Source: Escherichia phage teqdroes. Taken from it: DNA of 64,000 nucleotides. Location of the stretch: sequence record NC_054932.1; one strand, given 5' to 3'. Under the pieces are notes generated by a model. That model had not been told where the DNA came from and did not search any database. It worked only from the letters and a program-made list of their open reading frames with translations. The number at the start of each line of letters is the position of its first letter. Positions within the stretch are counted from its first letter, which is position 1. A program made the translations under genes and the position numbers. This document shows positions 1 through 64,000 of this stretch, one piece after another.

Positions 1-299
1 AAACTTTGAACTGTACGTTGACTCATGGCACCAATAAGATATTTACTAACCCCTGATTTTCTTATCAGTTTTTGTGTGCCAGCAGTAATTAGCGTGGTAA
101 TTCCCTGATTAATATCACCTTGAGTCAATCCTAACCAATCTGAATTTAGGCCCAAGTTATTATAAGAAAAGTTGCTAATTGAACTTATCAACGAAGAGCT
201 TTTAGTTGATGGAGTTGTCGCAAAAACGCAGCTAAACATATTATTACGTTGGAAATCTGCGTTTATTGCTTGATTATTAAATTCCTCTAAAGAATACAT
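1..299 (-). CDS. 54: baseplate tail tube initiator gp54, N-terminal part (gene runs off the window start)
   Basis: Minus-strand ORF starts at ATG 299..297, overlapping the gp48 stop (TAATG), and stays open to position 1; translation begins MYSLEEFNNQAINADFQRNN; sits where gene 54 lies in T4. Confidence 0.6.
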   Translation of the reverse strand, partial: MYSLEEFNNQAINADFQRNNMFSCVFATTPSTKSSSLISSISNFSYNNLGLNSDWLGLTQGDINQGITTLITAGTQKLIRKSGVSKYLIGAMSQRTVQS

Positions 300-1393
300 T
301 AAAAAGTCCCCGCATATAAAGAAGCACGGTTTAACGTGATAATTTCTCTCATAGTAATCTCAAGAGTAAATGTACTAGGGAGGTTTGGAGCAATAGCTAA
401 TCCGTTAAAGTTACCATTAGGTGTTTTATCAAATCTGATACTCTGGATTTGACATGGACCGAATATTTCCGTTTTTCCATCAAACTTAGATGTTGCACCA
501 AAGTTTTTCACCATCCAAACTGTCGGGTTTGAAACTACTAGAACGTTAGTTAAACTCGATGTCATTTTCTCAAATAGTGTTTTATTTTTAGCTGCGTCTT
601 CCGGAGATAAAGGTTCAATTAACGTAGAACGATACCAATCATCTAAATATCCCTTTATTTCAGCAGCATATTGAGATTTACCCGTTTCACCATAAGAAAA
701 ATAGTTAAAATATTGATAGATATTAATAATAGCCATTAAATCTTCTGTTGAACGTGGAGTCAAATCCCATGTAAACACTTTAGTTCTATTTTCAGCACCA
801 CCATACATACTTCTGGCTGTCGTATAAATCTGTTCATTATTATCAGCCATTATACCTTGTGTTATACTTTCCAGCGCCCCAAATACTGCGGTTGAAGCAA
901 TATTACTTAGCACACCAGTAGCAGTACCTCCGCCTCTACTGATGAGGCTTTCTTGAACATCATTAAATCTATGTGATGATGTATCAACATCAGATTTAGA
1001 TCTCGGTAAAAGAATATTTGCGATAGGAGATTTACTTATTGTTCCTGAATTATTATTTGATATTAATCCATTTGATAGTTTTGATACTGTACTACTAATA
1101 GTGTTTCTAGCTGTACGTAAAATACTCGAAGATGAAGAAGAGTAGTTAGATCTCATCGATCTAAGACTTCCAGAATCCCTAGATGACATATTGTATGCAG
1201 TAAATAATAATCCATTCTTATATAGATCTGTTACCTGGAAGTCCCCTGTAGTGTCATTACCACTAGCACGCCCAGTTGGAAACTGGGCAGTGTATGTTTT
1301 AGTTCCTACTTCTGATTTAGTACTCTGTCCGGCTGAAATTTTCTCACCAGACTTTTTAATTAAATCAGCAGTTATTTCTTTAACAATTGCCAT
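299..1393 (-). CDS. 48: baseplate tail tube cap gp48
   Basis: 364-aa ORF, same length and position (between 29 and 54) as T4 gp48. Confidence 0.85.
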   Translation of the reverse strand: MAIVKEITADLIKKSGEKISAGQSTKSEVGTKTYTAQFPTGRASGNDTTGDFQVTDLYKNGLLFTAYNMSSRDSGSLRSMRSNYSSSSSSILRTARNTISSTVSKLSNGLISNNNSGTISKSPIANILLPRSKSDVDTSSHRFNDVQESLISRGGGTATGVLSNIASTAVFGALESITQGIMADNNEQIYTTARSMYGGAENRTKVFTWDLTPRSTEDLMAIINIYQYFNYFSYGETGKSQYAAEIKGYLDDWYRSTLIEPLSPEDAAKNKTLFEKMTSSLTNVLVVSNPTVWMVKNFGATSKFDGKTEIFGPCQIQSIRFDKTPNGNFNGLAIAPNLPSTFTLEITMREIITLNRASLYAGTF

Positions 1394-1401
1394 ATTATTC
1401 C

Positions 1402-3174
1402 TTAATTAACTCCAGTCGCATCAAATACACCAGGAGCAGTCGTGCTCGTTACGGGTGTCATATTATGAACGACAGTATTTTTCTTAATAACATTATTAGT
1501 ATTATTGATTGAAGGAGATGCTTGTTGAACAGGAGCTTGCTGTGCTTTGTTCTTTTCAATCACCTGGACTTGTTTCGCTTCTGGTGATTTAGCAGAAGTT
1601 TCAGGTTTGGCATTAGGCTGATTTTTCTTGAGCTCTTGATAAGTAGCATCAATTTTAGAAAATCTAGCAGCAAGTTCTTTTTTAACTGCCGGTGAATTAT
1701 TTAAATCCGGGTCATCCATCCGTTTTTTAAGGTCTTCATAGGCAGCTTCAACTGATTTAACCGTTGAGTCTTTACTCATATCAGCTGAATCAGCATATTT
1801 TTCAAAGCGAATCATTGCGGCACGGGCTTCATTAGCCTTCATTAAAGCATTTTTTCTTTCTTCAGGTGAAAGTTGCTTTAATTTTTCTTCTTCTGCCGCA
1901 CGCTCTTCGTCGGTAGTTAGTGCTTCTTTATTATCAACCCCACGAATCCAATTAGATGCACGAGTTTTCCAATTAGCAATTTTATCTAATCCTTTTGCTA
2001 TCGGACCAAGGTCTCCATTCATTCGTTTATCTTGATAATTTGCAACTTTTTCCTGGTCTTCTTTATTGAGAGATGCTCCAGTAGAATTTTGGAAATTTTC
2101 TAATGCTCTTCCTTCTACTTCATCAGCAGTATCCTTCATACCAGGAATGACTCGAAGAATTGCAGCAGATAATTTAGCCATACCTAATTGAATAAGTTCA
2201 CCTAAATTAAAAAGAACACTTCCGAGTCCTTCAACAATAGCTGCTGTCAATCCACCCCAATCTCCCGCTTCCCAAAGTTGTTTAATTTTATCAATAGAAT
2301 CAAAGATGCTCTGTAATAAAGGACCCCATGTTCCGGTTTCGCTAGAGAATTTAGTAAAGTCAGTATTAAATAAATCCCAGGCTTTTGAAAATTTATCTGA
2401 CCAATATTTAAAATGAACCATCAGCAAGTCTATTCCAATAACAACAGCCAATATCATTGCAGTCATTTTAGCAGCTTCAATAGCAGCACTGATGGTGTAC
2501 TTAAATAACATGCTTGATATTTTATCACTAATTGAAATGGATTTCTTAAATCCAAAATCAACTGTCTTTGTTAATTTATCTAAAGCTTGAGATAATTTTA
2601 AGTTAAATGCTTCTTTTTTCTGTTTTTCTTCTGGTGATTCTTGCTTTGGCTCAACTGGCTGAGGGGTAGGGAAAAAATCAGCGTCAGGATCATTATTAAC
2701 TGCTTCGGGAGCCGGTAATAAAGGACCCACAGATTCAGCAGTATCATCCTCAACGACTTTAACAGGAATAGCGCTTTCAACTGTAGCTAAACTAGTCCCA
2801 GTCTGTTGAATTCCAGCTGTCTGAATTTTTTGTTCTAATAAACTCGTTAATTTATCTAATTTGCTTCCGAGTGATTCACCGATTTCTTTATTAATATTGT
2901 TGCCAATTTCGACAGTTTCAGCAATTAACTCAGAACCGGCAGTAGTATCACTCACTGCGCTTTCTACGTTACCAATTGCTCCAACTATTTCATTCGATTT
3001 TTCTTCGACAGTTTGAGCTATTAATTCAGAAGCAGCTTGAGTATCATCCAATTTCGTAGATATATCATTAAGTCCAGATAAAGTGTTAGAAGCAGATTTA
3101 GCCGCTTCCTGTGTTGGTTTATTATCTGAAATAACTTTTCTACGCATCGTTTGCATTTCTTGTGGCTTTTTCAT
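1402..3174 (-). CDS. 29: baseplate hub / tail length determinator gp29
   Basis: 590-aa ORF, T4 gp29 length and position; long helical Ala/Glu/Lys-rich regions. Confidence 0.85.
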   Translation of the reverse strand: MKKPQEMQTMRRKVISDNKPTQEAAKSASNTLSGLNDISTKLDDTQAASELIAQTVEEKSNEIVGAIGNVESAVSDTTAGSELIAETVEIGNNINKEIGESLGSKLDKLTSLLEQKIQTAGIQQTGTSLATVESAIPVKVVEDDTAESVGPLLPAPEAVNNDPDADFFPTPQPVEPKQESPEEKQKKEAFNLKLSQALDKLTKTVDFGFKKSISISDKISSMLFKYTISAAIEAAKMTAMILAVVIGIDLLMVHFKYWSDKFSKAWDLFNTDFTKFSSETGTWGPLLQSIFDSIDKIKQLWEAGDWGGLTAAIVEGLGSVLFNLGELIQLGMAKLSAAILRVIPGMKDTADEVEGRALENFQNSTGASLNKEDQEKVANYQDKRMNGDLGPIAKGLDKIANWKTRASNWIRGVDNKEALTTDEERAAEEEKLKQLSPEERKNALMKANEARAAMIRFEKYADSADMSKDSTVKSVEAAYEDLKKRMDDPDLNNSPAVKKELAARFSKIDATYQELKKNQPNAKPETSAKSPEAKQVQVIEKNKAQQAPVQQASPSINNTNNVIKKNTVVHNMTPVTSTTAPGVFDATGVN

Positions 3175-3704
3175 TCAAATAATCCAATAATATTGCCAAT
3201 TCCAGTTATTGGACCATTAGGGCCAGGAATTGCTAAAGTTGTAAAAATATCATTTGCCCATTTTAAAACGAATGCTGGCATCTCAAGAAAATTAATTTCT
3301 TTAACTTCATCATTGACCTTAAGTAAGCATTTAGATAACATATCGCTCACCGTTAAAAATTGTTCAAATTTTCCAGGAGGTCTAAAATAAAATGTATTTC
3401 CTTGGTATTGAAATTCCAATCTTTGGCATACATAGACATCATTAATGTCATAAGTATAGCCATCTATTTCTTTACGAGATTTAATCTTTCCATTAAATTC
3501 CAATAAATGAATAGAAACGAAATCAACTTCTGCCGGTGATAAATTCGGACAAATAGAATCAATAAGAAGTTTTAAATTTTCATCAGGACCTTTAACATCC
3601 TTTAAAATGTTATAATGTTTAAGACCCATTTTAGGAATAGAAACTTCTTTATTGCTTATTGGAAGAACTACTTTCTTCAGTGGTAGTATCAGATTTAAAT
3701 TCAT
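3171..3704 (-). CDS. 28: baseplate hub distal subunit gp28
   Basis: 177-aa ORF between 27 and 29 as in T4; 5' end overlaps the 3' end of gp27. Confidence 0.8.
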
Positions 3705-4824
3705 TTTTAACCTTAACTGGGTCTATTGTTTCCAGTTTCGTTGCATTAGTGAACATATAAAGATGAGTTACTGAATTATTATTTGATAATTCATGGATAA
3801 CTTCATCAACGTAAAATTCTGTTTTAAATTGGTTTTTACTATCATTAAAAATAATTTTAACACCAGGAGTCAAGTTAAAATTACCGACAGTAGAACATTT
3901 AGCATAGCCGTCATATTGTGCCATAGTTTGAAGACGAATAGCTTCTTCATATCCATTCCTATAAGTCATTTCAGAATAAGCACCTGACCTTGACACTACA
4001 ATAGAGTTTTCGCCCTTTCCTGTAGTAATCATTGGCAGTGAAGAATCTAAAAATGAATGAGCATAGATAGTAGCATTTTTCATTGGGTCACGTTTGTGAG
4101 GATTCGATTTAGTCAACCAAACAAAATCATATGCTAATGGGTATTTTAATTCTTGGACAAATTGACCTATTAAAGATGGCTCACCGACAATCATTGGATA
4201 TGGTTCTTGATTTATCATCATATCATAGTCCATCATGTTAACTCCCATGATGTCTTGCCACACAAATACAAATTTGTCACTTCCCACAGCTAGAGCAACT
4301 TCTCTTACATATGACAAATAGTTTTCAAATGTGCTAGTCCATGGAATATCAGGAACATAAGCATTTATAGCATTTATTGCTGGAGTTAATAATGTGCGAT
4401 CTTGATAAATGACACCAAGCATTTCTTTTATAGATTCACCTGCATCAGGGAAAAATGGTCTACCAAATTTAAGATTTTCTATAGAATGAATAGTTCCCAA
4501 TTCAATAGCAATGATGTTATCGCCTTTTGAATCTACTGACACTGAAAAATGCTTACATCCATAAATTCGTGTTTTAACATTATTAATATCATTTGCATTA
4601 GCTACAGAAATCTGAATTATTTCATTTCCATCCATTTTTGTATGGATGTTTTTAGAATCATAAAACTGCAGCATTCCTTCATTTCGGCCATAAAGAGAAT
4701 CCCGCATAGTTAATGTAGTAATAGTAGCAGCTAATTCAACAAATCTATTATTACTCCAAGCGTCGTAGCTATCAAATAATTTAACGCTGAGATTTGGATA
4801 TCCGGGGCGTTGCAACATACTCAT
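3649..4824 (-). CDS. 27: baseplate hub subunit gp27
   Basis: 391-aa ORF, T4 gp27 length and synteny. Confidence 0.85.
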
Positions 4825-5573
4825 TATTGTTTATCCTTCTCAATCAGTTTTAATACGAATCCGCGCTCAGCAGGAATCATTTTCATTATTGAATTTAAGC
4901 TATAATTACTTTTTACGAGTGTGTGATTAATTTGATAAAAAGTAAATATCTCATCTGGGTTAACTAATAGCTTAAACACGTCTACTATATCAGTGTATTT
5001 TTTAATGTACTTATTACAGCATGACATATGTAGAGTTAAATTAATAGGATTCATTGCATCGAGAATTTGTTCTAATGTTTCTATCTCGATGGCGTCAACG
5101 AGTTCTATTTGACTAGACTCGCTAATTTCCTTCCAATCATACCAAATTTCATCTACTTGAACAGAATGAATATTTTCAGTAATCATCTTTGCTTTATTTT
5201 CATAAAACTCAGAAGGAAACTTTAATTTAATTTTAACATTAGCTACATCAAAAACAGGTTCCTTTAATTCTTTTTGGTATATTTCAAATGGAACTGTCTT
5301 TTCTTTTTTACATTTTGGACATACGAATGTGACTGGTACTTTTGTTTTACCTATTGACCCTACAAATACCTGCAAAAATATAAATGGTTGCCAAGTCTTC
5401 GGATAGTCTCCAAAATAATCATCAATTAAATCAGTAATTATTTCTTTTTGTTCTTGTGGTGACCGATGTTCTATATCGTTTCGAACTAACAAAAAATCTC
5501 GATAATCTTCTACCGTAAATGGTTTAAAACGATGAACACCATCTGGTAATTTACAACGAATAATGTTTGCCAT
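4824..5573 (-). CDS. 51: baseplate hub assembly catalyst gp51
   Basis: 249-aa ORF, T4 gp51 length and synteny; CxxC pairs present. Confidence 0.8.
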
Positions 5574-5624
5574 AGATGCTCCTTTTATTCTATTTATAAA
5601 TATGATAAATAAAGGAGCTAAAAT

Positions 5625-6251
5625 ATGTATGAATACAAATTTGATGTGAGAGTTGGTTCTAAAATAATCAATTGTCGCGCATTCACGCTTAAAGAATATC
5701 TAGAACTTATTACTGCCAAAAATAATGGTTCTGTAGAAGTAATTGTTAAAAAGCTAATCAAAGACTGCACAAATGCAAAAGATTTAAACCGCCAAGAATC
5801 AGAACTATTGTTGATTCATTTATGGGCACATTCTCTCGGTGAAGTTAATCACGAAAACTCCTGGAAGTGCACCTGTGGAACTGAAATATCAACCCATATA
5901 AATCTATTACATACACAAATAGATGCACCAGAAGACCTCTGGTATACACTGGGTGACATTAAAATTAAATTCCGATACCCTAAAATTTTTGATGATAAAA
6001 ATATAGCCCACATGATAGTATCATGTATAGAAACGATTCACGCTAACGGGGAAAGCATTCCAGTTGAAGACTTAAATGAAAAAGAGCTGGAAGATTTATA
6101 TTCTATCATCACAGAGTCAGATATTGTAGCTATAAAAGATATGCTTTTAAAGCCTACTGTTTATTTGGCTGTTCCAATTAAGTGTCCAGAGTGTGGAAAA
6201 ACCCATGCTCACGTAATAAGAGGCCTCAAAGAGTTCTTTGAGTTACTATAA
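5625..6251 (+). CDS. 26: baseplate hub subunit gp26
   Basis: 208-aa ORF divergent from gene 51, as in T4. Confidence 0.8.
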
Positions 6252-6649
6252 TGTCAAATATTAATAAGCTTTATTCTGACATTGACCCGGAAATGAAAAT
6301 GGATTGGAACAAAGACGTTTCAAGATCACTTGGATTAAGGTCAATTAAAAATAGTCTTTTAGGAATTATTACAACAAGAAAAGGTTCAAGACCGTTTGAC
6401 CCTGAATTTGGATGTGATTTATCTGACCAACTTTTTGAGAATATGACTCCTCTTACTGCTGACACAGTTGAGCGTAATATCGAAAGCGCAGTAAGAAACT
6501 ATGAGCCACGTATTGATAAATTAGCAGTTAATGTAATACCGGTTTATGATGATTATACTTTGATAGTAGAAATACGCTTTTCGGTCATTGATAACCCTGA
6601 TGACATTGAGCAGATAAAACTACAACTGGCTTCCAGTAATAGAGTATAA
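6251..6649 (+). CDS. 25: baseplate wedge / sheath initiator gp25
   Basis: 132-aa ORF; start overlaps the gp26 stop; T4 gp25 length and position. Confidence 0.85.
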   Translation: MSNINKLYSDIDPEMKMDWNKDVSRSLGLRSIKNSLLGIITTRKGSRPFDPEFGCDLSDQLFENMTPLTADTVERNIESAVRNYEPRIDKLAVNVIPVYDDYTLIVEIRFSVIDNPDDIEQIKLQLASSNRV

Positions 6650-6676
6650 TGCTTCACGTATAAACGTGGTATAATG
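6646..6676 (+). promoter_or_regulatory. MotA-dependent middle-type promoter upstream of uvsY (MotA box TGCTTCA about 13 bp before a TATAAT -10)
   Basis: Sequence aaTGCTTCAcgtataaacgtggTATAATg read directly; spacing fits T4 middle promoters. Confidence 0.5.
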
Positions 6677-6715
6677 AATCTAAGTCCATCCAATAACAAT
6701 TGAATAGAGAACAAT

Positions 6716-7129
6716 ATGAGATTAGAAGATCTTCAAGAAGAATTGAAGAAAGATGTGTTTATAGATTCGACTAAATTACAGTATGAAGCAGCTAATAATG
6801 TGATGTTATATAGTAAATGGCTTAATAAGCATTCAAGTATTAAAAAGGAAATGCTTAGAATTGATGCACAGAAAAAAGTTGCTCTTAAAGCTAAATTAGA
6901 CTACTACTCGGGACGAGGAGATGGTGATGAATTTAGTATGGATCGTTACGAGAAATCAGAAATGAAGACAGTTCTATCAGCTGATAAGGATGTTTTAAAG
7001 GTTGATACCTCGTTACAGTATTGGGGGATTTTATTAGATTTCTGTAGCGGAGCTCTTGATGCTATCAAATCACGCGGATTTGCTATTAAGCATATTCAAG
7101 ACATGCGAGCATTTGAGGCTGGAAAATAA
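6716..7129 (+). CDS. uvsY: recombination mediator protein UvsY
   Basis: 137-aa ORF, T4 UvsY length and position after gene 25. Confidence 0.85.
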   Translation: MRLEDLQEELKKDVFIDSTKLQYEAANNVMLYSKWLNKHSSIKKEMLRIDAQKKVALKAKLDYYSGRGDGDEFSMDRYEKSEMKTVLSADKDVLKVDTSLQYWGILLDFCSGALDAIKSRGFAIKHIQDMRAFEAGK

Positions 7130-7353
7130 TGAGATATAGCATTGATGATGCTTTTAATTATGAAGAAGAATTTGAAACGGAAATTCAATTCTTAATGAAA
7201 AAGCATAATCTTAAGCGTCAGGATATTCGTATCCTGGCCGACCATCCATGCGGTGAAGATGTCCTTTATATTAAAGGAAAATTTGCCGGATATCTTGATG
7301 AATATTTTTATTCTAAAGATATGGGCATTGATATGCATATGAGAGTTGTATAA
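7129..7353 (+). CDS. hypothetical protein (uvsY.-1 position)
   Basis: 74-aa ORF whose start overlaps the uvsY stop. Confidence 0.6.
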   Translation: MRYSIDDAFNYEEEFETEIQFLMKKHNLKRQDIRILADHPCGEDVLYIKGKFAGYLDEYFYSKDMGIDMHMRVV

Positions 7354-7356
7354 ATA
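7349..7356 (+). promoter_or_regulatory. late promoter core TATAAATA
   Basis: Exact TATAAATA about 25 nt upstream of the small ORF at 7382. Confidence 0.45.
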
Positions 7357-7381
7357 GATATATAATTCAGAGGAGACAATC

Positions 7382-7549
7382 ATGTCAGATAAGATTTGTG
7401 TTGTCTGTAAAACTCCAATCGATTCTGCATTGGTTGTTGAAACAGACAAAGGTCCTGTACATCCTGGGCCTTGCTATAATTACATTAAAGAACTACCAGT
7501 TTCAGAAAGTTCGGAAGAACAATTAAATGAAACACAACTTTTGCTATAG
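7382..7549 (+). CDS. small Cys-containing protein, 55 aa (uvsY.-2 position); not in the supplied ORF track
   Basis: ATG preceded by GAGGAG; translation MSDKICVVCKTP...GPCYNY...; below the track's 60-aa cutoff. Confidence 0.5.
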   Translation: MSDKICVVCKTPIDSALVVETDKGPVHPGPCYNYIKELPVSESSEEQLNETQLLL

Positions 7550-7572
7550 TGTGACCTTTAGTCTATAGTTTT

Positions 7573-7601
7573 GGCCCTTCCTTTTTGGTTGGGCCTTTTT
7601 T
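7573..7601. terminator. hairpin GGCCC...GGGCC followed by a T-run, between convergent uvsY.-2 and uvsW.1
   Basis: Inverted repeat plus TTTTTT read from sequence. Confidence 0.55.
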
Positions 7602-7604
7602 AAT

Positions 7605-7847
7605 TTAAAAGCTTTCTTCTACTTCATCGTCTGAATCTTCTAATTCAGCTCTTTTTCCTGCCAAAGCATCTCTCACAGAGATGTCATCAGTATCTTTTAA
7701 TTCAGTTTCTTTGACTCTTTTCTTATAATAAGCTTCAAGTTCTTCTAAACCTTCTAATGTTTGACAAGAGGCAATTTTACCCATAAATTCATCAATAGAA
7801 GCTTCATAAAGAAATTGTTTAAATTCTAGTAACATCTTTTTCTCCAA
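7605..7847 (-). CDS. uvsW.1: UvsW.1 small acidic protein
   Basis: 80-aa ORF immediately downstream of uvsW on the same strand. Confidence 0.7.
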   Translation of the reverse strand: MEKKMLLEFKQFLYEASIDEFMGKIASCQTLEGLEELEAYYKKRVKETELKDTDDISVRDALAGKRAELEDSDDEVEESF

Positions 7848-7860
7848 AGGGCCGAAGCCC

Positions 7861-9372
7861 TTATAAATTAACTGTTTTCATTACGTAATTAAATTTTTCA
7901 TCTGCGTAGCGCTGAATACGATCAATGCCGTGTTTTAAAAGATAGTTCAAATGAACATATTTCTTTTTAGTATTAGCAGATTTTGGCTTAACACCACAAT
8001 CATCTATGAGGTCCCAGACTGTTGCTATTGTCTTAGAACCATGCTTACGTAATACACGACCGATTGTTTGTAATACAATGATTTTTGATTTAACACCGTG
8101 CGCTAAAACAACGTGATGCAGATTTTTAACTGAAATACCAGTAGAAAATACACCATAACTAGCTACTATAATTATTCCTTTACCATTTTCAGCTAAGGTT
8201 TTCATTATATTGCGGGTTTCGGTATCAACTTCCCCTGATACGTAATAAACTTTATCGTATTCATTTTTAATTAAATCGAAAATAGCTTTACCATGTGATA
8301 CATGTTTAAACATGACAAAAGCGTTTTCATCTTTTTGCGCAAGCTTAATAGCTAATTTAGCGATCCATTTATTTCTTTTACTAAGCCCAGTAATAATTTT
8401 TATTTCTTCTTGATAAGTTTTTCCCTTTAATTTAGTAGTGAACTCATCTGGATAGCGAAGAAAAATACTATTAATTTTTAGCTCAGTTACTTGTCCATCT
8501 TCCATTAATTTAGAAGTCGTTACTGGCTTAAATATTTCACCAAACATTCCAACATACTGCATGATATTAGCTTTGCCATCACGTAATGAACCTGATAGAC
8601 CAAATTTAAACATACAGTTATTTAATCCTGATATGATAGATGAAATACTTTTTCCTGTAGCAAGATGGCATTCATCATTCATCATCATTCCAAACTGTGA
8701 GAACCATTCTTTTGGTTGTTTTACTACAGTTTGCCATGTACCAACAACGACTGGTGCATCATTTTTATATTTATCATCTTTTGATGCTCCGCCACCAATT
8801 TTCTTTATCATTGCATGGCTGAATAAACGATAGTCAACGAAGTCATCAGCCATCTGAGTTGTCAGAGCAGTTGTTGGAACAATGATAAGAATTTTACCTT
8901 CATAATTTTCCAAATAATACCGAGCAAGCAAAGCTTGAATTAACGATTTACCAGCGGATGTTGGAAGATTAAGAATTCTACGACGATTAACTAATCCTTC
9001 GAACACTGCATCTTTTTGATACCAGTGTGGTTCAATTCTTTTATTTCCTGAATAGATTTCTAATTTAGAAAGCCATTCATCAAAATCTTTTCTTGATAAT
9101 TCTTCTTTTTCGTTAATTTGTGGGTCAATCCAGGCTTTATAGCCAAAGTTATCACAGAACTTTTTAATTTGCCCGACTAAGCCAAATGGAAGAAGACGAT
9201 TATAATCTAAAAGACGGATTCGTCCATCCCAGTGGCCATATTTGTATTTCGGATTAAAACGATACCCATCAGCTTCAAAGCTAAAGAAATCACGGAGTTC
9301 ATGAAATGTACTTTCTTCACAATCAATTCTCACGTGACTAAAATCATAAAAATGTACTTTAATGTCAGTCAT
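7861..9372 (-). CDS. uvsW: ATP-dependent SF2 helicase UvsW
   Basis: 503-aa ORF; Walker A-like LPTSAGKS, DEAH-like MMNDECH; T4 UvsW length and position. Confidence 0.85.
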   Translation of the reverse strand: MTDIKVHFYDFSHVRIDCEESTFHELRDFFSFEADGYRFNPKYKYGHWDGRIRLLDYNRLLPFGLVGQIKKFCDNFGYKAWIDPQINEKEELSRKDFDEWLSKLEIYSGNKRIEPHWYQKDAVFEGLVNRRRILNLPTSAGKSLIQALLARYYLENYEGKILIIVPTTALTTQMADDFVDYRLFSHAMIKKIGGGASKDDKYKNDAPVVVGTWQTVVKQPKEWFSQFGMMMNDECHLATGKSISSIISGLNNCMFKFGLSGSLRDGKANIMQYVGMFGEIFKPVTTSKLMEDGQVTELKINSIFLRYPDEFTTKLKGKTYQEEIKIITGLSKRNKWIAKLAIKLAQKDENAFVMFKHVSHGKAIFDLIKNEYDKVYYVSGEVDTETRNIMKTLAENGKGIIIVASYGVFSTGISVKNLHHVVLAHGVKSKIIVLQTIGRVLRKHGSKTIATVWDLIDDCGVKPKSANTKKKYVHLNYLLKHGIDRIQRYADEKFNYVMKTVNL

Positions 9373-9422
9373 GTCTAAATACCATGTAATAAATATATCT
9401 ATATTTATACTGAGGAAATATT

Positions 9423-10103
9423 ATGATAGATAAAGATTATATTGCAGAGCTGAAGGCTCTTGATGATAATAAAGAAGCTAAAGCTAAACTAGCTGAATAT
9501 GCTGAACAGTTTGGTATAAAGGTCAAAAAGAATAAATCTTTTGATAATATCGTTGTTGATATTGAAGAAGCCCTCCAGAAGCTCGCTAGTGAACCTATGC
9601 CAGAGACTGATGGGTTATCTATTAAAGACTTAATTGATGCTGCTGATGCCGCAGAGGGATTAAAATATGACGATGAAGAAGTCAATCCAGAAGCAGCACT
9701 TCTGATTGATTCTCCAGTTAAATCTGACATTAAAATTGAAGTAGTAGAAACGGATAAAATTCCTGAAAATACCGATGTTTTGATTGAAGATACTCCTTTT
9801 GTTGAAGAAAAATTCGAACAAGCTGTAGCTGAGATTATTGAATCTGAAAAGCCGTCTGTATTTACTCTTCCGGAAAACTTTAGCCCGAATCTTCAGTTGA
9901 TTGGAAAAAATCCAGGATTCTGCACTGTTCCTTGGTGGATTTATCAATGGATTGCTGAAACTCCGGATTGGAAATCTCACCCAACAAGTTTTGAGCATGC
10001 GTCAGCACACCAAACTTTATTTAGCTTAATTTATTACATTAACCGTGACGGATCAGTTTTAATTCGTGAAACACGCAATTCTTCTTTCGTAACATTAAAA
10101 TAA
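9423..10103 (+). CDS. inh: Inh, inhibitor of prohead protease gp21
   Basis: 226-aa ORF next to hoc, as in T4. Confidence 0.75.
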   Translation: MIDKDYIAELKALDDNKEAKAKLAEYAEQFGIKVKKNKSFDNIVVDIEEALQKLASEPMPETDGLSIKDLIDAADAAEGLKYDDEEVNPEAALLIDSPVKSDIKIEVVETDKIPENTDVLIEDTPFVEEKFEQAVAEIIESEKPSVFTLPENFSPNLQLIGKNPGFCTVPWWIYQWIAETPDWKSHPTSFEHASAHQTLFSLIYYINRDGSVLIRETRNSSFVTLK

Positions 10104-10112
10104 GGATAACTT

Positions 10113-11243
10113 ATGGCTTTTACAGTTGATATAACTCCTAAAACACCTACTGGAGTTATAGATCAGACTCAGCAGTTTACTGCTACACCCAGTGGTGAAA
10201 CTGGAGGTGGAACTATTACCTATGCTTGGACTGTAGATGATTTTCCACAAGATGGAGCTGAAGCAACTTTTAATTATGTATTAAAAGGACCTGCCGGTCA
10301 AAAGACTATTAAAGTAGTTGCAACAAATACAGTTCCAGAAGCTGAAGCTGAAACAGCAGAAGCTACTACAACTATCACAGTTCAAAATAAGACACAGACA
10401 ACTACCTTGGCAGTAACTCCTGATAGTCCTGCTGCTGGAGTGATTGGAACAGCTGTTGAATTTACCGCTGCCTTAGCTTCGCAGCCACCAGGTGCATCTG
10501 CTACGTATCAATGGCACGTTGACGGTTCTCCTGTGGGCGAAGCAACTTCTGCTACATTCAATTACACTCCTACCACAAGCGGAGTTAAAACAATTAAGTG
10601 TGTGGCTCAAGTAACCGCGACAGATTATGATGCAAAAGAAGTTACTTCTAATGAAGTGTCGCTGACTGTTAATAAAAAGACAATGAATCCACAGGTTACA
10701 TTGACTCCTCCTTCTATTAACGTTCAGCAAGATGCTTCGGCTACATTTACTGCTAATGTCACTGATGCTCCAGAAGAAGCGCAAATTGAATATTCATGGA
10801 AGAAAGATTCTTCTCCTGTAGAAGGATCAACTAATGTATATACAGTTGATACCTCATCTATTGGAAGTCAAACTATTGAAGTTACTGCAACTGTTACTGC
10901 TGCTGATTATGATAGCAAAACTATTACGGCGGAAGGTCAAGTTCAAGTGACTGATAAAGTTGCTCCAGAACCAGAAGGTGAATTACCTTATGTTCATCCT
11001 CTTCCACATCGTACTTCAGCTTACATCTGGTGCGGTTGGTGGGTTATGGATGAAATCCAAAAAATGACTGAAGAAGGTAAAGATTGGAAAACTGAAGATC
11101 CAGATAGTAAATACTACCTGCATCGTTACACTCTTCAGAAGATGATGAAAGACTATCCAGAAGTTGATGTCCAAGAATCGCGTAATGGATACATCATTCA
11201 TAAAACTGCTTTAGAAACTGGTATCATCTATACCTATCCATAA
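10113..11243 (+). CDS. hoc: highly immunogenic outer capsid protein Hoc
   Basis: 376-aa ORF with tandem Thr/Val-rich Ig-like repeats (recurring ATxTVTAxDYDxK); T4 Hoc length. Confidence 0.85.
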   Translation: MAFTVDITPKTPTGVIDQTQQFTATPSGETGGGTITYAWTVDDFPQDGAEATFNYVLKGPAGQKTIKVVATNTVPEAEAETAEATTTITVQNKTQTTTLAVTPDSPAAGVIGTAVEFTAALASQPPGASATYQWHVDGSPVGEATSATFNYTPTTSGVKTIKCVAQVTATDYDAKEVTSNEVSLTVNKKTMNPQVTLTPPSINVQQDASATFTANVTDAPEEAQIEYSWKKDSSPVEGSTNVYTVDTSSIGSQTIEVTATVTAADYDSKTITAEGQVQVTDKVAPEPEGELPYVHPLPHRTSAYIWCGWWVMDEIQKMTEEGKDWKTEDPDSKYYLHRYTLQKMMKDYPEVDVQESRNGYIIHKTALETGIIYTYP

Positions 11244-11249
11244 TCATAA

Positions 11250-11275
11250 GGGGCTTCGGCCCCTTTCTTCATTTT
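11250..11275 (+). terminator. hairpin GGGGC-UUCG-GCCCC followed by a T-rich tract, after hoc
   Basis: Read from sequence. Confidence 0.55.
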
Positions 11276-11332
11276 GAAAGCACACAAAACACAATCAGAA
11301 AATGATGTATATAATGGCACCAACTCGATAAC

Positions 11333-11548
11333 ATGAGATTGATTATGAGAACTGAGGTTGTGGTGTTTACTCTTCATGAGTCTGGAAAGTCATTCATTGA
11401 AATTGCTCGTGAATTAAACTTACAGGCAAAAGAAGTGGCTGTATTATGGGCTCGAGCTATGACTGCTAAGAATAAATTTGAAACTCGAGAAAAAGTTGTC
11501 TATAGAAAAAGACATATCAATAAAAAGGTGAAAAATGGAACAGTATGA
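11333..11548 (+). CDS. hypothetical small protein (24.3 position)
   Basis: 71-aa ORF; start uncertain (ATG 11333 or 11345). Confidence 0.5.
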   Translation: MRLIMRTEVVVFTLHESGKSFIEIARELNLQAKEVAVLWARAMTAKNKFETREKVVYRKRHINKKVKNGTV

Positions 11549-11813
11549 TCTTTATGAAAATGAATCTTTTGCTAATCAATTACGCGAAAAAGCATTCAAA
11601 AGTAAACAGTTTAAGCTAGAGTGTTTTATTAAAGATTTTTCGGAACTTGCTAATAAAGCAGCTGAACAAGGTAAAACACATTTTAATTATTATTGTATTG
11701 CTCGTGATAAATTGATTACTGAAGAAATTGGTGATTGGCTGAGAAAAGAAGGATTCAGCTTTAAAGTTAATAGTGATCAGCGTGATGGTGATTGGTTAGA
11801 AATTACATTTTGA
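11535..11813 (+). CDS. hypothetical protein (24.2 position)
   Basis: 92-aa ORF with AAGGTG ribosome-binding site. Confidence 0.55.
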   Translation: MEQYDLYENESFANQLREKAFKSKQFKLECFIKDFSELANKAAEQGKTHFNYYCIARDKLITEEIGDWLRKEGFSFKVNSDQRDGDWLEITF

Positions 11814-11822
11814 GGATTAATT

Positions 11823-12827
11823 ATGTTTAAAAAGTATAGCAGTCTTGAAAATCATTACAACTCTAAATTTATTGAAAAACTTTATAGCTTGGGATTGACT
11901 GGTGGGGAGTGGGTAGCTCGTGAAAAGATTCACGGCACAAATTTCTCATTGATTATTGAGCGTGATAAAGTAACTTGCGCTAAACGTACTGGACCGATTC
12001 TTCCTGCTGAAGATTTCTTTGGGTATGAAATTATTTTAAAGAATTACGCTGATTCCATTAAAGCAGTACAAGATATTATGGAAACCTCAGCGGTTGTATC
12101 TTATCAAGTCTTTGGCGAATTCGCTGGACCTGGCATTCAGAAGAATGTCGATTATGGTGATAAAGATTTTTATGTATTTGACATTATTGTCACTACAGAA
12201 AGTGGCGATGTGACTTATGTCGACGATTATATGATGGAATCATTCTGCAATACATTTAAATTTAAAATGGCTCCACTTTTAGGTCGCGGTAAATTTGAAG
12301 AGCTTATTAAATTGCCAAATGATTTAGATTCTGTCGTCCAAGATTATAATTTTACAGTAGACCATGCTGGATTAGTTGATGCAAATAAATGCGTTTGGAA
12401 TGCCGAAGCAAAAGGCGAAGTATTTACCGCTGAAGGATATGTATTGAAACCTTGTTATCCTTCTTGGCTGCCTAATCGCAATCGTGTAGCGATTAAATGC
12501 AAGAATTCCAAATTTAGTGAAAAGAAAAAGTCTGATAAGCCTATTAAAGCTAAAGTTGAACTATCAGAAGCTGATAACAAATTGGTGGGAATTTTAGCTT
12601 GTTACGTTACACTGAACCGGGTAAATAACGTTATTTCTAAAATTGGCGAAATTGGTCCAAAGGATTTTGGAAAGGTGATGGGGCTAACTGTTCAAGATAT
12701 TTTGGAAGAAACTTCTCGTGAAGGTATTACTCTAACTCAAGCAGATAATCCTTCTTTGATTAAGAAGGAATTAGTTAAAATGGTACAAGATGTACTTCGT
12801 CCAGCTTGGATTGAGTTGGTGAGCTAA
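11823..12827 (+). CDS. rnlB: RNA ligase 2 (Rnl2)
   Basis: 334-aa ORF; nucleotidyltransferase lysine motif in [10 protein letters not shown]; T4 Rnl2 length and position. Confidence 0.85.
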
Positions 12828-12832
12828 ATAAA

Positions 12833-12858
12833 AAGGGACCGAAAGGTCCCTTTGCTTT
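12833..12858. terminator. bidirectional hairpin GGGACC-GAAA-GGTCCC between convergent rnlB and gene 24
   Basis: Perfect 6-bp stem with GAAA loop, T-runs on both sides. Confidence 0.6.
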
Positions 12859-14140
12859 ATTCATCAATAATAATTTTTGGTAATTTAACACCTAATAAAA
12901 CAGACAAATCTGAACGACCAGCCATTTTATCCATGTCTCCACCGTCAATTATTCTTGCTTCTTTTTCATCTTTTGCTACGGTATAAGGATTTGCTGATAA
13001 AGCATATCTAACTAATAAACCGATAGACGGCTGTAAGCTTTCTGGATCAACAACAACTTTAAATGCACCTACATGTTCAGGGTCATCTAAGTCGAGACCT
13101 TCTGTATACGGAGCATAGAAAATTGATCCAACAATTTCTTTTTCACCGATATTTTCTACTACACCAACGATTACATAATCTAATGGGCTGTTAGTATCGC
13201 AATAAAGCGGTAAACCATTAGCTAAGAACCCGTAGGCATTTTGTGAAAGATATTTATCATCTTCCGGTTTATGTTTTAACCAACCTGATGCAGCAAGAAT
13301 CGCAGCAGCACGAGCTGAAGCTACACAAAATGTTGCTGTATAAGTTGATTCTTTTTGGATATGTGAAACCATTTCACATACCATTCGATATAATGAACGA
13401 CCCGCTTCAGGTGCAGATGCATAACTCAAATCGATGAATCCACTATCAGTAATTCCTGTAACTTTATAGCGTTTTGACACTGTAATCAAAGACTGCAGAA
13501 TATCTTTATTGATTTCATCCGCCATTTCGGTTGCAAGCAAATCTTCCAAGAAATTAGGAGCATCGAATCCATTTGCTTCTAAATCTTGTGCTAATTCAAC
13601 TGTGATGCCAGTTTTAAGTTTACGAGATTTAACGGCGGTTTGCCATTTATTAATCTGGAATCTAGCATCCGCAATTTCACTATCAGAGCTTTCAAATTTG
13701 CTTGTTGACGCTGCGTCAGAAAATAGACGAACCTTTAAAAGAACAATTGCAATCTGAAGAGCTAACTCTAAGTCGCTTTCTTCAATATCAGCAAATGGAG
13801 TATCTTCTAATACTTTATAAACGATATTATTATATTTGAATAAATCGCCTTTATTGAGAGTTAATTTAGACTCTTCTGTCAATTCTGTGATTTGTTCTCG
13901 GTCTACATATCCAGCTTCGCCAGCGTAAGTAGCACCAGTTTTAAATGTAAATTCATTGTCTGGGTTAAGGTATTTGATACCATAAAAAGCAGCAACAGGT
14001 TGATTAGTTCTTTGCGTTGCTACAATGTCAGAATATATTAATTTAGTGGTAGCGCGAGTCAAAGCAACGAGATTTGGGCGACCGATTGAGTTGCTATTCG
14101 TTGTGGTTGATTCGCGCAGAAGTTCGTTGATTTTAGCCAT
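12857..14140 (-). CDS. 24: capsid vertex protein gp24
   Basis: 427-aa ORF, paralog-like to gp23; T4 gp24 length and position. Confidence 0.9.
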   Translation of the reverse strand: MAKINELLRESTTTNSNSIGRPNLVALTRATTKLIYSDIVATQRTNQPVAAFYGIKYLNPDNEFTFKTGATYAGEAGYVDREQITELTEESKLTLNKGDLFKYNNIVYKVLEDTPFADIEESDLELALQIAIVLLKVRLFSDAASTSKFESSDSEIADARFQINKWQTAVKSRKLKTGITVELAQDLEANGFDAPNFLEDLLATEMADEINKDILQSLITVSKRYKVTGITDSGFIDLSYASAPEAGRSLYRMVCEMVSHIQKESTYTATFCVASARAAAILAASGWLKHKPEDDKYLSQNAYGFLANGLPLYCDTNSPLDYVIVGVVENIGEKEIVGSIFYAPYTEGLDLDDPEHVGAFKVVVDPESLQPSIGLLVRYALSANPYTVAKDEKEARIIDGGDMDKMAGRSDLSVLLGVKLPKIIIDE

Positions 14141-14167
14141 TGCGCTTTCCTTTCAGTTTATATGATT

Positions 14168-14175
14168 TATTTATA
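14168..14175 (-). promoter_or_regulatory. late promoter core TATAAATA for gene 24
   Basis: Reverse complement of tatttata, about 30 nt upstream of the gp24 start. Confidence 0.55.
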
Positions 14176-14185
14176 CCATAAAAAC

Positions 14186-14208
14186 AACTAAAGGGACCCG
14201 AAGGTCCC
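14186..14208 (-). terminator. hairpin GGGACC-(UUCG on the minus strand)-GGTCCC downstream of gene 23
   Basis: Stem-loop then T-rich run on the minus strand. Confidence 0.55.
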
Positions 14209-14223
14209 TTAAATCGTCAAAGA

Positions 14224-15789
14224 TTAGATACCTTTAACATATACACGGCGGAAGTAAGCGTTCTTACCAAGGCTGTTCAGGATAGAAGGCATACCACTCT
14301 GAATGCGAGAAGCCGGAGCCTGAGCAGCGGATTCTGCAAATGGGTTGATACCGATACCGTAACGAGTTTTGAATCCCATTACTGGTTGGAAGTTCTTCGG
14401 ATCGGAACCACGCAGCGGAGTCAGAGCTACATATGGAGCATAGTAAATACCAGCATCCATTTCGTTCGGACCTTTATAACCTACAGTGAAATAATCCTGT
14501 TTAGCATACTGGTCGATATATACACGGTATTTACCACCCAGAACACCTGCAAATACTGACTTAGTAGTATCAGTATTAAAACCGGTTGCCAAACCTTGAG
14601 CAGCATAAGAAATGCCAGTATCAACAGAAGCCAGTACGTTAACTACGTTACGAGAAGCGATAATGAAGTTACCTTCGCCGCGACCGGTTTGACGAGCAAT
14701 TTCAACTGCTTCTTTGTCAATCTGGAACAACAGAGCTTTAAAGGATTCACCCGCCCAGCGAGCACCACGAATATCGATTGGGTCCTGGAAGTCAAATACA
14801 CCAGCTTTAGAACCCGGAGTCAGAGTCATACCAGATTTACCAACCTGAGCTGAGTAGTTAATCCAATCAACAACTTCACGGTTGATTTCCAGCATAATTT
14901 CTGTAGCCAGAATACCAGACAGTTCAGCGTCAGCATCCATACCGTGAACAGCGCGGAGGTCTTGTGCTAATTCGATAGAGTAAGCAGCTTTCAGCTGGCG
15001 AGATTTAGCTTCGATAACTTGTTTATCGATACGGAAGCCCATTTCATTCCATGGGTTATCGGTAGAACCGTTGAAACCTTCCTGGAGTTCAGCGATAGAA
15101 GTAGCCATACCTTCAGCGATTTCTACCAGTGCACCAGCTTCCATTTGTTTCTTAATTTCAGCATCTAATTTATCTGCATCAGTTGCGCTTGCACTAATTG
15201 TTACTTGAGCAGAAGCTTGCAGATACACAGTACCAGTGTCCTGGAAGAAGTGAGTATAGATATCACCTACTGTGGTTTCTGTGCTAGCAGCCAGAGCTGG
15301 GAATTTCTTAGCAGCACCCTGACCAGAGAACATTGCATCTGGACCATACATTGGGTGGAATGCTTCTTTAGCACCGGCAGCGATCGGATCTTTACCATAT
15401 ACCGCGCGGAGTGCGAATACCTGACCGGTTGGGCTGTTCATCGGCTGAACACCACAAATATCGAAAGCAATCAGGTTAGGAATAGCACGACGTACCATAC
15501 CCATAACAGCTGGGCCAATCTGAGTTACTGCGCCAGAAGTCTGACCTGCAGCGATGTTGGTAGCATTGTAACCGTGGTCACCACCGATTTCAGCTTCTGT
15601 TAAGAAAGAACCAAATGCCTGAGCAATTTTTTCGTCTTTATATTCTGGAGCTGTCTGGAAATCTTTTTCCTGGTTTTCAAAGATTTTAGCGATAATCGCT
15701 TGTTTGCTATTAGCAATTTCCGGTAAACCTTCACCTTCCAGTAATGGCTTCCATTTGTTCAAAAGTTCAGCTTTAGTTTTGATAGTCAT
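14224..15789 (-). CDS. 23: major capsid protein gp23
   Basis: 521-aa ORF; sequence recognised as T4 gp23 (MTIKTKAELLNKWKPLLEGEG...). Confidence 0.95.
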   Translation of the reverse strand: MTIKTKAELLNKWKPLLEGEGLPEIANSKQAIIAKIFENQEKDFQTAPEYKDEKIAQAFGSFLTEAEIGGDHGYNATNIAAGQTSGAVTQIGPAVMGMVRRAIPNLIAFDICGVQPMNSPTGQVFALRAVYGKDPIAAGAKEAFHPMYGPDAMFSGQGAAKKFPALAASTETTVGDIYTHFFQDTGTVYLQASAQVTISASATDADKLDAEIKKQMEAGALVEIAEGMATSIAELQEGFNGSTDNPWNEMGFRIDKQVIEAKSRQLKAAYSIELAQDLRAVHGMDADAELSGILATEIMLEINREVVDWINYSAQVGKSGMTLTPGSKAGVFDFQDPIDIRGARWAGESFKALLFQIDKEAVEIARQTGRGEGNFIIASRNVVNVLASVDTGISYAAQGLATGFNTDTTKSVFAGVLGGKYRVYIDQYAKQDYFTVGYKGPNEMDAGIYYAPYVALTPLRGSDPKNFQPVMGFKTRYGIGINPFAESAAQAPASRIQSGMPSILNSLGKNAYFRRVYVKGI

Positions 15790-15807
15790 TTGTGTTAACC
15801 TTTAAAA

Positions 15808-16617
15808 TTAGAAACGAGATGCGACTTTCGCATATACACTTACAATATCTTCTGCACCCTGTGCAGCTTTATCTTCTACAGCTTCAGTGACGAAATTCAG
15901 TCCGGCTGCTTCAGTATCAGGAGTATTTATACTCTCAGTAATAGTGCTTTCATCTTTATTAGATTTCTTCACCATTTCTACGATTGCACTCAATTTACTT
16001 GAGAATGCATCTGAATAATCCATACCTTCGACCAGAGCAGAGACTTTTTCTTTTTGAGACTCAGTCAGATCTTTAGTACTTTCGCTCAATGCCACTTCAC
16101 GCTGCACATAATTGATATATGCGTCACGCTTATTGAGTTCTTCGAACAGACGAGCTGATTCTTCTTTATGTTCTTGCAGCTCTTCTTCCATTTCAGCTAC
16201 AACATCAACCGATTCTTCTGGAACAACAACGTTGTGTTCAACAAAGAGCTCTTTTAATCCACCAAGCATGGATTCAAACAGTTCGGCTTTGATGCCTTTA
16301 TCAACTGCTAATTTATTTTCAGCGAGCCATTCTTTCGCAAGATGGTCAATGAATTTAGAAGCTTGCTCAGCGATTTTCTTCTCAGCTTTTTCTTCGGCTT
16401 CTTCTTTATTTTTTTCTACTTCTTCTTCTGCTTTTTCAGCAATTTTAGCGATATGAGATTCAGCTAATTTAACGGCGTGCTGCTTGACGGTAGCTTCGAA
16501 TACAGTGCCGAAAGTTTCTTTTGCTTCCGGAGAAATATTAACTGATTCGAAAATACTATCAAGAGCAACGGAAGCATCAATTTTCTGCGCTTCGGCAATC
16601 AGTTGTTCTTTAAGCAT
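15808..16617 (-). CDS. 22: prohead core scaffold protein gp22
   Basis: 269-aa Glu/Lys/Ala-rich helical ORF between 21 and 23. Confidence 0.9.
   Translation of the reverse strand: MLKEQLIAEAQKIDASVALDSIFESVNISPEAKETFGTVFEATVKQHAVKLAESHIAKIAEKAEEEVEKNKEEAEEKAEKKIAEQASKFIDHLAKEWLAENKLAVDKGIKAELFESMLGGLKELFVEHNVVVPEESVDVVAEMEEELQEHKEESARLFEELNKRDAYINYVQREVALSESTKDLTESQKEKVSALVEGMDYSDAFSSKLSAIVEMVKKSNKDESTITESINTPDTEAAGLNFVTEAVEDKAAQGAEDIVSVYAKVASRF
15924..15931 (-). promoter_or_regulatory. candidate late promoter for gene 23 (TATAAATACTCC on the minus strand, inside the gene 22 coding region)
   Basis: Exact TATAAATA on the minus strand about 135 nt upstream of the gp23 ATG. Confidence 0.4.
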
Positions 16618-16644
16618 TTTGTAGTCCTGTTGTTTAGATAATAA

Positions 16645-16652
16645 TATTTATA
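16645..16652 (-). promoter_or_regulatory. late promoter core TATAAATA upstream of gene 22
   Basis: Reverse complement of tatttata in the 3' end of gene 21. Confidence 0.45.
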
Positions 16653-17286
16653 ACGCTTTTTTCATGGCCTCTGCGAGAGCCATATAGGCGTCATCGGCAC
16701 TTGTATCGGCTTCCGCCGTCTGTGATTCGGTAATTTCCTTAGGAGTTACCCATGCATCTGGAGCACTTGGACCCCATACTGCATCAACACCTACAGTTAA
16801 TTTGAATCCTTCGTTTACGATACGATAACCTTTATTTGTGTCAGTCAATGAACCTAATCCACGAGAAGAAACTCCTGGAATCCATCCGGCACGAATATTA
16901 GCTGCTAATTTATCTCCAGGACCATGGTCACCTTCAATAACACGAGCTCGTCCGTATACGTCATTTCCTTTCCACCACATATCTTCTATAATGATAGCGG
17001 CTTGCATTGGGTCAACATTAGCGCGTGGAGGATGATTTAATTCTCCGAGAGCTTGTTTAGTTAAAACTTGCTCATTAATATAGTCTTTTACCGCTTTTTC
17101 CAATATACGTTTTGGATAAAGACGTTTATTTCTATTGACGACTTCCGCTTGCATGAATATTCCTTCGATGTATAAACCCGGTTTTAAACCTAAGTCTTTT
17201 CCATCATGAGATTCAAGCATTGGCACGCCATCAATAATTTCGCCAGGTTGACCCCAAGTTTCAATTAGTAATTGGGGTTCATTCAT
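16648..17286 (-). CDS. 21: prohead core protease gp21
   Basis: 212-aa ORF, T4 gp21 length and position. Confidence 0.9.
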   Translation of the reverse strand: MNEPQLLIETWGQPGEIIDGVPMLESHDGKDLGLKPGLYIEGIFMQAEVVNRNKRLYPKRILEKAVKDYINEQVLTKQALGELNHPPRANVDPMQAAIIIEDMWWKGNDVYGRARVIEGDHGPGDKLAANIRAGWIPGVSSRGLGSLTDTNKGYRIVNEGFKLTVGVDAVWGPSAPDAWVTPKEITESQTAEADTSADDAYMALAEAMKKAL

Positions 17287-17711
17287 TAGCTTAATCCTAA
17301 TGCTTTACGGCGTTTAAGAGCTTTTTTACGCTTACGCTGAGCACGAGATTGACCTGCTGGATTGGCAATCTTCGTTTTGGTAGCTTTACGAGCAATTTGT
17401 CTACGTTTTGCTTTAGACAGCCCAGTGGTTTGAAATGCATTACGTTCACGCGTTTTGCGGTCTTTAGTGCGAGTAATTTCACCACGGGCGGAAACATGTT
17501 TAACGATAAATTCATTTAGCGGCATATTTTCATTAATAGAAGCTAATGCAACCGCTAAATCAGTTTCATCATCAAGCATATTCTCGACAATTGTATTTAT
17601 ATCGTCTTTATTTAAAGCAGAAGACAATTCGTCAAAGCGACCCTGTGCTTCAGGAATAAGTGCTTCGACATTCTCGAGAACTAATTCATGAGTTTCAGGG
17701 ATCAGAAGCAT
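17286..17711 (-). CDS. 68: prohead core protein gp68
   Basis: 141-aa ORF with basic C-terminus; position between 67 and 21. Confidence 0.8.
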
Positions 17712-17949
17712 TATTCATCATCCTCGTCTTCGTCAGAGTCTTCGTCTTTTTTGTCGTCTTTATCATCACTATCTTCGTCTTCGTCATCATCCTCGTCATC
17801 AGGTTCTTCACCTTCGATTAAGAAATTACGAGCGATAGCGATTTTTTCTTCTTTAATTAAATCAATCGTTCTTGCAGCCATGGCTTCAGCAAATAATTTA
17901 CGAGCGGCTACGAGGTCGTTTGATTTAATAGCTTCAATTAAACCTTCCA

Positions 17950-17950
<1 letters not shown>
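17711..17950 (-). CDS. 67: prohead core protein gp67
   Basis: 79-aa ORF with a poly-Asp/Glu C-terminal tail. Confidence 0.8.
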
Positions 17951-19575
<1,625 letters not shown>

Positions 19576-19607
19576 TTAAGCAGGATGGGGATTTCTCCCC
19601 ATTCATT

Positions 19608-20099
19608 TTATTCCCAATAATCGAGAGCAAGAGTTACTTCAAAGGTTTGGATTTCATTGTTTGAATCCCAATCTAATTGAAGTTCACCCACGTTAGTAGG
19701 CCACAGACCTTTAATTTCAATTTCTTTTGTTACTGTTTTAGCGTCACGAGCGTATTGACGAACGATAGCGCTCTTTTTATACTCGGCAGGTTTTCCACCA
19801 GTAATTTCGTTTCCTTGCCCCGCAGCAATGCTTTGCCAATCAACGAACTTCTGGCGAGCATCATGTGCCTCATCGTTCATTACTGTAACAGTCCAGTCAT
19901 CGAATGTACGATCACCTGCTACGTTAATTTTACGGTTCATAAATCCGACTGGAATTTTTTCTACAATACCAGCTGGTAAAGCAGTGGCTTTACATTGAAA
20001 CGTAAAATTTTGTCCAAGATAAGAAATTTCTACTTGGAATAAGTTAGGTCGCGCAAAATCACCCGATTCAAACGCGCGTGTTACATCATCTACAAACAT
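19608..20099 (-). CDS. 19: tail tube protein gp19
   Basis: 163-aa ORF, T4 gp19 length and position. Confidence 0.9.
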   Translation of the reverse strand: MFVDDVTRAFESGDFARPNLFQVEISYLGQNFTFQCKATALPAGIVEKIPVGFMNRKINVAGDRTFDDWTVTVMNDEAHDARQKFVDWQSIAAGQGNEITGGKPAEYKKSAIVRQYARDAKTVTKEIEIKGLWPTNVGELQLDWDSNNEIQTFEVTLALDYWE

Positions 20100-20113
20100 A
20101 TTAGCCTCTGTAG

Positions 20114-20121
20114 TATTTATA
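20114..20121 (-). promoter_or_regulatory. late promoter core TATAAATA upstream of gene 19 (proximal)
   Basis: Reverse complement of tatttata. Confidence 0.5.
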
Positions 20122-20172
20122 TCCCTATGTTTAACCTAGGGCATATAGAATTAAAGAATTAAGGATATAGTG

Positions 20173-20180
20173 TATTTATA
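20173..20180 (-). promoter_or_regulatory. second TATAAATA upstream of gene 19, next to a GGCCTG...CAGGCC hairpin (20182..20199)
   Basis: Reverse complement of tatttata. Confidence 0.4.
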
Positions 20181-20215
20181 TGGCCTGCCGAAACAGGCCT
20201 TTAGAATGCACCGTA

Positions 20216-22195
20216 TTAACCTGCAAGACCAGTTAACTCATCGAAATCTGCACCAGTAGCAGTTGCTACGAAGTTTAAGGTAATGTAGTTAATGCTTCTA
20301 GCCGGTTGGATGTAGAATGTTGCAACAAACTCATTTCTATCAATTACTGACGGAGTGTTATTTGTTGTATCGCAAACTACACGATATTCATAAATTCCAC
20401 CGAGAGCTTTAATTCCCTGTAAGTACTGGGCAGTTTCTGTGCGGAATGATGAACGAGTAAACGCGTTGTTTAATTCGAACAAACGATATTTTGAACTACG
20501 TCCGATATTCGTTTTCAACATATTAAACAGACGACGAACGTTAATACGATCAAATGGAGAAGGAACAGAAGTAGCTGTTTTATCACCATACAATACGTAA
20601 CCATCACCACCTGTACCAGTTACTGGGTTGATAGCTTCTTGGTATAAACGGTCGCGCTGAGCCTGGCGAGTTTCAATAGCCAGTTTAATAACGTTAAGAA
20701 TCTGACCACGATTATAACCAGCTGGAGACATCCAAGTCTGAGATACGTTATCAGTTCTTGCGCATAAACCAGCAATATCAGCTGCTAATGGAACCCAACG
20801 ATTCACATCATTATATTTGTCATACTGATACTTATAGTTACCATCAATTGCTGCGTAGGTTGAACTGATATTAAAGTTATTATCAGTGTATGAACCTGCT
20901 GCAGTTCTCCAATTGACTAAGTTATCAACAGCACGAGTTACAGGAATTCCAACTACAGTTTCACGCGGAGGAGAGCATAATACTAAGCAATCTTGGCGAG
21001 CATCCCCAATTGAAACGACGTGTTTTTGGACAGTAGATGCTGTTTCTAAAGATTCACCGGCACAAGAACCCGCAATAAACAGTTGAACATCAACGGATTC
21101 ACGGTCAGCAAAGAAGTCCCAAGCTTCCATCAAATCTCCTGCTGTTACTTCAGCATTTGATGATAATCCACCAGACAGAGTTAAAATTCCAGAGAAGCCT
21201 TCTGGCCAGTTTTGTGCAGTTGCAAAAATATATTCTGAACCACCTTTTGCGAAAAAGTCATCGATATAGATGTTACTATCGTAAATATCTTTTTCACCAC
21301 GCTTAGTTGAAAGAACAACGCTTTGAACAATAGCATCATTACGACGAACTATAATAGCATACTGTGAATCAGTTTGTGGTCCATATCCAAACACTGCTTT
21401 AGCAGTAGATGCACGAGTACCACCACCTGGATAAATTGGGAGTAATGCAGAAGCTCCTTTTGCGTAGTCAGCTTTAGATACGATTTCAATTTCAATTTTA
21501 TCGCCTAATTCGCCTGGATAAAGAGCTACTACTCCTGGAATTCCGTATTTTTTAAGATTTGTTTGAAAGTCAACCGCTGTCATAGCAGCTTCAGCATTTT
21601 CAATTTCAGCTAATAAAATACCAGAATCAGTAATAATTTTTCCAAGAGTTATTACTGCAGCTAAACCAGAGGAAGACGAAGAAATTTCCGCAGTCCAGTT
21701 AGAACCTAATTCCGGATATTCACCGACTTCTTTCGCTTTAGCGATAATTTTTGCAGTAGGAATATTAATTTTCTTAATTTTTCCATCTGCGTCTACTTCA
21801 GTAATTTTACCTTCAGTTTCAATATCATCTGAAACATATTTGACCGTGATTTTATCTCCAACTGCATAGTTACTACCTGGGGTAGAAATTGTGTATTCAA
21901 TATTACCAGCAATCGGAGATGAGTTTTTAGCGGTATCTCTATCAACAGCACGAACTACTCGTAAGTCATTTCCGTACTGCAAGAAATTCATCGCAGACAT
22001 AAAATAGTCAGCAGTTTCAGCGGTTGGTTGACCAAAAGTATTAACTAAATCTACTTCATTTGTAACCTGTTTAATCTGAAAAGCAGGACCCCACTGGAAT
22101 TTACCGGCCAAAGCTGCTGTACCAGTAGAGTTATTAACCACGGTGCTTTGAACCGTAGTTTCTTTGAGCTCAATGCCCGGAGATAATAAAGTCAT
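20216..22195 (-). CDS. 18: tail sheath protein gp18
   Basis: 659-aa ORF, T4 gp18 length and position. Confidence 0.95.
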   Translation of the reverse strand: MTLLSPGIELKETTVQSTVVNNSTGTAALAGKFQWGPAFQIKQVTNEVDLVNTFGQPTAETADYFMSAMNFLQYGNDLRVVRAVDRDTAKNSSPIAGNIEYTISTPGSNYAVGDKITVKYVSDDIETEGKITEVDADGKIKKINIPTAKIIAKAKEVGEYPELGSNWTAEISSSSSGLAAVITLGKIITDSGILLAEIENAEAAMTAVDFQTNLKKYGIPGVVALYPGELGDKIEIEIVSKADYAKGASALLPIYPGGGTRASTAKAVFGYGPQTDSQYAIIVRRNDAIVQSVVLSTKRGEKDIYDSNIYIDDFFAKGGSEYIFATAQNWPEGFSGILTLSGGLSSNAEVTAGDLMEAWDFFADRESVDVQLFIAGSCAGESLETASTVQKHVVSIGDARQDCLVLCSPPRETVVGIPVTRAVDNLVNWRTAAGSYTDNNFNISSTYAAIDGNYKYQYDKYNDVNRWVPLAADIAGLCARTDNVSQTWMSPAGYNRGQILNVIKLAIETRQAQRDRLYQEAINPVTGTGGDGYVLYGDKTATSVPSPFDRINVRRLFNMLKTNIGRSSKYRLFELNNAFTRSSFRTETAQYLQGIKALGGIYEYRVVCDTTNNTPSVIDRNEFVATFYIQPARSINYITLNFVATATGADFDELTGLAG

Positions 22196-22223
22196 TTTTA
22201 ATCCTCTTTAATATGCTTTAATA

Positions 22224-25364
<3,141 letters not shown>

Positions 25365-25405
25365 GATTTCTCCTAATCTGGGCTTTAATTAGTTTATAAT
25401 ATTTA

Positions 25406-27107
<1,702 letters not shown>

Positions 27108-27138
27108 TTAAAATCCTTTGGGGCCTTGCGGCCCCATG

Positions 27139-28602
27139 TTATGCTGGTGATAAAAAGGTAGAAAGCAATACCCATTCGCCGTCTTTACGAACGTAAGCTT
27201 GCCCATCTCTTGGCGCTTCAGGAATATAACCGGCTTCTTGGAGAGCTTGAACATCGCCTTGTAAAGAAGATATATTGCCTTTAGCTGTATTCACTTCTTG
27301 TGTAACTGATGCAATGTTGGTTTCGTTAGCTTTTATTGAATTGGTTAATCCGCGTTCTTCAACAGTTGAACCGTTTGGATTAGTTCCATTTACTAAAGTA
27401 TTTAACGCTACAACTTGCCCTTTAATTCCTGTGCTGTTATTACCAATCTCTACTTGTAGGTTTTGAACATCATTATTCAAGCCTGAAACAGAAGTTTCAA
27501 TTGTAGAAACTCGGTTTAAAAGAGACCCAGGAGGAGAAGGTTGTCCACCACTAGAATCAGTTCCAACAATTTGGTTTAACCATGAAACATTCGCTCTTAA
27601 ACCAGATGAAGTGTTTTCACCGACGATTCCATTTAGAGATTCGATTGAAGTTGTATTATCTTTGATTTGGCCTTTAATACTTGAAGGAATATCGTCTGAT
27701 CCAATAGAAGTTTCAATAACGGTTAAACGCTGTTTAATACCTCCACTTTGATTTAGCTCTAAATTAATAGATGCAATATTATCAGTGTTTGTATTAACAC
27801 TCGTGATAATCGAATTATTTCCTGGATATCCTATTGAGGTCTTAATAGCACTAATGTCAGACTCAACTGTTGTCTGTTTAGTGTCAATTTCATTTAAACG
27901 ACTGTAAACGTTCTGTGAAAATGACGGTGGTTTTGGTCCAAGCTCTTCGCGAAGATTACCAACTTCAATAGTCAAAGAACCTACATCAGATTCAATAAAT
28001 TTTGTTTCTAATTCGCTTAAACGTATTCCCTGTGAAGTAATGACATCAGTATTATTAATAATGCGATGCTTCATTCCACTACTAGGATTTCCTACAACAG
28101 GAAGACCATTAATATCTTGACCTGTGTATTGTCCAAGTTCACGCTTTATCCATAGTAAATCATTTCTGATCGTTCTGTATACAGAGTTGGCCTCGGAGTT
28201 AAATGGACCAATATCAGCAAGAATGCTGTCAACTGTGCTATTAGTCCCATTTAATATTTCTGTATGTTCACTGGTTAGCGTTTTAAGGTCAGAAATATCA
28301 TTTTTATTGATACTTATTTGGGCCAAAGCTTCAATATCACCAGATACATCTAAGATGCCCTGAATTGTTTTAATATCACTATTTGCGGTTTCTAAAGATG
28401 TTTTAAGTATTCCAATGTTTTTATCAAGAACTTCAACATTTCTTAGTACAGAAACTGTAGGTCTATTCATTGAACCTTCGCTTCCATACTGTGTGTCAGC
28501 TCCTAATATTTCTTCGCCGTTTTTAATCCAGGAAATGCGGCTCTGGCCCTCTGCAGGAGGGCCGTCAACGAATGGTAAGTCATTCAGTACAATATCTGTC
28601 AT
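27139..28602 (-). CDS. wac: fibritin (whisker antigen control protein)
   Basis: 487-aa ORF with long heptad-like segmented coiled coil; position between 12 and 13. Confidence 0.9.
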
Positions 28603-30182
28603 TCTTTTACCTTAATTATGTAGTTTAAAGAAATGTTCCATGGACGTGTTTCATTTCCAATTAATTCAGGGCGATTTAACGTATATTTGGAATTTCGCTG
28701 CGATGCCGGGTCAATTTCATATCCATCATTGGTGAAGTATGAACGGTTATCCCAGTCAAGTCCTTTACGTGTACCAACAAAATTTGATCTACGGGTATTA
28801 CCGAATGCCCCAGAATCATCATGCTCACCAAATCCACCAGCATGTTTATGATAAGACATCTGCTGTTTCTGTACTTCACCAACATATCCACCAGTACAAC
28901 CTACACCTAATCTAGGTTTACCAAATTGGTCATTACCATTAACATTTGGATTTGTTAAGTGAGAGCCACGACCAGAGCCACGAACAAAAAGACCACGCAT
29001 GTCAGGCAATCCAGGATTTGATGAGCTTCCGCCATATCTTGTTCCAATTCTAGAAGCATATAATGGACAATCTGACGCTGAAACAGTTCCACCGTGGCAA
29101 AAACGCCAAGCATCACTAGGAAGACTATCAGCGGCCCACATCATAATAGCTCCGACAGGAATAGTTCTATCAATTTCATTTTGTGTTACGACACGCTTAC
29201 CTTGAATATAACCACCGGTCATGTTAACTGTTCCGGTAATATTTGCTCCACCTGAAGCTATTGTAAGCGTGTTATTAATGCGAAGTGTTCCATTGATAGT
29301 TTGACCGCCTCTTTGGTGGATAACGTCAGCATTCCAAGCTAAGGCTGATGAAGCATCTCCTCCACTCTGTGAACCGGCCGTTGTTGTTAATCTAACTACG
29401 CCTCTCATTGACGTTGTAGAACCACGACCATTAAGAGTTGCGCCAGTAACCGCAACAGAAGCATTATTCGAGTTAACTTCTGATTGTGTTCCTAATTTAA
29501 TTACGCCTTTATATTCTTCAGTAGCAGATGAATTCATAAACGTATAAGGAGAAATTGCATAGCCTTCTCTCAAAGTTCCCTGACGAACCTGCGCTACTGT
29601 TGCTAATTGAACAACACCTTGGTCCGATTCAGTAGCTGTGGTTTCAGAAGGAGCAATTTGCGCAATTAATTTAATAGCTAACTGCTGTGTTTTTAATGGA
29701 GTCATTGCAGTAGTATCATCTGCACCAGCTAATGCTTGCGGTAGAGATGAAATTTTAATAACACCATTCGAGGATTCAGTTGAAACTCGTGTTTCAAACG
29801 CATTATTAAGAGCAACAGTAAATTTAGCTGGAGTTATAGAAGATTCATTATTAACTCCGGCAATGGCTTCATCATTGGTTGAATATCTTGTTAATCCGTA
29901 AACAGTTTCAGTTGCGTTTGGATATGATAATCTTGTTGCCAACGTTGCTGGTGTAACTGCTTTGGTATTATTAGTTCCATCTATAACTTCCTGTTCAGTG
30001 GCAAGAAATAAAATTCCCTTTGTTGTTGACGATGCATCAGGAACTCCATTTACGCCAGCAGGAGAAATGGCTGCTATAGCAGCCTGAACATCAGTAATCT
30101 CTGGTGGAAAATTCGTATCGGTAGGATCAAATTTTACATAACGAGATTCATTAGAAACGTGTTGATATGTATTATTACTCAT
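28599..30182 (-). CDS. 12: short tail fibre protein gp12
   Basis: 527-aa ORF, T4 gp12 length and position. Confidence 0.9.
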
Positions 30183-30838
30183 GCTGTTCTCTCAAAATGA
30201 TAAAATACTGTAGGAGTCTGCTGATTATCTAAAGTTACAGTTTGTGCGCCTAATAAATTCCATGTACCGTAGCCAGGTTTAGACTCAGAAATAATTTCCT
30301 GTGAAATAGTTATTCCATATGTAGAATATGTGCTTAATACATGTTTTTGATTATCTAAATAAGTAACTTCTAATTTACTACCATCTGTTGGATGGTCTTT
30401 ATATGAGTTAATAGCAGTAAATGACGCAATAGCTTCTTGAAGGGCAACACGAACTTTTGCAACAAACTCAATTGCCGTCATTCCAGTAGTTGCTGAAACT
30501 GGAAGACCAAATACTAATACCGTAACAGGAGAACCCGGAGGAAGAGAATCGTCTGTTACAGTTCCAGAAAATGCCCAATAATCGGTTTGAGAAACACCCT
30601 CAGGAGAAACACCAGTTTTATTAGTAATAATTGTACCAACGTCTTTTATAGAAAAATTATGAACATCATTAATAGCTGATTCTACGTTTGGTTCATAAAA
30701 TCCTTTCGCTAATTGAGAAATTGTCACTGACCCAACTGATTGACGATTCATTACATCTATATTACCAGCTTTAGGTCTAAAACCAAGAAAATCGGCTAAG
30801 CGGGAAATAACTCCCGCTTTATTATTAAGTAAACTCAT
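30179..30838 (-). CDS. 11: baseplate wedge / short-tail-fibre attachment protein gp11
   Basis: ORF open to 30856; start at 30838 overlaps the gp10 stop and gives the 219 aa I recall for T4 gp11. Confidence 0.85.
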
Positions 30839-32646
30839 TATGCAATCCTTATCCAACGATAAACTGTAATATATGGTTGAATGTTAGTTATTGATGTTGG
30901 CGGAGTGTGAGTAGAGTTAGTAGATGCTTTAGCTTCACGGTATTTAGTGTAAATTGGACCGGATTCATCTGGATCGTATTGACACCCACCAACAATGACT
31001 GATCCATTTTCATCAACTATTAGAACTTCTTCATCTGTTTCAGTTGCAGGAAGATTAGCATTTTCCAATGTAACAGAAGTAGAACCACCTGTTCCACCTG
31101 CAGTATGTGAAGGATTTCCACCCGAATCTAAATCGTTGTTATTTAGAGCAAAGTTAGGGTCCGAAATATCTTCATTCCATCCAACTAAAACTTTTCCTTG
31201 CCCAAATAATTTCCATGAGCCGAATCCCATATATGTAACAGGGTTGTTTGGATTAACAGCGTTTTCATATATAGTTCCAATAGGATAAATCGTATCAAAG
31301 ATATTTGAAACAGCATTAAATTCGCGTTGATAAGATTGAACTGCTTCTACATTTGGCCAACCAATTTTATCGAAGTCTGTTAAATTTACATCACCAGAAA
31401 TATCTACTCCCGGTCCTTGAGATACATAAAGATTATCAGTTTCATCAATAATCTCGTCTTTTGTTAATAATGTGCCTAAATCATTATTAAACCAGGTGAT
31501 ATTGATAATGTCACCATGCTCAAATACTCTATCGAAATGTAAAATTTCCGGTATGCCGTTTTCATCAGTTTCAATTGAATAATCGGTATGAGATTGTTCC
31601 CAAGTTCCACCTAAAACAGAGCATTCTACTTCATCGTCTGAATCGGCACCAACACAATGAAATAATGGCATTCCAACTGTGCCAGCCAATTCCTGCAAAA
31701 TCCCATTAAAACGAACCTCAAGAGAGTTAGGATTAATAGGTTCTCCTGGAATTAATCCAAAAGCAGAAAATGGAATTGATTTCATTGTTGATAAATCAGT
31801 AACGTAAATACTTCCTTCTAAAGAAGTTTTTGACGTTAATTTTGAATCTAACAATCTAATTTGACGTCTTGTATATGAACTTCTCCACTGCGATACACCA
31901 TCCATAAATGTTTCAATTTGAACAGTGTCACCAATATTACAAGGCTGTCTTAATCGAATATTAAATCCATCAAGAGGAACCAGTTCTCCTTCATTTTCGC
32001 CCGGAGAGCCAAAATCGCTGTTTTCGCTAAACACATCGCCATAATATAATTCGTTACCACGATGTTTTACTCTGATGTTATTTACATTATAACTAGTTCC
32101 ACGGAAAACATCTAAAAAGTCTGTTTGTCCTTGGACTTCGACTAAAAATTCTTTACGAGCTACATTACTAATGTCTGAACTGGTAATTTTGTCAATTTGT
32201 TTATTTTTGACATATTCCCAACGTCCTGGGGCACAATACACTAGTTCTAAATCGCTGAATTGAACATTAATTTCAACTGGTACTGCAGACCCTTTAATCG
32301 TATCGCCGGAAGCAGCTACTAGTGTAACTGGGTTGACGTTCCATGTAGCAAATACGTCTCTAGCTCTAATTACCTTGTTGTAATCATTAACTGTACCCTT
32401 TGGAAGACTTATAGTCACTCTTCCAGAAGATGTATTAATAGCGTATGATTTTCCCCATTCTGCTGTTAATGTTTGTCCTGATGAAGCATTATAAGTTTTC
32501 CAGGCACCGGCTGAATATGGAACATCACCATCACCGAGTTCATAATAAAGCTCATCAAAGTTTTCATTTATTTTTATACCACCTTTACGCAGGTAGTCAC
32601 CGGTACCATCATCTACAACATTACCGATATTAATATTTTGTTTCAT
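30838..32646 (-). CDS. 10: baseplate wedge protein gp10
   Basis: 602-aa ORF, synteny. Confidence 0.9.
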
Positions 32647-33512
32647 TATTGAGCCACCCCGATTTTCTGCGTAGCGATAACTTTAACTGCTGCTCTCATA
32701 CCGACAGTTGAAGAACTTATAGTCGCCGTTACATAATTTTCTTTAATACTAAATGCAATATTAGCGATTTCGTCTTCTTCGGTTTCATTCCCAACCCGCA
32801 TGACAGCATATTCAGAAGAAATTACCTCTGAATTAACAGTATCCACAAGAATATTTATTTCTGCTGTTTTAATTTTTCTTCCATCTACCGATTGGCACGT
32901 AACTAGCAATTTAGCCATATTGTATTCAGTGCGATGAAATAGTGGAATATCAACTGATCCGGATGTAGAAATATTCCATGTACCTTCAGCTGGTGATTCC
33001 TTTTGTCCAAACATACTTTCAATAGAATAATTCCAAACCGATGTAGAATTATCAGATGAAATACAGCGTAAAGTAACTTTACTATATGGGCTAGTTACTA
33101 CTAAATTACCTGAAACACCTTTAATTGAATCAATAGCTTGAATTGTTAGAGGATTAGTAACTGATATTGATCCATTAGAGTTAATAAATTCAACGCAGTC
33201 GCCAAGTTCGCCTCTTTCAATGATAACTTTAACACCTACAGTAGAGGTATCAATATCATGCCTAGTGCCAACTTTCACTGGAGTTGCATACTCCGTAATA
33301 GAGTGTTTTTGATAATATCCAGTAGCATGGATAATTTGACCATCTGCTCCAGTGCCATTTGCTACTGCCATTTTACGCTGATCGCCAAACGCATTATAAA
33401 TTGCGTTAAAATCACTATTAATTTTATTACCACCGTCGAATAAGATATCACCAGTAGAAGCGTTACCAATTTCGCCGGTATCAATCAATTTCTTTGGTTC
33501 TTGAATGAACAT
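32646..33512 (-). CDS. 9: baseplate wedge / long-tail-fibre socket protein gp9
   Basis: 288-aa ORF, synteny. Confidence 0.9.
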   Translation of the reverse strand: MFIQEPKKLIDTGEIGNASTGDILFDGGNKINSDFNAIYNAFGDQRKMAVANGTGADGQIIHATGYYQKHSITEYATPVKVGTRHDIDTSTVGVKVIIERGELGDCVEFINSNGSISVTNPLTIQAIDSIKGVSGNLVVTSPYSKVTLRCISSDNSTSVWNYSIESMFGQKESPAEGTWNISTSGSVDIPLFHRTEYNMAKLLVTCQSVDGRKIKTAEINILVDTVNSEVISSEYAVMRVGNETEEDEIANIAFSIKENYVTATISSSTVGMRAAVKVIATQKIGVAQ

Positions 33513-33536
33513 AGCGGTTTCCTTATGAGTTTATAG

Positions 33537-33544
33537 TATTTATA
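33537..33544 (-). promoter_or_regulatory. late promoter core TATAAATA upstream of gene 9
   Basis: Reverse complement of tatttata. Confidence 0.5.
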
Positions 33545-33552
33545 AAGAAAAA

Positions 33553-33570
33553 GGGAGCCCATGGGCTCCC
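33553..33570 (-). terminator. palindromic hairpin GGGAGCCC-AU-GGGCUCCC downstream of gene 8
   Basis: Perfect 8-bp palindrome followed by a T-run on the minus strand. Confidence 0.55.
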
Positions 33571-33575
33571 TTAAT

Positions 33576-34580
33576 TTAAAATGTAAACAGAATATTGATT
33601 TCTTCTGTTTGATCCATTGCCATAATAATAGGTGGCCTATTTTCCATATAAATCATTTCACCCGAATGCCTCATTAAATCTTCTGGATCATAATAATCCT
33701 TTTCAGCTTTAACGTTTGGGTCATTTGGATGAGCTTTAGCTTCAAGAGGATTCGTGATTATTGATATTTGTCTAAATCCTTTATTTCCTGGCAATGCAGC
33801 TTCAGGAAAATAAACTGAATCTAAATATGCTTTAAAACGAATAGTATTTGCCTTAACACGGTAAATTAATCCAAAATCATCTTGTTGCCAAGTGAGATTG
33901 TCTTCATATCCCCATCTAGTCGGGTCTTCTTTTAATTCCTCAGGCCAAGGAACCACGATATATTCATTCGTGCATCTATTTATAGATACATCAGGCGGAA
34001 TCTCAAATAGATATTCCCACACATACCCGTCTCCTGGTTCAATTGTTCCTTCAGCATCTCCTCGGCCTTCAGGCGGAGTCATTGACCTAGCAGAAGGAGT
34101 CCATTTTCCACCTAATTTGAGGCATTCATCCTTATCAGTTAAAGATGTTATTGAACACATTCCGGTATCAGGAACATCTAAACAACGATATACTAACCAG
34201 CCTGCGCCTGATTCAGTAGCATTGTAAGGAGCTGAGTTACACACTACAATATCGTTAATTCTAAATGTGTATGGATCCGGATATCTAGTATCTCCCCAAT
34301 CTCTGCGAGGAATAACAGCATCAAGCATTGATGGAAGAACCTTTACTGTTCCCATCATATGCGTCCACATGTCAGTTACGCCTAATACAGAATCGGTTGG
34401 ATAAGGTGGGGCAAAGCCCACCTCATTTTCATTTGATGACCACGGTTCTGATCTTCCAAATGTGATAAAGATAGTGTTTTTATCCGGACCACTTCCAATT
34501 GAATTATAAAAATTCAACATTTTTTCTGTTCTAAATTTTGAAGTAACTATCGCACGATAGATAACACTTGAATCATTCAT
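33576..34580 (-). CDS. 8: baseplate wedge protein gp8
   Basis: 334-aa ORF, synteny. Confidence 0.9.
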   Translation of the reverse strand: MNDSSVIYRAIVTSKFRTEKMLNFYNSIGSGPDKNTIFITFGRSEPWSSNENEVGFAPPYPTDSVLGVTDMWTHMMGTVKVLPSMLDAVIPRRDWGDTRYPDPYTFRINDIVVCNSAPYNATESGAGWLVYRCLDVPDTGMCSITSLTDKDECLKLGGKWTPSARSMTPPEGRGDAEGTIEPGDGYVWEYLFEIPPDVSINRCTNEYIVVPWPEELKEDPTRWGYEDNLTWQQDDFGLIYRVKANTIRFKAYLDSVYFPEAALPGNKGFRQISIITNPLEAKAHPNDPNVKAEKDYYDPEDLMRHSGEMIYMENRPPIIMAMDQTEEINILFTF

Positions 34581-37500
34581 CTATTTTAACCTGTGTTGGA
34601 TTTTCAGGGTCTCTTGGATTTCCTATATTGTCTTTTAGACGTTTATTAACTAAATCTCTAAATTGTGCAAATGTTGTTCCAGATGCGTCAAATAGAGGAC
34701 TCATTAATTTACGTCGTTCAGACGGCAATTGACCTTGAAATATTGAATTGTTATTTTCAGCATTATAGTCATCAGGAAGAGGATATTCTACACCAGCCAT
34801 TGGGCCAGGCTCATAAATTGCTTCGCCTGTTACTGAATCATGCTCAATTTCACCAGTTGGAGTTAATTTAGCTACTCTATCAGCATATTCAGTAGGCAAT
34901 CCAGAATCCCATTTATAGTTTTTGTATTTATTAATTATAGTCTCTGTATGTTTAAGAGTTAAACCAACATTAATAAACATTGTTAAAAGGGTAATTGCTA
35001 TAAATCCAAATCCTACTGGATGAACAAAACGAATAACGTCAGATTTCCAGCGGGAAGAAGGTAAATTGGATTTAATTTTCATTACATAGTATGATCTACT
35101 TCTATTAATATAGTCTATATTGTTTTGAAGCAAATCCTTTCCTTTAACCCCACGAATAATTTCGCCTTCAAAACTAGGGAGTCTTTCTGCTTTAACTTCT
35201 TGACCAGCAATTAATCGTCCTAAAAGATTATGAATAGTTACGGTCCATTGCAATTTACCATTAGAATAGCTTCTTTCTATATAAGTAACATTACATCTTC
35301 CTGTTGCCGTATAAATCGTTTGTCCTACTAAATCTTCAGTCAAAGAATCAGATTGAACGATTATGTCATATTCAGTACCAGCCCCAGATTCAATTTCAAT
35401 TTCAACTTCTTCATTATAAAGAACTTTAAAAAGAAATTTGTATGATGCTTCAATTCCTTTAGTAGAATAAAAATCATAGCTACGTGATTCAAAGAATCTC
35501 GCAACAGCATCGCGTTTGTCAGCATTTAAATAAATGTTTCTTTTATATATCTCTGACCACAAATATTCCCATGCATGCTCTTCTCGTGGATATTGGTTAC
35601 GAATTAAATTTCGTAAATTGTTATACTGAGTTCCATATCCATCAGAAAGATATTGAATATATGCTTCGCAAAATGCTTCAAAATTCGAATCCTGTAACAA
35701 ATAAGAATCAGGCATCATTGTGCCAATTAATGGTCTTAAATCAGGGTCAGCTAATCCACGCTCTTCTTCTGGTGACCAAGGAGTCTCATGCTCTTGGTTT
35801 TGTAAAAATGCTTTTAAAAATACTTCAGTTGGCTTCCAAATAATTTCTACTGTATCTCTCACACGATAGTTAAAATCATAGTAAGAAATTATTTCACCGG
35901 AGGCTTTGTAGAAAAGCATTCCTGATGCGTATTTTTTAAATCCAGTGAATTTGACATTTGGCATTACTATAGTGCAATCACCATCATCCCAGTATTCATG
36001 AACTAATCTATCTGGTGATGTTTCCGGAATATTTTCTATAACTTTAGTGTATTTTAAATCAGCATAAACTACTACAACCCTATCGGAGTTGTTTATCCAA
36101 CAACGGGTGTTAGATTTTTTAGACCAATTAAAGAACGGTTCTGCGTAGTATTTCATTGGCTGAGGCGTAAAAGTTTCCCAATCAGATTTTTCATCCGCTA
36201 TAAATGCCATCATATGATAATGCTTATCAGCTAACCATTCACGAGGAAATTCATATTTAACAGCACCGATTAACTGATATTTCACCACAGTTTCAGGGTC
36301 ATTAACAACATTATCACTTAAAAATTTAAAATTACTCGAAGACAGAGAAACTAATTTACCGTCAGTTGACATATTCGCATATCCGGGTTGAATACGTCTT
36401 CTTTCTTCTTCAGTATTACCAAAAACTCTTTTCCATGTTTTTTCGTCATGATTTAAAACATATATTCCTTTATCAGCGGAATCAATTATTTTTGATGTTC
36501 TAGGATTAGCATTTAATGTTTCAACTTCACCAATAATAAGAGCAAAAACTTTATCACCGATAGAATCCATTTTATAGCATACTGCTTTAGGATTTCCGGT
36601 TATAGTCATGGTATCAGGTTCAAAAAGTCTTTCCGAATATGTTGGAGATAATGGATCAGAATCTATAGGTGCATTACTCGTTTTTATGTATCTAACTTTG
36701 TCTCTGGCGACAACGTAAATGTAATCATCGGTGCAAGTAATAGCTTCTGCAATGCGGTATACATTCGCTGGCAAAGTCGCGTAAGTGGCAAAAATTTCTA
36801 CATCAAATCCTAGATGTAATTGGTCGCCAAGTTTAGCAAATGTTATATCCTGAGAACTAAATCTGACATCATCAGCTGACCATCTAACATCAGTAGATTT
36901 GCGGCCATAGAAAATCTTGTCGTATCCTAGAACGTATGTAGTGTTCGCAGATTGGTAATATACTGTCTTAGATAAAGGATATCCTACACGATCATTGAAG
37001 AGCTTTACAGCTTTCCAGGTTTGTCCTTTATCATTGGATACTTTAACTACAGGTTGATAACGCTCAAAAAGATATAGAATCCCTTCTGATTCCATCAAAT
37101 AAACTCGATTAATATCCTTACATACCTGCTGAATAGAACCTTGTATTTCATGATACTCATTTTCACCAATAATAAAATTACTTATTGATGAAACATCAAC
37201 ATATGATGGGCTGAATTGGAACGATTCATTCATCAATGCAGCCATTATAGTATCATTATTAAAATTAACATAATCAGAATTATTAAGAGTAAATTTTTCC
37301 TGAATGAATTTATTAGCTAATTGCATTTCAATCATGTTTTGAAATGTATAAGCATTTGTAGCAAAAGTTTCAAACTCTTCGGTATAAATCCAATCAGACT
37401 GCTCAAAATCTTGTGCAGCTGTGGCTACTCTAATAATGTATGTTGTTAATGGATCAGCATCATCAAAAAAGAAACTATTATTTGCTGTATATCCTAAATT

Positions 37501-37671
37501 AATCCAACGATATTGATTACTCGGGAGTTTTTCCCCCGAGTTTGTTTTTGTCTCAGCGATTTCTACAAAATAGTAGAAATTAGCACCAACGTCATCCCAG
37601 CGTACTTGCACCTGATTTGCGGATAACTTGGAAATTCTGAGACTAGTGACTGAAGGTGCTTTTACTGTCAT
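34573..37671 (-). CDS. 7: baseplate wedge protein gp7
   Basis: 1032-aa ORF, synteny. Confidence 0.9.
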   Translation of the reverse strand: MTVKAPSVTSLRISKLSANQVQVRWDDVGANFYYFVEIAETKTNSGEKLPSNQYRWINLGYTANNSFFFDDADPLTTYIIRVATAAQDFEQSDWIYTEEFETFATNAYTFQNMIEMQLANKFIQEKFTLNNSDYVNFNNDTIMAALMNESFQFSPSYVDVSSISNFIIGENEYHEIQGSIQQVCKDINRVYLMESEGILYLFERYQPVVKVSNDKGQTWKAVKLFNDRVGYPLSKTVYYQSANTTYVLGYDKIFYGRKSTDVRWSADDVRFSSQDITFAKLGDQLHLGFDVEIFATYATLPANVYRIAEAITCTDDYIYVVARDKVRYIKTSNAPIDSDPLSPTYSERLFEPDTMTITGNPKAVCYKMDSIGDKVFALIIGEVETLNANPRTSKIIDSADKGIYVLNHDEKTWKRVFGNTEEERRRIQPGYANMSTDGKLVSLSSSNFKFLSDNVVNDPETVVKYQLIGAVKYEFPREWLADKHYHMMAFIADEKSDWETFTPQPMKYYAEPFFNWSKKSNTRCWINNSDRVVVVYADLKYTKVIENIPETSPDRLVHEYWDDGDCTIVMPNVKFTGFKKYASGMLFYKASGEIISYYDFNYRVRDTVEIIWKPTEVFLKAFLQNQEHETPWSPEEERGLADPDLRPLIGTMMPDSYLLQDSNFEAFCEAYIQYLSDGYGTQYNNLRNLIRNQYPREEHAWEYLWSEIYKRNIYLNADKRDAVARFFESRSYDFYSTKGIEASYKFLFKVLYNEEVEIEIESGAGTEYDIIVQSDSLTEDLVGQTIYTATGRCNVTYIERSYSNGKLQWTVTIHNLLGRLIAGQEVKAERLPSFEGEIIRGVKGKDLLQNNIDYINRSRSYYVMKIKSNLPSSRWKSDVIRFVHPVGFGFIAITLLTMFINVGLTLKHTETIINKYKNYKWDSGLPTEYADRVAKLTPTGEIEHDSVTGEAIYEPGPMAGVEYPLPDDYNAENNNSIFQGQLPSERRKLMSPLFDASGTTFAQFRDLVNKRLKDNIGNPRDPENPTQVKIDE

Positions 37672-39650
37672 TGTGATATAGGCTCCAAATCGATAGTTAA
37701 GTATTGTGGACGTAAGTCATTTTCAAATACAATCAGTGAACCATCGCGAGTAAAGATAACATCATCGGTTGGGTCAGAATATAATTCAATGGTCTGAACT
37801 TCAAATTTTTCAGATGTTAAATTAATTTTAGCGATATTCCAATAAATCATGTCAGCCGGATAATTTATTTCACCGATAACATAATATTTGTCACGTCCAT
37901 CAGAATTTGCTAATTTATTAAAATCATTGCCTGTATACGGCTGAATGTTTTCATTTTCTGTAACATCGCCAGAAGCAAATGGACCAATAATAACTTTACC
38001 AATTCCTTTAGAATCTCGGTCTGTTGATACTATACGAACGTCATATAATACATCTTCTTCTAAACCAGTATCAGGATTTACAACCTTTCGTCCAGAATTA
38101 AATGAAAACGTATTAGATTCCATAGAACGATCTTTTATTTGATTATTGTATTTAATACCTGCTTCAGGCGTTTTATAGAAGTTTTGTACTTCACGAACCA
38201 TTTGAATAGTCGCTGATGAACCAATGACAGAATGATCTGCATCATCTACATATGTCAACATCTTAGACTTGGCAAAAGACGAGTTAAAAATTTCTACATC
38301 TTCGGTATAATAGCGATCAATTTTATCAATTATTTGACCTTCAAGCCACTGCTCGGATTCTTGCAGTTTATTTAAAGCATATGTGACTTTTAAATTAGTC
38401 TTAATAAAAAGATAATTAGGAGAAATAATTGATGGCGTAATAGGAGCTAAATTATAGTCTTTGAGATAATTTTTAATATCTTCACGTTGTACAGTAGTTA
38501 GATACAGACCTGATTTAGGTTTAGCAGCAATAAATGCATACCCAGGTTTAGTAGAATCAGTGAAAGTTTGAACTGCTTGAATAATAGAACCAAATCTCTC
38601 TGAAACGAATGTATCATAGTCAGTCGCAGTTACGCATCGTTGTTGGGTTTCGCGTTTAATAGTACCCAATTCGCGAATACGCTCAATATCTTCTGGATCA
38701 CCGCCGCCATCTGCCCCAACAAAATCTGGGTCATCGTTTGGATTTTCATTAATATTGATGACAGTTATATTTGTTAATGTATCTGCGTATGAAAATCCGA
38801 CTGCTCCGTTCGCGTCAGCACCATTAGTACTAATGTACTCAATAACAATCGTAGAGTTCTGAGTAGGTTTAAGACCTCCGATATAATTAGCGGTCAAAGC
38901 TCCTTCAGAAGCATTAACAGAAATTTCACCTTCACCAAAATAGAATTCAGTGTTTCCATCAATAGTTTCACGCATATAATAAATCGTTGATGTTGAACCA
39001 GCATGAACCATTGACTTTCTCGTCCAGTTAATCCATTCCGCTCCATCAACATATAATTTAACCTGGTTTCTATCAATATTTTTATCATAAATGATAATAG
39101 GTGTTAATTTATCATAAATGATTTCAGTTCTTACTATACGTCCCTGGGCCAATTTTAAACGCGGAAAATATTGGTTATTTTTATCACGAATAGCAATAAC
39201 GTCTTCGGTAGAAACGAAGTTGTATGGATTAACAGAAGTATCTTTTGCATATGCTAAAAAGCGAGTTCCGCGAGGAATAGTAATGTAATTCCTATTCAAT
39301 GCGTCGGTGCATGTTAACATAATTTCGGTCTGCGCAGCGGATTTTGAAGTAGGTAAATATCCGTTATCTTGTGCAGCTTGAACAACTGAACTTCGTAAGT
39401 TAGCAGTACGCATAAAGCTTTCATACACAGCAGCATTACCAAACTGTTGAATGTATAATGTATTATAAGCTAAAAGGTCACACAGAACGTTTAATCTTGA
39501 GCCTTCAAAATCATAATCCAAAAATTCATTTTGACCATTAAGCCATTCAATGAGGTTTTGTTTTATTTCAGCAAACGTACCCCCGACGAATATCTCGGGA
39601 ATAGCATTTGCTGTTCTTGTTAATTGATAATTTACAGGGGTATTTGCCAT
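37668..39650 (-). CDS. 6: baseplate wedge protein gp6
   Basis: 660-aa ORF, synteny. Confidence 0.9.
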   Translation of the reverse strand: MANTPVNYQLTRTANAIPEIFVGGTFAEIKQNLIEWLNGQNEFLDYDFEGSRLNVLCDLLAYNTLYIQQFGNAAVYESFMRTANLRSSVVQAAQDNGYLPTSKSAAQTEIMLTCTDALNRNYITIPRGTRFLAYAKDTSVNPYNFVSTEDVIAIRDKNNQYFPRLKLAQGRIVRTEIIYDKLTPIIIYDKNIDRNQVKLYVDGAEWINWTRKSMVHAGSTSTIYYMRETIDGNTEFYFGEGEISVNASEGALTANYIGGLKPTQNSTIVIEYISTNGADANGAVGFSYADTLTNITVININENPNDDPDFVGADGGGDPEDIERIRELGTIKRETQQRCVTATDYDTFVSERFGSIIQAVQTFTDSTKPGYAFIAAKPKSGLYLTTVQREDIKNYLKDYNLAPITPSIISPNYLFIKTNLKVTYALNKLQESEQWLEGQIIDKIDRYYTEDVEIFNSSFAKSKMLTYVDDADHSVIGSSATIQMVREVQNFYKTPEAGIKYNNQIKDRSMESNTFSFNSGRKVVNPDTGLEEDVLYDVRIVSTDRDSKGIGKVIIGPFASGDVTENENIQPYTGNDFNKLANSDGRDKYYVIGEINYPADMIYWNIAKINLTSEKFEVQTIELYSDPTDDVIFTRDGSLIVFENDLRPQYLTIDLEPISQ

Positions 39651-39658
39651 TTTAAATC

Positions 39659-39952
39659 CTATTTAATGAATACTTTAGATGATGCCTGAGCCACAGTATC
39701 ACCGCATGATATTGGATCAGCCATTTGAACAGCTTTCTTTCCAGTGACATATACTTTAGAAGTTCTGGGTTGTGTCACTCCGCCATGTGTTTCATATGGC
39801 TTTTTAATTTCTGTATGTTCTGTAATTGGATCGCCTGCTACGAGAACAGCAATTCCTCCAGTGAATACTTTACTTTGTGTAGCATTCACAACTGTTGGAG
39901 GCCACGCTTCATGGCCAGCAGTAACACACTTATCATAACTTAATCCTGACAT
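39659..39952 (-). CDS. 5.4: PAAR-repeat tip protein of the cell-puncturing spike gp5.4
   Basis: 97-aa Gly/Val-rich ORF between 5 and 6. Confidence 0.8.
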
Positions 39953-40510
39953 TTATGGCCTCTCATACACATAGCTTCTCAGTTTATTAGCCCAACGACT
40001 CCAATTTCCAACTATAGTTTTAGTATAATTTTTAACGAGAGTTTTTCTTACTGGAGCAGGAGGATCTGCCGGTTCAGTAGTATCAGAAGATGACCTAGAA
40101 TTACTGCCAGAACCTCCAGATTCACTTTGTTCTTGGTAGTCATATATTAATGTTACTTCGTAAGTGAATGTCTTCTGGAGATTTTGAGGAGCTTTCCACA
40201 AATACAACTGAGTATCAGAATCAGTAGGAAGTTCTTCCCATGAAGCAGCAGTTTTAAATTCATCGCCTAAACGATATTTCAACGCGTCATTTCCGAAACC
40301 AAATACAGATTCATATGTTCCATATAAGCGATTTTCTTCTACTAAAACTCCAGGAGTTTCTTCGTAACTAGTTATATTTATAGATACTAACGTTTCACCT
40401 GTTTCTAATTGAGCGGTAAAGGTGACGTCGATAGAAGAACCTTCCATGGATTCTCCTAAATCAGCGCTCATTGGAAGTATATTAGCCAATGTCAATCCTC
40501 GATCCATCAA
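39953..40510 (-). CDS. hypothetical protein (5.1 position)
   Basis: 185-aa ORF immediately downstream of gene 5. Confidence 0.6.
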
Positions 40511-42209
40511 TTGTGTATTGACCAGATGAAATAGAACTCATAGATGCCATTTTTTCTGTCCAATCACCGCCAACGTCCCAATCAACTGTCCCAGCAACTT
40601 TCCAAGAAAGATTTCCATTTACTGTATTAGTTTGATTACCTTCAACTAAAGTGGTAGCATCTCCTTTAACTGTAATGTCAGCATTGCCTTCAACTACAAT
40701 AGTAACATTACCTTTGACTAGGATAGTTCCATTACCTTCAACCGTCTTAGTTTCATCGCCACGTACAAATATTGTATTGCTTCCATCTATTTGGTGAAGA
40801 CGATTATCCATGTTATAATAAATTTCTGAACCACCGACGTTAGTCTTTTTATCACCGGCTACCAAAAAATTACCATCAGCGTTGGTTATATCATACAAAT
40901 TATCAACAGTTTTTCTTGTTCTTCTTCCTGACGGTGATACTTCTTCATAAGTTCCAGTTGGATGAACTAATCTGTATCGTTCTTGCCCAGGGGTATCATC
41001 AAATTCTTGGATATGTCCACTTTCAGTTTCCATTGTATGCACATAAGGATATTCACCTTTATATGAAGAAACTGGTTCTTTGAATAAAATTCTCGAGTCA
41101 TTTGGAATAGGAGGATCAGCAGGGTCAGAAGATTTAGCTACAGTAGCAGCCATTGCTGATAGAGACCTAGCTGGGGTTTTCACTTCAACACCATATGATT
41201 CCAAATTTCCCGTAAGAATAATCATGGTAACACGGGATGCACGGCCTTTTGTTTGTTGATACCACAATGAATCACGACCAGCTTTATATGCTTTTTCCCA
41301 ATCTCCGGCTAACATAGCAGTTAACATTGTGTTAAATTTAGCTACACCGCCAACACCCATCTGAAATGCCATATTTTCTAACGCCATTTGACGAGAACGA
41401 TTAACTGCCTGCCAAACTGGGCCAACTTTAGAATGTGATTTAATGTCCCGTTGCATATCAGCCAAATCACGCTCAAATAAAGCTGTCGCCTCTTCCATTG
41501 TAATAGAACCTGGGTTTCCAGTAATTTCACGACCAACTTGTTTTGATAAAACTTTATTAATTTGAGCCATATCACGAACTGGCTGCTTCATGATAAGATG
41601 ACCAATACCAATTGTCGGATATCCTTCGGTATCCCAATAAACTTTTAATCTTAATCCTTCATCACGGCGAAGCATTTCAGCCATTGACATATTTGGATTA
41701 TCATCGGTTGGAATCTCTGATAGTGGTCTATCATCGGGATTTATTGCGGTGTCTAAGTTACTATCTTGGATAATGTTAGAAGACGAATCATATCCTACTT
41801 CTCCGCCTTGGTTTAATACGTTCGTATCATTTCCTAAACGTCTAGGATACTGCCCAGTTGGGTCAGAAAATCCTTCAAGTCTATTCGGTTTTTCGCGAAC
41901 TATTCCACCATATGTGCCAAGGACAATTCCGTTAGTTTTCCATTTGTCTAAAAAATGACCATAAACTCTAGTTCCTTCTACTGGCCCTGTAACAGAACCT
42001 CCAATTCCTGACATCGCTGCAGAAGTTATAGGTTGAATAACTGACATCCATGGTAATTTTTCAGTTGGAATACCCATTACATCACCTTGTGCTCTTTGGG
42101 GTGGATGCAAACCAACCACACGAACACGAACACGACCTAATTTTAATGGGTCCATTCTATCTTCAACAACACCAACAAACCAATTAAGGTTATTACTTAT
42201 CATTTCCAT
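40482..42209 (-). CDS. 5: baseplate hub / tail lysozyme and cell-puncturing device gp5
   Basis: 575-aa ORF with an internal T4-lysozyme-like segment (GYPTIGIGHL...) and C-terminal VxGxxxxxV beta-helix repeats. Confidence 0.95.
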   Translation of the reverse strand: MEMISNNLNWFVGVVEDRMDPLKLGRVRVRVVGLHPPQRAQGDVMGIPTEKLPWMSVIQPITSAAMSGIGGSVTGPVEGTRVYGHFLDKWKTNGIVLGTYGGIVREKPNRLEGFSDPTGQYPRRLGNDTNVLNQGGEVGYDSSSNIIQDSNLDTAINPDDRPLSEIPTDDNPNMSMAEMLRRDEGLRLKVYWDTEGYPTIGIGHLIMKQPVRDMAQINKVLSKQVGREITGNPGSITMEEATALFERDLADMQRDIKSHSKVGPVWQAVNRSRQMALENMAFQMGVGGVAKFNTMLTAMLAGDWEKAYKAGRDSLWYQQTKGRASRVTMIILTGNLESYGVEVKTPARSLSAMAATVAKSSDPADPPIPNDSRILFKEPVSSYKGEYPYVHTMETESGHIQEFDDTPGQERYRLVHPTGTYEEVSPSGRRTRKTVDNLYDITNADGNFLVAGDKKTNVGGSEIYYNMDNRLHQIDGSNTIFVRGDETKTVEGNGTILVKGNVTIVVEGNADITVKGDATTLVEGNQTNTVNGNLSWKVAGTVDWDVGGDWTEKMASMSSISSGQYTIDGSRIDIG

Positions 42210-42783
42210 AAGATTTCTCCATTATACGTATAAGGTCGTTCATAAATGAATTGATGTCTGATTTTGCTATTATTTTTATTTGACGAAGTTTTTCATTTTC
42301 AAGAACAGCCGCTTCATACGTATCGACCGCAGCAAGTGCTCCTTCATATTGAGGATATTTTCTAGCTTTATCGCCTTTGTCATACCAAACATATGGATTA
42401 TCATCGTATGATATTAAATTATAAAATTTTTCACCGTTCTCATTCACATGATATACTATTTGGTCTCCACCCACATTTTTGTATTTTTGTATAGATGCTT
42501 GATAAGCTGCTTCTTGTGAAGTAATCCATCCATAATACGGATCATAATTATCATTACACATCAATAAAACCCAATACAGCTGTGGATTTCCATATATAGT
42601 ATTTGCTAATTCTTCCGGGCGTGGTGAACCTTTAATATAATAAGTACGTAAGCGGTATCCCGCAAGAGCGCGTTTAAAATAGTCTTTATAGTTTCTAAAA
42701 ATATCTGTCATAGGAATAGTCGGCGCGTTTTTATTCACCGTTTTGGCCGCATATTCAATCGGATCAAAAAATGTAAAGAGCAT
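42193..42783 (-). CDS. 53: baseplate wedge protein gp53
   Basis: 196-aa ORF, synteny. Confidence 0.85.
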   Translation of the reverse strand: MLFTFFDPIEYAAKTVNKNAPTIPMTDIFRNYKDYFKRALAGYRLRTYYIKGSPRPEELANTIYGNPQLYWVLLMCNDNYDPYYGWITSQEAAYQASIQKYKNVGGDQIVYHVNENGEKFYNLISYDDNPYVWYDKGDKARKYPQYEGALAAVDTYEAAVLENEKLRQIKIIAKSDINSFMNDLIRIMEKSYGNDK

Positions 42784-42796
42784 GGGCCCTCCTGTT

Positions 42797-42804
42797 TATA
42801 AATA
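42797..42804 (+). promoter_or_regulatory. late promoter core TATAAATA for gene 4
   Basis: Exact motif about 27 nt upstream of the gene 4 ATG. Confidence 0.5.
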
Positions 42805-42811
42805 TATTATC

Positions 42812-42819
42812 TATTTATA
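42812..42819 (-). promoter_or_regulatory. late promoter core TATAAATA for gene 53 (divergent from the gene 4 promoter)
   Basis: Reverse complement of tatttata. Confidence 0.5.
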
Positions 42820-42830
42820 AGGAGAATCCA

Positions 42831-43283
42831 ATGGCATATTCTGGAAAATGGGTTCCTAAAAATATATCAAAGTATAGAGGTGACCCTAAAAAAATTACGT
42901 ATAGATCAAATTGGGAAAAATTCTTTTTTGAATGGTTAGATAAAAATCCAGAAATTATTGCATGGGGTAGTGAAACAGCAGTAATTCCTTATTTTTGTAA
43001 TGCAGAAGGGAAAAAACGTAGATACTTCATGGATATTTGGATGAAAGATTCTTCTGGGCAAGAATTTTTTATTGAAATAAAACCTAAAAAAGAAACACAA
43101 CCACCGGTTAAACCAGCACATCTAACAACCGCAGCGAAGAAAAGATTTATGAATGAAATTTATACATATTCTGTTAATACCGACAAATGGAAAGCAGCGC
43201 AAGCTTTAGCTGAAAAGCGTGGAATAAAATTTAGAATTCTAACAGAAGATGGATTACGAGCTCTTGGCTTTAAGGGGGCATAA
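42831..43283 (+). CDS. 4: head completion protein gp4
   Basis: 150-aa ORF, synteny. Confidence 0.85.
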
Positions 43284-44107
43284 TGGCTATTTTTCAAATA
43301 ATTAATGAAAGCACTCCCCAAGTTCCAAAGGTTAAGCAATCATTAAACGAAAAGAAATGGATTCAAATAGGTCTTGAATACAAAAAGGCCAAAGCAAAAG
43401 GAATGACAGGAAAGCAATTTGCTGAAGAAAGAGGAATCAAATACTCTACGTTTACTTCGGCAATGTCAAAATATGCTTCAGGAATTAAAACAGCTGAAAA
43501 GATTCAAAAGCTTGAATCAAAACCAATGAATAAGCTCAATAAGCAAGAAAGACAACTGCTTATGATAAATTCATTCAGACAAACATTGCGCGATAAAATT
43601 CGTAATGAAGGTGCAGCAATTAATAATAAAACCAGAAAGTGGTTTGCTGAAACTATTAAGCAAGTAAAAGGACATAAAGTTGTTCGCCCGCAGCCGGGAC
43701 GAATATATGCTTTTGCTTATGATGCTAAACACAAGGAAACTCTTCCTTACTGGGATAAATTTCCTTTGATAATTTACCTTGGTTTAGGTAAGCATAATTT
43801 AATGTACGGATTGAACTTGCACTATATTCCACCTAAAGCTCGTCAGCAATTTCTAGAAGAGCTTTTAAAGCAATATTCAAATACACCTACTATTACTAAT
43901 AAAACGAAATTAAAAATTGATTGGAGTCAAGTGAAAGGATTTAGGGGTGCAGACCAAATGATTAAGGCATATATACCCGGTAATATTATGGGTAGCCTTG
44001 TTGAAATCGCCCCGAAAGACTGGGCGAACGTTGTGTTGATGCCACTTCAGCAGTTCGTTTCAAAAGGAAAACGTTTCTCTGCAAACAAAGTCTGGTCAAA
44101 TATCTAA
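43283..44107 (+). CDS. 2: DNA end protector protein gp2
   Basis: 274-aa ORF, synteny. Confidence 0.85.
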
Positions 44108-44213
44108 TTCTATTATCTTCCATTCTTTTCTGTTGTTTGTTCTAAATGGAATTGAATGGAAGGGACTTAGACCCATTATACCACCAACAGTTATAAAGCA
44201 TTATGAGGAATAT

Positions 44214-44744
44214 ATGTCGCAAGCTCTGCAACAAATTTTTAACCAAGCAAATACAACTAACTTTGTAGTATCAATACCACATAGTAATACTACATCTGCT
44301 TTTACTTTAAATGCTCAGTCAGTTCCTATTCCAGGAATTAGAATACCTGTTACTGATACCGTGACTGGGCCGTTTGGACTTGGCCGAGCACAACGACCAG
44401 GTGTTACATTTGAATACGATCCACTCATTGTGAGATTTATAGTTGATGAAGAACTTAAGTCGTGGATAGGAATGTATGAATGGATGCTAGGAACTAGTAA
44501 CTATCTTACAGGTGAAAATACTGCCCAAAAAACAGGTCCTGAGTACATTACGCTTTACATCTTAGATAATAGCAAAACTGAAATCGTGATGTCAATAAAT
44601 TTTTATAAGCCTTGGGTTTCTGACCTATCTGAAGTAGAATTTAGCTACACAGAAGATTCAGACCCGGCTTTAGTATGTACAGCTACGATTCCTTACACCT
44701 ATTTTCAAGTAGAAAAAGATGGTAAAATTATAGCAGAAGTTTAA
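44214..44744 (+). CDS. 3: tail tube terminator / tail completion protein gp3
   Basis: Track ORF opens at 44133; ATG 44214 with GAGGAA ribosome-binding site gives the 176 aa I recall for T4 gp3. Confidence 0.8.
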   Translation: MSQALQQIFNQANTTNFVVSIPHSNTTSAFTLNAQSVPIPGIRIPVTDTVTGPFGLGRAQRPGVTFEYDPLIVRFIVDEELKSWIGMYEWMLGTSNYLTGENTAQKTGPEYITLYILDNSKTEIVMSINFYKPWVSDLSEVEFSYTEDSDPALVCTATIPYTYFQVEKDGKIIAEV

Positions 44745-44793
44745 TGCTTCAGTTTTGTGTGTTATAATCTTAATTAAATTTGAGGAGAAACAC

Positions 44794-45518
44794 ATGAAAC
44801 TAATCTTTTTAAGCGGTGTAAAGCGTAGTGGAAAAGATACTACTGCTGATTTTATCATGAGCAATTATTCTGCAGTTAAATACCAACTTGCTGGTCCTAT
44901 TAAGGATGCATTGGCTTATGCATGGGGAGTATTTGCAGCAAACACTGACTATCCTTGCTTAACTCGTAAAGAGTTTGAAGGAATTGACTATGATCGTGAG
45001 ACTAATTTAAATCTGACTAAATTAGAAGTAATCACGATTATGGAACAAGCATTTTGCTATCTTAATGGTAAAAGCCCAATTAAAGGTGTGTTTGTTTTTG
45101 ATGACGAAGGAAAAGAATCAGTTAATTTCGTAGCATTTAACAAAATTACTGACGTTATAAATAATATTGAAGATCAATGGTCAGTCCGTCGTCTGATGCA
45201 AGCCCTAGGTACGGATTTGATTGTTAATAACTTCGACCGCATGTACTGGGTAAAATTATTTGCTTTAGATTATCTTGATAAATTTAACTCAGGTTATGAT
45301 TATTATATCGTTCCTGATACCCGTCAAGATCATGAAATGGATGCGGCTAGGGCGATGGGTGCTACAGTAATTCATGTAGTTCGTCCTGGTCAAAAATCCA
45401 ATGATACACATATTACAGAAGCTGGATTGCCAATTCGTGATGGCGATTTAGTAATTACAAACGATGGTTCTCTTGAAGAACTTTTTTCTAAAATTAAAAA
45501 TACACTAAAGGTACTATA

Positions 45519-45519
<1 letters not shown>
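44794..45519 (+). CDS. 1: deoxynucleoside monophosphate kinase gp1
   Basis: Start MKLIFLSGVKRSGKDT (P-loop) with GAGGAG ribosome-binding site; 241 aa from this start. Confidence 0.9.
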
Positions 45520-46216
<697 letters not shown>

Positions 46217-46228
46217 TTTCACAAAGTT

Positions 46229-46260
46229 GTTTACATACTGATGAGGTAGTGATACTATTA
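46229..46260 (+). promoter_or_regulatory. early promoter (GTTTAC -35, extended -10) with the -10 inside a GATGAG/CTCATC stem-loop
   Basis: Read from sequence upstream of ipI. Confidence 0.55.
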
Positions 46261-46288
46261 TCTCATCAAAATTAATTAGGAAAATAAA

Positions 46289-46576
46289 ATGAAAACATTT
46301 AAAGAATTTACTTCTACAACTACCCCGGTTTCTACCATTACCGAAGCTACTCTTACTTCTGAAGTTATTAAAGCAAATAAAGGACGAGAAGGTAAACCAA
46401 TGATTAGTCTGGTTGATGGCGAAGAAATCAAAGGTACTGTTTACCTAGGTGATGGGTGGTCTGCTAAAAAGGATGGTGCTACAATCGTTATCTCTCCTGC
46501 CGAAGAAACTGCGTTGTTTAAAGCTAAACACATTTCTGCAGCACATCTCAAGATTATTGCTAAAAATCTTTTGTAA
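46289..46576 (+). CDS. ipI: internal protein I (IPI), capsid-packaged anti-restriction protein
   Basis: 95-aa ORF; mature part ATLTSEVIKANKGREGKPMISLVDGEEIKG... recognised as T4 IPI*; N-terminal propeptide ends in an I-x-E gp21-type site. Confidence 0.85.
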   Translation: MKTFKEFTSTTTPVSTITEATLTSEVIKANKGREGKPMISLVDGEEIKGTVYLGDGWSAKKDGATIVISPAEETALFKAKHISAAHLKIIAKNLL

Positions 46577-46595
46577 TAAACAATTTCACAAAGTT

Positions 46596-46627
46596 GTTTA
46601 CACGGGGTTTTAGTAGTGATACTATTA
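46596..46627 (+). promoter_or_regulatory. early promoter, part of the repeated promoter/RBS cassette
   Basis: GTTTAC then GTGATACTAT; identical downstream 55 bp repeated at 46913. Confidence 0.55.
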
Positions 46628-46661
46628 CCCTATCAAAACAAATGTGAAATTGGAGAATAAA

Positions 46662-46895
46662 ATGAAAACGTATCAAGAATTTATTGCTGAAGCTGCTGAT
46701 GTAAAAGTTGAGTTTATTTACATTGGTAAGAAAGATAAAATGGGCGAAATGCCTCATGGAGTTCTTCGTGATGCATTAGATAATTTCGGTCAACTCGGTG
46801 GTGAAGAGTTTGGTGATTATTTTGTTATCTATGGACCAGAAAAAGTCATCGAGAAATGGGCTGATAAATATAAATCAATTTTTCGTAAAAAATAA
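46662..46895 (+). CDS. internal-protein-like small protein with capsid-targeting-type N-terminus (MKTYQEFIAEA)
   Basis: ATG 46662 after GGAG; 77 aa; the track ORF begins upstream at a GTG. Confidence 0.6.
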   Translation: MKTYQEFIAEAADVKVEFIYIGKKDKMGEMPHGVLRDALDNFGQLGGEEFGDYFVIYGPEKVIEKWADKYKSIFRKK

Positions 46896-46934
46896 GTTTA
46901 CTTTTAGATAGGGTAGTGATACTATTACCCTATC
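46896..46934 (+). promoter_or_regulatory. early promoter with the -10 in the loop of a perfect 9-bp hairpin (GATAGGGTA...TACCCTATC)
   Basis: Read from sequence. Confidence 0.55.
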
Positions 46935-46961
46935 AAAACAAATGTGAAATTGGAGAATAAA

Positions 46962-47147
46962 ATGAAACGTTGTGAATTAATTCGAAATGTTGCTATTGCA
47001 ATTTCTGCTTCCGCTTTTAGTTTTTCAATGTTTGTTGGATTTATATGTGGATTATTGACTACAGCAGAAAATGTGTTTTCACTTGTAGTAGCATTTTTAA
47101 TTGGTTTAATTGCTATTGTTATGGATAAAATTTCTAAAGGTGAATAA
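46962..47147 (+). CDS. small hydrophobic (membrane) protein, 61 aa
   Basis: ATG 46962 behind the same RBS cassette; two hydrophobic stretches. Confidence 0.5.
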   Translation: MKRCELIRNVAIAISASAFSFSMFVGFICGLLTTAENVFSLVVAFLIGLIAIVMDKISKGE

Positions 47148-47558
47148 ATGAGTATTAACGAATATTATGTTTATGCCGGGGATTATGCAAATCCTTCTCA
47201 TTTTGAAGGTAATTTAATACCTGATAAAGTTTTTAATACTCCTTTTGAAGCGTGGAGTTGGATTGAAAGTAAAAATGGATTTTCTTACCGTTATGTTGAA
47301 GTAACTGATTGGAGAGGAACTAAATATCCTAAAGACCATTATTACGTAAATCCATCTAAGGTAAATTTTCTTTTATTCGCAGGTGATAATTATTATCCTT
47401 GTGGCGGATATGATGATTTAATTGCGTATGCTGAAACAGAAGATAAACTGCGTGATATCATTAAAGAAAATGAAAATAAACCAGATTATGGTTCCAATCG
47501 TTTCGACTGGTGGCAAATCGTAAATGCCCATACTCATGCTATCGTTGATAGAGGCTGA
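47148..47558 (+). CDS. hypothetical protein
   Basis: 136-aa ORF directly abutting the previous stop. Confidence 0.5.
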   Translation: MSINEYYVYAGDYANPSHFEGNLIPDKVFNTPFEAWSWIESKNGFSYRYVEVTDWRGTKYPKDHYYVNPSKVNFLLFAGDNYYPCGGYDDLIAYAETEDKLRDIIKENENKPDYGSNRFDWWQIVNAHTHAIVDRG

Positions 47559-47560
47559 TA

Positions 47561-47848
47561 ATGATTCTTTATGCTAAAGTATCATCCATTGAAAATGGAT
47601 ATAAATATGATCAAGAAGCAGCTAAAGCCTTGATTGATGATTATGGCATTTTAACATGTTTTGAAGTTGAAAAGGTTTACATTGACCGTTCATCTTCTCA
47701 GGTTAAATTAGTGAAGGAAGACCGTAAATTTAATACAGTAAATTTTGATTTCTTTATTGAAACAGAAAAAGGTCCTCTTGAATATGATATTTTCAAGAAT
47801 CCTTTGGGTCTTGAATGCATCGTAAATATGTATTATCATAAATGGTAA
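47561..47848 (+). CDS. hypothetical protein
   Basis: 95-aa ORF. Confidence 0.5.
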   Translation: MILYAKVSSIENGYKYDQEAAKALIDDYGILTCFEVEKVYIDRSSSQVKLVKEDRKFNTVNFDFFIETEKGPLEYDIFKNPLGLECIVNMYYHKW

Positions 47849-47945
47849 ATATGCTTTAAGAATTATTTGTTATTATTAACTCATACCGCACTGATTAATA
47901 CCCTCTATCATCAAGGGTTCTTGCTAAAGAGCCTTTGTTAATAAT

Positions 47946-48018
47946 TGGGAATTAGCCAAGTTGGTAAGGCACTGGATTTTGATTCCAGGATGCAAAGGTT
48001 CGAGTCCTTTATTCCCAG
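47946..48018 (+). tRNA. tRNA-Gln: tRNA-Gln (anticodon UUG)
   Basis: Cloverleaf folded by hand; acceptor TGGGAAT/ATTCCCA; CCA not encoded. Confidence 0.75.
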
Positions 48019-48019
48019 C

Positions 48020-48106
48020 GCGAGAATGGTCAAATTGGTAAAGGCACAGCACTTAAAATGCTGCGGAATGATTTCCTTGTGGGTTCGAGTCCCACTTCTC
48101 GCACCA
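48020..48106 (+). tRNA. tRNA-Leu: tRNA-Leu (anticodon UAA), long variable arm, CCA encoded
   Basis: Cloverleaf folded by hand; acceptor GCGAGAA/TTCTCGC. Confidence 0.75.
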
Positions 48107-48111
48107 AATTT

Positions 48112-48185
<74 letters not shown>

Positions 48186-48231
48186 ATTTATGACTCGTCG
48201 TGAGACGCTCAGTTCTTTATTAGGGACTGAT

Positions 48232-48840
48232 ATGCATTTTTATCTTTATAAAATAACAAATAAAATTAATAATAAAATTTATATTGGTGTGCATTCTACC
48301 GAAAATTTAGATGATGGATATATGGGTTCTGGTAAATTATTAAAAAGAGCCCAAGACAAGTATGGTATAGAAAATTTCTCTAAAGAAATATTAGAGTATT
48401 TTGATGATAAAGAATCTATGCTTGAAGCCGAGAAAAATATTGTCACAGAAGAGTTTTTAAATAGACCAGATGTGTATAATTTAAAACTTGGCGGAGAAGG
48501 TGGATGGGACCATATAAATAATTATCCTATGACAGATCAGCAACGCGAATTAATTTCATTGGGTGTTAAAAAGGCACATTCTAACGGAAAATTAAAAGGA
48601 TGGTCTTCAAATGGATTAATGAAGAATGGCTTTGCTGGTAAAAATCATTCTCAAGAAGCTAAACGTAAAATAGCAAAAGCAAACGAAGCAAAAGTTTCTG
48701 CGGATGAAAGAAAAAGAAGAATAGAAATTTCTAAATTATATGATTTTTCTAAGCGTGGTGAATTATCTAAATATGCTAAGCATATTGGCGTAAGTCATAC
48801 TCAAGCAAAAAGAATTCTAAATCAAATTAACAATATATAA
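48232..48840 (+). mobile_element. segB: GIY-YIG homing endonuclease (SegB-like) inside the tRNA cluster
   Basis: FYLYKITNKINNKIYIGVH...YMGSG GIY-YIG motif; track ORF opens at 48190 but ATG 48232 has an AGGGA ribosome-binding site. Confidence 0.75.
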
Positions 48841-48846
48841 ATATTT

Positions 48847-48936
48847 GGAGGCGTGGCAGAGTGGTTTAATGCACCGGTCTTGAAAACCGGCAGTCGCTCC
48901 GGCGACTCATAGGTTCAAATCCTATCGCCTCCGCCA
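48847..48936 (+). tRNA. tRNA-Ser: tRNA-Ser (anticodon UGA), long variable arm, CCA encoded
   Basis: Cloverleaf folded by hand. Confidence 0.75.
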
Positions 48937-48942
48937 GTTTTT

Positions 48943-49018
48943 GCTGATTTAGCTCAGTAGGTAGAGCACCTCACTTGTAATGAGGACGTCGGCGGTTCGA
49001 TTCCGTCAATCAGCACCA
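48943..49018 (+). tRNA. tRNA-Thr: tRNA-Thr (anticodon UGU), CCA encoded
   Basis: Cloverleaf folded by hand. Confidence 0.75.
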
Positions 49019-49019
49019 A

Positions 49020-49094
49020 GGCCCTGTAGCTGGAAGGTTCAAGCAAGCGACTCATAATCGCCAGATGGTGGTTCAATTCCACCCAGGGCCACCA
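49020..49094 (+). tRNA. tRNA with CAU anticodon (Ile2/lysidine-type or Met)
   Basis: Cloverleaf folded by hand; identity between Ile(CAU) and Met cannot be decided from sequence alone. Confidence 0.6.
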
Positions 49095-49106
49095 AATTAT
49101 GAATTA

Positions 49107-49193
49107 GGGGAGTTATCCCGTAGAGGTAGCGGTGTGGACTGTAAATTCATTGTCATTGCGACTCGGGTGGTTCGACTCCACCACTCCCCACCA
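49107..49193 (+). tRNA. tRNA-Tyr: tRNA-Tyr (anticodon GUA), type II long variable arm
   Basis: 87 nt with CCA; anticodon loop CTGTAAA; T-arm GGTGG-TTCGACT-CCACC; acceptor GGGGAGT/ACTCCCC. Confidence 0.55.
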
Positions 49194-49197
49194 ATTT

Positions 49198-49272
49198 GGA
49201 TGTGTAGCTCAATGGTAGAGCGATCGCCTGTTAAGCGATTGGTTATAGGTTCGAATCCTATCACGTCCGCCA
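49198..49272 (+). tRNA. tRNA-Asn: tRNA-Asn (anticodon GUU)
   Basis: Cloverleaf folded by hand; anticodon loop CTGTTAA. Confidence 0.6.
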
Positions 49273-49386
49273 AATTTGTGACAACTGTCACATTAATATC
49301 TACTTGACGCGATTATAGGGGTTGAACTGATCACTCTTCTCTTAATTTCGTGTGAAGACATCTTGATTGTTGGAGTAGGTATTAAT

Positions 49387-49462
49387 GTGGCCGTAGTTCA
49401 GTTGGTAGAACTCGAGATTGTGATTCTCGTAGTCATGGGTTCGACTCCCATCGGTCACCCCA
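49387..49462 (+). tRNA. tRNA-His: tRNA-His (anticodon GUG)
   Basis: Cloverleaf folded by hand; anticodon loop TTGTGAT. Confidence 0.6.
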
Positions 49463-49466
49463 ATTA

Positions 49467-49542
49467 CGGGGCATAGCTCAGAAGGAAGAGCAAGGACCTT
49501 CTAAGTCCTAGGTCGTAGGTTCGATCCCTACTGCCTCGACCA
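49467..49542 (+). tRNA. tRNA-Arg: tRNA-Arg (anticodon UCU)
   Basis: Cloverleaf folded by hand; anticodon loop CTTCTAA. Confidence 0.7.
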
Positions 49543-49560
49543 ATTATAAGTGAGGAAAAT

Positions 49561-49911
49561 ATGAAAGGTAATGTTTATTTAGTAGTTCATGATTTAACAT
49601 TTTACTTCAATGAATATGAAAAACATATCTCATTTCGTGAAATTAATTTACTTTATCAACACGCGGATTATATTTATATTCAAAACGAATTTGGTCATTG
49701 GCAATTTCTCAAAAATCGTTCATTTGGCTTAGATGGTTACGAATACTTTGAACGTAAAGACCTTTTAGATAAAATTCCGTTATCTACGCAATATCAAAAT
49801 CACAAATCTTTATATAAATGCCGTCCAATTCGAAATGTTGAATCCGCGTATGAAGCAATTGATTTATGGCGTGAACGCCGTAAACAGATTGATGCTTTAA
49901 AAGAATATTAA
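49561..49911 (+). CDS. hypothetical protein
   Basis: 116-aa ORF directly downstream of the tRNA cluster. Confidence 0.5.
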   Translation: MKGNVYLVVHDLTFYFNEYEKHISFREINLLYQHADYIYIQNEFGHWQFLKNRSFGLDGYEYFERKDLLDKIPLSTQYQNHKSLYKCRPIRNVESAYEAIDLWRERRKQIDALKEY

Positions 49912-49914
49912 GAA

Positions 49915-50248
49915 ACCGGGTCGCTACCGGTAAGTCGTCGGACTGATGTTCCCTGAGTAAGGAATTGCGTTAATAATCTTTGCGTTTATTGATGCCCTCT
50001 TACATCACAGCAGAAACGGCGCACCGAATTATCGATTCGAGGAAATATCTTTGCCGTAAGCCGAGTAGCGTTTTTGACGGAACGTTCGGATATGGTCGAG
50101 ATATGGCCTTTTAAAAATATTGAGTAGCGTCAACTGCTTAATAACCGGGTTCGAATCCCGGCGTTTCGTACAAACACTTGCCTTAGCAGGTGGAACCCCG
50201 ACAAGGTTGCCGCAAGGCTTAGCCCCGACCGAAAGGTTGGGGCTTTTT
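49915..50248 (+). ncRNA. candidate stable small RNA region (compare T4 species 1/2 RNAs), ending in a rho-independent terminator
   Basis: About 330 bp with no convincing ORF; tRNA T-arm-like CCGGG-TTCGAAT-CCCGG at 50145..50161; hairpin plus T-run at 50221..50248. Confidence 0.35.
50221..50248 (+). terminator. rho-independent terminator AGCCCCGACC-GAAA-GGTTGGGGCT plus T5
   Basis: Read from sequence. Confidence 0.65.
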
Positions 50249-50250
50249 GG

Positions 50251-50258
50251 TATAAATA
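50251..50258 (+). promoter_or_regulatory. late promoter core TATAAATA upstream of the IP-like ORF
   Basis: Exact motif about 37 nt before the ATG at 50295. Confidence 0.5.
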
Positions 50259-50294
50259 AGTATATTAAAACCACGAATTAAAACAGGAAATAAG

Positions 50295-50768
50295 ATGAAA
50301 TCATATGCTCAATTTTTAAATGAAGCGGTGTTAAATGAAGCATCTAGCACCGAAATTCAAGCTGTCGCAAAAGCAGCCATTGCCGCGGGTAAATATTCCT
50401 ATAAAGATGCTTCCGATGAATCACGATTCCAATTTGCTCGTGATATGAAAGCCGAAGGATTTACAGGGAATGCAGTTAGTATGGCCTGGAAAAGTTTAGT
50501 TGCTACTGGCGCTGCTTTTGCAAAGGCTTCAGGTAAACCTGCTCCTAAAGCAGATCCTAAAGCTACACAAGAAAAAAATATTGTTAAAGGAATTATCTCC
50601 AAATATGAAGCTATCCTTAAAGAGCTTTTAGTAATCAAAACTGAAGGTCAAAAGTTAGCTCGTGCTTATAGTTTCAAAGATAACCCACATGCTCACTCTC
50701 TTGAGTATGTTGAAGACATCCAAAAAATTATTAAAGACCGCATTTGGTCTGCTAAACAAATCAAATAA
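50295..50768 (+). CDS. internal-protein-like protein (157 aa) with capsid-targeting-like N-terminus MKSYAQFLNEA
   Basis: N-terminus resembles the T4 internal-protein targeting sequence with L-x-E sites; bracketed by homologous terminators. Confidence 0.5.
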   Translation: MKSYAQFLNEAVLNEASSTEIQAVAKAAIAAGKYSYKDASDESRFQFARDMKAEGFTGNAVSMAWKSLVATGAAFAKASGKPAPKADPKATQEKNIVKGIISKYEAILKELLVIKTEGQKLARAYSFKDNPHAHSLEYVEDIQKIIKDRIWSAKQIK

Positions 50769-50775
50769 CATTCTT

Positions 50776-50803
50776 AGTCCCAACCGAAAGGTTGGGACTT
50801 TTT
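50776..50803 (+). terminator. rho-independent terminator AGTCCCAACC-GAAA-GGTTGGGACT plus T-run
   Basis: Homologous to the 50221 terminator with compensatory stem changes. Confidence 0.65.
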
Positions 50804-50936
50804 GGTATCTAGGCCTTTCTGGGCCTCTCTAGGCATCATTTAGTTTCTACCCTTTATAATATATTATCCTATCTTTTAATTGCCCCTCCTGACCCTAGAA
50901 TTCCCTAAAACTTTTTAAAAATTTTTTCACAAAACT

Positions 50937-50968
50937 GTTTACATCCCTTTTCTTCCATGGTACTATAC
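50937..50968 (+). promoter_or_regulatory. early promoter (GTTTAC ... TGGTACTATAC)
   Basis: Read from sequence. Confidence 0.5.
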
Positions 50969-51009
50969 AACTATCAACTACTGATACAGAAAACAACTCG
51001 GAGAACGAA

Positions 51010-51273
51010 ATGGATAATTACGGCGAACTGTTCAACTTCTTTATGAAATGTGTTTCAGAAGATTTCGGTCGTACAGTGAATGATATTAAAGTTATCGGTC
51101 CTGATCATCCGATGTTTGAAACTTATGCGGTAATGGGCAATGAAGACGGTCAGTGGTATACTGTAAAGGTTGTGATTAACATGTTCACTGCTGAAAGTTA
51201 TGTTAAACTGTCTTCTAAAGTTTACCATGATAACGACGAAATCGCAGAAGAATATTTCAATAATATGAAATAA
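51010..51273 (+). CDS. hypothetical protein
   Basis: 87-aa ORF. Confidence 0.5.
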   Translation: MDNYGELFNFFMKCVSEDFGRTVNDIKVIGPDHPMFETYAVMGNEDGQWYTVKVVINMFTAESYVKLSSKVYHDNDEIAEEYFNNMK

Positions 51274-51312
51274 GTTTACATAGGCTCATGATTGAGATAT
51301 TATGAGCCTATA
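51274..51312 (+). promoter_or_regulatory. early promoter with the -10 in the loop of a perfect 10-bp hairpin (ATAGGCTCAT...ATGAGCCTAT)
   Basis: Read from sequence. Confidence 0.55.
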
Positions 51313-51329
51313 CAAATGAGGAAAACATT

Positions 51330-51665
51330 ATGAAACGTAACTTTAGTAAAGCTTTTTGTAATAGAAATAATTATCCTGAAGAGCTTTTTGAATCTAAGGA
51401 CTTTAAAGAGTTTAACGAACGTTCTCAAAACATGCCTGTACAATGGGTGTTAGATTATGCCAAACGTATCTTTGAAGGCGTGCGGGATATTTGTCCTGAT
51501 GATGAAGCTCCTTATTTTAAAAAGGCTTGGGAACTCGCCAACCAAGCATATATCAATGCTTTAGAATCTTCTAAAGGTACTGACGATGATTTTATTTTAT
51601 TAGCTATCAATGATGCCGTTATTGAGGCCATCAACGTCTTTATCGACGAGCTAGACGAAGAATAA
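51330..51665 (+). CDS. hypothetical protein
   Basis: 111-aa ORF. Confidence 0.5.
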   Translation: MKRNFSKAFCNRNNYPEELFESKDFKEFNERSQNMPVQWVLDYAKRIFEGVRDICPDDEAPYFKKAWELANQAYINALESSKGTDDDFILLAINDAVIEAINVFIDELDEE

Positions 51666-51696
51666 GTTTACAATCTATTAAAACGTGATATTATCT
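51666..51696 (+). promoter_or_regulatory. early promoter (GTTTAC ... GTGATATTAT)
   Basis: Read from sequence. Confidence 0.5.
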
Positions 51697-51721
51697 AATT
51701 ATACCAACCTAAGGAAATACT

Positions 51722-52315
51722 ATGAACACACTGAAGAAAATTGTTGAGTTTATTCGCACTAAACTTGGTTCTGCTATGGCTAAAAATCTATCTGTTGAAG
51801 AACAGTATACTGCTGCAGCAGCAAAACTACTTGATAAGATTAAAGATCTAAAAACTGCTTCTGTTAAATCTATTAATGAAGAAAAGCGTATTCGTGAACT
51901 TATTGTCGAAAAGAATAAGCAGGCCGAATCAAAAGAGCGTGAAATTCGCAAGCTTCTTTCGGAAGGTCAAGATGTAACAATGCATGCTAAACTTGGTTTA
52001 CTATATCGTCGAACAGCTGAGCAGTTGACTACTAAAGCTGATGGTTATGCTGAAATGCGAATTGAAATCGCCAAGAAAGTAGTTGAGTTAGATGATGCTC
52101 GCCAAGAACTTGCAGTTAAATTGGAATATATCCGTGAAACTCGCGCCGCGAATGCCCTCGGAATTAGTACTGCCGATGATGTAGTTGAAATTGCAGCACT
52201 GACTAAGGTTGATATTGAAGATACTCTTGCTCGAGTTGAAACCTTTAATGGTAATATTTCTGGGGTTGAAACTACCTCTGCCGATGTTCAGGAATATATT
52301 AATTCTCTGAAATAA
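51722..52315 (+). CDS. hypothetical coiled-coil protein
   Basis: 197-aa helical ORF followed by a GGGGC-UUCG-GCCCC hairpin. Confidence 0.5.
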
Positions 52316-52356
52316 TGATAAGGGGCTTCGGCCCCTATTACTTGGAGTAAATAGGA

Positions 52357-52965
52357 ATGAAAATGCAAAGTGATTTCAATTCAATGTTTGAAGAATTCCA
52401 AAGACAAGTTGATGTTCCAGACCAATTATTAAATGCTCTTAAACGTATGGCAGAAGGACGTAATTATTATTGGGGTTCTTCATATGAAACTGATGAAAGT
52501 CTTTCTGGAAGATTTTCTAGAGGTAAAAAGTCTTTAATACGTCCTGGAATACTTATTAACAGTATTGAATCAATTCATTCATTGACATGTGATTTTGATG
52601 TTGAATTTACTGATTTCATTTCTCCTGAATGGTCAGTTTGTTATTTAAACGACGATTTTGATTATCTCGGTGTTTATAGTTTAAGTGATGCATGGTTTAA
52701 ACGTAATTTACAAAAGTCAAATTTATTTTATATTGATACTACTGTAAAATTTCGGGGCAAGAAATATTTCTTTACTCTTATAGTTGATTCTGAAACTAAG
52801 CATGAAAATAAGCGTATTCTTAGTAAAAAGAATATCTTAACTATTGTTGATGATCTTTTTGATAAATTCGTGGAAAATCCTAGTTTTGAAAGCGATTTAT
52901 TACTAGAAAAATTTGTTAAGGAATGTAGAGAATATGTCAAAGCCATCAATGTATCTTCCAAGTAA
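52357..52965 (+). CDS. hypothetical protein, first member of the coupled tandem array
   Basis: 202-aa ORF; C-terminus FVKECREYV carries the shared junction motif. Confidence 0.5.
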   Translation: MKMQSDFNSMFEEFQRQVDVPDQLLNALKRMAEGRNYYWGSSYETDESLSGRFSRGKKSLIRPGILINSIESIHSLTCDFDVEFTDFISPEWSVCYLNDDFDYLGVYSLSDAWFKRNLQKSNLFYIDTTVKFRGKKYFFTLIVDSETKHENKRILSKKNILTIVDDLFDKFVENPSFESDLLLEKFVKECREYVKAINVSSK

Positions 52966-53326
52966 ACCCTTAAAGTATGAATTAAAGCGCCAGCTAATTT
53001 CTACTGATGTATTAATAGGTCCTGTAATAGCTGTATCATTTGTAATTCTACTGGGGGTTGGAATAGTTATAGATGTTATGACTGATATTGAATCTAATAT
53101 AATATTTGCGTCAACATTAATTCTTCCAATGATAGTTCCATTTTTATTAATACCTGTAAATTGGGTAGGATACTGGTATCAAGGAAGGCATTATCGTAAA
53201 CGCGTACGTGATTGGAAAGCACAGTGTAAAAAGATTAAAAAGGAACATCAGCTTAAACTTGCTGCGTATGAATTTGATGAAATTATGAAATTTGTTAAGG
53301 AATCACGATGCAAAAGCCAAAACTAA
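52934..53326 (+). CDS. predicted membrane protein (two transmembrane segments)
   Basis: ATG 52934 after AAGGAA; track ORF begins upstream at TTG; overlaps the previous ORF end. Confidence 0.5.
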   Translation: MSKPSMYLPSKPLKYELKRQLISTDVLIGPVIAVSFVILLGVGIVIDVMTDIESNIIFASTLILPMIVPFLLIPVNWVGYWYQGRHYRKRVRDWKAQCKKIKKEHQLKLAAYEFDEIMKFVKESRCKSQN

Positions 53327-53670
53327 ATAAAGTCAAATATTCGCTTCCTGAGTCATTTTTAATTTTTGCTGTGGCGTTGGCTGCAGCTCTTGCGGGTAGT
53401 CTTTTTGGATTGTTAATTGACTGTCTTATTTTAAACATTGACGGCACAGTAAATATAATAGAAGTTTGGAGTGAACTTCACTATACTAAAATTATTTCAT
53501 TATTTTCATTCTTTGGTACCATGTTATATTTTCATTATGATAATTTTAAAATAAATTGGCAAAGAAAAAAAGATTACAAAATACAATTAAAGGAATATAA
53601 TAGCTACATGTCTTATATTGAAAAAGAATCAATGGAAGAGTTTGTGAGTGATTGCAGGAAAATCAAATGA
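53308..53670 (+). CDS. predicted membrane protein
   Basis: 120-aa ORF with hydrophobic core; C-terminus DCRKIK. Confidence 0.5.
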   Translation: MQKPKLNKVKYSLPESFLIFAVALAAALAGSLFGLLIDCLILNIDGTVNIIEVWSELHYTKIISLFSFFGTMLYFHYDNFKINWQRKKDYKIQLKEYNSYMSYIEKESMEEFVSDCRKIK

Positions 53671-54155
53671 TTTTAAAAACTCGCTGGTATGATTTAGATG
53701 ACGGGGATGATGGCATTTCAGTTGATAGAGTTGACTGGAATGGCTGTTCCGAAGATATGAAAAATTTGCTGATTAGGGAGTTTAGAATGGGATATCAACC
53801 AGTTAAGCCATCTACTGCAACAGATGATAAATTCGTGTGTATTCATAATGGTCGCGCTAAATTAACGAACGCTGATTGGTTCACAGATAAAATTATGATT
53901 CTGTGGTACATTATTAGTTTTCCTGTGACATCATTTGTATTTTGCTTCTTTGGAGAAAGTCCAGTAGACAGAACGGGAGATTGGATTATTTTAACCATAC
54001 TTGTTAATATTTTTACAGCAGCAATACTATCTGGGATATGGTACACGTTCATTGAAATGCCATGGCGTTTACGCAGACAACAAAAGATTTTTGATGAAAA
54101 GAAATATACCCAAAATTTAAATAGCTTTATCACTGAATGCAGGAAATTAAAATGA
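53667..54155 (+). CDS. predicted membrane protein
   Basis: ATG overlaps the previous stop (ATGA); C-terminus ECRKLK. Confidence 0.5.
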   Translation: MILKTRWYDLDDGDDGISVDRVDWNGCSEDMKNLLIREFRMGYQPVKPSTATDDKFVCIHNGRAKLTNADWFTDKIMILWYIISFPVTSFVFCFFGESPVDRTGDWIILTILVNIFTAAILSGIWYTFIEMPWRLRRQQKIFDEKKYTQNLNSFITECRKLK

Positions 54156-54592
54156 AAACATTATCAGCTGGTATTATCTTTATGACAGAAGATAAAGATT
54201 TATTTATGGGTCGGGTTACTGGTTCTCGTAAGCCTGGAATGATGGCACATCGCTGGGATATTCCAAAAGGTCGTGTAGAATGTTCTGATTTGAGCGCATT
54301 AGATGCAGCACGAAGAGAATGTTTAGAAGAGACCGGTTTTAGCAATTATAATCCAGACCTTCTAGAAGACCTAGGTGTATTTAAATATTCTAGTAATAAA
54401 GACTTACAGTTATTTTATTATACGATTCCAGTAGAGCATGAGATGTTCAGAAATTGCCATTGCGAGTCTTATTTTGAAAATAAAGATGGCGTTATGATTC
54501 CAGAGATGGACGCTTTTGCTCTTATTCCTCGTACTCAGTGGCAATATGTGATGGGTCCTTCACTTTACCGAATAATGAACAACCTCTTTTAA
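54137..54592 (+). CDS. nudE: Nudix hydrolase NudE
   Basis: Nudix box GRVECSDLSALDAARRECLEETGF; alternative start at 54152 (ATGA overlap). Confidence 0.8.
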   Translation: MQEIKMKTLSAGIIFMTEDKDLFMGRVTGSRKPGMMAHRWDIPKGRVECSDLSALDAARRECLEETGFSNYNPDLLEDLGVFKYSSNKDLQLFYYTIPVEHEMFRNCHCESYFENKDGVMIPEMDAFALIPRTQWQYVMGPSLYRIMNNLF

Positions 54593-55123
<531 letters not shown>

Positions 55124-55126
55124 AGT

Positions 55127-55163
55127 TGTTTACTTTCTCCTAGAATTGTGATAGTATATTCAC
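55127..55163 (+). promoter_or_regulatory. early promoter with the -10 in a TGTGA/TCACA stem-loop
   Basis: GTTTAC then TGTGATAGTATAT. Confidence 0.5.
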
Positions 55164-55182
55164 AGTTACTTGGAGGGATAAA

Positions 55183-55599
55183 ATGACTCGTATTAATTTG
55201 ACTTTAGTATCTGAACTTGCTGATCAACATTTAATCGCAGAATACCGTGAATTGCCGCGTGTTTTTGGTATAGTTCGTAAGCATGTGGCAAACGGTAAGC
55301 GCGTTAAAGATTTTAAAATATCTTCTAAATTTATTTTAGGTTCTGGTCATGTTACTTTCTTTTACGATAAGTTAGAATTTTTGCGAAAGCGTCAATCGGA
55401 CATTATAACGGAATGCTTAAAACGCGGGTTCAGTATAAAAGATACTGAAGTTCCTGACATCAGCGATATTCCAGTAGAATGGAAAAATGATTATAATCCA
55501 TGCAAATCAGCTATTAAATTGAGTCAACAACGACTTGATGAAAAAATTTTAATGAAACCACATTGGTATAAGTATTACGGTAAAAATATTTACATTTAA
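55183..55599 (+). CDS. denV: endonuclease V, pyrimidine-dimer DNA glycosylase
   Basis: 138 aa, [17 protein letters not shown]...; recognised as T4 DenV-like. Confidence 0.9.
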
Positions 55600-55608
55600 A
55601 GGAAACAT

Positions 55609-56082
55609 ATGAAAACATATCAAGAATTTATCACTGAAGCAGCTATTAATTCTCAAATTATTGCTGAATCTTTTACTGATCTTTTGAAATTTAAAAAAGG
55701 TCAAAAAATCACTGCTGTATTGGATGATGGTACAGAAGTTGAGATGGATGTACAGGGATATAATTATGCAGTAGATGGAAAACTGTATAATAAATCTCAT
55801 GCTAAATTTGATTCATTTGACGACTTTGTTAATACAGTTGAAGATGAAAAAACTCGTAGATCCATTGCAACTGGTGATGCTAAGGTTCTTATGGCACATG
55901 GTCATGAACGCATTCGCGCTAAACAGAATAAAATGGGTGAAGATAATTTTGCATTAGTTGGTTATCAATCTGGTAAACAAACTTATGGCTATCAACGTAC
56001 TGCTACCATGTATAACAAAAATGGTAAAATTGCCTTTGTGAATAGTAAAGGTTCTATTCAGTACGTTAAATCGTTCAAATAA
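55609..56082 (+). CDS. internal-protein-like protein (157 aa) with canonical capsid-targeting N-terminus MKTYQEFITEA
   Basis: N-terminal 11 residues match the T4 internal-protein targeting sequence; AAGGA ribosome-binding site. Confidence 0.6.
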   Translation: MKTYQEFITEAAINSQIIAESFTDLLKFKKGQKITAVLDDGTEVEMDVQGYNYAVDGKLYNKSHAKFDSFDDFVNTVEDEKTRRSIATGDAKVLMAHGHERIRAKQNKMGEDNFALVGYQSGKQTYGYQRTATMYNKNGKIAFVNSKGSIQYVKSFK

Positions 56083-56187
56083 GCAAATAAGAAATATGGG
56101 AACAACCTGGACCTCATGATTCTGTGAGGGATTCCCGCCAACCTGTAATAAGGTCGAGCCTGAGCGCGGTAATGGGTAAATACAGAA

Positions 56188-56775
56188 ATGGAAAATTCAT
56201 GCGCCATGGAATGGCCCAAATTTAGAGATAACAAAATGAGAACATTTTTAACTGGTCCTTATCTATCCCTGATGAATGCTTTTACACACCATTCTGATGC
56301 TAGAGTAGAAGAAATTTGTAAAAACGATTATATCCCACCATTTGAAGACTTACTCAAGCAGTATTGCACACTTCGATTAGATGGTGGCAGACAATCCGGT
56401 AAATCAACTGCTGTGACTAACTTTGCTGCTAATTGGCTGTATGATGGTGGAACAGTTATTGTTCTTTCTAATACTTCAGCTTACGCTAAAATTTCTGCAG
56501 GCCACATTAAAAAAGAATTTTCTCGTTATTCTGGCGATGATATTCGATTCCGCTTATTTACCGATTCTGTCCGTAGTTTTATCGGTAATAAAGGAAGCAA
56601 GTTCAGAGGTTTATCGCTTTCGCGGATTTTGTATATAATCGATGAGCCTGTTAAATCTCCTGATATGGATAAAATTTACGATATTCATATTGAAACTGTG
56701 CACCACTGTTGCAATAGTAAATGCTGCATTGGTGGTATTACTCGTCCACAGTTTTTCATAATCGGAATGCAATGA
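56188..56775 (+). CDS. hypothetical P-loop protein (vs.8 position)
   Basis: 195-aa ORF with Walker A-like GGRQSGKST. Confidence 0.5.
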   Translation: MENSCAMEWPKFRDNKMRTFLTGPYLSLMNAFTHHSDARVEEICKNDYIPPFEDLLKQYCTLRLDGGRQSGKSTAVTNFAANWLYDGGTVIVLSNTSAYAKISAGHIKKEFSRYSGDDIRFRLFTDSVRSFIGNKGSKFRGLSLSRILYIIDEPVKSPDMDKIYDIHIETVHHCCNSKCCIGGITRPQFFIIGMQ

Positions 56776-57101
56776 TGACAGACACACAGCTTTTCGAATA
56801 TCTTTATTTTTCGCCAAAAACTATTAAAAATAAATTGGTGAATCATTTTGAAATTTTGGCAAATAATAACGTCTTGAGCGAATTTTATCCTAAGCAATAC
56901 AAATTACAAAAAGGCGTATTCAAAGGATGCAGAGTTTTGTGCACTGCTCCTAATGCAAGATTAATGAATAAAATTCCATATTTTACCATGGAATTTATTG
57001 ATGGACCTTTTAAAGGACTAATCACCCAAAGTTTAATGGCATATGATTCTGAGCCATTTTTAATTAAAGAACAGTCTTGGATAAATTTATTTTCTAATTG
57101 A
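56772..57101 (+). CDS. hypothetical protein (vs.7 position)
   Basis: Start MMTDTQ overlaps the upstream stop; track ORF extends upstream. Confidence 0.45.
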   Translation: MMTDTQLFEYLYFSPKTIKNKLVNHFEILANNNVLSEFYPKQYKLQKGVFKGCRVLCTAPNARLMNKIPYFTMEFIDGPFKGLITQSLMAYDSEPFLIKEQSWINLFSN

Positions 57102-57107
57102 GGTTAT

Positions 57108-57470
57108 ATGAAAGCATATCAAATTCTTGAAGGCACACATAAAGGTACTATTTATTTTGAAGATGGTATTCAAGCACGAATTATTGTCTCCAAAACCTTT
57201 AAAGAGGACTCTTTTGTAGACCCAGAAATTTTCTACGGTTTGCATGCCCGTGAAATTAAAATTGAACCACAGCCTACAGTTAAAATCGAGGGTGGTCAAC
57301 ACCTGAACGTTAACGTTCTGCGTCGTGAAACTCTGGAAGATGCAGTTAAGCATCCGGAAAAATATCCGCAGCTGACCATCCGTGTATCCGGTTATGCAGT
57401 TCGCTTTAACTCTCTGACTCCGGAACAGCAGCGCGACGTTATTGCTCGTACCTTTACTGAGAGTTTGTAA
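57108..57470 (+). CDS. hypothetical protein (vs.6 position)
   Basis: 120-aa ORF. Confidence 0.5.
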
Positions 57471-57691
57471 TGGCAAAGATAATTATTGAAGGTTCTAAAG
57501 ATGTGCTAAATGCTTTCGCTGAGTGGTTTAGTAATTCAGGCGAACAGCAATTTAACGAAGCGTGGAATATGGGTGATATTGATGGAATTTATCCTACGAC
57601 AGAAATTTCTGTTCAGGGATATGGCATTCATGAACCTATTCGTTTAGTTGAATATGATTTATGTACTGGTGAGGAAGTCAAATATGATTGA
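57470..57691 (+). CDS. hypothetical protein (vs.5 position)
   Basis: 73-aa ORF. Confidence 0.5.
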   Translation: MAKIIIEGSKDVLNAFAEWFSNSGEQQFNEAWNMGDIDGIYPTTEISVQGYGIHEPIRLVEYDLCTGEEVKYD

Positions 57692-57950
57692 AGATATTAA
57701 GGGTTATAAGCCGCATACTGAAGAGAAAATCGGTAAAGTGAATGCTATCAAAGACGCTGAAGTTCGTTTAGGACTTATCTTTGACGCTTTATACGATGAA
57801 TTTTGGGAAGCATTTGATAGCTGTGAAGATGATGAACTCGCGAAGAATTATGCTGAAAGCCTCGATCAGTTAACTATTGCTAAAACGAAACTCAAAGAAG
57901 CCAGTATGTGGGCTTGTCGTGCAGTGTTCCAACCAGAGGAAAAATACTAA
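57684..57950 (+). CDS. small helical protein at the vs.4 position; candidate Acb2-type cyclic-oligonucleotide sponge
   Basis: ATG 57684 after GAGGAAG; about 88 aa; assignment by position only (fourth ORF upstream of regB). Confidence 0.4.
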
Positions 57951-58228
57951 TGGCTCAATTAAGTGCAGGGTTTGGTTATGAGTATTATACTGCACCTCGT
58001 CGTGTATCTGCCGCTCCTAAGAAAATTCAAAGTCTTGATGACTTCCAGGAAGTAGTCCGTAAAGCTTTTCAGGACTATGCACGTTATCTTAAAGAAGATT
58101 CACAGGACTGTCTCGAAGAAGATGAAATTGCTTACTATGAACAGCGTCTTGAACAGCTTAAAAACTTACATGAGGTTCGTGCAGAAGTTTCAAAGTCTAT
58201 GAATAAATTGATTAGATTTAAAGAATAA
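57950..58228 (+). CDS. hypothetical protein (vs.3 position)
   Basis: ATG overlaps the previous stop (TAATG); about 92 aa. Confidence 0.45.
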
Positions 58229-58230
58229 CT

Positions 58231-58260
58231 GTTTACTTTTCCTCTTGACTGTGGTATAAT
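58231..58260 (+). promoter_or_regulatory. early promoter (GTTTAC ... TGTGGTATAAT)
   Basis: Near-consensus extended -10. Confidence 0.6.
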
Positions 58261-58287
58261 TTTTCTATCAGTTAAGAGGAGAATAAC

Positions 58288-58749
58288 ATGACTATCAATA
58301 CAGAAGTTTTTATCCGTCGAAATAAGCTTCGTCGTCACTTTGAGTCGGAGTTTCGTCAAATTAACAATGAGATTCGTGAGGCATCAAAAGCAGCAGGGGT
58401 CTCATCGTTTCATCTAAAATATTCTCAGCATCTTCTTGATCGTGCAATTCAACGGGAGATTGATGAGACATATGTTTTTGAATTATTCCATAAAATAAAA
58501 GACCATGTTTTAGAAGTTAATGAATTCCTGAGTATGCCTCCGCGTCCTGACATTGACGAGGATTTTATTGATGGGGTTGAATATCGTCCTGGACGTTTAG
58601 AAATCACAGATGGAAATCTTTGGCTTGGATTTACAGTTTGTAAGCCTAATGAGAAGTTCAAAAACCCGTCACTTCAATGCAGGATGGCAATTATCAACAG
58701 TCGTCGTTTACCAGGAAAGGCTTCTAAAGCAGTAATTAAAACTCAATGA
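58288..58749 (+). CDS. regB: site-specific endoribonuclease RegB
   Basis: 153 aa, MTINTEVFIRRNKLRRHFESEF...; recognised as T4 RegB-like; synteny. Confidence 0.85.
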   Translation: MTINTEVFIRRNKLRRHFESEFRQINNEIREASKAAGVSSFHLKYSQHLLDRAIQREIDETYVFELFHKIKDHVLEVNEFLSMPPRPDIDEDFIDGVEYRPGRLEITDGNLWLGFTVCKPNEKFKNPSLQCRMAIINSRRLPGKASKAVIKTQ

Positions 58750-58756
58750 GGTAAGC

Positions 58757-59302
58757 ATGAGAAAAGCACTACTCGCTGGTCTATTGGCCATTTCAATGAT
58801 GGCACATAGCTCCGAGCATACTTTCAGTAATGTCCAACTCGATAACATGCGTTACGCGTATCAATTCGGGGAACAATTTTCTAAGGATGGAAAATATAAA
58901 ACATACAAAAATATCCACAAGAGCGGATTAGGTCATATAATGGCAGCCATTTTATGGCAAGAAAGCTCTGGCGGAGTTAATTTAAAATCTAAACCAAAGC
59001 ATCACGCCTACGGAATGTTCCAAAATTATTTGCCTACTATGCGAGCAAGAGTTAAGGAACTTGGTTATAATATGACCGATGCTGAAATAAAAAGAATGTT
59101 GAATAAACGATCCAATTCAGCTTCCTGGGCGTACATTGAGCTTTCTTATTGGTTAAATATACATAAGGGCGATATAAGAAAAGCAATATCCTCTTATAAT
59201 TCGGGATGGAATGTTAAAGCAGGTTCTAAATATGCTTCTGAAGTCCTAGAAAAGGCTAATTACCTTAAAAATAATAAACTTTTGGAAATAGTAAATGACT
59301 AA
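58757..59302 (+). CDS. predicted secreted/periplasmic protein (vs.1 position)
   Basis: 181-aa ORF with N-terminal signal-peptide-like MRKALLAGLLAISMMAHS. Confidence 0.5.
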   Translation: MRKALLAGLLAISMMAHSSEHTFSNVQLDNMRYAYQFGEQFSKDGKYKTYKNIHKSGLGHIMAAILWQESSGGVNLKSKPKHHAYGMFQNYLPTMRARVKELGYNMTDAEIKRMLNKRSNSASWAYIELSYWLNIHKGDIRKAISSYNSGWNVKAGSKYASEVLEKANYLKNNKLLEIVND

Positions 59303-59636
59303 AATTTTGGTTTTATGTATAGGATTAATTTCATTTTCTGCGTTAGCAGATACATCATATACTGAAATTAGAGAGTATGTAAACCGTACTGCAGCGGATT
59401 ATTGTGGGAAAAATAAAGCATGCCAAGCTGAATTTGCGCAGAAATTAATATATGCATATAAAGACGGAGAAAGAGATAAATCAAGCAGATACAAAAACGA
59501 TACATTGTTAAAACGATATGCTAAAAAGTGGAATACCTTAGAATGTTCAGTTGCGGAGGAGAAAGATAAAGCCGCTTGTCATTCAATGGTTGACCGTTTA
59601 GTAGATTCTTATAATCGAGGATTGAGTACTAGATGA
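59295..59636 (+). CDS. predicted secreted protein (vs position)
   Basis: 113-aa ORF with signal-peptide-like MTKILVLCIGLISFSALA. Confidence 0.45.
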   Translation: MTKILVLCIGLISFSALADTSYTEIREYVNRTAADYCGKNKACQAEFAQKLIYAYKDGERDKSSRYKNDTLLKRYAKKWNTLECSVAEEKDKAACHSMVDRLVDSYNRGLSTR

Positions 59637-60112
59637 TTGTAAAATATATCAAGGGCGATATTGTCGCCCTATTTCTTCAAGGTAATATTATTGCGCACGG
59701 GTGCAATTGTTTTCATACTATGGGTTCAGGTGTAGCGGGTCAATTAGCAAGAGCCTATCCCAAAATTTTAGAAATAGATAAAACTACTACCGAGTACGGT
59801 TCTCGTGATAAATTAGGCGATATGTCTATTGTTTTTAAACATAATCCTACAGGATTTGGTATATGCTATAACCTGTATACGCAATACGAACCGGGTCCTA
59901 ATCTTGATTATGGTGCTTTAGTAAACTGCATGATAGAATTAAATCTACAGGCAGAAACCCTTTTGTTTAAACCAGTAATTTACATTCCACGCATAGGTTG
60001 TGGTATTGCTGGCGGTGATTGGGATAAGGTTTCTAAATTAATCGACATGTTTACTCCTGATATTGATTTAATAGTGGTGGATTATGAAAGTACATTACCC
60101 GCATCCGTTTGA
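59633..60112 (+). CDS. macro-domain-like protein (possible ADP-ribose binding or hydrolase)
   Basis: 159-aa ORF; AHGCNCFHTMGSGVAGQLARAYP resembles the macro-domain N-x-x-N ... G-x-G-V-A-x-x-[IL] core. Confidence 0.45.
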   Translation: MIVKYIKGDIVALFLQGNIIAHGCNCFHTMGSGVAGQLARAYPKILEIDKTTTEYGSRDKLGDMSIVFKHNPTGFGICYNLYTQYEPGPNLDYGALVNCMIELNLQAETLLFKPVIYIPRIGCGIAGGDWDKVSKLIDMFTPDIDLIVVDYESTLPASV

Positions 60113-60296
60113 TCCTAAAAACAAAGCAGAAATTATTCGTCAATGGGAACGCATTTGCCGTACTAAATGCCCAATTAATAGTCCACATGATGTAGATAAA
60201 GACTATATTGGAACATTCGTTGAATATACCTTTATTGATAGGAAAGGTCGTAAACAACATGTAGAAGAATATTGCTTAAAGGTTACATGGTTATGA
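60084..60296 (+). CDS. hypothetical protein
   Basis: 70-aa ORF overlapping the previous ORF end. Confidence 0.4.
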   Translation: MKVHYPHPFDPKNKAEIIRQWERICRTKCPINSPHDVDKDYIGTFVEYTFIDRKGRKQHVEEYCLKVTWL

Positions 60297-60499
60297 GCCA
60301 AACTAGTATTCTTAAAAATGCTCATTGTGAAAAGTGTAAATGGCCGGTTGTTTTTGCTTTATGTAATGATGAAATGGCTTGCGATTTCGATTATTGGTGC
60401 TATTGTTCTAATAAAGGATGCATCAATCATAAAGGTGAAGGATTTTATTCAGGATTTTATCCTTATCCTGATTTCGTTAAAGAAGGTAAACCAAAATGA
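60287..60499 (+). CDS. small Cys-rich protein (possible zinc-binding)
   Basis: CEKCKW...CNDEMACDFDYWCYCSNKGC; start 60287 or 60293. Confidence 0.45.
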   Translation: MVMSQTSILKNAHCEKCKWPVVFALCNDEMACDFDYWCYCSNKGCINHKGEGFYSGFYPYPDFVKEGKPK

Positions 60500-60672
60500 A
60501 TGATGATTTAAAATATCAACTATTACGTGAACTCGATGTTTTGATTGAACTTTCTGCACAAAAAGGATTTATAATTGGATCGGGTCAAAAAGACCCCAAC
60601 GGTCATTTAATCGTAGCGGTTATGAATCAGAAACGAGTCATTTTAAAACTTTTGGGGATTAACATACTGTGA
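60496..60672 (+). CDS. hypothetical small protein, 58 aa; not in the supplied ORF track
   Basis: ATG overlaps the previous stop (ATGA). Confidence 0.4.
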   Translation: MNDDLKYQLLRELDVLIELSAQKGFIIGSGQKDPNGHLIVAVMNQKRVILKLLGINIL

Positions 60673-60854
60673 GCCTAAGCAAAGAACAAAAAGATAAATT
60701 GTTTGAGCTTATCCATGAACTTCTAGATGAGCATACAGAAGCAAACACCTTTTATGATGAATACGGCCCGCTATCTCCCGAACAGCAGGAAGAATTTGCT
60801 GATCGGTTTGATAAGAAAGAAAATGAATTAATAGCTTATGTGAATACGCTTTAA
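60669..60854 (+). CDS. small helical protein, member of the ~60-aa paralog family
   Basis: GTG start overlapping the previous stop (GTGA); MSLSKEQKDKLFELIHELL. Confidence 0.4.
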   Translation: MSLSKEQKDKLFELIHELLDEHTEANTFYDEYGPLSPEQQEEFADRFDKKENELIAYVNTL

Positions 60855-60863
60855 GAAGGTGAT

Positions 60864-61445
60864 ATGGCGAGTTTAATTTTTACTTATGCAGCAATGAATG
60901 CTGGAAAATCTGCTTCTCTTTTAACTGCTGCGCATAATTATAAAGAACGTGGAATGAGTGTATTAGTTCTTAAGCCTGCTATTGATACTCGCGATTCTGT
61001 CTGTGAAGTCGTTTCTCGCATTGGAATTAAGCAGGAAGCGAATATTATTACAGATGATATGGATATTTTCGAGTTCTATAAATGGGCTGAAGCACAAAAA
61101 GATATTCATTGCGTATTTGTAGATGAAGCTCAGTTTTTAAAAACTGAACAGGTGCATCAATTGAGCCGAATTGTTGATACATATAATGTTCCTGTTATGG
61201 CTTATGGATTAAGGACTGATTTCGCTGGAAAATTATTTGAAGGTTCTAAAGAACTTTTAGCGATTGCAGATAAACTTATTGAACTAAAAGCAGTTTGTCA
61301 TTGTGGTAAAAAAGCGATTATGACAGCTCGATTAATGGAAGATGGAACACCAGTTAAAGAAGGTAATCAAATCTGTATTGGTGATGAAATTTATGTTTCT
61401 TTGTGTAGAAAACATTGGAATGAATTAACCAAAAAGCTCGGTTAG
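60864..61445 (+). CDS. tk: thymidine kinase
   Basis: 193 aa; P-loop AAMNAGKS; C-terminal CHCGK...C zinc motif. Confidence 0.9.
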   Translation: MASLIFTYAAMNAGKSASLLTAAHNYKERGMSVLVLKPAIDTRDSVCEVVSRIGIKQEANIITDDMDIFEFYKWAEAQKDIHCVFVDEAQFLKTEQVHQLSRIVDTYNVPVMAYGLRTDFAGKLFEGSKELLAIADKLIELKAVCHCGKKAIMTARLMEDGTPVKEGNQICIGDEIYVSLCRKHWNELTKKLG

Positions 61446-61454
61446 TGCAAAAGT

Positions 61455-61462
61455 TATAAATA
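61455..61462 (+). promoter_or_regulatory. late promoter core TATAAATA
   Basis: Exact motif about 25 nt upstream of the ATG at 61488. Confidence 0.45.
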
Positions 61463-61487
61463 GGTTTATCTAACTAAAGGGGTATAT

Positions 61488-61700
61488 ATGCTACAATTAA
61501 CTGAAAAGCAACTTCGCAATCTTACTGTTCTTCAATTAGATGAAATTCGTAGGGAAGTTGGAAATATCATTTCAGCTTTGCGTCGAGAAGTATCACTCAA
61601 CCAATCTCCGGCAGACTATACTAGATTGCGAAATTTTGAAAAATACCTTGATAAAGTTAAGGCCGTGCATCGGCATAAAGTAAATACAGGACAAAAATGA
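61488..61700 (+). CDS. hypothetical small helical protein
   Basis: 70-aa ORF. Confidence 0.5.
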
Positions 61701-61712
61701 TAGGAGGCCTTT

Positions 61713-62006
61713 ATGGCCTTAAAAGCAACGGCACTTTTTGCCATGCTAGGATTGTCATTTGTTTTATCTCCATCGATTGAAGCGAATGTCGATCCTCATT
61801 TTGATAAATTTATGGAATCTGGTATTAGGCACGTTTATATGCTTTTTGAAAATAAAAGCGTAGAATCGTCTGAACAATTCTATAGTTTTATGAGAACGAC
61901 CTATAAAAATGACCCGTGCTCTTCTGATTTTGAATGTATAGAACGAGGCGCGGAGATGGCACAATCATACGCTAGAATTATGAACATTAAATTGGAGACT
62001 GAATGA
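61713..62006 (+). CDS. rI: lysis inhibition regulator rI (periplasmic antiholin)
   Basis: 97 aa with N-terminal signal/anchor MALKATALFAMLGLSFVLSPSIEA. Confidence 0.85.
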   Translation: MALKATALFAMLGLSFVLSPSIEANVDPHFDKFMESGIRHVYMLFENKSVESSEQFYSFMRTTYKNDPCSSDFECIERGAEMAQSYARIMNIKLETE

Positions 62007-62389
62007 AATTCAGCGACTTTTCACAAAGTGGAAAACCTTCAAAGGCAGATGAATACTTAGGTTTATTAATGGCTGCACAAGCTTATTTTCATTCTGCACA
62101 TTTTGAAACTAAAAGTTATGCTAGACACAAAGCATACGATTTTATTTTCTCCGAGTTGCCAGATTTGATTGATAAATTTGGTGAGCAATATTTGGGGTAT
62201 TCTGGTAGAAAATACACACCTTCAATTCCAGATGCCAGTAAACTTCCTACCGACACAATTAAAATGATTGATCGCATACTAGACCAATCTAACAGCATTT
62301 ATAAAGAAATGCCTCCAGCCATTCAAAGCACGATAGATGATATTACTGGAATGTTTTACCAGAGTAAGTATCTTCTTTCCCTCGAATAA
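62003..62389 (+). CDS. hypothetical protein (rI.1 position)
   Basis: 128-aa ORF overlapping the rI stop. Confidence 0.6.
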
Positions 62390-62393
62390 CATT

Positions 62394-62416
62394 AGTCTCC
62401 TTCGGGAGACTTTTTT
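62394..62416 (+). terminator. rho-independent terminator AGTCTCC-UUCG-GGAGACT plus T6
   Basis: Read from sequence. Confidence 0.65.
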
Positions 62417-62426
62417 CATTTTACCG

Positions 62427-62458
62427 GTTTACTTTCCGTCTGAGCCGTGGTACTATAC
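62427..62458 (+). promoter_or_regulatory. early promoter (GTTTAC ... GTGGTACTATAC)
   Basis: Read from sequence. Confidence 0.5.
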
Positions 62459-62484
62459 AACCATCGGATAAAGAGGAGAACATC

Positions 62485-62673
62485 ATGAAAATTGAAGCAC
62501 TTAATCAAGAAGGAAATATCTACGTCATCATTAATGGTGATTTTTTCGTCGACATGGATGAAGTTACTAGTGAAGAACTTGTAGAACTTCTTAAGAAACG
62601 TTATAATATGTGTGATGAAGTTGCAACTCACATGGCGTGTGCAATATTCTCTCTTTCATATGTGGTGGAATAA
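62485..62673 (+). CDS. hypothetical small protein
   Basis: 62-aa ORF. Confidence 0.45.
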
Positions 62674-62876
62674 TGATTAGTATCGAACAAGCGGATAAGA
62701 TTAAAGAATTGGTAGCTTTAATTCGTAAAGCAGACGAGGAACTTAGTGACTTTGCTTGGTTTTCGTCAGGCATTGCAAATAAAGGCATTGATGAACTTGA
62801 AGCTAAAGTTGATAATGCTTTAGAAGCGTTAGATATGTTTCTTGATGAAATTATCGATCATAATACGAGAGTTTAA
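62673..62876 (+). CDS. small helical protein, paralog family
   Basis: Start [13 protein letters not shown] overlapping the previous stop. Confidence 0.45.
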   Translation: MISIEQADKIKELVALIRKADEELSDFAWFSSGIANKGIDELEAKVDNALEALDMFLDEIIDHNTRV

Positions 62877-62878
62877 GT

Positions 62879-63073
62879 ATGCTAACACGTGAACAGTTTG
62901 AAAAAATCATTAAATTAGCACGTGATATTGAAATAGATTCATACCAATTAGCAGTTGAGCATTGTGAAGGATATTCATACGACGGTATAGAAGCAGCTAA
63001 AAGAGATTTGGATAAATCCAAAGCTAAGTTAGTTCAATATCTTGAAATGATTAGGTGGAATAATGAAAACTGA
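62879..63073 (+). CDS. small helical protein, paralog family
   Basis: MLTREQFEKIIKLARDIE... Confidence 0.45.
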   Translation: MLTREQFEKIIKLARDIEIDSYQLAVEHCEGYSYDGIEAAKRDLDKSKAKLVQYLEMIRWNNEN

Positions 63074-63236
63074 AAAGCAGATGTTTTTAATGAAGCTAAT
63101 TGAAGAATATGCTAATGCAGTTTCTGACTATGAGTATTCTGCTCGGGAAAGAGGTACGGCTTTCGCTAAAGAAGAATTGAAAATCATGGTTGATGCTCAT
63201 ACAAAGCTTCAGAATTTTATCGAAAACGTCATTTAA
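63063..63236 (+). CDS. small helical protein, 57 aa, paralog family; not in the supplied ORF track
   Basis: MKTEKQMFLMKLIEEYANAV...; ATG inside the previous ORF's last codons. Confidence 0.4.
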   Translation: MKTEKQMFLMKLIEEYANAVSDYEYSARERGTAFAKEELKIMVDAHTKLQNFIENVI

Positions 63237-63238
63237 TG

Positions 63239-63270
63239 GTTTACAAGTTGGCAAGGTTATGGTATAGTAA
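63239..63270 (+). promoter_or_regulatory. early promoter (GTTTAC ... TGGTATAGTAA) with imperfect flanking inverted repeat
   Basis: Read from sequence. Confidence 0.5.
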
Positions 63271-63400
63271 TCTTGTCAACTGCCAAGGAGAAGAGAATGA
63301 AAGTTTTGTTTGTTGTGTATGTGATGATTCAATATAATTACCCAATGTTTACTTATAATTTGGTAAACAACATTATTGATATGATTCAGAGGAGTATGTA

Positions 63401-63586
63401 ATGACAAGTGAGCAGGCTTTTAAATTAAGAGAATTAATTGAGACGTATAGTAAAGCTGTTCATACATCAACAATTATTGATGAATCAGCTTTCTCCGGAC
63501 ATGCTAACAAGATTAAATACAAAACTCTTATGGAAGAAGCTAAAGTAAATCTTGATTCTTATATTGAAACTTTAATTGGTAAATAA
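63401..63586 (+). CDS. small helical protein, paralog family
   Basis: MTSEQAFKLRELIETYSKAV... Confidence 0.45.
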   Translation: MTSEQAFKLRELIETYSKAVHTSTIIDESAFSGHANKIKYKTLMEEAKVNLDSYIETLIGK

Positions 63587-63587
63587 T

Positions 63588-64000
63588 ATGAAAGCTGTAA
63601 TTGAAACAACTGATTTGTTCGGTGACCTAGTTATCGAAAAACGCGGTAATGTATACGTTCTGACGCAGGAAGACGATAGTATTACTATTCTTCCTATGGA
63701 ACTGGCTGCGATTTTATCTTATGCTCCCTCAGGAGTTACCGGTGTAACTAATATTACAGGTGACCTCCAAGTTCGTTTTTATCGTGGCCTTTACGGCGGT
63801 AATATTGAAACTGAATTTATGTGTCTTTCTATCAACAATTGGGCAACATTCGTTGCCAAGGTGAAAGAATTCTTAGAATCTGAAACAGTTGAAACACCCG
63901 AAAAGGATAAACTTCAATGGGCTAAAGATCGCGGTGCTAACATTATTAATCCAGTAGCTGCAAACTATACTACGACTTTGGATGTCAAGACTTCTTATGA
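63588..64000 (+). CDS. hypothetical protein, 5' part (continues beyond the window end)
   Basis: ORF from ATG 63588 is open to the window end. Confidence 0.5.
   Translation, partial: MKAVIETTDLFGDLVIEKRGNVYVLTQEDDSITILPMELAAILSYAPSGVTGVTNITGDLQVRFYRGLYGGNIETEFMCLSINNWATFVAKVKEFLESETVETPEKDKLQWAKDRGANIINPVAANYTTTLDVKTSY

Follow-up and report, generated by a model that had tools for sequence, protein, structure and literature searches.

Cassettes known from the short intergenic gaps of T4-type phages include the PeSLs of RB49 and phi1 (Arbiol et al. 2010, PMC2839356), which combine an AT-rich upstream region, an early promoter, a stem-loop over the -10, a Shine-Dalgarno sequence and an ATG in a compact intergenic layout, and for which a role as terminators or attenuators was the function first proposed (PMC2839356). 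The same authors regarded the elements at the internal-protein locus of T-even phages as AT-rich analogues rather than homologues of PeSLs (PMC2839356); promoter-leader repeats at these loci are credited there to Repoila et al. 1994, and PeSLs have also been reported for PST/T4 (Comeau et al. 2014, PMC4122927). A different set of structures, found at the T4 genes e, soc, 49 and I-TevI, consists of hairpins with an internal promoter that bury the ribosome-binding site, with that of gene e reportedly causing an approximately 100-fold cut in lysozyme synthesis from long transcripts (PMC3014915).

We analyzed a 64,000-nucleotide window of a Tequatrovirus (Escherichia phage teqdroes, NC_054932.1) that is about 97% identical to RB18. 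A systematic scan of the whole window for GTTTAC-N(15-18)-TAnnnT returned 12 matches against 3.25 expected, a count reached by none of 100 shuffles. The early promoters number exactly ten (GTTTAC-N17/18-TAnnnT, at 46229, 46596, 46896, 50937, 51274, 51666, 55128, 58231, 62427 and 63239), every one on the + strand between 46229 and 63268, where by proportion only about 0.4 matches would be expected on that strand. This bears out the first-pass annotation, which had spoken of at least ten GTTTAC...TAtAAT early promoters. They are of T4 type, and have orthologues in T4 and RB18 ahead of ipI, trna.4, e.8, e.7, e.6, the post-e gene, regB, mobD.5 and mobD.2. The spacer is 17 bp in nine of the ten and a TG extended -10 is present in eight. 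A relaxed scan of the window yielded no more early-type promoters, its extra match at 44739 being a middle promoter with a MotA box.

In seven of the ten promoters the -10 is enclosed by a hairpin, as against about 5% of random positions, and the predicted start (seven nucleotides past the end of the -10; an A in nine of ten promoters) always lies in or at the 3' arm. Folding each promoter under the constraint that every pair enclose the -10 core gave free energies of -12.1, -7.4, -13.7, -2.7 and -11.3 kcal/mol for 46229, 46596, 46896, 50937 and 51274, and -0.1, -18.3, -21.6, -16.0 and -16.7 kcal/mol for 51666, 55128, 58231, 62427 and 63239, a total of -119.9 kcal/mol. Dinucleotide shuffles of each arm separately gave a mean sum of -48.3 (sd 7.3; 0/1000 reaching the native total; z -9.8), whereas 5'/3' half swaps among the ten, which keep all consensus motifs, gave -65.8 (sd 11.5; 0/20000); random genome positions averaged -4.3, with 5% at -10 or lower. 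Unconstrained folds had z of -3.5 to -4.9 at six promoters, -2.0 at 62427 and -2.4 at 46596, with no structure at 50937 or 51666. Across T4-like phages, 47% of 113 distinct promoters from 47 loci have a strong hairpin (dG of -10 or lower), compared with 8% once halves are swapped and 5% at random positions, and the native mean is -9.26 versus -4.94 in half swaps (z -17.8). Extended motifs such as TG-n-TAcTAT and cCTATCAA are common to T4-type promoters, and the consensus run ATAcTAT is itself palindromic, which might make the hairpins a chance by-product of the conserved consensus; however, the half swaps retain these motifs and, together with the arm shuffles and the compensatory changes at 51274 and regB, refute this origin, to which we attach practically no credence. 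The first-pass annotation had reported a -10 within strong inverted repeats at several promoters, missing those at 58231, 62427 and 63239; the phenomenon is thus stronger than it had described, and the comparison with shuffled sequence that it had proposed gave a clear excess.

The hairpins, all on the + strand, fall into two classes. In class B (46229, 46896, 51274 and 63239) the stem closes tightly around the -10, and the ribosome-binding site stays outside the hairpin. The cassette before the ipI-like gene (46229..46291; -35 at 46229-34, -10 TACTAT at 46253-58, predicted start about 46265, ATG at 46289) folds into arms 46239-51 and 46256-68 (unconstrained dG -14.8, z -3.55), which contain the previously reported GATGAG/CTCATC repeat (46240-45/46262-67). 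That before trna.4 (46896..46964; -10 at 46920-25) has arms 46907-18 and 46923-34 (dG -17.1, z -3.5), encompassing the repeat GATAGGGTA/TACCCTATC exactly where it had been placed (46907-15/46926-34), with the Shine-Dalgarno region GGAGAATAAAA at 46952 free of the hairpin. In the e.7 cassette (51274..51332; -10 TATTAT at 51298-303; arms 51280-92 and 51299-311; dG -18.4, z -4.9) the repeat ATAGGCTCAT/ATGAGCCTAT lies at 51281-90/51302-11, one base from its reported position, and in relatives two stem pairs show changes in both partners (UA to CG and AU to GC). The mobD.2 cassette (63239..63299; arms 63246-60 and 63267-81; dG -19.0, z -4.1) has a hairpin ending 5 nt upstream of the Shine-Dalgarno AAGGAG, the class B average being 16 nt. 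The remaining three promoters, also on the + strand, are those before e.8 (50937..51012; no hairpin, z -0.3), before e.6 (51666..51724; 16-bp spacer, no hairpin, z +1.2) and before the second internal-protein gene (46596..46664), where the weak hairpin has a constrained energy no different from shuffles.

In class A, comprising the promoters of denV (55128), regB (58231) and mobD.5 (62427), the 5' arm is an anti-Shine-Dalgarno sequence located in the promoter spacer. Between e and denV (55128..55185; -10 TAGTAT at 55152-57; arms 55134-51 and 55160-78; dG -18.8, z -4.0) the Shine-Dalgarno GGAGGG (55172-77) pairs with TTTCTCC of the spacer; the TGTGA/TCACA repeat noted earlier does exist here, one base away at 55147-51/55160-64, but its 5-bp stem is only the tip of a 17-pair helix spanning 55134-55178. 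At regB (58231..58290; -10 TATAAT at 58255-60; predicted start about 58267; arms 58237-54 and 58265-83; dG -22.4, z -4.8) the Shine-Dalgarno region AAGAGGAGAA pairs with TTTTCCTCTT. The weakest case is mobD.5 (62427..62487), whose interrupted hairpin (arms 62433-51 and 62460-79; dG -16.0, z -2.0; constrained z -2.7) pairs the Shine-Dalgarno region AGAGGAG. At least 3 nt of the Shine-Dalgarno are paired in 23 of the 51 strong hairpins from T4-like phages in which it could be located. At regB the pairing is maintained by co-variation: among 15 regB promoter lineages, with RegB 54-100% identical to that of the window, the ribosome-binding site stays paired in 13 (dG -13.6 to -21.4) using differing flanking complements, and the native sum of -222.8 compares with -139.9 (sd 10.7) for permuted partners (0/20000). 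Likewise, three denV lineages have three unrelated promoter-leader cassettes, in all of which the Shine-Dalgarno is buried. The late-promoter hairpin of gene e, at 54592-54634 in the window (dG -16.2, z -4.0), has the same geometry. The burial of the ribosome-binding site by three hairpins, which the first-pass annotation had overlooked along with their departure from canonical terminators, suggests a translational gate rather than a terminator.

The distribution of the hairpins depends on the upstream transcriptional context. Of the 16 promoters preceded by a canonical terminator no more than 150 nt away, only 2 have a strong hairpin, compared with 51 of the other 97 (Fisher P = 0.003; Mann-Whitney P = 0.0003). 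The mean dG of these 16 is -4.2, the same as background, a pattern that speaks against a role inherent in the promoter DNA itself. Within the window 50937, about 140 nt downstream of the terminator at 50776-50799, follows this rule. By contrast, 62427 breaks it, having a hairpin despite the adjoining intrinsic terminator (62394..62419, + strand; AGTCTCCTTCGGGAGACT followed by a T run; dG -10.8, z -3.5), the sole stem-loop upstream of a -35 among the ten promoters; 46596 and 51666, which lack a hairpin although read-through is expected there, also count against a dependence on read-through. Middle-promoter motifs with a MotA box occur upstream, at 45261, 59914 and 62816, matching mapped T4 middle promoters (in T4, Pvs.7 and PipIII are mapped upstream of regB and denV), with no + strand terminator in between; hence read-through RNA should exist. 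No clear strand bias emerges, with 45 G.U pairs on the sense against 35 on the antisense strand (P = 0.06), and 12 within-cluster changes from Watson-Crick to G.U against 15 to A.C, so that selection at the level of RNA is only a possibility for class B.

Based on these observations we propose, as the probable reading, that the hairpin is a structure specific to read-through RNA and that in one class it gates translation. Each gene junction, about 60 nt long, is taken up by a strong sigma-70 early promoter together with the leader of the gene behind it, and the freely variable stretches, namely the spacer of 17 bp and the 20-25 nt that follow the -10, would have been shaped into two arms that place the -10 in the loop. 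As local transcription is predicted to start inside or at the 3' arm, the hairpin could not form in the promoter's own transcript and would fold solely in read-through RNA initiated at early or middle promoters further upstream. In class A, with the anti-Shine-Dalgarno as 5' arm and the ribosome-binding site as 3' arm, such RNA would be untranslatable for the downstream gene, tying its expression to its own promoter; the GGAG in it may also be shielded from RegB, which requires single-stranded GGAG (PMC1702504). If this holds, the early sigma-70 promoter would confine expression to the earliest period. The class B hairpin most likely attenuates, processes or stabilizes read-through RNA. At six of the seven hairpins the stop codon of the upstream gene precedes the 5' arm by 7-23 nt; against the proposal, a ribosome that terminates 7-12 nt short of the arm might melt part of the helix.

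Several other functions might be envisaged for these elements. It is possible, if doubtful, that they act otherwise on read-through RNA, either guarding the upstream cistron's 3' end once the A-rich leader has been cut by RegB or RNase E, or linking downstream translation to termination of the upstream reading frame. The proximity of upstream stop codons, the mean 16-nt gap between class B hairpins and the Shine-Dalgarno, and the exact RegB optimum GGAGAAUAAAA in two class B leaders of the window speak for this, and the read-through dependence fits it equally well; yet it leaves the targeting of the Shine-Dalgarno by the class A arm unexplained, and the gene e hairpin, which begins at the nudE stop codon, nevertheless blocks translation, contrary to efficient coupling. 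We consider it unlikely that the stem-loops are terminators or attenuators insulating the cassettes from upstream transcription. Like intrinsic (Rho-independent) terminators they are intergenic coding-strand RNA stem-loops, and their absence where a real terminator exists would be expected were the two interchangeable; moreover, the RB49 PeSL211/210 stem-loop, likewise without a U tract, lowered the expression of a downstream lacZ reporter to the same degree as rrnB T1 (PMC2839356), so that attenuation is not dismissible on sequence alone. However, a U tract (at least 5 U in 8 nt) comes after none of the 53 strong hairpins, whereas A-rich sequence comes after 33, the stems are AU-rich with large loops, often of 20-30 nt, and where it needs them the phage has GC-rich terminators of the ordinary form, U tract included (50221, 50776 and 62394). 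Furthermore, only the need to span the distance to the ribosome-binding site accounts for the long class A loops, and the co-variation in regB and denV preserves the pairing of that site itself.

A role of the inverted repeats as DNA, whether as recombinogenic cruciforms or hairpins, protein-binding palindromes or aids to promoter opening, appears very improbable. It would accommodate the mostly Watson-Crick stems, the want of a clear sense-strand bias in the strand tests, the several breakpoints inside cassettes and the stem-loop-binding protein speculated upon by the PeSL authors, but the arms differ in sequence at every promoter, leaving no common binding site, and neither the loss of hairpins after terminators nor the ribosome-binding-site pairing is expected from it. 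Breakpoints, too, are not significantly enriched at promoter junctions: the link between hairpin promoters and gene-content breakpoints that had been proposed earlier is real at six promoters, but breakpoints at 7 of 10 promoter junctions (six without a terminator-borne one) against 14 of 35 others do not significantly exceed the background (one-sided Fisher P = 0.09), and equally clear gains and losses are bounded by a duplicated terminator or plain gene junctions. No breakpoint was seen among ten relatives at 50937, 58231, 62427 or 63239.

Insertions and deletions bounded by cassettes are observed, with relatives differing by cassettes that end inside promoter-leader repeats at the internal-protein locus, 51274/51666 and 55128. 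Beyond the 46229 promoter, homology to RB18 and other relatives stops at 46310-46323, and further breakpoints lie at 46578 and 46667 around the 46596 promoter, at 51303-51319 in the 51274 cassette, at 51705 for the 51666 promoter, and at 55112, 55127 and 55172-82 around 55128. Traces of recombination include the chimeric 46596 promoter, with a 5' half resembling 46229 and a 3' half identical to 46896 (repeat families D1, D3 and D5), and a 55-nt direct repeat on the + strand (46613..46667, 100% identical to 46913-46967; D3) that runs from the -10 via the leader to the ATG and bounds an extra internal-protein gene absent from T4, the two T4 alignments here overlapping on one T4 copy. The T4 denV cassette is nearly identical to a regB cassette of a different genus. 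[quoted passage not shown] Like the RB49/phi1 elements, they join a strong early promoter to a stem-loop often overlapping the -10, fill short gaps in variable regions, and recur as repeats flanking genes gained or lost among close relatives. They differ in their GTTTAC rather than TTGACA -35 and in their longer, AU-rich stems, those of RB49 being GC-rich (GGGG...CCCC) and lying wholly within the spacer or forming a 6-7 bp clamp on the -10. Moreover, 3 of 7 window stems include the Shine-Dalgarno, against none of 17 RB49 stems examined, and the PeSL paper mentions neither translation nor ribosomes anywhere (PMC2839356). The PST/T4 elements belong to the same genus, with the same promoter consensus (TTTACW-N17-TAYWAT) and with cassettes gained and lost at the same pair of internal-protein loci, those following 57B and e; as described in the figure legend alone (PMC4122927), their stem-loops lie just upstream of the promoter, an arrangement found at one of our ten promoters (the true terminator at 62394), the other stem-loops here enclosing the -10. 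Class A resembles the hairpins of T4 e, soc, 49 and I-TevI, with a 5' arm upstream of the internal promoter, a 3' arm comprising the Shine-Dalgarno or AUG, translatable RNA confined to the promoter-proximal transcript (predicted for class A) and comparable stability (-16.2 for e here versus -16.0 to -22.4). In the known cases, among which the review of T4 examples lists no early promoter (PMC3014915), the internal promoter is late (TATAAATA) and the structure delays expression, whereas the promoter within class A is immediate-early sigma-70.

Scanning the window systematically with the pattern GTTTAC-N(15-18)-TAnnnT yielded 12 matches against 3.25 expected, ten of them on the + strand from 46229 to 63268 (first bases of the -35 elements at 46229, 46596, 46896, 50937, 51274, 51666, 55128, 58231, 62427 and 63239). 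The claim of the first-pass annotation that the accessory half holds at least ten early promoters is thus borne out, with a count of exactly ten on this strand. Nine of them have the ideal 17-bp spacer, eight carry a TG extended -10, and all are orthologous to sites in T4 and RB18. The regB promoter is a typical early promoter according to the literature, and for the others the status of mapped T4 early promoter is taken from orthology; the T4 records NC_000866 and AF158101 contain no annotated promoter features. A relaxed scan added only 44739, which we rejected as an eleventh early promoter because it has a MotA box and serves gene 1 as a middle promoter. From about 42.8 kb on, the + strand is the counterpart of the early-transcribed strand of T4, with the gene order 4, 2, 3, 1, 57A, 57B, internal proteins, trna.4-trna.2, tRNAs with segB, e.8-e.2, nudE, e, denV, vs.8-vs.3, regB, vs.1, vs, tk.4-tk, rI.1, rI, rI.-1 and mobD.5-mobD.2; within it, Tequatrovirus genomes match the 46-52 kb stretch at 95-98% identity, RB18 best of all with 97%. 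In all, 317 phage records span 80% or more of the stretch from 42 to 64 kb. An Rfam search of 44-64 kb returned tRNAs only.

Folding of the ten promoters under the constraint that every pair enclose the -10 core gave structures of -11.3 to -21.6 kcal/mol at seven, the hairpin being weak at 46596 and missing at 50937 and 51666. The sum over all ten, -119.9, lies far below that of arm-shuffled controls (-48.3, sd 7.3), and swapping 5' and 3' halves among the promoters, which keeps all consensus motifs, gave -65.8 (sd 11.5) and reached the native sum in none of 20000 trials; random positions averaged -4.3, with 5% at or below -10. The same helices emerge when folding is left unconstrained, with z of -3.5 to -4.9 at 46229, 46896, 51274, 55128, 58231 and 63239, and of -2.0 at 62427. 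Hairpins around these promoters are therefore in clear excess over shuffled sequence, one of the two comparisons on which the first-pass annotation had staked its proposal. All four inverted repeats that it listed are present, two exactly where it had placed them and two displaced by one base; its inventory overlooked three further hairpins and caught the one at 55128 only at its tip.

The hairpins share a common layout, with the 5' arm in the spacer between -35 and -10, the -10 in the loop and the 3' arm right behind it. The predicted start, 7 nt past the end of the -10 and an A in nine of the ten promoters, falls inside the 3' arm, which places the promoter within the hairpin by geometry. 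Consequently, a transcript from the local promoter would lack the 5' arm, and hairpin formation would be confined to RNA that enters from upstream. The junctions are very tight, the distance from stop codon to ATG being 56-72 nt at six of the seven that bear hairpins. Two classes can be told apart by the fate of the downstream Shine-Dalgarno sequence. In class A (55128 before denV, 58231 before regB and 62427 before mobD.5) it is fully paired: directly behind the -35, the 5' arm opens with a run complementary to the Shine-Dalgarno sequence (TTTCTCC, TTTTCCTCTT and TTTCC.TCT), and the ribosome-binding site itself makes up the 3' arm. In class B (46229, 46896, 51274 and 63239) stems of 12-15 pairs, G.U included, close around the -10 and stop 5-20 nt short of the Shine-Dalgarno sequence, leaving it unpaired. 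Upstream of the -35 a stem-loop is present only at 62427, in the form of terminator 62394; at the remaining nine promoters the upstream sequence is no more stably folded than its shuffles. As a separate observation, the Shine-Dalgarno regions at 46652-46662 and 46952-46962 both consist of GGAGAATAAAA, which matches exactly the published 11-nt optimum for cleavage by RegB, and on this basis the genes behind them should be prime RegB targets.

We then extended the comparison to about 90 loci of related phages from IMG/VR viral contigs together with T4, RB18 and RB49. Among 113 distinct GTTTAC-type promoters, 47% have a hairpin that encloses the -10 at a dG of -10 or lower, against 8% of half-swapped chimeras (z -17.8). 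Where a strong hairpin is accompanied by a locatable Shine-Dalgarno sequence, at least 3 nt of the latter are paired in 23 cases and it is free in 28, and the spacer doubles as an anti-Shine-Dalgarno arm in 23 of the 113 promoters, including those of regB, denV and mobD.5. The clearest case of co-variation is the regB promoter: across 15 lineages with RegB identities of 54-100%, the ribosome-binding site stays paired in 13, through different flanking complements (such as TTGACTG/CAGTTAA, TAGTTG/CAACTA, TGTAAG/CTTACA, ATTTG/CAAAT and TTTTAGT/ACTAAAA), and the native energy sum of -222.8 compares with -139.9 (sd 10.7) for permuted partners, with none of 20000 permutations equally low. For denV, three unrelated promoter-leader cassettes occur in three lineages, and each buries the ribosome-binding site, with the arms TCTCCTGTAG/CTACAGGAGA in T4, TTCCTCCAAG/CTTGGAGGAA in two of the collected loci (L007 and L009) and TTTCTCC.../GGAGGGA in the window. 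In the class B stem at 51274, two pairs are altered on both sides among five relatives; one column of this comparison is shifted by an alignment gap, and that pair carries no information.

Across the family, the hairpins also depend on what lies upstream. Of 16 promoters preceded by a canonical terminator at no more than 150 nt, only two have a hairpin, against 51 of the 97 that lack such a terminator (Fisher P = 0.003; Mann-Whitney P = 0.0003), and promoters behind terminators have a mean energy of -4.2, equal to the genomic background. The window has ordinary terminators, with a GC-rich stem and a T run, at 50221, 50776 and 62394; promoter 50937, which lies behind the one at 50776 and has no hairpin, follows the rule, and 62427 is an exception to it. 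This dependence on upstream transcription disfavors a role intrinsic to the promoter DNA and fits one exerted on read-through RNA. Such RNA should exist across these junctions, judging from the arrangement of promoters and terminators: MotA-box motifs (TGCTTnA-N11-13-TAnnnT) on the + strand at 45261, 59914 and 62816 correspond to the mapped T4 middle promoters P57A, Ptk.3 and PmobD.3, middle promoters have also been mapped in T4 upstream of regB (Pvs.7) and of the genes behind e (PipIII), and no + strand terminator lies in between. Two more such motifs, at 44745 and 47852, correspond to the T4 middle promoters P1 and PtRNA.

For class A, we conclude that the hairpin is probably a translational gate, in which the ribosome-binding site would be paired in read-through RNA and unpaired in the gene's own transcript. 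The hairpin of gene e (54592-54634; dG -16.2, z -4.0), the textbook case and our internal positive control, encloses the late promoter TATAAATA with its loop, pairs the Shine-Dalgarno sequence AGGAGG, and is reported to cut lysozyme synthesis about 100-fold from long transcripts (PMC3014915); the class A hairpins are at least as strong in energy. As RegB cuts only single-stranded GGAG with an A-rich stretch behind it, structure being inhibitory (PMC1702504), the gate would also protect read-through RNA from RegB. The strictly early and tightly controlled expression of regB described in the literature fits such a gate. For class B, we infer an RNA-level mechanism from the terminator anticorrelation: the hairpin would be specific to read-through RNA, with attenuation, protection of the 3' end of the upstream cistron or a processing signal as candidate roles. 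Two comparisons aimed at the strand under selection gave no clear bias toward the sense strand: G.U pairs numbered 45 in sense folds and 35 in antisense folds (P = 0.06), and within clusters 12 Watson-Crick pairs had changed to G.U as against 15 to A.C. The authors of the PeSL (promoter-early stem-loop) concept instead read the stem-loop as an attenuator that terminates or attenuates upstream transcription. The stems lack the U tract of intrinsic terminators, which speaks against this reading: neither the seven in the window nor the 53 strong ones in the family-wide set include a single hairpin with five or more U within 8 nt past the stem, and A-rich sequence follows 33 of the 53. Nevertheless, one experiment supports attenuation by an RB49 stem-loop that likewise has no U tract (PMC2839356), and we accordingly retain the attenuator as a live rival.

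Taking class A as translational gates, we tentatively put forward a broader proposal that we consider quite possible, though somewhat short of probable: that many spacers of T4-type early promoters serve as anti-Shine-Dalgarno arms; that genes such as regB, denV and mobD.5 are translated only from their own immediate-early transcript and lie silent and shielded from RegB in read-through early and middle RNA; that the gate described for late promoters in four cases thereby extends to the early class; and that PeSL stem-loops act on read-through RNA and not as terminators. No description of the spacer as an anti-Shine-Dalgarno gate appears in the PeSL papers or in the reviews of T4 transcription and post-transcriptional control that we consulted, although older T4 papers may contain one.

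The first-pass annotation had further linked these cassettes to gene shuffling, which we examined by comparing the window with ten close relatives. Individual gains and losses are bounded by the cassettes around 46229/46596/46896, 51274/51666 and 55128. The segment 46322-46577, with the ipI-like gene, is absent from RB18, where a promoter-leader repeat of about 117 nt forms the junction. In T4, 46668-46915 with the second internal-protein gene is missing; this segment is flanked by a perfect 55-nt repeat that extends from the -10 to the ATG. The stretch 51313-51704, missing in four relatives, ends inside the promoters 51274 and 51666. Promoter 46596, a chimera of the promoters on either side of it, has lost the hairpin, and the gene driven by the 55128-type promoter is denV in the window, ipIII in T4 and, in RB18, a gene for an internal protein. 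Furthermore, the T4 denV promoter-leader cassette (15350-15480 of the T4 locus, minus strand) is nearly identical to the regB cassette at 290-420 of two loci, L073 and L077, from phages of another genus that share only about 58% RegB identity with the window, and the flanking coding sequences are unrelated. Such cassette-bounded events agree with the prediction of the PeSL model, in which flanked genes are gained, lost or replaced through the cassettes and mini-circles arise. The enrichment over other junctions amounts to a trend: breakpoints fall at seven of ten promoter junctions against 14 of 35 junctions without a promoter (P = 0.09; the ten relatives are mutually non-independent), and four promoters are free of breakpoints in all ten. 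Given this P value and the non-independence, we claim no correlation with breakpoints.

Several features of the same region are of separate interest. The tRNA stretch at 47946-49542, with ten tRNA genes (T4 has eight) in two blocks separated by a segB-like homing endonuclease gene (48190-48840), is the densest breakpoint cluster of the region. An internal-protein-like ORF at 50295-50768, missing in T4, is flanked by two copies of one intrinsic terminator (50218-50253 and 50773-50808; 92% identical), a clear case of a cassette bounded by repeated terminators instead of promoters. Genes at 46289, 46662, 50295 and 55609 start with the internal-protein leader MK(T/S)(F/Y)..(E/Q)F, whose DNA belongs to the repeated cassettes, giving the window four genes of the internal-protein type at three loci. 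The denV gene (55183-55599), only about 79% identical in DNA to that of T4, lies directly behind the post-e promoter; T4 has ipIII and ipII there and denV farther on, and RB18 has no denV at this place.

The assignment of these elements to a known kind of mobile regulatory cassette was a correct re-identification in a T4 relative; the class being published, and the relative close, it is not news. To the extent that we could check, the subclass that buries the ribosome-binding site and the terminator anticorrelation appear to be new. They add a testable reinterpretation, in which the stem-loops depend on upstream read-through and do not resemble terminators, and a sizeable subset pairs the spacer with the ribosome-binding site in a way that co-varies between genera. 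Confirmation would account for the insulation of densely packed early genes at no sequence cost for terminators, and for the restriction of genes such as regB to the first minutes despite the middle-mode transcripts that cross them; it would also tell which part of a cassette has to move as a unit if a shuffled gene is to keep its correct regulation. The spacer of a T4 early promoter would then not be neutral sequence, which is relevant to its reuse in synthetic constructs.

In structure, the window elements correspond to the PeSL as defined by Arbiol et al. 2010 (PMC2839356) in all respects except the G/C-tract stems. All ten promoters are sigma-70-type early promoters with properly spaced -35 and -10; the cassettes have a stop codon at the 5' end and a Shine-Dalgarno sequence and start codon at the 3' end; the 25 nt upstream have an AT fraction of 0.60-0.88 (at least 0.72 in eight of ten) against 0.64 for the whole window; and a stable stem-loop in any of the five positions of the definition, overlap with the -10 included, is present at seven of ten (dG -14.8 to -22.4). 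PeSL stems are GGGG...CCCC tracts, whereas those of the window are AU-rich and different at each site, and it is for the missing G/C-tract stems that the PeSL authors had already called the T-even elements of the internal-protein locus AT-rich analogues (PMC2839356). Direct examination of the RB49 stem-loops places them within the spacer or clamping the -10, none of them pairing the ribosome-binding site, and they are uniform whereas the T-even arms are site-specific. The RB49 stems (L090, 105000-135000) come in two stereotyped forms, one within the spacer (GGGGATC...GATCCCC) and one surrounding the -10 (GGGGGTA g TAAGAT a CTCCC). The PeSL paper makes no mention of translation or ribosomes (PMC2839356). 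The PST/T4-type PeSL, as portrayed in a figure legend of Comeau et al. 2014 (PMC4122927), has its stem-loop just upstream of the promoter, an arrangement seen at only one of the ten window promoters, and none of the seven window hairpins combines the GC-rich stem, short loop and U tract of an intrinsic terminator. The review of T4 post-transcriptional control (PMC3014915) reports burial of the ribosome-binding site for no genes other than e, soc, 49, I-TevI and some homing-endonuclease genes. The e/soc/49/I-TevI class is marked by a late (gp55) internal promoter and by pairing of the Shine-Dalgarno sequence or AUG in a longer transcript; such pairing is predicted for the Shine-Dalgarno sequence at 55128, 58231 and 62427, not at 46229, 46896, 51274 and 63239, and in the window cassettes it is combined with an early promoter of the sigma-70 type.

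Follow-up and report, generated by a model that had tools for sequence, protein, structure and literature searches.

The cassettes considered here belong to a class that has already been described, the promoter-early stem-loop or PeSL (PMC2839356, PMC4122927). PeSLs were defined in phages RB49 and phi1, for which both promoter and terminator activity was demonstrated and mini-circles, arising from recombination between neighbouring PeSLs, were detected (Arbiol et al., 2010; PMC2839356). They were then extended to T4/PST, where the published promoter consensus is TTTACW-N17-TAYWAT, and their link to the internal-protein (IP) locus was repeated (Comeau et al., 2014; PMC4122927). In these two papers, PeSL-like sequences at the two T-even IP loci are credited to Repoila et al. 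(1994) (PMC2839356, PMC4122927). Arbiol et al. regard the IP-locus elements as analogues with weaker, AT-richer stems and not as homologues of the RB49 PeSLs (PMC2839356).

At the sequence level, the cassettes of the locus analysed here bear all of the defining features of a PeSL: an AT-rich upstream stretch, an early promoter, a stem-loop, a Shine-Dalgarno sequence and a start codon. The putative promoters fit the T4/PST consensus, the stem-loop overlaps the -10 box, which is one of the common positions described, and the cassettes lie between small variable genes of a hyperplastic region. In addition, a relative has one chimeric cassette where the window (the whole 64-kb stretch of DNA that was analysed) has a cassette-gene-cassette unit. 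The stems differ from those of RB49 and phi1 in being AT-richer and without polyG/polyC, and terminator activity and mini-circles were shown for RB49 and phi1 only. The locus is also of the type treated by Repoila and coworkers, namely the highly variable T-even IP loci, for which that work reportedly likewise makes IP-associated elements the basis of variation in IP number, order and identity. Their 1994 report (EMBO J 13:4181) is said to describe a 5′ regulatory sequence that IP genes share together with their first ~10 codons.

Two further systems offer a comparison. T4 deletes and amplifies segments of its genome via homologies of 6-10 bp (Srikant et al., 2022; PMC9391042), and Mosig (1998) is cited for microhomology recombination in T4 by Arbiol et al. 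(PMC2839356). As in those events, direct repeats in non-essential early regions would here let the phage recombination machinery delete or amplify the segment between them; however, T4 microhomologies are chance matches of 6-10 bp, whereas the window repeat is a 55-nt functional cassette, so that the products keep their expression signals. Integron attC sites resemble the locus by analogy only, in that small promoter-proximal genes stand in variable arrays and an imperfect inverted repeat, conserved more in structure than in sequence, bounds each gene. Unlike integrons, the locus has no known integrase, its junctions vary within the cassette, and each window cassette brings its own promoter.

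Genes and cassettes of the internal-protein locus

The window is from a Tequatrovirus, or T4-like phage. Identity of the region is 99% with Escherichia phage vB_EcoM_KAW1E185 and about 98% with T4, and 875 phage records, mostly of Tequatrovirus and its relatives, match it. The repeat sits in the variable IP locus between 57B and trna.4, where all genes lie on the + strand: gene 1 (dNMP kinase) ends at 45519 and is followed by 57A (45519-45761), 57B (45761-46216), ipI (internal protein I, 46289-46576), an ip6-type internal protein gene of 77 aa (46662-46895), trna.4 (46962-47147), trna.3 and trna.2 (after 47148) and, from 47946, the tRNA genes, which are interrupted by a GIY-YIG endonuclease gene. 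The product of ipI is 100% identical to T4 IPI and belongs to PF11634 (IPI_T4; E 7e-54), a family that Pfam names T4 nuclease inhibitor. IPI is a GmrSD inhibitor, and the GmrSD enzyme that is inhibited differs among IPI, IPII and IPIII (PMC12373910).

The ip6-type gene is absent from T4 but present in 244 phage records. Its product matches PHROG 8111 (phrog_8111, 'internal virion protein') over its full length with E 1.8e-50, and ORFs of this type are annotated as Ip6 or ipVI in the records of VR7, JK08 and GiZh. The original prediction of a targeting-sequence protein at 46662 is borne out by this match and by the N-terminus, MKTYQEFIAE followed by A, a leader that ends in Glu-Ala as in all 13 IP families of the locus; this Glu-Ala we take to be the prohead-protease cleavage site. 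Leaders of the MKTYQEFIAE type direct internal proteins into the capsid (PMC3012670, PMC12373910). By analogy with IPI, IPII and IPIII, Ip6 is predicted to be an injected anti-restriction protein. A sequence search of the PDB gave no meaningful match to Ip6 (best E 0.04), and a sequence search of the Pfam copy used gave no family for Ip6 or for trna.4 to trna.2, PF26870 being the family listed for trna.4. The hydrophobic peptide predicted at 46962 is T4 trna.4, a 61-aa product that the T4 annotation lists as a predicted membrane protein, and its gene has a fixed place just downstream of the IP array.

Several features of the neighbourhood were noted in passing. The product of 57B, which phage records annotate as hypothetical, RNA ligase or cyclic phosphodiesterase, matches the anti-CBASS protein Acb1 of Pfam with E 2.6e-60, and the IP array therefore directly adjoins another anti-defence gene. 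On the other side, KAW1E185 has at about 47829 an extra 516-nt ORF between trna.2 and tRNA-Gln that is absent from the window and from T4. The tRNA cluster (47946-49542) holds ten tRNA genes against eight in T4; its GIY-YIG homing endonuclease gene (48190-48840) lies between tRNA-Gly and tRNA-Ser, whereas T4 segB lies between tRNA-Ile and tRNA-Arg. Farther on, two terminator-like G+C hairpins with T-tracts (50218-50253 and 50773-50808), 92% identical and with compensating differences in their stems, enclose an ORF of 157 aa (50295-50768) with the leader-like start MKSYAQFLNEA, a second gene bracketed by direct repeats, though these are of another kind. An endonuclease V-like ORF is followed by one more gene with a leader (MKTYQEFITEAA..., 157 aa; 55609-56082), whose Shine-Dalgarno-plus-leader DNA is 84% identical to that of ip6 over 43 nt, a stretch of homology through which the two IP loci could potentially exchange sequence.

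Three intergenic cassettes, all on the + strand, share a common layout. The first, between 57B and ipI (46211-46288), has an UP/-35 block, AATTTCACAAAGTTGTTTACA, a -35 hexamer TTTACA at 46230-46235, TG followed by the -10 box TACTAT at 46253-46258, hairpin arms at 46239-46251 and 46256-46268 (-14.8 kcal/mol, z -3.6), and AGGA at 46278-46281 before the ATG at 46289. In the second, between ipI and ip6 (46577-46661), TTTACA is at 46597-46602, TG at 46617-46618 and TACTAT at 46620-46625. Its hairpin (46604-46631) folds with -16.2 kcal/mol (z -3.4), or -29.6 (z -5.2) in an extended form, and a leader, AAAACAAATGTGAAATT (46635-46651), leads to GGAG at 46652-46655. The third, between ip6 and trna.4 (46896-46961), begins with TTTACT at 46897-46902, immediately 3′ of the ip6 stop codon, and has TACTAT at 46920-46925, 12-bp hairpin arms at 46907-46918 and 46923-46934, in which GAUAGGGUAGUG pairs with UAUUACCCUAUC (-16.4 kcal/mol, z -3.4), and GGAG at 46952-46955. 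GGAG is followed after 6 nt by ATG AAA at both 46662 and 46962. The common promoter pattern is that of a T4 early promoter, TTTACW, a 17-nt spacer and TGnTACTAT; the TG was found by a promoter scan in the first two cassettes and by eye in the third. In the window, TTTACW-N17-TAYWAT occurs 7 times against 0.32 expected, including the matches at 46230, 46597 and 46897, and in fPS-90 the three corresponding positions are annotated as predicted early promoters. From the putative promoters of the second and third cassettes, transcripts would start ~7 nt past the -10 box, at about 46632 or 46932. With such starts, a transcript from the cassette's own promoter lacks the hairpin, which therefore would form only on read-through RNA or in DNA.

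A terminator scan gave nothing in the cassettes, and no U-tract follows the stem; the terminator role of RB49 PeSLs is therefore not simply transferable, and termination here is doubtful. Rfam at a permissive threshold returned, over 45400-50400, tRNAs and sub-threshold noise only, none of it in the cassettes. The A-rich leader of ip6 is less structured than all of 200 shuffles (200/200; z +2.4). This leader, AAAACAAATGTGAAATTG (46635-46651), is complementary to an upstream block, CAATTTCACAAAGTTGTTT (46581-46599), and the whole promoter would therefore be enclosed, on read-through RNA, in one long hairpin ending at GGAG; the copy before trna.4 lacks an upstream partner for a leader of this type. 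A T4 late-promoter consensus, TATAAATA, at 45156-45163 on the + strand inside gene 1 (the window has 26 such matches where 9.6 are expected) could be a source of read-through RNA across 57A, 57B and the IP genes. Inverted repeats also bracket the -10 boxes (51298, 55152 and 58255) of other early-promoter matches, at 51275-51320, 55130-55175 and 58232-58280 (z -3.9 to -5.4), while the matches at 50961, 51689 and 62451 have none around the -10. Since several other window promoters have this architecture, the class extends over the genome, in agreement with the PeSL papers.

The 55-nt repeat and the 17-nt patch

Comparison of the window with itself showed that 46613-46667 and 46913-46967 (both on the + strand) are identical over exactly 55 nt (GTAGTGATACTATTACCCTATCAAAACAAATGTGAAATTGGAGAATAAAATGAAA). 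The coordinates in the original prediction were therefore right, while the string typed there lacked the first G and had 54 letters. This pair is the longest exact direct repeat of the window, and none of 100 dinucleotide-preserving shuffles of the window contained a match to it. The copies are preceded by A on the left and G on the right and followed by ACG and CGT, respectively, and upstream of the identity there is weaker similarity of 67-79% over 66 nt; a third, diverged copy lies before ipI (46211-46300). Each 55-nt copy makes up the 3′ portion of a regulatory cassette: it begins with the extended -10, takes in the 3′ hairpin arm, the leader and the Shine-Dalgarno sequence, and ends with ATG AAA; the -35 hexamers and the 5′ hairpin arm fall outside it. 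The early -10, the Shine-Dalgarno sequence and the Met-Lys codons of two different small ORFs, which had been ascribed to each copy, were all found in place. Because these two ORFs are unrelated beyond Met-Lys, a tandem duplication of a whole gene was ruled out.

Perfect identity of the two copies sets this genome apart. The cassettes flanking ip6 in the nearest relatives share only GTAGTGATACTATTACCCTATC (22 nt) and GGAGAATAAAATGAAA (16 nt), as checked in KAW1E185, 303Ecol101PP, teqskov and eight of ten contigs fetched for an identical Ip6 (one of them being the 303Ecol101PP record); the 22-nt block is broken by a substitution in three of these relatives (KAW1E185, L045 and L047). The remaining two contigs are L049, with a different left cassette, and L043, with the perfect 55-mer. 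Between the two blocks, the relatives have AAAACAAATGTGAAATT on the left and TACTACTGA or AACTACTGA on the right. In the window, the 9-nt TACTACTGA of the nearest relatives is replaced at 46935-46951 (+ strand) by the 17-nt leader of the left cassette, and 22, 17 and 16 nt therefore add up to 55. This 17-for-9-nt patch is the sole difference between the window and 303Ecol101PP from about 45.7 kb to 47.4 kb (about 1.7 kb). The resulting right-hand junction was found in none of 50,697 phage genomes, and an exact search gave none in IMG/VR and none in the JGI metagenomes. One ENA metagenome scaffold, L043, has it, with 2 mismatches to the window in 1205 nt, and is the only other assembly examined that carries the patch. 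Among 121 within-locus cassette pairs, the longest shared exact block had a median of 12 nt and the next-best pair reached 32 nt, so that the 55 nt of the window are extreme.

The patch is most simply read as the trace of short-patch gene conversion, with one cassette as donor to the other and the shared blocks as its limits. Equivalently, a crossover in the 16-nt block could first have caused a deletion and a second one, in the 22-nt block, a re-insertion. The leader might alternatively have come from a distant phage, as some have a similar trna.4 leader, AAAACAAATGAGTGATT; this is less likely because the patch equals the phage's own left cassette, shows 3 differences from the AAAACAAATGAGTGATT type and has no flanking SNPs. 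Set against the PeSLs already described, this private 17-nt conversion, which makes the repeat perfect, appears to be the new detail.

Gene turnover at the locus and its probable route

T4 has ipI, a single cassette and trna.4, and lacks the cassette-ip6-cassette unit. In alignment, its cassette is chimeric, following the left cassette of the window up to ...GGGTTTTAG and the right one from GTGATACTATTACCCTATC on, with the junction inside GTGATACTATTACCCTATC; it has the form expected of the product of a crossover between two cassettes, or of the substrate for the reverse insertion. In another relative, L034, 57B is followed by a cassette and ip6 without ipI, the shared block AATTTCACAAAGTTGTTTACA being the site of the junction. 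Across 43 related loci taken from IMG/VR, GenBank, ENA and Logan (of which 10 were chosen for carrying Ip6, so that frequencies are biased), the interval from 57B to trna.4 holds 0-5 IP genes of 13 families in 20 configurations, and IP order changes as well, e.g., G-B versus B-G. These comparisons lend support to the original prediction that the repeat is a substrate for deletion or swapping of the gene between its copies, and no better deletion substrate than the 55-nt repeat was seen at the locus. The gene ip6 is the last before trna.4 in every locus examined, and a search of IMG/VR for ip6 outside the 57B-trna.4 locus found none, its only five loci being already in the set and next to trna.4. 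Therefore ip6 does not visibly move, and the variation lies upstream of it or in its presence or absence. Some IP genes of more distant phages have no cassette and directly adjoin the previous gene, which means that diversity of the array does not require the cassette.

A chimeric gene was also seen in L043 (ENA ERZ28659736 scaffold_139, 1019-1279), in which the IPI leader, MKTFKEFTSTTTPVSTITE, is joined to the mature part of Ip6, AADVKVEF..., corresponding to window positions 46289-46348 joined to 46683-46895, with the junction at shared GAAGCT (Glu-Ala) codons. It is followed by a gap of 100 N that starts and ends exactly at the 55-mer, and then by a normal ip6. The chimera may have arisen by natural recombination at the targeting-leader codons, or the scaffold may combine more than one strain.

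In the cassette hairpin, it is the structure that is under selection. Related loci yielded 51 distinct cassettes, 40 of which form a fold spanning the -10 box with z < -2, and their arms vary yet stay complementary (GATAGGGTA/TACCCTATC, GATGAGGTA/TACCTCATC, TAGGACTAT/ATAGTCCTA, GTGTAGGGATAT/ATATCCCTACAC and GATGGGATAA/TTATCCCATC). When pairs were counted over 28 cassettes in the fixed register of the window, 73% of cells were paired, against 34-59% with the partner slid. Eight of the 12 pairs were changed on both sides, against 6.1 ± 1.2 in shuffles (66 of 500 reach 8), and there were 28 double-change cells, against 12.7 ± 2.6 (0 of 500 reach 28).

Very probably, the repeat represents two PeSL-type cassettes preceding genes of the variable T-even IP locus. 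Each cassette would be a self-contained expression signal. Since neighbouring cassettes share identical blocks, the very active homologous recombination of the phage would be able to cross over between them, and a crossover would remove, insert or exchange the IP gene in between while the remaining genes keep an intact promoter and ribosome site. The private leader patch and the chimeric cassette of T4 are indirect evidence of recombination between neighbouring cassettes. In the cassettes flanking ip6 here, short-patch conversion or two crossovers inside the 22-nt and 16-nt blocks would have copied the left leader onto the right.

That the identity reflects nothing but shared constraint on a promoter and ribosome-site consensus, with no part in gene turnover, is highly improbable: although the -35, -10 and Shine-Dalgarno sequences are consensus elements that recur at unrelated early genes (50961, 51298, 58255 and 62451), the 17-nt leader is free to vary, close relatives having a different 9-nt leader with the same gene and the same Shine-Dalgarno sequence. 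Its identity here must therefore come from copying, and the boundaries of indels between relatives coincide with cassettes. An assembly artefact, in which the true right cassette has TACTACTGA and two near-identical cassettes were mixed by the assembler, deserves attention in that 55 is a common largest k of short-read assemblers and equals the repeat length, that the right junction is missing from the three collections searched, and that the L043 scaffold is interrupted by a run of N precisely at the 55-mer. The length, however, follows from the sequence as the sum of the two blocks and the leader, and a misresolved repeat would be expected to yield a tandem ip6 rather than the left leader followed by trna.4. 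Moreover, an artefact needs two switches, one of them within the 16-nt block, which is too short for a graph node at k of at least 21, and L043, which is not the same sequence as the window, has the same junction independently. On these last two grounds an artefact is very unlikely.

The conserved hairpin raises the question of whether it is a recognised element rather than passive homology, as in a dedicated, structure-specific recombination system resembling that of integron attC sites. Conservation of structure while the arm sequences change speaks for such a system, and a specific DNA-binding or helper protein has been raised by Arbiol et al. (PMC2839356); T4, however, recombines efficiently at homologies of 6-10 bp (PMC9391042). 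The junctions, moreover, fall at varied places, in the UP/-35 block when L034 is compared with the window, in the 22-nt -10/stem block for T4, in the 16-nt Shine-Dalgarno/ATG block for the patch and in the Glu-Ala codons of the coding leader for L043, as homology-driven exchange predicts. To our knowledge, there is no candidate recombinase in T4-like phages, and a dedicated system seems quite unlikely. In a related form of the idea, exchange would be directed by structure, with the -10 hairpin as its working part, for instance as a cruciform or a folded single strand cut by the junction-resolving nuclease of the phage; short-patch homogenisation would then be frequent, the 17-nt patch a fresh footprint of it, and the IP genes true mobile cassettes. 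This, too, we consider unlikely, and homology-driven exchange between PeSL-type cassettes is the preferred reading.

Internal proteins enter the cell with the phage DNA and, where tested, disarm specific GmrSD-type restriction enzymes; the IP set therefore helps decide which hosts can be infected. Inhibition of a distinct GmrSD enzyme by each IP also explains why turnover at the locus would be selected. Cassettes that allow IP genes to be gained, lost and reordered with their expression kept are a plausible engine for this arms race, an idea that is established and to which the present case mainly adds an example. The private 17-nt conversion is modest direct sequence evidence of ongoing exchange between neighbouring cassettes, and the window genome, as a natural substrate, is conveniently suited to measurements of deletion and of circle formation.

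Follow-up and report, generated by a model that had tools for sequence, protein, structure and literature searches.

The SegB family of phage homing endonucleases is well characterised, and the gene described here is, judged from its sequence, a further member in which the half responsible for DNA-binding specificity is a different one. SegB of phage T4 has been purified and cuts DNA: it recognises the T-arm motif GGTTCRANTCC and cleaves just 3' of CCAR at the ends of tRNA genes, within a 27-bp site (GGTTCRANTCC...CCAR), leaving 2-nt 3' overhangs (PMC2330249). In T4, a middle promoter upstream of the tRNA cluster drives the whole tRNA/segB transcript, and T4 SegB homes with an efficiency of about 99% despite a hairpin of the same kind as the one described below; its activity was undetectable in extracts of infected cells (PMC2330249). 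Hairpin control has been reported both for T4 segB (PMC2330249) and for I-TevI, the endonuclease of the T4 td intron (PMC2988022). SegB of phage T6 has also been purified and cuts DNA, and this activity is abolished by the mutations Y17A/G19A. The nuclease activity of T6 SegB is needed to amplify a 718-bp unit of tRNA-Tyr plus segB and for the escape from Septu, OLD and ToxIN, and tRNAs are enriched within 1 kb of segB homologues (PMC13096335).

The window analysed here, 64,000 nucleotides of Escherichia phage teqdroes (NC_054932.1), is part of a Tequatrovirus (T4-like) phage genome. Its tRNA region (1.7 kb) is 99.2% identical to those of Escherichia phage AndreasVesalius and Citrobacter phage CrRp10 and 98% identical to that of RB18. 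ARAGORN predicts ten tRNA genes on the plus strand between 47946 and 49542, the end of the last tRNA of the cluster, tRNA-Arg, and Rfam agrees. Their order is Gln, Leu, Gly, a gap of 661 nt, Ser, Thr, Met(CAU), Tyr, Asn, a gap of 114 nt, His and Arg; 8 of the 10 carry a T-arm motif of the GGTTCRANTCC type. The gap between Gly and Ser contains a single long plus-strand ORF (48190-48840), which encodes 202 amino acids when read from the ATG at 48232 to 48840; we refer to it as seg. Of its two ATG codons discussed below, the one at 48190 is 4 nt and the one at 48232 is 46 nt away from the 3' end of tRNA-Gly, and the stop codon ends 6 nt ahead of tRNA-Ser. A previous sequence-only reading of this DNA had proposed that a GIY-YIG ORF splits the tRNA cluster between Gly and Ser and starts 5-50 nt past the tRNA-Gly 3' end; its coordinates are correct to the base, and the distance of 46 nt to ATG 48232 falls into the proposed range. 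The genes and parts of the locus are the following:

47946-48019, plus strand: tRNA-Gln (ARAGORN, Rfam).
48112-48185, plus strand: tRNA-Gly(UCC) with encoded CCA, the left neighbour of seg (ARAGORN, Rfam).
48186-48231, plus strand: leader (5' UTR) of the cassette, with two predicted hairpins (fold prediction).
48232-48516, plus strand: GIY-YIG catalytic domain, aa 1-95 (Pfam PF01541, identity to T4/T6 SegB).
48517-48840, plus strand: linker, NUMOD3-like helix and C-terminal three-helix (putative helix-turn-helix) module, aa 96-202 and the TAA stop codon (AF2 model, weak profile matches).
48847-48936, plus strand: tRNA-Ser(UGA), the right neighbour of seg (ARAGORN, Rfam).
49198-49272, plus strand: tRNA-Asn, whose 3' 27 bp are the preferred T4 SegB site of T2L.

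The N-terminal domain of the encoded protein has the GIY-YIG residues Y4/Y6, Y17-I18-G19, R39, E67 and N83. It matches the Pfam family GIY-YIG (PF01541) over aa 3-71 with 27.0 bits (cut-off 22.6), and the protein matches PHROG 314 ('homing endonuclease') with E=1.7e-55. All 89 residues between aa 6 and 94 are identical to T4 SegB, K43R is the sole difference to T6 SegB over aa 2-96, and the DNA of the catalytic segment (48240-48509) is 98-99% identical to segB of T4 and T6. Y6, Y17, G19, E67 and N83 are invariant across 28 homologues and R39 is invariant in an alignment of four sequences; Y17 and G19, the sites of the catalytically dead T6 SegB mutant, are both present. An AF2 model built from the 28 homologues has pLDDT values of 89-96 over aa 1-80, its best PDB matches are structures of the I-TevI catalytic domain (1MK0 and 1LN0; prob 1.00, TM 0.63-0.66), and the predicted structure contains the alpha/beta GIY-YIG fold. 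A phmmer search of the protein against the PDB sequences returned nothing at E<=1; the link between seg and I-TevI came from the fold search alone. When compared with its orthologue of the P0002 type, the 202-aa Seg protein of Jiaodavirus-like contigs, the N-terminal part has a dN/dS of 0.13 and the C-terminal part one of 0.24, indicating that the protein is under purifying selection in both halves. The proposed free-standing GIY-YIG gene of the SegB type thus has a core identical to the proven T4 and T6 enzymes, and the comparison with T4 SegB found catalytic residues that have not decayed, and no pseudogene: the alignments confirm ORF 48232-48840 as an intact GIY-YIG endonuclease of the SegB family.

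An open frame already begins at ATG 48190, only 4 nt past tRNA-Gly, and the corresponding 216-aa protein is annotated in RB18, in others and in protein cluster P0001. We consider it very improbable that this is the actual product. No Shine-Dalgarno sequence is found ahead of 48190, while AGGGA lies 5 nt before ATG 48232; this second ATG aligns with the starts of T4 SegB, of the homologue in Klebsiella phage Mineola and of the P0002-type proteins; and Mineola has a TGA at the head of the in-frame stretch before the start and an upstream GTG in another frame, so that an N-terminal extension from 48190 is not conserved. The longer form was rejected on these grounds. In addition, the residue numbers of the T6 SegB mutant (Y17A/G19A; PMC13096335) fit a methionine at 48232, and the 14 extra codons would overlap both leader hairpins. 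From the alignments, 48232 is the better start. Annotators have made different choices: 48190 was taken in RB18 and the equivalent of 48232 in RB51.

Four further plus-strand elements bear on the expression of the gene:

47849-47880, plus strand: candidate T4-type middle promoter, consisting of a MotA-box-like ATGCTTTA and a TATTAT-like -10 element (read from the sequence).
48196-48207, plus strand: small CGUC-GUGA-GACG hairpin in the leader (fold prediction).
48209-48230, plus strand: predicted 9-bp leader hairpin with the AGGGA ribosome-binding site, 48222-48226, in its 3' arm (fold prediction, stem-loop scan).
48836-48843, plus strand: TATAAATA, the T4 late-promoter consensus, overlapping the seg stop codon and ending 3 nt before tRNA-Ser, within the 14-nt stretch 48833-48846 described below (consensus match only).

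Within 47500-48000, the sequence TGCTT occurs only at 47852, and the position of the candidate promoter is that of the middle promoter of the T4 tRNA cluster. A strong terminator-like hairpin is located at 50221-50244. It is likely that seg is co-transcribed with the tRNAs from this putative promoter, and the earlier suggestion that its expression is linked to tRNA processing is plausible for a single operon with a MotA-box-like promoter at about 47852. Because the seg stop codon lies 6 nt upstream of the 5' end of tRNA-Ser, unlike in Mineola, processing by RNase P would not remove it. A scan for sigma-70 promoters around seg did not exceed shuffled sequences (11 versus 9.5), and TATAAATA matches number 26 in the window versus 9.6 expected.

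The 48209-48230 hairpin is predicted to sequester the Shine-Dalgarno sequence and to limit the translation of seg, by analogy with T4 segB and I-TevI. The fold of the leader has a z-score of -1.86, which is modest statistical support. Three stem positions differ in T6 and Mineola and all three changes preserve pairing (A-U to G-U, U-G to U-A), a conservation that is based on three lineages and on one-sided changes only. Many distant leaders of the SegB clade have a hairpin of 15-20 bp whose 5' arm carries TATAAATA and whose 3' arm carries the ribosome-binding site; in the leaders of the window, T6 and Mineola the hairpin is present and this late-promoter motif was not found.

The C-terminal half of the protein is of different origin. 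BLASTP detects no similarity to T4 or T6 SegB past about aa 117, and in a sliding window the DNA identity to T4/T6 segB is 98-100% up to about 48510 and drops to random level beyond it. Compared with the P0002/Mineola type, the catalytic segment (48240-48509) has about 70% DNA identity, and the linker and C-terminal half from 48510 have about 87% identity with P0002; similarity to Mineola is confined to the last ~120 nt. The leader (48186-48231) is about 97% identical to that of T6, about 88% identical to that of the P0002/Mineola type and unrelated to that of T4. Relative to P0002, dS amounts to 1.69 in the N-terminal part and to 0.43 in the C-terminal part, indicating that the two halves have different histories. 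On this evidence seg is a mosaic, with the leader and catalytic domain of T6/T4 SegB and the DNA-binding half of another Seg lineage. The simplest reading of the alignments is that leader and catalytic segment were lately swapped between a segB of the T4/T6 type and a Jiaodavirus-type Seg cassette adjacent to tRNA-Gly; the cassette apparently derives from the lineage of the Seg genes found between tRNA-Gly and tRNA-Pro of Klebsiella jiaodaviruses. The parallel drawn earlier with T4 SegB consequently stands for the catalytic core, which is orthologous, but not for the gene as a whole: seg has another DNA-binding half, with no homology to the T4 C-terminal domain, and is located between Gly and Ser rather than upstream of tRNA-Arg, and it is not the orthologue of T4 segB.

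In the AF2 model, the C-terminal part consists of helices at aa 141-201, with a pLDDT of about 90 for aa 157-200. Confidence is low at aa 92-96 and 124-136, as would suit a flexible linker like that of I-TevI. The match to NUMOD3 has 18.1 bits, under the cut-off of 20.4, and the Mineola homologue passes this threshold with 24.0 bits. Similarly, the match to HTH_10 is weak (E=0.059), as are the fold matches of the C-terminal three-helix bundle to HTH domains (prob 0.35-0.5). A C-terminal signature, DFSKRG..LSKYAKHIGVSHTQA(K/R)RIL, is conserved across the sub-family.

The leader and ORF together form a cassette of 655 bp (48186-48840) in an inter-tRNA spacer. Homology to T4 and T2 runs through tRNA-Gly, which is identical to the tRNA-Gly of these two phages, and through CCA and ATTTA; it then breaks and is back at the first base of tRNA-Ser. 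The interval between Gly and Ser holds tRNA-Pro in T4 and T2; in the window it holds the cassette plus 14 nt and tRNA-Pro is missing. In place of the tRNA-Pro of the relatives stands the 14-nt stretch ATATATAAATATTT (48833-48846). The tRNA order is Gln-Leu-Gly-Pro-Ser-Thr-Ile-[segB]-Arg in T4, Gln-Leu-Gly-Thr-Met-Tyr-[segB]-Arg in T6 and Gln-Leu-Gly-Pro-Ser-[trna.1]-Met-Tyr-Asn-Arg in T2. The trna.1 of T2 is a Seg reduced to its C-terminal module; decay of such elements thus occurs nearby. The idea of the sequence-only reading that the ORF explains the remodelled tRNA content is borne out in part: the missing tRNA-Pro coincides with the cassette, but Tyr and Asn are also found in T2, which has no T4-type segB, and His is a separate indel absent from RB51.

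Loci of the Jiaodavirus type show what such a site looks like with and without the gene. The empty site, found in KpV477 and many other phages, reads Gly-CCA-AATTA-Pro. The loci of Mineola and P0002 have a cassette of ~650-700 bp precisely in the Gly-Pro spacer of 5-7 nt, and the same flanks span 1201 nt in Mineola versus 506 nt in KpV477. In Mineola and P0002 loci tRNA-Pro is intact, with the seg stop codon within its 5' end, and as Mineola keeps tRNA-Pro beside the gene, this tRNA cannot be the sole determinant of self-cleavage. Two other readings of the locus were rejected. A three-way alignment had suggested that the leader 48186-48231 is the decayed 5' half of tRNA-Pro, with a shared GCTCAGTT; however, a like leader precedes seg in Mineola and P0002, which have an intact tRNA-Pro, and also in T6, there behind tRNA-Tyr. 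Being common to the Mineola, P0002 and T6 genes, the leader belongs to the cassette. Co-conversion of the window's fully compensatory allele in the anticodon stem of tRNA-Gln together with seg was also considered, but the allele is present in ~308 records versus 53 for seg and the two are not linked.

Among ~524 related GenBank phages, 53 carry the cassette, with the window-type C-terminal half joined to tRNA-Ser through one junction in every case; the Seg protein is found with at least 95% identity in 54 records. About 470 other records have tRNA-Ser but no seg. Free-standing homing endonuclease genes are typically recognised by such a clean polymorphism of presence and absence. The single junction in the 53 Tequatrovirus copies could also stem from one old insertion that is inherited vertically or by ordinary recombination, instead of from ongoing homing. 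In an alternative reading, seg is a stranded element with an open frame, immobile or unexpressed because its target is lost or its translation is blocked, that hitch-hikes in the tRNA operon. The identical junction would fit, as would a leader with a buried ribosome-binding site and no late promoter, the undetectable activity of T4 SegB in infected-cell extracts and the known decay nearby, with T2 trna.1 retaining the C-terminal module only. Yet dN/dS is low in both domains in comparison with the diverged orthologue, the copies examined across the 53-54 carriers have 96-100% coverage and at least 98% identity with no frameshift seen (stop codons were read in part of the records), potential targets are abundant with the ~470 seg-less records, and T4 SegB homes with ~99% efficiency in spite of a hairpin of the same type. 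A stranded element is improbable in view of the purifying selection, the many empty alleles and the lack of decay in the copies examined.

The position of seg relative to its neighbours follows a pattern of the whole family. Among 80 homologue loci taken from IMG/VR, 35 contain tRNAs, and in 24 of the 80 the start codon follows 39-67 nt after the end of a tRNA on the same strand, whatever its isotype; downstream, another tRNA often starts between -15 and +8 nt from the seg stop. The spacing in the window, 46 nt before and 6 nt after, matches this pattern exactly. By analogy with the cleavage by T4 SegB just 3' of CCAR, cassettes that start a few bases past CCA fit the expected remnant of the repair of SegB-type breaks, and the ...CCAA end of tRNA-Gly is predicted to be a SegB-type cleavage context. 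The base-level spacing between seg and tRNAs refines the enrichment of tRNAs reported near segB homologues (PMC13096335).

In our assessment, seg is highly likely to encode a working homing endonuclease of the SegB family that is made sparingly and homes into tRNA clusters lacking seg, at a target site that we infer from these comparisons. The putative middle promoter ahead of tRNA-Gln would drive seg and the tRNAs as one transcript, and the hairpin at 48209-48230 would throttle translation from AUG 48232. In a mixed infection, a small amount of enzyme would then make a double-strand break in a seg-less Gly-Pro-Ser cluster of the T2/T4 type; the likeliest places for the cut are the CCAA end of tRNA-Gly or its vicinity, the Gly-Pro spacer and tRNA-Pro. 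Since the DNA-binding half differs from that of T4/T6 SegB, the mapped site GGTTCRANTCC...CCAR cannot simply be transferred. Recombinational repair would copy the cassette and replace tRNA-Pro, as the presence/absence polymorphism suggests, and the phage's own genome would be immune with its site split or deleted.

A different role is suggested by T6, where nuclease activity is required for tRNA amplification (see above): a domesticated SegB might break its own tRNA cluster and seed the tandem amplification, by recombination, of neighbouring tRNA genes or of other anti-defence loci against tRNA-cleaving defences, as T6 SegB does against Septu, homing being secondary. Leader and catalytic domain hardly differ from those of T6 SegB, the flanking tRNAs with their T-arm sequences of the GGTTCRANTCC type are all kept and both halves are under purifying selection. 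In contrast, the T4-type C-terminal domain of T6 SegB is replaced in seg, and a search of the window found neither a second seg copy nor a tandem amplification. We regard domestication as the main role of seg as rather unlikely, although the two activities may coexist in the one gene. Homing by a sparingly made enzyme remains the preferred explanation.

The gene is already annotated in more than 50 GenBank genomes as "SegB-like" or "homing endonuclease", and the annotation of RB18 reads 'segB ... C-terminus divergent'. Two of the names in use were rejected. The 'truncated SegB-like protein' of RB51 has 202 aa, is of full length like P0002 and has a complete C-terminal domain. The name 'segD', used in AR1 and HY01, does not fit, as the best T4 match is SegB (83% over aa 1-117) and segD of RB3 is about 50% identical over aa 19-94 only. 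We found no paper on the specificity of this seg variant.

The result leaves the understanding of homing endonucleases unchanged, but seg and T4/T6 segB are a natural domain-swap pair: one catalytic domain and leader are combined with two unrelated DNA-binding modules and occupy two slots of one operon. The pair could show which half of SegB reads the T-arm motif and which sets the cleavage point at CCAR, and it could be used to test whether homing drives the composition of T-even tRNA clusters, here the loss of tRNA-Pro. Moreover, seg is a candidate for asking whether the SegB-driven amplification of tRNAs against defences extends to other SegB variants. Since the 3' 27 bp of the window's tRNA-Asn are the preferred T4 SegB site of T2L, the window phage is itself a predicted recipient for a T4-type segB, while T4 has the empty Gly-Pro-Ser allele. 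As a tentative scenario, which we put forward as speculation, two SegB lineages, one at Gly|Pro and one at Asn|Arg, compete within the 1.6-kb tRNA operon of T-even phages; they would have undergone recent gene conversion of leader and catalytic segment while keeping separate DNA-binding modules, and the variant described here would target the Gly-Pro junction or tRNA-Pro and erase tRNA-Pro on homing. If this is true, each phage type has the endonuclease of one lineage together with an intact target for that of the other (tRNA-Asn in the window, Gly-Pro in T4), and reciprocal endonuclease warfare, possibly with seg-driven amplification under tRNA-targeting defences, shapes the tRNA repertoires of T-even phages.

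Of the known systems, T4 SegB (Brok-Volchanskaya et al. 2008, PMC2330249) resembles seg in being free-standing within the same tRNA operon, 3' of one tRNA and abutting the next, in the masking of its ribosome-binding site by a hairpin in the leader (predicted in the window) and in its presence/absence polymorphism among T-even phages. It differs in its C-terminal 105 residues, with linker and DNA-binding module, which are not homologous to seg; in its length of 221 aa versus 202 aa; in its leader sequence; and in its slot, which is Ile|Arg in place of Tyr-Asn, whereas seg is found at Gly|Ser, standing in for tRNA-Pro. The window phage retains an intact tRNA-Asn, which T4 SegB prefers as its target. 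T6 SegB (Chihara et al. 2026, PMC13096335) has a leader ~97% identical to that of seg and, apart from K43R, the same first 96 residues, and differs by its T4-type C-terminus and its slot between tRNA-Tyr and tRNA-Arg.

Seg of the jiaodaviruses (CPT_Mineola_142 of Mineola and the metagenomic cluster P0002) is also located directly after tRNA-Gly(UCC), has ~88% identity in the leader and ~87-93% DNA identity in the putative C-terminal HTH module, and in P0002 it is also 202 aa long. Unlike in the window, its catalytic domain has ~70% DNA identity (dS 1.7), tRNA-Pro is kept downstream with the stop codon inside, and the Mineola protein has an extra insert of 18 residues that contains NUMOD3. I-TevI has an N-terminal GIY-YIG fold, a flexible linker and a C-terminal region of the minor-groove helix/HTH type, an architecture that seg would share, and its translation is controlled by a hairpin that covers the ribosome-binding site, as is predicted for seg. 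Differences are that I-TevI is borne by an intron, whereas seg is free-standing, that the catalytic domains are only ~25% identical, that NUMOD3 of seg is below the Pfam threshold and that no zinc finger was detected in seg. The catalytic end of seg is therefore that of the T4 and T6 enzymes, and its DNA-binding end and place behind tRNA-Gly are those of the jiaodavirus genes.

The exact T4 late-promoter consensus occurs twice in association with the seg gene, the SegB-family GIY-YIG endonuclease gene located between tRNA-Gly and tRNA-Ser:

48513-48520, + strand, TATAAATA, exactly on the mosaic breakpoint and domain boundary of seg
48836-48843, + strand, TATAAATA, overlapping the seg stop codon

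The motif at the stop codon lies 3 nt ahead of tRNA-Ser, within the short stretch that replaces tRNA-Pro. Across the window, 26 late-promoter consensus motifs were observed (9.6 expected).

The only part of the seg protein with homology to the T2 ORF trna.1 is the C-terminal NUMOD3/HTH module (33% over aa 84-198); the GIY-YIG part is absent from the T2 protein. trna.1 encodes 133 aa of 'unknown function' (positions 2429-2830 of L004, the T2 locus) and is located between tRNA-Ser and tRNA-Met, in the place held by tRNA-Thr in other phages. trna.1 looks like a Seg gene whose catalytic domain has been lost.

Further downstream in the window, an extra 114-nt non-tRNA spacer and tRNA-His are present between tRNA-Asn and tRNA-Arg (49273-49466); RB51 and T2 have no such insert, and Arg directly follows Asn. 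The 3' 27 bp of tRNA-Asn (49198-49272), GGTTCGAATCCTATCACGTCCGCCAAA, have exactly the sequence of the site mapped in T2L as the one that T4 SegB prefers to cleave, and a T4-type SegB is predicted to cut the window phage in mixed infection. ARAGORN calls the tRNA at 49020-49094 Met(CAU); the annotations of RB18, RB51 and T4 give a tRNA-Ile with a CAU anticodon. The anticodon of the annotated tRNA-Ile is probably modified (lysidine type), and the ARAGORN label is likely misleading.

At the start of the cluster, all five anticodon-stem base pairs of tRNA-Gln (47946-48019) are unlike those of T4, T2 and T6. The changes are all compensatory (CTGGA...TCCAG in the window versus TAGCA...TGCTA) and the UUG anticodon is unchanged. 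About 308 phage records have the window-type allele and about 152 the T4 type; the window allele and the seg gene are not linked.

Two adjacent + strand ORFs upstream of tRNA.4/tRNA.3-like genes share their first eight residues, V/M-KLENKMK (46644-46670 and 46944-46970). The two copies are separated by about 300 bp and suggest that a leader or start region is repeated here. One further feature lies beyond the 3' end of the tRNA cluster:

50221-50250, strong intrinsic-terminator-like hairpin (10 bp, 7 GC, T-run)

The tRNA/species I RNA transcript of T4 terminates at the matching position; Rfam had no match to a species I-like RNA in this region.

The leaders of distant SegB-clade genes (IMG/VR homolog loci L018, L019, L023, L024, L027-L029, L034-L038, L040 and L041) form a hairpin of 15-20 bp whose 5' arm carries TATAAATA and whose 3' arm holds the ribosome-binding site. 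These features precede the seg start by 60-67 nt, and each leader is immediately 3' of a tRNA gene, the isotype of which varies from locus to locus. This arrangement matches the late-promoter/hairpin switch of I-TevI, and a switch of this type is apparently conserved throughout the SegB clade.

Follow-up and report, generated by a model that had tools for sequence, protein, structure and literature searches.

A putative late-gene cassette between two copies of one terminator at the rnaC-e.8 site of T4-like phages

Introduction

Among phage molecules, internal proteins are the earliest to encounter the defences of the host. T4 has three, Ip1, Ip2 and Ip3, each an inhibitor of a different GmrSD enzyme; the study that reports this refers to 'the two Ip loci' (PMC12373910). 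The two highly variable loci, with genes that have a common leader, go back to Repoila et al. 1994 as cited in PMC2839356, PMC4122927 and PMC12373910; by these citing accounts, descriptions of how internal-protein genes are shuffled by way of homologous regulatory flanks date from 1994 onwards. The sequences flanking the genes resemble those of PeSLs, the promoter-early stem-loop cassettes of T4-type phages, and are thought to mediate the shuffling (PMC2839356; PMC4122927).

The window analysed here, a stretch of 64,000 nucleotides from Escherichia phage teqdroes, holds an open reading frame for 157 aa, ORF157, that starts like an internal-protein gene and is enclosed by two nearly identical hairpins. 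What does this gene encode, and how does it come to stand between two copies of one terminator? A first-pass annotation had described an internal-protein-like gene carried as a cassette between homologous terminators. We consider it probable, if far from certain, that the interval 50254-50808 is an autonomous late-gene cassette at a variable site between rnaC and e.8, which is expressed late, encodes a packaged and injected protein, and turns over through the repeats that flank it.

Results

The window comes from a Tequatrovirus that is closely related to RB18. Its identity to Escherichia phages RB18 and vB_EcoM_R5505 in this region is 98.8%, and nearly all of the 768 matching phage records belonged to Tequatrovirus and its relatives. 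On the left lies rnaC (species 1 RNA; 50032..50170, + strand), with which the small RNA genes of the tRNA cluster, and the tRNA/small-RNA transcription unit as a whole, come to an end; it was placed by alignment to T4 rnaC (NC_000866 70908-71046, 139 nt) and to RB33 rnaC. Its trailer reads GGTGGAACCCCGACAAGG, and identity to T4 over the left flank is 98%. On the right the variable site is bordered by a conserved flank, an e.8 homologue (51010..51273, + strand), recognized by ORF translation, RB33 and T4 annotation and flank alignment. A promoter scan found an early (sigma-70-type) promoter-like site for e.8 at 50938..50966 (+ strand; TTTACA, 17 nt, TACTAT), and a predicted early promoter is annotated at the same place in fPS-90. 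The annotated order in the homologous stretch of RB33 is tRNA cluster, segB, tRNA-Arg, rnaD, rnaC, a hypothetical protein (RB33_134) and e.8; ORF157 likewise sits between rnaC and e.8. Rfam gave no match at either hairpin or at rnaC or rnaD.

A repeat search revealed 36-nt direct repeats on the two sides of ORF157. Copy 1 (50218..50253, + strand) consists of CTTAG, the hairpin T1 and TTTTTGGTAT; copy 2 (50773..50808, + strand) aligns to it with 33/36 identical positions, so the second terminator is indeed, as had been claimed, a diverged copy of the first. Each copy contains a terminator with a 10-bp stem, a GAAA loop and a T5 tract. T1 (50221..50249, + strand), identified by terminator scan, folding and annotation in relatives, is predicted to end the rnaC unit, and T2 (50776..50804, + strand), identified by terminator scan and folding, is predicted to end the late transcript of ORF157 and to insulate e.8. 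In the consensus terminator scan the T1 hairpin (50221-50244) was AGCCCCGACCGAAAGGTTGGGGCT+TTTTT, with a folding energy of -20.3 kcal/mol (z = -3.5 against shuffles), and the T2 hairpin (50776-50799) was AGTCCCAACCGAAAGGTTGGGACT+TTTTT, with -18.5 kcal/mol (z = -5.3). At the level of sequence both have the marks of intrinsic terminators: a G+C-rich stem-loop, a directly adjoining T5 tract and a stem maintained in evolution. The counterpart of T1 is annotated as a terminator in fPS-90 and fPS-2. Among phage records the hairpin family occurred at 518 places in 420 records, with at most two per record and all at the rnaC-e.8 locus, indicating that it is a local joint and no genome-wide mobile or dispersed element.

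A motif search placed a T4-type late promoter, TATAAATA, at 50251..50258 (+ strand), 36 nt before the ORF157 ATG. It straddles the repeat boundary, TAT closing the repeat and AAATA opening the unique cassette DNA. Repeat and promoter thus have three bases in common, and the promoter is formed where repeat and cassette join. The motif is enriched in the 64-kb window (26 observed against 9.6 expected), the late promoter is annotated as predicted in fPS-90, and loci from Tequatrovirus, Mosigvirus-type phages and Jiaodavirus have all conserved the junction GGGGCTTTTT(G/A)GTATAAATA. A Shine-Dalgarno sequence, AGGAA (50285..50289, + strand), was read from the sequence 5 nt before the ATG. The order given by the first-pass annotation, a terminator and late promoter before the ORF and a second terminator after it, was thereby recovered in full, and this dedicated promoter upstream of the ATG is what the late timing of an internal-protein gene would look like in sequence.

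Comparison of related phages showed that the site exists in several states. It is empty in T4, T2, T6, PST, ACG-C40 and pSe_SNUABM_01, six phages that have one repeat copy and the same outer junctions and no gene; together with the 36-nt repeat, they bear out the description of a cassette between homologous terminators. The T4 spacer between rnaC and e.8 measures 284 nt, and its one repeat copy has the left junction of T1 and the right junction (TTTTTGGTATCTAAGCC...) of teqdroes T2. ORF157 is the sole gene in teqdroes, RB18, RB33 and fD1, is followed by ORF187 (187 aa) in fPS-90 and ime09, and is replaced by ORF187 alone in ESh24, Mosigvirus ESh27 and L091 (one of these a metagenome contig). 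The joint of this last state, rnaC-hairpin-TTTTTAGTTTGAATC, recurs unaltered as the internal joint where both genes are present. The compared loci L013 and L016 contain an ORF157 allele (75-83% identity), a membrane-protein gene and then another hairpin copy, and L131 contains the membrane-protein gene alone. In L126, ORF208 (208 aa) stands behind the same hairpin and TATAAATA; ORF208 and ORF184 (184 aa) both directly follow a T copy. A rank-spread sample of 60 records, which gives rough frequencies, comprised about 7 empty sites, about 21 with ORF157 only, about 8 with both genes and 2 with ORF187 only. The expectation that the terminator pair would enclose other cargo in related phages was therefore borne out in part: genes of 187, 208 and 184 aa occupy the same junction, but most of them end in a different terminator, the hairpins behind ORF187, ORF208 and the Mosigvirus-type alleles being unrelated to T1 and T2.

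ORF157 is an old resident of the site. Jiaodavirus KpV477 has a syntenic homologue after its tRNA cluster and before an e.6-like gene, behind a hairpin and TTTTTAGTATAAATA; that hairpin has a different stem (AGCCCTGTC-TTCG-GACGGGGGCT) with the same tail, at the position of T1. Furthermore, dS between ORF157 alleles within Tequatrovirus and the Mosigvirus-type phages was 1.3-2.3, which is saturated for divergent alleles. The synteny and the saturated dS both point to long residence. T4 most likely lost ORF157, and the state of T4, T2 and T6 is most simply read as a precise deletion between the repeats.

Recombination between direct repeats such as T1 and T2 would delete the cassette precisely and leave one copy, as in T4, T2 and T6. 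The same hairpin would also serve as the joint for gain and loss of the neighbouring cassettes (ORF187, ORF208 and the membrane-protein gene), and the outcome would be a third hypervariable site of the internal-protein type. Stem polymorphisms are evidence of traffic between the copies. Which copy has the GACC or AGCC form, T1 or T2, varies from phage to phage (RB33 versus L005/L042), and in L013 a lineage-specific form (GGCCCTTCC...GGGCC) is common to both flanking copies. The AACC variant, otherwise seen only in T2 copies, was present in two empty-site phages, where it could equally be a parallel mutation.

We weighed this reading against the possibility that turnover proceeds by ordinary recombination in the long rnaC and e.8 flanks, with the likeness of T1 and T2 as a by-product of local duplication and gene conversion. 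The teqdroes repeats differ at 3/36 positions and share no exact run longer than 14 nt, which makes them poor homology for T4 recombination and counts against repeat-driven turnover, whereas the flanks, in every locus compared, keep 90-99% identity for hundreds of bases and could by themselves be enough for exchange between co-infecting phages. Such exchange may also be stimulated by double-strand breaks from a nearby SegB-type homing endonuclease. A GIY-YIG segB-like ORF (48190..48840) lies 1.4 kb upstream; in mixed infections SegB causes the tRNA region to be inherited preferentially (PMC2330249), and SegB breaks with UvsX/UvsY-dependent recombination rearrange this very region at short homologies (PMC13096335). 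Flank recombination, however, would move whole alleles. It leaves unexplained that empty sites retain exactly one repeat copy and both outer junctions, that the ORF187-only joint falls inside the hairpin, and that T1 and T2 have polymorphisms in common. We therefore regard it as a somewhat unlikely account of the turnover as a whole, although the two routes are compatible and non-exclusive, and the segB-type endonuclease is a possible additional driver. The proposal that homologous terminator flanks can mediate exchange thus draws support from the empty sites and the shared joints, with the reservation that the long flanks could suffice.

The protein encoded by ORF157 (50295..50768, + strand; ORF list, profile search and structure model) has 157 aa, is assigned to PHROG 2280 and begins with MKSYAQFLNEAVLNE. 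Its parts are, in order, a leader resembling a capsid-targeting sequence (CTS), a helical N-domain, a Pro/Lys-rich linker and a helical C-domain. The AlphaFold2 model was all-helical (pLDDT 71.7), with a confident N-domain at residues 18-75, a disordered Pro/Lys linker at residues 82-93 and a helical hairpin at the C-terminus. Between alleles dN/dS was 0.05-0.08, with the C-terminal half the most constrained, and such values indicate a real gene under strong purifying selection. Using tblastn, we found relatives of ORF157 in 510 phage records, all annotated as hypothetical, and ORF187 in 165. PHROG 2280, a family of unknown function, matched ORF157, ORF187 and a Klebsiella phage relative. Pfam had no family for ORF157, and a Foldseek search of the model against BFVD and PDB gave no match beyond the protein's own family. 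A profile search of 1.84 billion representatives returned only 13 clusters, which were without annotation, and those inspected begin with the same type of leader. Scans of IMG/VR yielded few T4-like contigs, and the search for encoding contigs led to one place only. When ORF157 was compared with ORF187 and with T4 IPIII by profile-profile alignment and BLASTP, the leader alone aligned. The motifs DTPDLY and DRIWS.K.IK, common to ORF157 and ORF187 via bridging members, are a pointer to homology that is suggestive only.

The claim that the N-terminus resembles a capsid-targeting sequence held up on comparison. Codons 1-15 (50295..50339, + strand) encode MKSYAQFLNE/AVLNE/A, a capsid-targeting-like leader with two L-x-E motifs. 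Prohead protease of T4 follows an established L/I-x-E cleavage rule, and FLNE/A and VLNE/A are candidate sites for this enzyme (gp21); the AVLNE segment is an indel between ORF157 alleles. MKSYAQFLNEA, which has the form of a T-even internal-protein leader, is identical to MKTYQEFIAEA of T4 IPII and IPIII at 6/11 positions, with 3 further conservative changes. It lies within the spread of annotated internal proteins (IPI MKTFKEFTSTT, Ip7 MKTFKEFINEA), and the pattern fits T4 IPI-III, RB33 Ip5, Ip7 and Ip9, and Ip4. Only 3 ORFs in the whole 64-kb window start in this way. No member of the ORF157 family lacks the leader, M-K/L-x-F/Y-x-E/D-F-L-x-E, not even those from other genera or those whose overall identity has fallen to 34-40%. 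At the site itself, three of the four cargo types have a leader of the MK[ST]Y..FL.E kind; ORF187 starts with MKTYAEFLTEA and ORF208 with MYTFNEFLAET. The predicted mature ORF157 protein is small and basic (pI 9.5), like IPII and IPIII.

An alternative is that the product of ORF157 acts unpackaged, as an ordinary late protein of the cytoplasm or of assembly, and that the CTS likeness arose from shuffling of 5' gene ends among loci. The leader does differ from MKTYQEFIAEA at 5/11 residues, and the RB33 curators who labelled Ip4, Ip5, Ip7 and Ip9 left the ORF157 homologue unlabelled. The sole proteomic evidence is from Yersinia phage fD1, in which the homologue g140, one residue different, was flagged as particle-associated by LC-MS/MS. 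Thymidine kinase, DenV and NudE are among the 113 proteins on the fD1 list, and a preparation with so many contaminating non-structural proteins indicates expression and co-purification and is no proof of packaging; the fPS-2/65/90 paper contains no proteome. Against this alternative stand the detection of the protein in fD1 particle preparations, its dedicated late promoter, and above all the leader, which is retained throughout the family and also by the other occupants of the site, ORF187 and ORF208, unrelated though these look, the pattern expected of a functional signal. We consider an unpackaged protein improbable. The description of ORF157 as an internal-protein-like gene is accordingly retained on the strength of its leader, its two L-x-E motifs, its own late promoter and its basic pI, with the fD1 mass spectrometry as weak evidence.

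The two hairpins also bear on selection. T1 and T2 differ at three stem positions, which the first-pass annotation took to be compensatory. This was correct for C3:G22 to T3:A22, a true double change, but not for G7 to A7, a one-sided change that turns a G.U wobble into a Watson-Crick A-U pair. Among 13 distinct hairpin copies, 91.5% of the cells were paired, and the two central stem pairs tolerate U.U. Pair 3-22 was C-G in 10 of these copies, G-C in 2 and U-A in 1, the U-A form of teqdroes being rare among hairpin variants. At this pair RB18 and KMB42 have C-G, R5505, the closest relative, has a C.A mismatch, and teqdroes has T-A; the mismatch in R5505 is the single-mutant, uncompensated intermediate of the stem change. 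The stepwise series from C-G through C.A to T-A directly supports the earlier inference that the hairpin is under selection. That T1 and T2 are independent, convergent GNRA-loop terminators alike by chance is scarcely credible and effectively refuted: the core motif CCGAAAGGTTGGGNCYTTTT is generic, with matches in more than 120 unrelated metagenome contigs (about 10 of the matches being T4-like), but the identity runs outside the stem into a 5' CTTAG and a 3' TTTTTGGTAT, a degenerate 33-nt pattern matched only the T1 and T2 sites in the 64-kb window where 100 shuffles gave an expectation of 0, and in most relatives the two copies are identical or 1-2 nt apart.

Discussion

The data suggest the following course of events at the site. 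T1 is predicted from the sequence to end the tRNA/rnaD/rnaC transcript, TATAAATA to drive ORF157 late in infection, when proheads are built, and T2 to stop the ORF157 transcript ahead of the e.8 genes, which are driven by the early promoter. We infer packaging, processing and function of the protein from its features. The leader of 10-15 residues would target it to the scaffolding core of the prohead, the prohead protease would remove the leader after an L-x-E motif, and a basic protein of about 15.5-16 kDa would enter the head and be injected along with the DNA. Its probable task, if the analogy with T4 Ip1, Ip2 and Ip3 holds, is to neutralise a host defence, which is the most speculative step.

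A broader reading is possible and we put it forward tentatively. The interval between rnaC and e.8 may be a third, unrecognised internal-protein hot-spot of the Tevenvirinae, in which PHROG 2280 is a mosaic family (ORF157, ORF187, ORF208 and the Klebsiella and Yersinia relatives) of injected counter-defence proteins and the joint is a late-type analogue of the PeSL. The 3' end of the hairpin (...GGTAT) would then complete TATAAATA whenever a cassette beginning with AAATA... joins it. T4, T2 and T6 would merely happen to lack these proteins, which would explain why they have never been studied. If ORF157 and the other leader-bearing cargo are packaged, hundreds of sequenced T4-like phages, both therapeutic and environmental, have an additional protein to inject, one missing from the model phages, and the cargo genes are concrete candidates for host-range determinants.

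The new part is modest. It is an unannotated third site of the internal-protein type, flanked by terminators and a late promoter where the known flanks are early-promoter stem-loops; the accepted picture of T-even genome plasticity stands, with one more site and one more kind of flank added to it. At this site natural isolates show every state expected of recombination at a short regulatory repeat, along with a compensatory change in a terminator stem that was caught in the act.

ORF157 resembles the T-even internal proteins (T4 IPI, IPII and IPIII, and Ip4-Ip13 of the RB phages) in several respects. It has a leader of the MKTYQEFIAEA type ending in L/I-x-E, it is small, basic, non-essential in appearance and present or absent among close relatives, it has homologous non-coding blocks on both sides, and at its site, as at theirs, several unrelated-looking proteins have the leader alone in common. 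Unlike them, it shows no similarity to IPI-III beyond the leader, is annotated as hypothetical in 510/510 records, and lies at rnaC-e.8, outside both described loci (57B-tRNA.4 and e-denV); this last is a difference of locus and not of function, and the site is itself polymorphic. The flanks differ as well, being a strong intrinsic terminator and a late promoter at ORF157 and early-promoter stem-loops with a shared 5' leader at the T4 ipIII/ipII locus.

The arrangement can also be compared with the PeSL cassettes (Arbiol et al. 2010, PMC2839356; Comeau et al. 2014, PMC4122927), which excise by recombination between flanking motifs (PMC2839356). In both, a composite of stem-loop terminator and adjoining promoter is repeated on the two sides of a small accessory gene, related phages (here T4, T2, T6, PST, ACG-C40 and pSe_SNUABM_01) have a single motif and no gene, and the proposed mechanism is homologous recombination between the motifs. 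The promoter of ORF157, however, is of the late TATAAATA type and that of PeSLs is of the sigma-70-like early type; the promoter scan found no -35/-10 pair of an early promoter in the 36-nt repeat. Furthermore, the repeat is 36 nt long as against about 100 nt, and its motif is confined to one locus with at most two copies per genome (2 in the 64-kb window), whereas PeSLs are scattered through hyperplastic regions. As a self-contained unit of promoter, gene and terminator between two conserved genes, the cassette is also reminiscent of the lambdoid morons, but its flanks are homologous repeats, and morons are thought not to move via conserved flanking sequences (PMC2839356).

The rnaC-e.8 site and its hairpins

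Variation among related phages was evident at the rnaC-e.8 site, where ORF157 lies between the terminator hairpins T1 and T2. At one pair of the downstream stem, RB18 has C-G, the window (50776-50799) has T-A and phage R5505 (L142 724-747) carries a C.A mismatch. The R5505 form is a natural intermediate of compensatory substitution in this stem. Beyond e.8, we also observed a GC-rich hairpin, AGGGGCCGAAGCCCCT, on the minus strand at 52321-52336, directly after the e.6-like ORF (51722..52315), which is readable as a terminator on that strand.

The leader-bearing proteins of this site appear to be mosaics. DTPDLY, DRIWS.K.IK and an N-domain motif, 'MY.ID.SS', recur in differing combinations among ORF208 of L126, ORF187 and the proteins P0015 and P0011, which suggests that domains have been shuffled within PHROG 2280. 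On the IMG/VR contig L015 (about 2990-3110), all that is left of the membrane-protein gene is its first ~30 nt, placed between the terminator of ORF154 and a second CCGAAAGGTTGGG hairpin, and this remnant looks like the scar of a deletion at the same joint. In the Klebsiella phage KpV477 (Jiaodavirus; L019 3495-4030), the ORF157 homologue has an in-frame TAA, derived from AAA, and its annotation consists of two short CDS; a pseudogene or a sequencing error is the probable explanation.

Other leader-bearing genes of the window

Two further ORFs of the window have a leader of this kind. The 57B-tRNA.4 locus holds an internal-protein gene of 77 aa (46662..46895; leader MKTYQEFIAEA, PHROG 8111), and on either side of it are perfect 55-nt direct repeats (46613-46667 and 46913-46967), each containing the promoter -10 region, the 5' leader, the ribosome-binding site and ATGAAA. 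As a recombination substrate, this repeat pair is far superior to the T1/T2 pair. The third leader-bearing ORF (55609..56082, 157 aa) comes after a denV-like ORF (55183..55599) and is Ip4-like, with assignments to DUF7412 and to PHROG 3155, 'internal virion protein'. Its upstream and leader sequence, aatatttacatttaaaggaaacatATGAAAACATATCAAGAATTTAT, is common to T4 ipII and ipIII.

The tRNA region

The tRNA cluster (47946-49542) comprises ten genes (Gln, Leu, Gly, Ser, Thr, Met(CAU), Tyr, Asn, His and Arg), compared with eight in T4. A segB-like GIY-YIG ORF (48190..48840) is found between tRNA-Gly and tRNA-Ser, a position different from that of segB in T4. Furthermore, tRNA-Arg and rnaD adjoin in T4, whereas in the window they are separated by a 116-aa ORF (49561..49911), the counterpart of 'RB69ORF150c' in the ime09 annotation.

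Follow-up and report, generated by a model that had tools for sequence, protein, structure and literature searches.

The 3′ end of the tRNA cluster of Escherichia phage teqdroes (NC_054932.1) carries a segment of ~330 bp, located directly after an ORF that ends at 49911, and the question raised by this locus is what the segment encodes. We analysed it within a stretch of 64,000 nt of the phage DNA, referred to below as the window. Ten tRNA genes are clustered at 47946-49542 of the window, and the interval lies at the 3′ end of this cluster. The original prediction, made from the sequence letters, described an ORF-free region with a T-arm-like element and a strong terminator, and proposed that it probably corresponds to the two stable RNAs known from phage T4.

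Identity of the interval with T4 rnaD and rnaC

A blastn search with the interval returned 804 phage records, nearly all of them from Tequatrovirus and its relatives and several 100% identical. The matching DNA is annotated as rnaD and rnaC in T4 (NC_000866), Aplg8, RB68 and RB9. An alignment of the window with T4, Aplg8 and RB68 was almost invariant over 49912-50249, and rnaD and rnaC were each ~99% identical to their T4 equivalents. Using this alignment, the T4 coordinates were carried over to the window (rnaD, 71053..71171, to 49907-50025; rnaC, 70908..71046, to 50032-50170), and the 5′ and 3′ ends of both RNAs given here are those transferred from the T4 annotation. The features of the interval, with structural elements as predicted in this study, are the following.

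49907-50025, plus strand: rnaD homologue (T4 species 2 RNA, 119 nt); its 5′-most ~5 nt are shared with the 3′ end of the 116-aa ORF and include the stop codon of the latter
49915-49931, plus strand: rnaD 5′ hairpin A, 5 bp (ACCGG/CCGGU) with the 7-nt loop GUCGCUA, from folding and covariation
49934-49940, plus strand: 5′ strand of the rnaD closing stem, GUCGUCG, pairing with 50017-50024
49954-50007, plus strand: rnaD central hairpin, hypervariable, with unrelated versions between invariant flanks
50017-50024, plus strand: 3′ strand of the rnaD closing stem, CGGCG-C-AC with one bulged C; a 7-bp stem, from covariation
50026-50031, plus strand: 6-nt spacer GAAUUA between rnaD and rnaC, corresponding to the spacer that separates rnaC from a tRNA 3′ end in other genera
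50032-50170, plus strand: rnaC homologue (T4 species 1 RNA, 139 nt), tRNA-like, without an anticodon arm
50033-50039, plus strand: 5′ strand of the rnaC acceptor-like stem, CGAUUCG, pairing with 50162-50168 (CGUUUCG)
50043-50106, plus strand: rnaC arm 1, a long irregular hairpin located where a tRNA has its D-arm, from folding and alignment of homologues
50074-50079, plus strand: rnaC loop 1, UUGACG, the proposed partner of loop 2
50118-50143, plus strand: rnaC arm 2, a 10-bp hairpin 1 nt upstream of the T-arm, with loop 2, CGUCAA, at 50128-50133
50145-50161, plus strand: rnaC T-arm, CCGGG UUCGAAU CCCGG, from covariation; the T-arm-like element of the original prediction
50162-50168, plus strand: 3′ strand of the rnaC acceptor-like stem, followed by U, a variable base, C-A and usually A
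50171-50220, plus strand: 3′ trailer separating rnaC from the terminator, predicted to form three small hairpins
50221-50249, plus strand: intrinsic terminator of the tRNA operon, with a hairpin at 50221-50244 (10 bp, 7 of them G-C; GAAA loop) and U5

Over its 139 nt, rnaC differs from T4 rnaC at two positions (nhmmer E = 3e-42). The rnaD sequence is identical to that of T4 over 49912-50025, with differences in the first ~5 nt (nhmmer E = 9e-33). As in T4, rnaC closes the tRNA cluster, with rnaD on its 5′ side and the operon terminator on its 3′ side. We conclude that the interval almost certainly consists of the orthologues of T4 rnaD and rnaC, with a conserved 3′ trailer downstream and then the tRNA operon terminator. 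As features of the window, rnaC and rnaD are already known, having been described in T4 for ~50 years.

The two phages have in common the order tRNA-Arg ... rnaD, 6 nt, rnaC, trailer and terminator. In contrast to T4, the present phage has a few substitutions, the altered start of rnaD, a downstream insertion in which a 157-aa ORF is accompanied by another copy of the terminator, and an additional ORF of 116 aa (49561-49911) upstream. While the 5′ end of T4 rnaD lies 1 nt after tRNA-Arg, rnaD in the window does not start directly after this tRNA, the 116-aa ORF being located in between. The same ORF is found between tRNA-Arg and rnaD in T2, RB68 and Aplg8, and it is a difference of context, not of rnaD itself.

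The element that had marked the interval as tRNA-like, CCGGG-TTCGAAT-CCCGG, is present exactly at 50145-50161. The 64-kb window has seven copies of the core of this element, GGTTCGANTCC, where 0.03 would be expected by chance; six copies are in tRNA genes and one is in the interval. The strong terminator was likewise as predicted, with a 10-bp stem (7 G-C), a GAAA loop and TTTTT, and the suggested correspondence to the two stable RNAs of T4 was confirmed by the base-for-base alignment with rnaD and rnaC. The T-arm motif had been assigned to a small-RNA region as a whole, which is correct for rnaC and not for rnaD, as only rnaC contains it. Of the checks proposed at that time, RNA folding revealed an acceptor-type stem and a T-arm in rnaC, as in a tRNA. 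Another, a covariance-model search (Infernal/Rfam), gave no match at the interval because neither RNA has an Rfam family: Rfam 15 was searched with cmscan at E <= 10, using 3.5 kb and then the 361-nt interval, and had no family for rnaC or rnaD. The best scores at the interval were 16.6 bits for tRNA-Sec (threshold 47, E = 1.2) and 16.5 bits for isrK on the minus strand.

Open reading frames in the interval

Three mechanical ORFs overlap the interval: one of 44 aa (plus strand, 49980-50114), one of 53 aa (plus strand, 50120-50281) and one of 81 aa (minus strand, 50029-50274). The region is thus not literally free of ORFs as had been predicted, although none of the three is a conserved coding frame, and to that extent the prediction holds. 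Existing annotation suggests that the region encodes small proteins. The 44-aa and 53-aa ORFs match PHROG families 24262 and 28391 (E = 1e-34 to 1e-39), and many GenBank records of T4-like phages annotate 'hypothetical proteins' over the region. However, stop codons interrupt the 44-aa and 81-aa frames already in T4. The 53-aa frame crosses the terminator hairpin, contains a stop codon in VR25 and is unrelated in phages that have a tRNA gene after rnaC. Because of these stop codons in T4 or related phages, we consider all three ORFs to be spurious. In addition, the substitutions among homologues are compensatory for RNA helices. Judging from the sequences compared, the PHROG matches and the protein annotations are artefacts of near-identical DNA, and a protein-coding role of the region is exceedingly improbable.

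Structure of rnaC

In the following, position 1 of rnaC is window position 50032. As a single sequence, rnaC folds with a minimum free energy of -50.2 kcal/mol (z = -4.55). The structure was scored on an alignment of 20 distinct homologues representing at least eight genera or phage groups, and a 15-sequence version of the alignment was also scored. The 20 sequences are those of Tequatrovirus (the window, T4 and RB68), Gaprivervirus VR25, Karamvirus Pet-CM3-4, Tegunavirus fHe-Yen9-01, Gelderlandvirus Melville, Kanagawavirus (Q7622, Kosakonia phage 305 and one IMG/VR contig), Moonvirus (Moon, KM16 and NM4.3), Enterobacter phage SonariX, Citrobacter phage Ursula, an IMG/VR contig matching Edwardsiella phage PEi20, three Klebsiella-phage versions and the IMG/VR contig L110. 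Across the 20 homologues 90.7% of the cells were paired, compared with 34-47% when the partners were slid by 1-3 columns. Changes on both sides were observed at 19 of the 37 pairs, and the observed covariation was not reached in any of 500 column shuffles.

The acceptor-like stem is formed by positions 2-8 with 131-137. Its two strands are CGAUUCG/CGUUUCG in T4 and CGGUUCG/CGUUCCG in most other phages, the third pair changing from A-U to G-C among the homologues. Two of the seven acceptor positions form a tandem U·U, which is kept in 19 of the 20 sequences and is replaced by Watson-Crick pairs only in fHe-Yen9-01. A short helix, AGG/CCU (9-11 with 76-78), is nearly invariant. At its tip, arm 1 (12-75) always has a 5-6-bp stem closing the 6-nt loop UUGACG (43-48). 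The stems of this arm are wholly unlike between a 'T4 class' and a 'Melville/Klebsiella class' (which includes PEi20), while the loop is kept. An A/U-rich linker (79-86) leads to arm 2 (87-112), where compensatory changes were found in nine of ten pairs and the loop, at 97-102, is CGUCAA. The T-arm (114-130) covaries at two pairs, CCGGG/CCCGG being replaced by CCUGG/CCAGG or CUUGG/CCAAG; the Kanagawavirus copies have a non-canonical T-loop, UGCAUGC. The 3′ tail consists of U138, a variable position 139 (A, U or C), the invariant C140-A141 and usually A142.

Complementarity between the loops of the two arms (UUGACG in arm 1, CGUCAA in arm 2) is perfect in all 20 homologues. The two also covary, being UUGAUG/CAUCAA in fHe-Yen9-01 and UUGGCG/CGCCAA in the Klebsiella phages, so that two independent covariation events, at two positions, support the pairing. 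We propose that the loops may form a 6-bp kissing helix that would lock both arms together. The same pairing could equally be intermolecular and would then lead to a dimer.

In rnaC, the D and anticodon half of a tRNA is replaced by two long arms; therefore, rnaC has no decoding anticodon loop. With an intact acceptor/T-arm limb and a substitute for the decoding limb, rnaC can be described as a half-mimic of tRNA. An informal inspection by eye for the aminoacylation identity elements G3:U70 and G-1 revealed neither in rnaC.

A kinship of rnaC with tRNA-Sec was also considered, on the basis of the weak Rfam match, of an arm placed like the variable arm of a tRNA and of a potential eighth pair in the acceptor stem. 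It was rejected, the match scoring 16.6 bits against a threshold of 47.

Distribution of rnaC among phages

Across hundreds of Tequatrovirus genomes, rnaC is 97-100% identical. In Moonvirus, Karamvirus, Gelderlandvirus and SonariX it occupies a tRNA slot, located a few nucleotides 3′ of tRNA-Trp or tRNA-Met and followed after ~6-11 nt by tRNA-Gly. In Kanagawavirus Q7622 rnaC directly follows tRNA-Met and there is no tRNA gene downstream; in Tegunavirus fHe-Yen9-01 its upstream neighbour is a CDS, and tRNA-Trp starts 9 nt downstream. Dhakavirus phages precisely lack rnaC and retain rnaD, the 3′ trailer and the terminator.

We also carried out pattern scans of larger collections. Matches in IMG/VR were mostly due to chance, with eight true rnaC loci left after filtering with nhmmer; the most divergent of these (L160) has a sequence like that of Edwardsiella phage PEi20. 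A metagenome scan identified nine rnaC loci, all of the T4 or Klebsiella type and with no new loop variants. In bacterial and archaeal genomes, the scan gave only chance matches among the matches listed, the best having an nhmmer score of 13 bits.

A further possibility is that rnaC is a functional decoding tRNA of unusual shape, for example with a long variable arm or a large insertion. In Pet-CM3-4, ARAGORN assigns part of the rnaC homologue to tRNA-Phe, and in SonariX to tRNA-Met, and a homologue is labelled tRNA-OTHER in one GenBank record; together with the acceptor stem, the T-arm, the location in a tRNA slot and the weak tRNA-Sec match (16.6 bits, E = 1.2), these labels would fit such an RNA. 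However, the ARAGORN calls are mis-calls, which rely on a different, non-conserved acceptor stem, and the resulting 'anticodons' disagree among the relatives. At 50032-50170 itself, neither ARAGORN nor the Rfam tRNA model calls a tRNA. Furthermore, the fold derived from covariation has no 7-nt anticodon loop, both of its loops being 6 nt long and paired with each other. A decoding function of rnaC is therefore highly improbable.

Structure and distribution of rnaD

According to its predicted structure, rnaD consists of a 5′ hairpin and a long stem, of which the base is invariant and the tip hypervariable. When this fold was scored on 14 sequences, distant versions included, 89% of the cells were paired compared with 34-48% for slid partners, and compensatory changes were found in seven pairs. 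In hairpin A, an A-U pair is replaced by G-C in RB9 and a C-G pair by U-A in W70. The core pairs of the closing stem are invariant in 13 of 13 sequences, G-C is replaced by C-G in Moon and Q7622, and the inner stem has A-U in place of U-A in Gaprivervirus and Dhakavirus. At least five versions of the central hairpin, unrelated to one another, were found (T4, RB68, T2, VR25 and W70). Among the same phages, rnaD is mostly 80-90% identical, compared with mostly at least 99% for rnaC.

RNAs resembling rnaD, which have in common the motifs AAGUCGUCG, UCCCUG and GGCGC, were found in Karamvirus, SonariX, Moonvirus, Kanagawavirus, Klebsiella phages and the Vequintavirinae phages W70 and A73; Cronobacter phage CR9 gave an rnaD-like BLAST match. 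Most of them are located directly 3′ of a tRNA, with a gap of ~65 nt in the Klebsiella phages. The rnaD scaffold is invariant even in Vequintavirinae, which is another subfamily.

Two known motifs were considered for the internal loop of rnaD (GACUGA/GAAA; CUGAUG...GAAA). A hammerhead, which requires a three-way junction with CUGANGA...GAA, was rejected since the loop is a two-way junction. For both the hammerhead and a K-turn (a 3-nt bulge plus tandem G·A), the loop sequence is not conserved in the Moon, Karam and Kanagawa versions and there was no Rfam match.

Transcription and processing

In T4, a single precursor of ~1.75 kb gives rise to eight tRNAs together with species I and II, and transcription of the tRNA cluster stops after the species I gene (PMC2330249; the latter point citing Broida and Abelson). 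Both RNAC and RNAD of T4 accumulate late as determined by RNA-seq, which is supported by a Northern blot with an RNAC probe (PMC9697503). In the window, the plus strand has late-promoter boxes with the sequence TATAAATA further upstream in the cluster, at 47600 and 48836; these boxes could supply late transcription in this phage.

We infer that rnaC and rnaD are very probably cut from the polycistronic tRNA transcript by tRNA-processing enzymes. RNA polymerase would traverse the tRNA cluster as far as the terminator, leaving rnaD and rnaC as the tail of the transcript. RNase P, by recognising acceptor/T-arm helices, would cleave the rnaC acceptor stem at its 5′ side, and we propose that this cut would thereby free the 3′ side of rnaD. 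Both RNAs would be shortened to their closing stems by 3′ exonucleases. The annotated 3′ ends, ...CACC for rnaD and ...GUA before the invariant C for rnaC, would fit stalling of RNase T, an enzyme that stalls at C residues. The 5′ end of rnaD would have to be generated differently in this phage than in T4; since the 116-aa ORF intervenes, 3′ processing of tRNA-Arg cannot produce it. Here, an endonucleolytic cut may occur in the A/U-rich tract AAUAUUAAGAAA after the ORF, and elsewhere the cut would be in an A-rich tract after the upstream tRNA. A dimeric precursor of rnaD and rnaC ('p2Sp1') was reportedly described in the 1980s.

The transcription data also bear on the possibility that both RNAs are functionless by-products, with rnaC being a decayed tRNA gene and rnaD a structured spacer, kept for cis effects on the processing, stability or termination of the tRNA transcript. 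Both RNAs are always found within tRNA clusters or at their ends, the T4 tRNA region is non-essential in laboratory hosts (PMC2330249), Dhakavirus lacks rnaC and the central hairpin of rnaD is freely replaced, all of which such a reading would explain. In contrast, T4 RNAC is seen on a Northern blot and both RNAs accumulate late (PMC9697503). Identity of rnaC remains at 97-100% across hundreds of Tequatrovirus genomes, and the rnaD scaffold is invariant into Vequintavirinae. In addition, all helices of rnaC show compensatory changes, and its loop pair covaries, among the genera or phage groups that have kept it, at least eight in number; a decaying pseudogene would not retain these helices and loops. 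We consider the by-product explanation unlikely.

3′ Trailer and terminator

The trailer and terminator fold together (z = -3.99) into a compact unit of ~80 nt with a terminal U-tract. The trailer is almost unchanged in the Dhakavirus phages. Since these phages retain the trailer but not rnaC, the trailer is conserved in its own right. This unit is the main candidate if one or more RNAs of the interval act as base-pairing regulators or sponges, an idea suggested by the spacer-derived RNAs of E. coli tRNA operons. Its compact form, its U-tract and its conservation in the phages without rnaC would be compatible with such an activity, and the variable hairpin of rnaD could serve as a seed. However, a BLAST search with the whole interval found no match in 5,426 E. 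coli genomes, a search that is insensitive to seeds shorter than ~20 nt. The most conserved loops of rnaC are paired with each other and are not free, and no Hfq or RIL-seq signal for rnaC or rnaD was found in the accessible papers. From this analysis, a regulator or sponge appears quite unlikely.

Possible functions of rnaC and rnaD

The function of T4 RNAC and RNAD is called unknown in reviews and recent papers (PMC3014915, PMC9697503, PMC12685909), and our search of the accessible literature found only statements to this effect. Our tentative guess is that rnaC is a non-decoding mimic or decoy of tRNA and rnaD a binding scaffold with a specificity hairpin. In that case rnaC would occupy or titrate a factor that recognises the tRNA acceptor/T-arm. 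Candidates for this factor are a host nuclease directed against tRNA, or a modification or processing enzyme. The rnaD scaffold would bind protein or RNA, and its variable hairpin would set the specificity.

A further step would be to regard both RNAs as trans-acting RNAs for counter-defence or host takeover, with rnaC as a decoy made rigid by its kissing loops and rnaD carrying an exchangeable, host-specific hairpin. This proposal is doubtful. The one functional hint found in the literature concerns the T4-like phage BW1, which after evolution on the semi-permissive E. coli strain ECOR34 had gained the same SNP in rnaD in all lines (PMC12685909). From the authors' coordinates, we infer that the SNP is in the variable hairpin. 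Such a convergent change is consistent with the counter-defence reading.

Three observations, namely that the T4 tRNA region is dispensable, that Dhakavirus has no rnaC and that the T-loop of Kanagawavirus is non-canonical, speak against a strong role of these RNAs.

For these textbook T4 genes, the comparative picture now provides experimental handles. These are the covarying loops, the tandem U·U of the acceptor stem, the swappable rnaD hairpin and the occurrence in many genera, as well as in a second subfamily in the case of rnaD. The loop-loop pairing, the tandem U·U, the rnaD scaffold with its variable hairpin and the spread beyond Tequatrovirus may add to what the accessible literature describes. 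An Rfam family for each RNA would cure both the spurious protein annotations and the mis-calls of rnaC as tRNA.

Comparison with known systems

Like a tRNA, rnaC has a 7-bp acceptor-type stem stacked coaxially on a 5-bp T-stem with a T-loop, UUCGAAU. Arm 2 occupies the position of a long variable arm, which gives a shape like that of class II tRNAs or tRNA-Sec. The RNA is located in a tRNA slot, and its maturation would involve RNase P and 3′ trimming. Unlike a tRNA, rnaC does not form the cloverleaf and is undetected by both ARAGORN and the Rfam tRNA model. It has no D-arm or anticodon arm and has instead long arms paired through their loops and a tandem U·U in the acceptor stem. Where a tRNA has its encoded N-CCA, rnaC has a U, then one variable base and the invariant CA(A); the U-CCA in rnaC of the Klebsiella phages is probably a coincidence.

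The tRNA-like domain of tmRNA and the YrlA/Y-RNA-like RNAs also keep the acceptor/T-arm half in order to borrow tRNA enzymes, and rnaC resembles them in this respect. The remainder of such molecules serves another purpose, and none of them is related to rnaC in sequence. In contrast to tmRNA, rnaC has no tag reading frame or pseudoknot ring; ARAGORN found no tmRNA, and there was no Rfam tmRNA match in the interval. In contrast to YrlA, it has no Ro-binding stem, and the YrlA model matches only true tRNAs in the window.

The tRNA operons of E. coli yield stable RNAs derived from spacers, for example 3′ETS-leuZ. RNAs of this type are stable, structured side products of tRNA excision, a description that fits rnaD and the trailer with the terminator. 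They have no sequence similarity to the RNAs described here and differ from rnaD in that its scaffold is invariant across phage subfamilies.

Variants of rnaD and rnaC in other phages

Homologues of rnaD and rnaC, the counterparts of T4 species 2 and species 1 RNA, differ among phages in both their sequence and their arrangement. The following loci carry variants of rnaD or of its surroundings.

L252 1493-1592, rnaD-like RNA of Escherichia phage W70 (Vequintavirinae)
L248 and L254, about 601-800, rnaD-trailer-terminator junction of the Dhakavirus phages CLB_P2 and vB_EcoM_005

The W70 RNA has the same invariant scaffold as rnaD and a short, different central hairpin. It lies directly 3′ of a tRNA-Met gene, in a phage that belongs to another subfamily than the window phage. 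Phage A73 carries the same rnaD-like sequence as W70, and Cronobacter phage CR9 was also matched by BLAST. In CLB_P2 and vB_EcoM_005, the 3′ trailer and terminator that follow rnaC in the window are joined directly to rnaD, and rnaC is precisely absent. In Kanagawavirus Q7622 (L005) and an IMG/VR contig (L090), the T-stem of rnaC is kept while its loop is UGCAUGC instead of UUCGAAU; the canonical T-loop sequence is therefore not universally required.

Spurious annotations were found over both RNAs. The member ORFs of PHROGs 24262 and 28391 overlie rnaD and rnaC (window 49980-50281) without conservation of their reading frames, and 'hypothetical proteins' matching these ORFs are annotated in many T4-like GenBank records. 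Part of the rnaC homologue was also mis-called as a tRNA gene: by a tRNA finder as tRNA-Phe in Pet-CM3-4 (L007 1247-1342) and as tRNA-Met in SonariX (L010 1254-1348), and as 'tRNA-OTHER' in phage G9062 (NC_054920).

Neighboring features of the tRNA cluster

The following features of the window were identified around the two RNAs.

48190-48840, + strand, SegB-like GIY-YIG homing endonuclease ORF, 216 aa (phrog_314)
49273-49386, ORF-free spacer of 114 nt between tRNA-Asn and tRNA-His (folding)
49561-49911, + strand, ORF of 116 aa, function unknown (phrog_3355)
50295-50768, ORF of 157 aa (phrog_2280)

The 114 nt between tRNA-Asn and tRNA-His fold as one long hairpin with an energy of -34.4 kcal/mol and a z-score of -3.2, and this spacer could be another structured spacer RNA.

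Downstream of the tRNA-operon terminator, a TATAAATA box at 50251 precedes the 157-aa ORF, which is followed by a near-copy of that terminator at 50776-50799. Because T4 has neither the 157-aa ORF nor the second terminator, both of which are present in the window, the arrangement at 50251-50799 looks like that of an inserted cassette with a copy of the terminator on either side.

The inserted 116-aa ORF separates tRNA-Arg from rnaD and overlaps the latter slightly: the 5′ end of rnaD, as annotated, contains the stop codon of the ORF. This ORF is present in T2, RB68 and Aplg8 but not in T4. The SegB-like ORF is flanked by tRNA-Gly and tRNA-Ser; at its site T4 and Aplg8 have a tRNA-Pro gene, which the window lacks.
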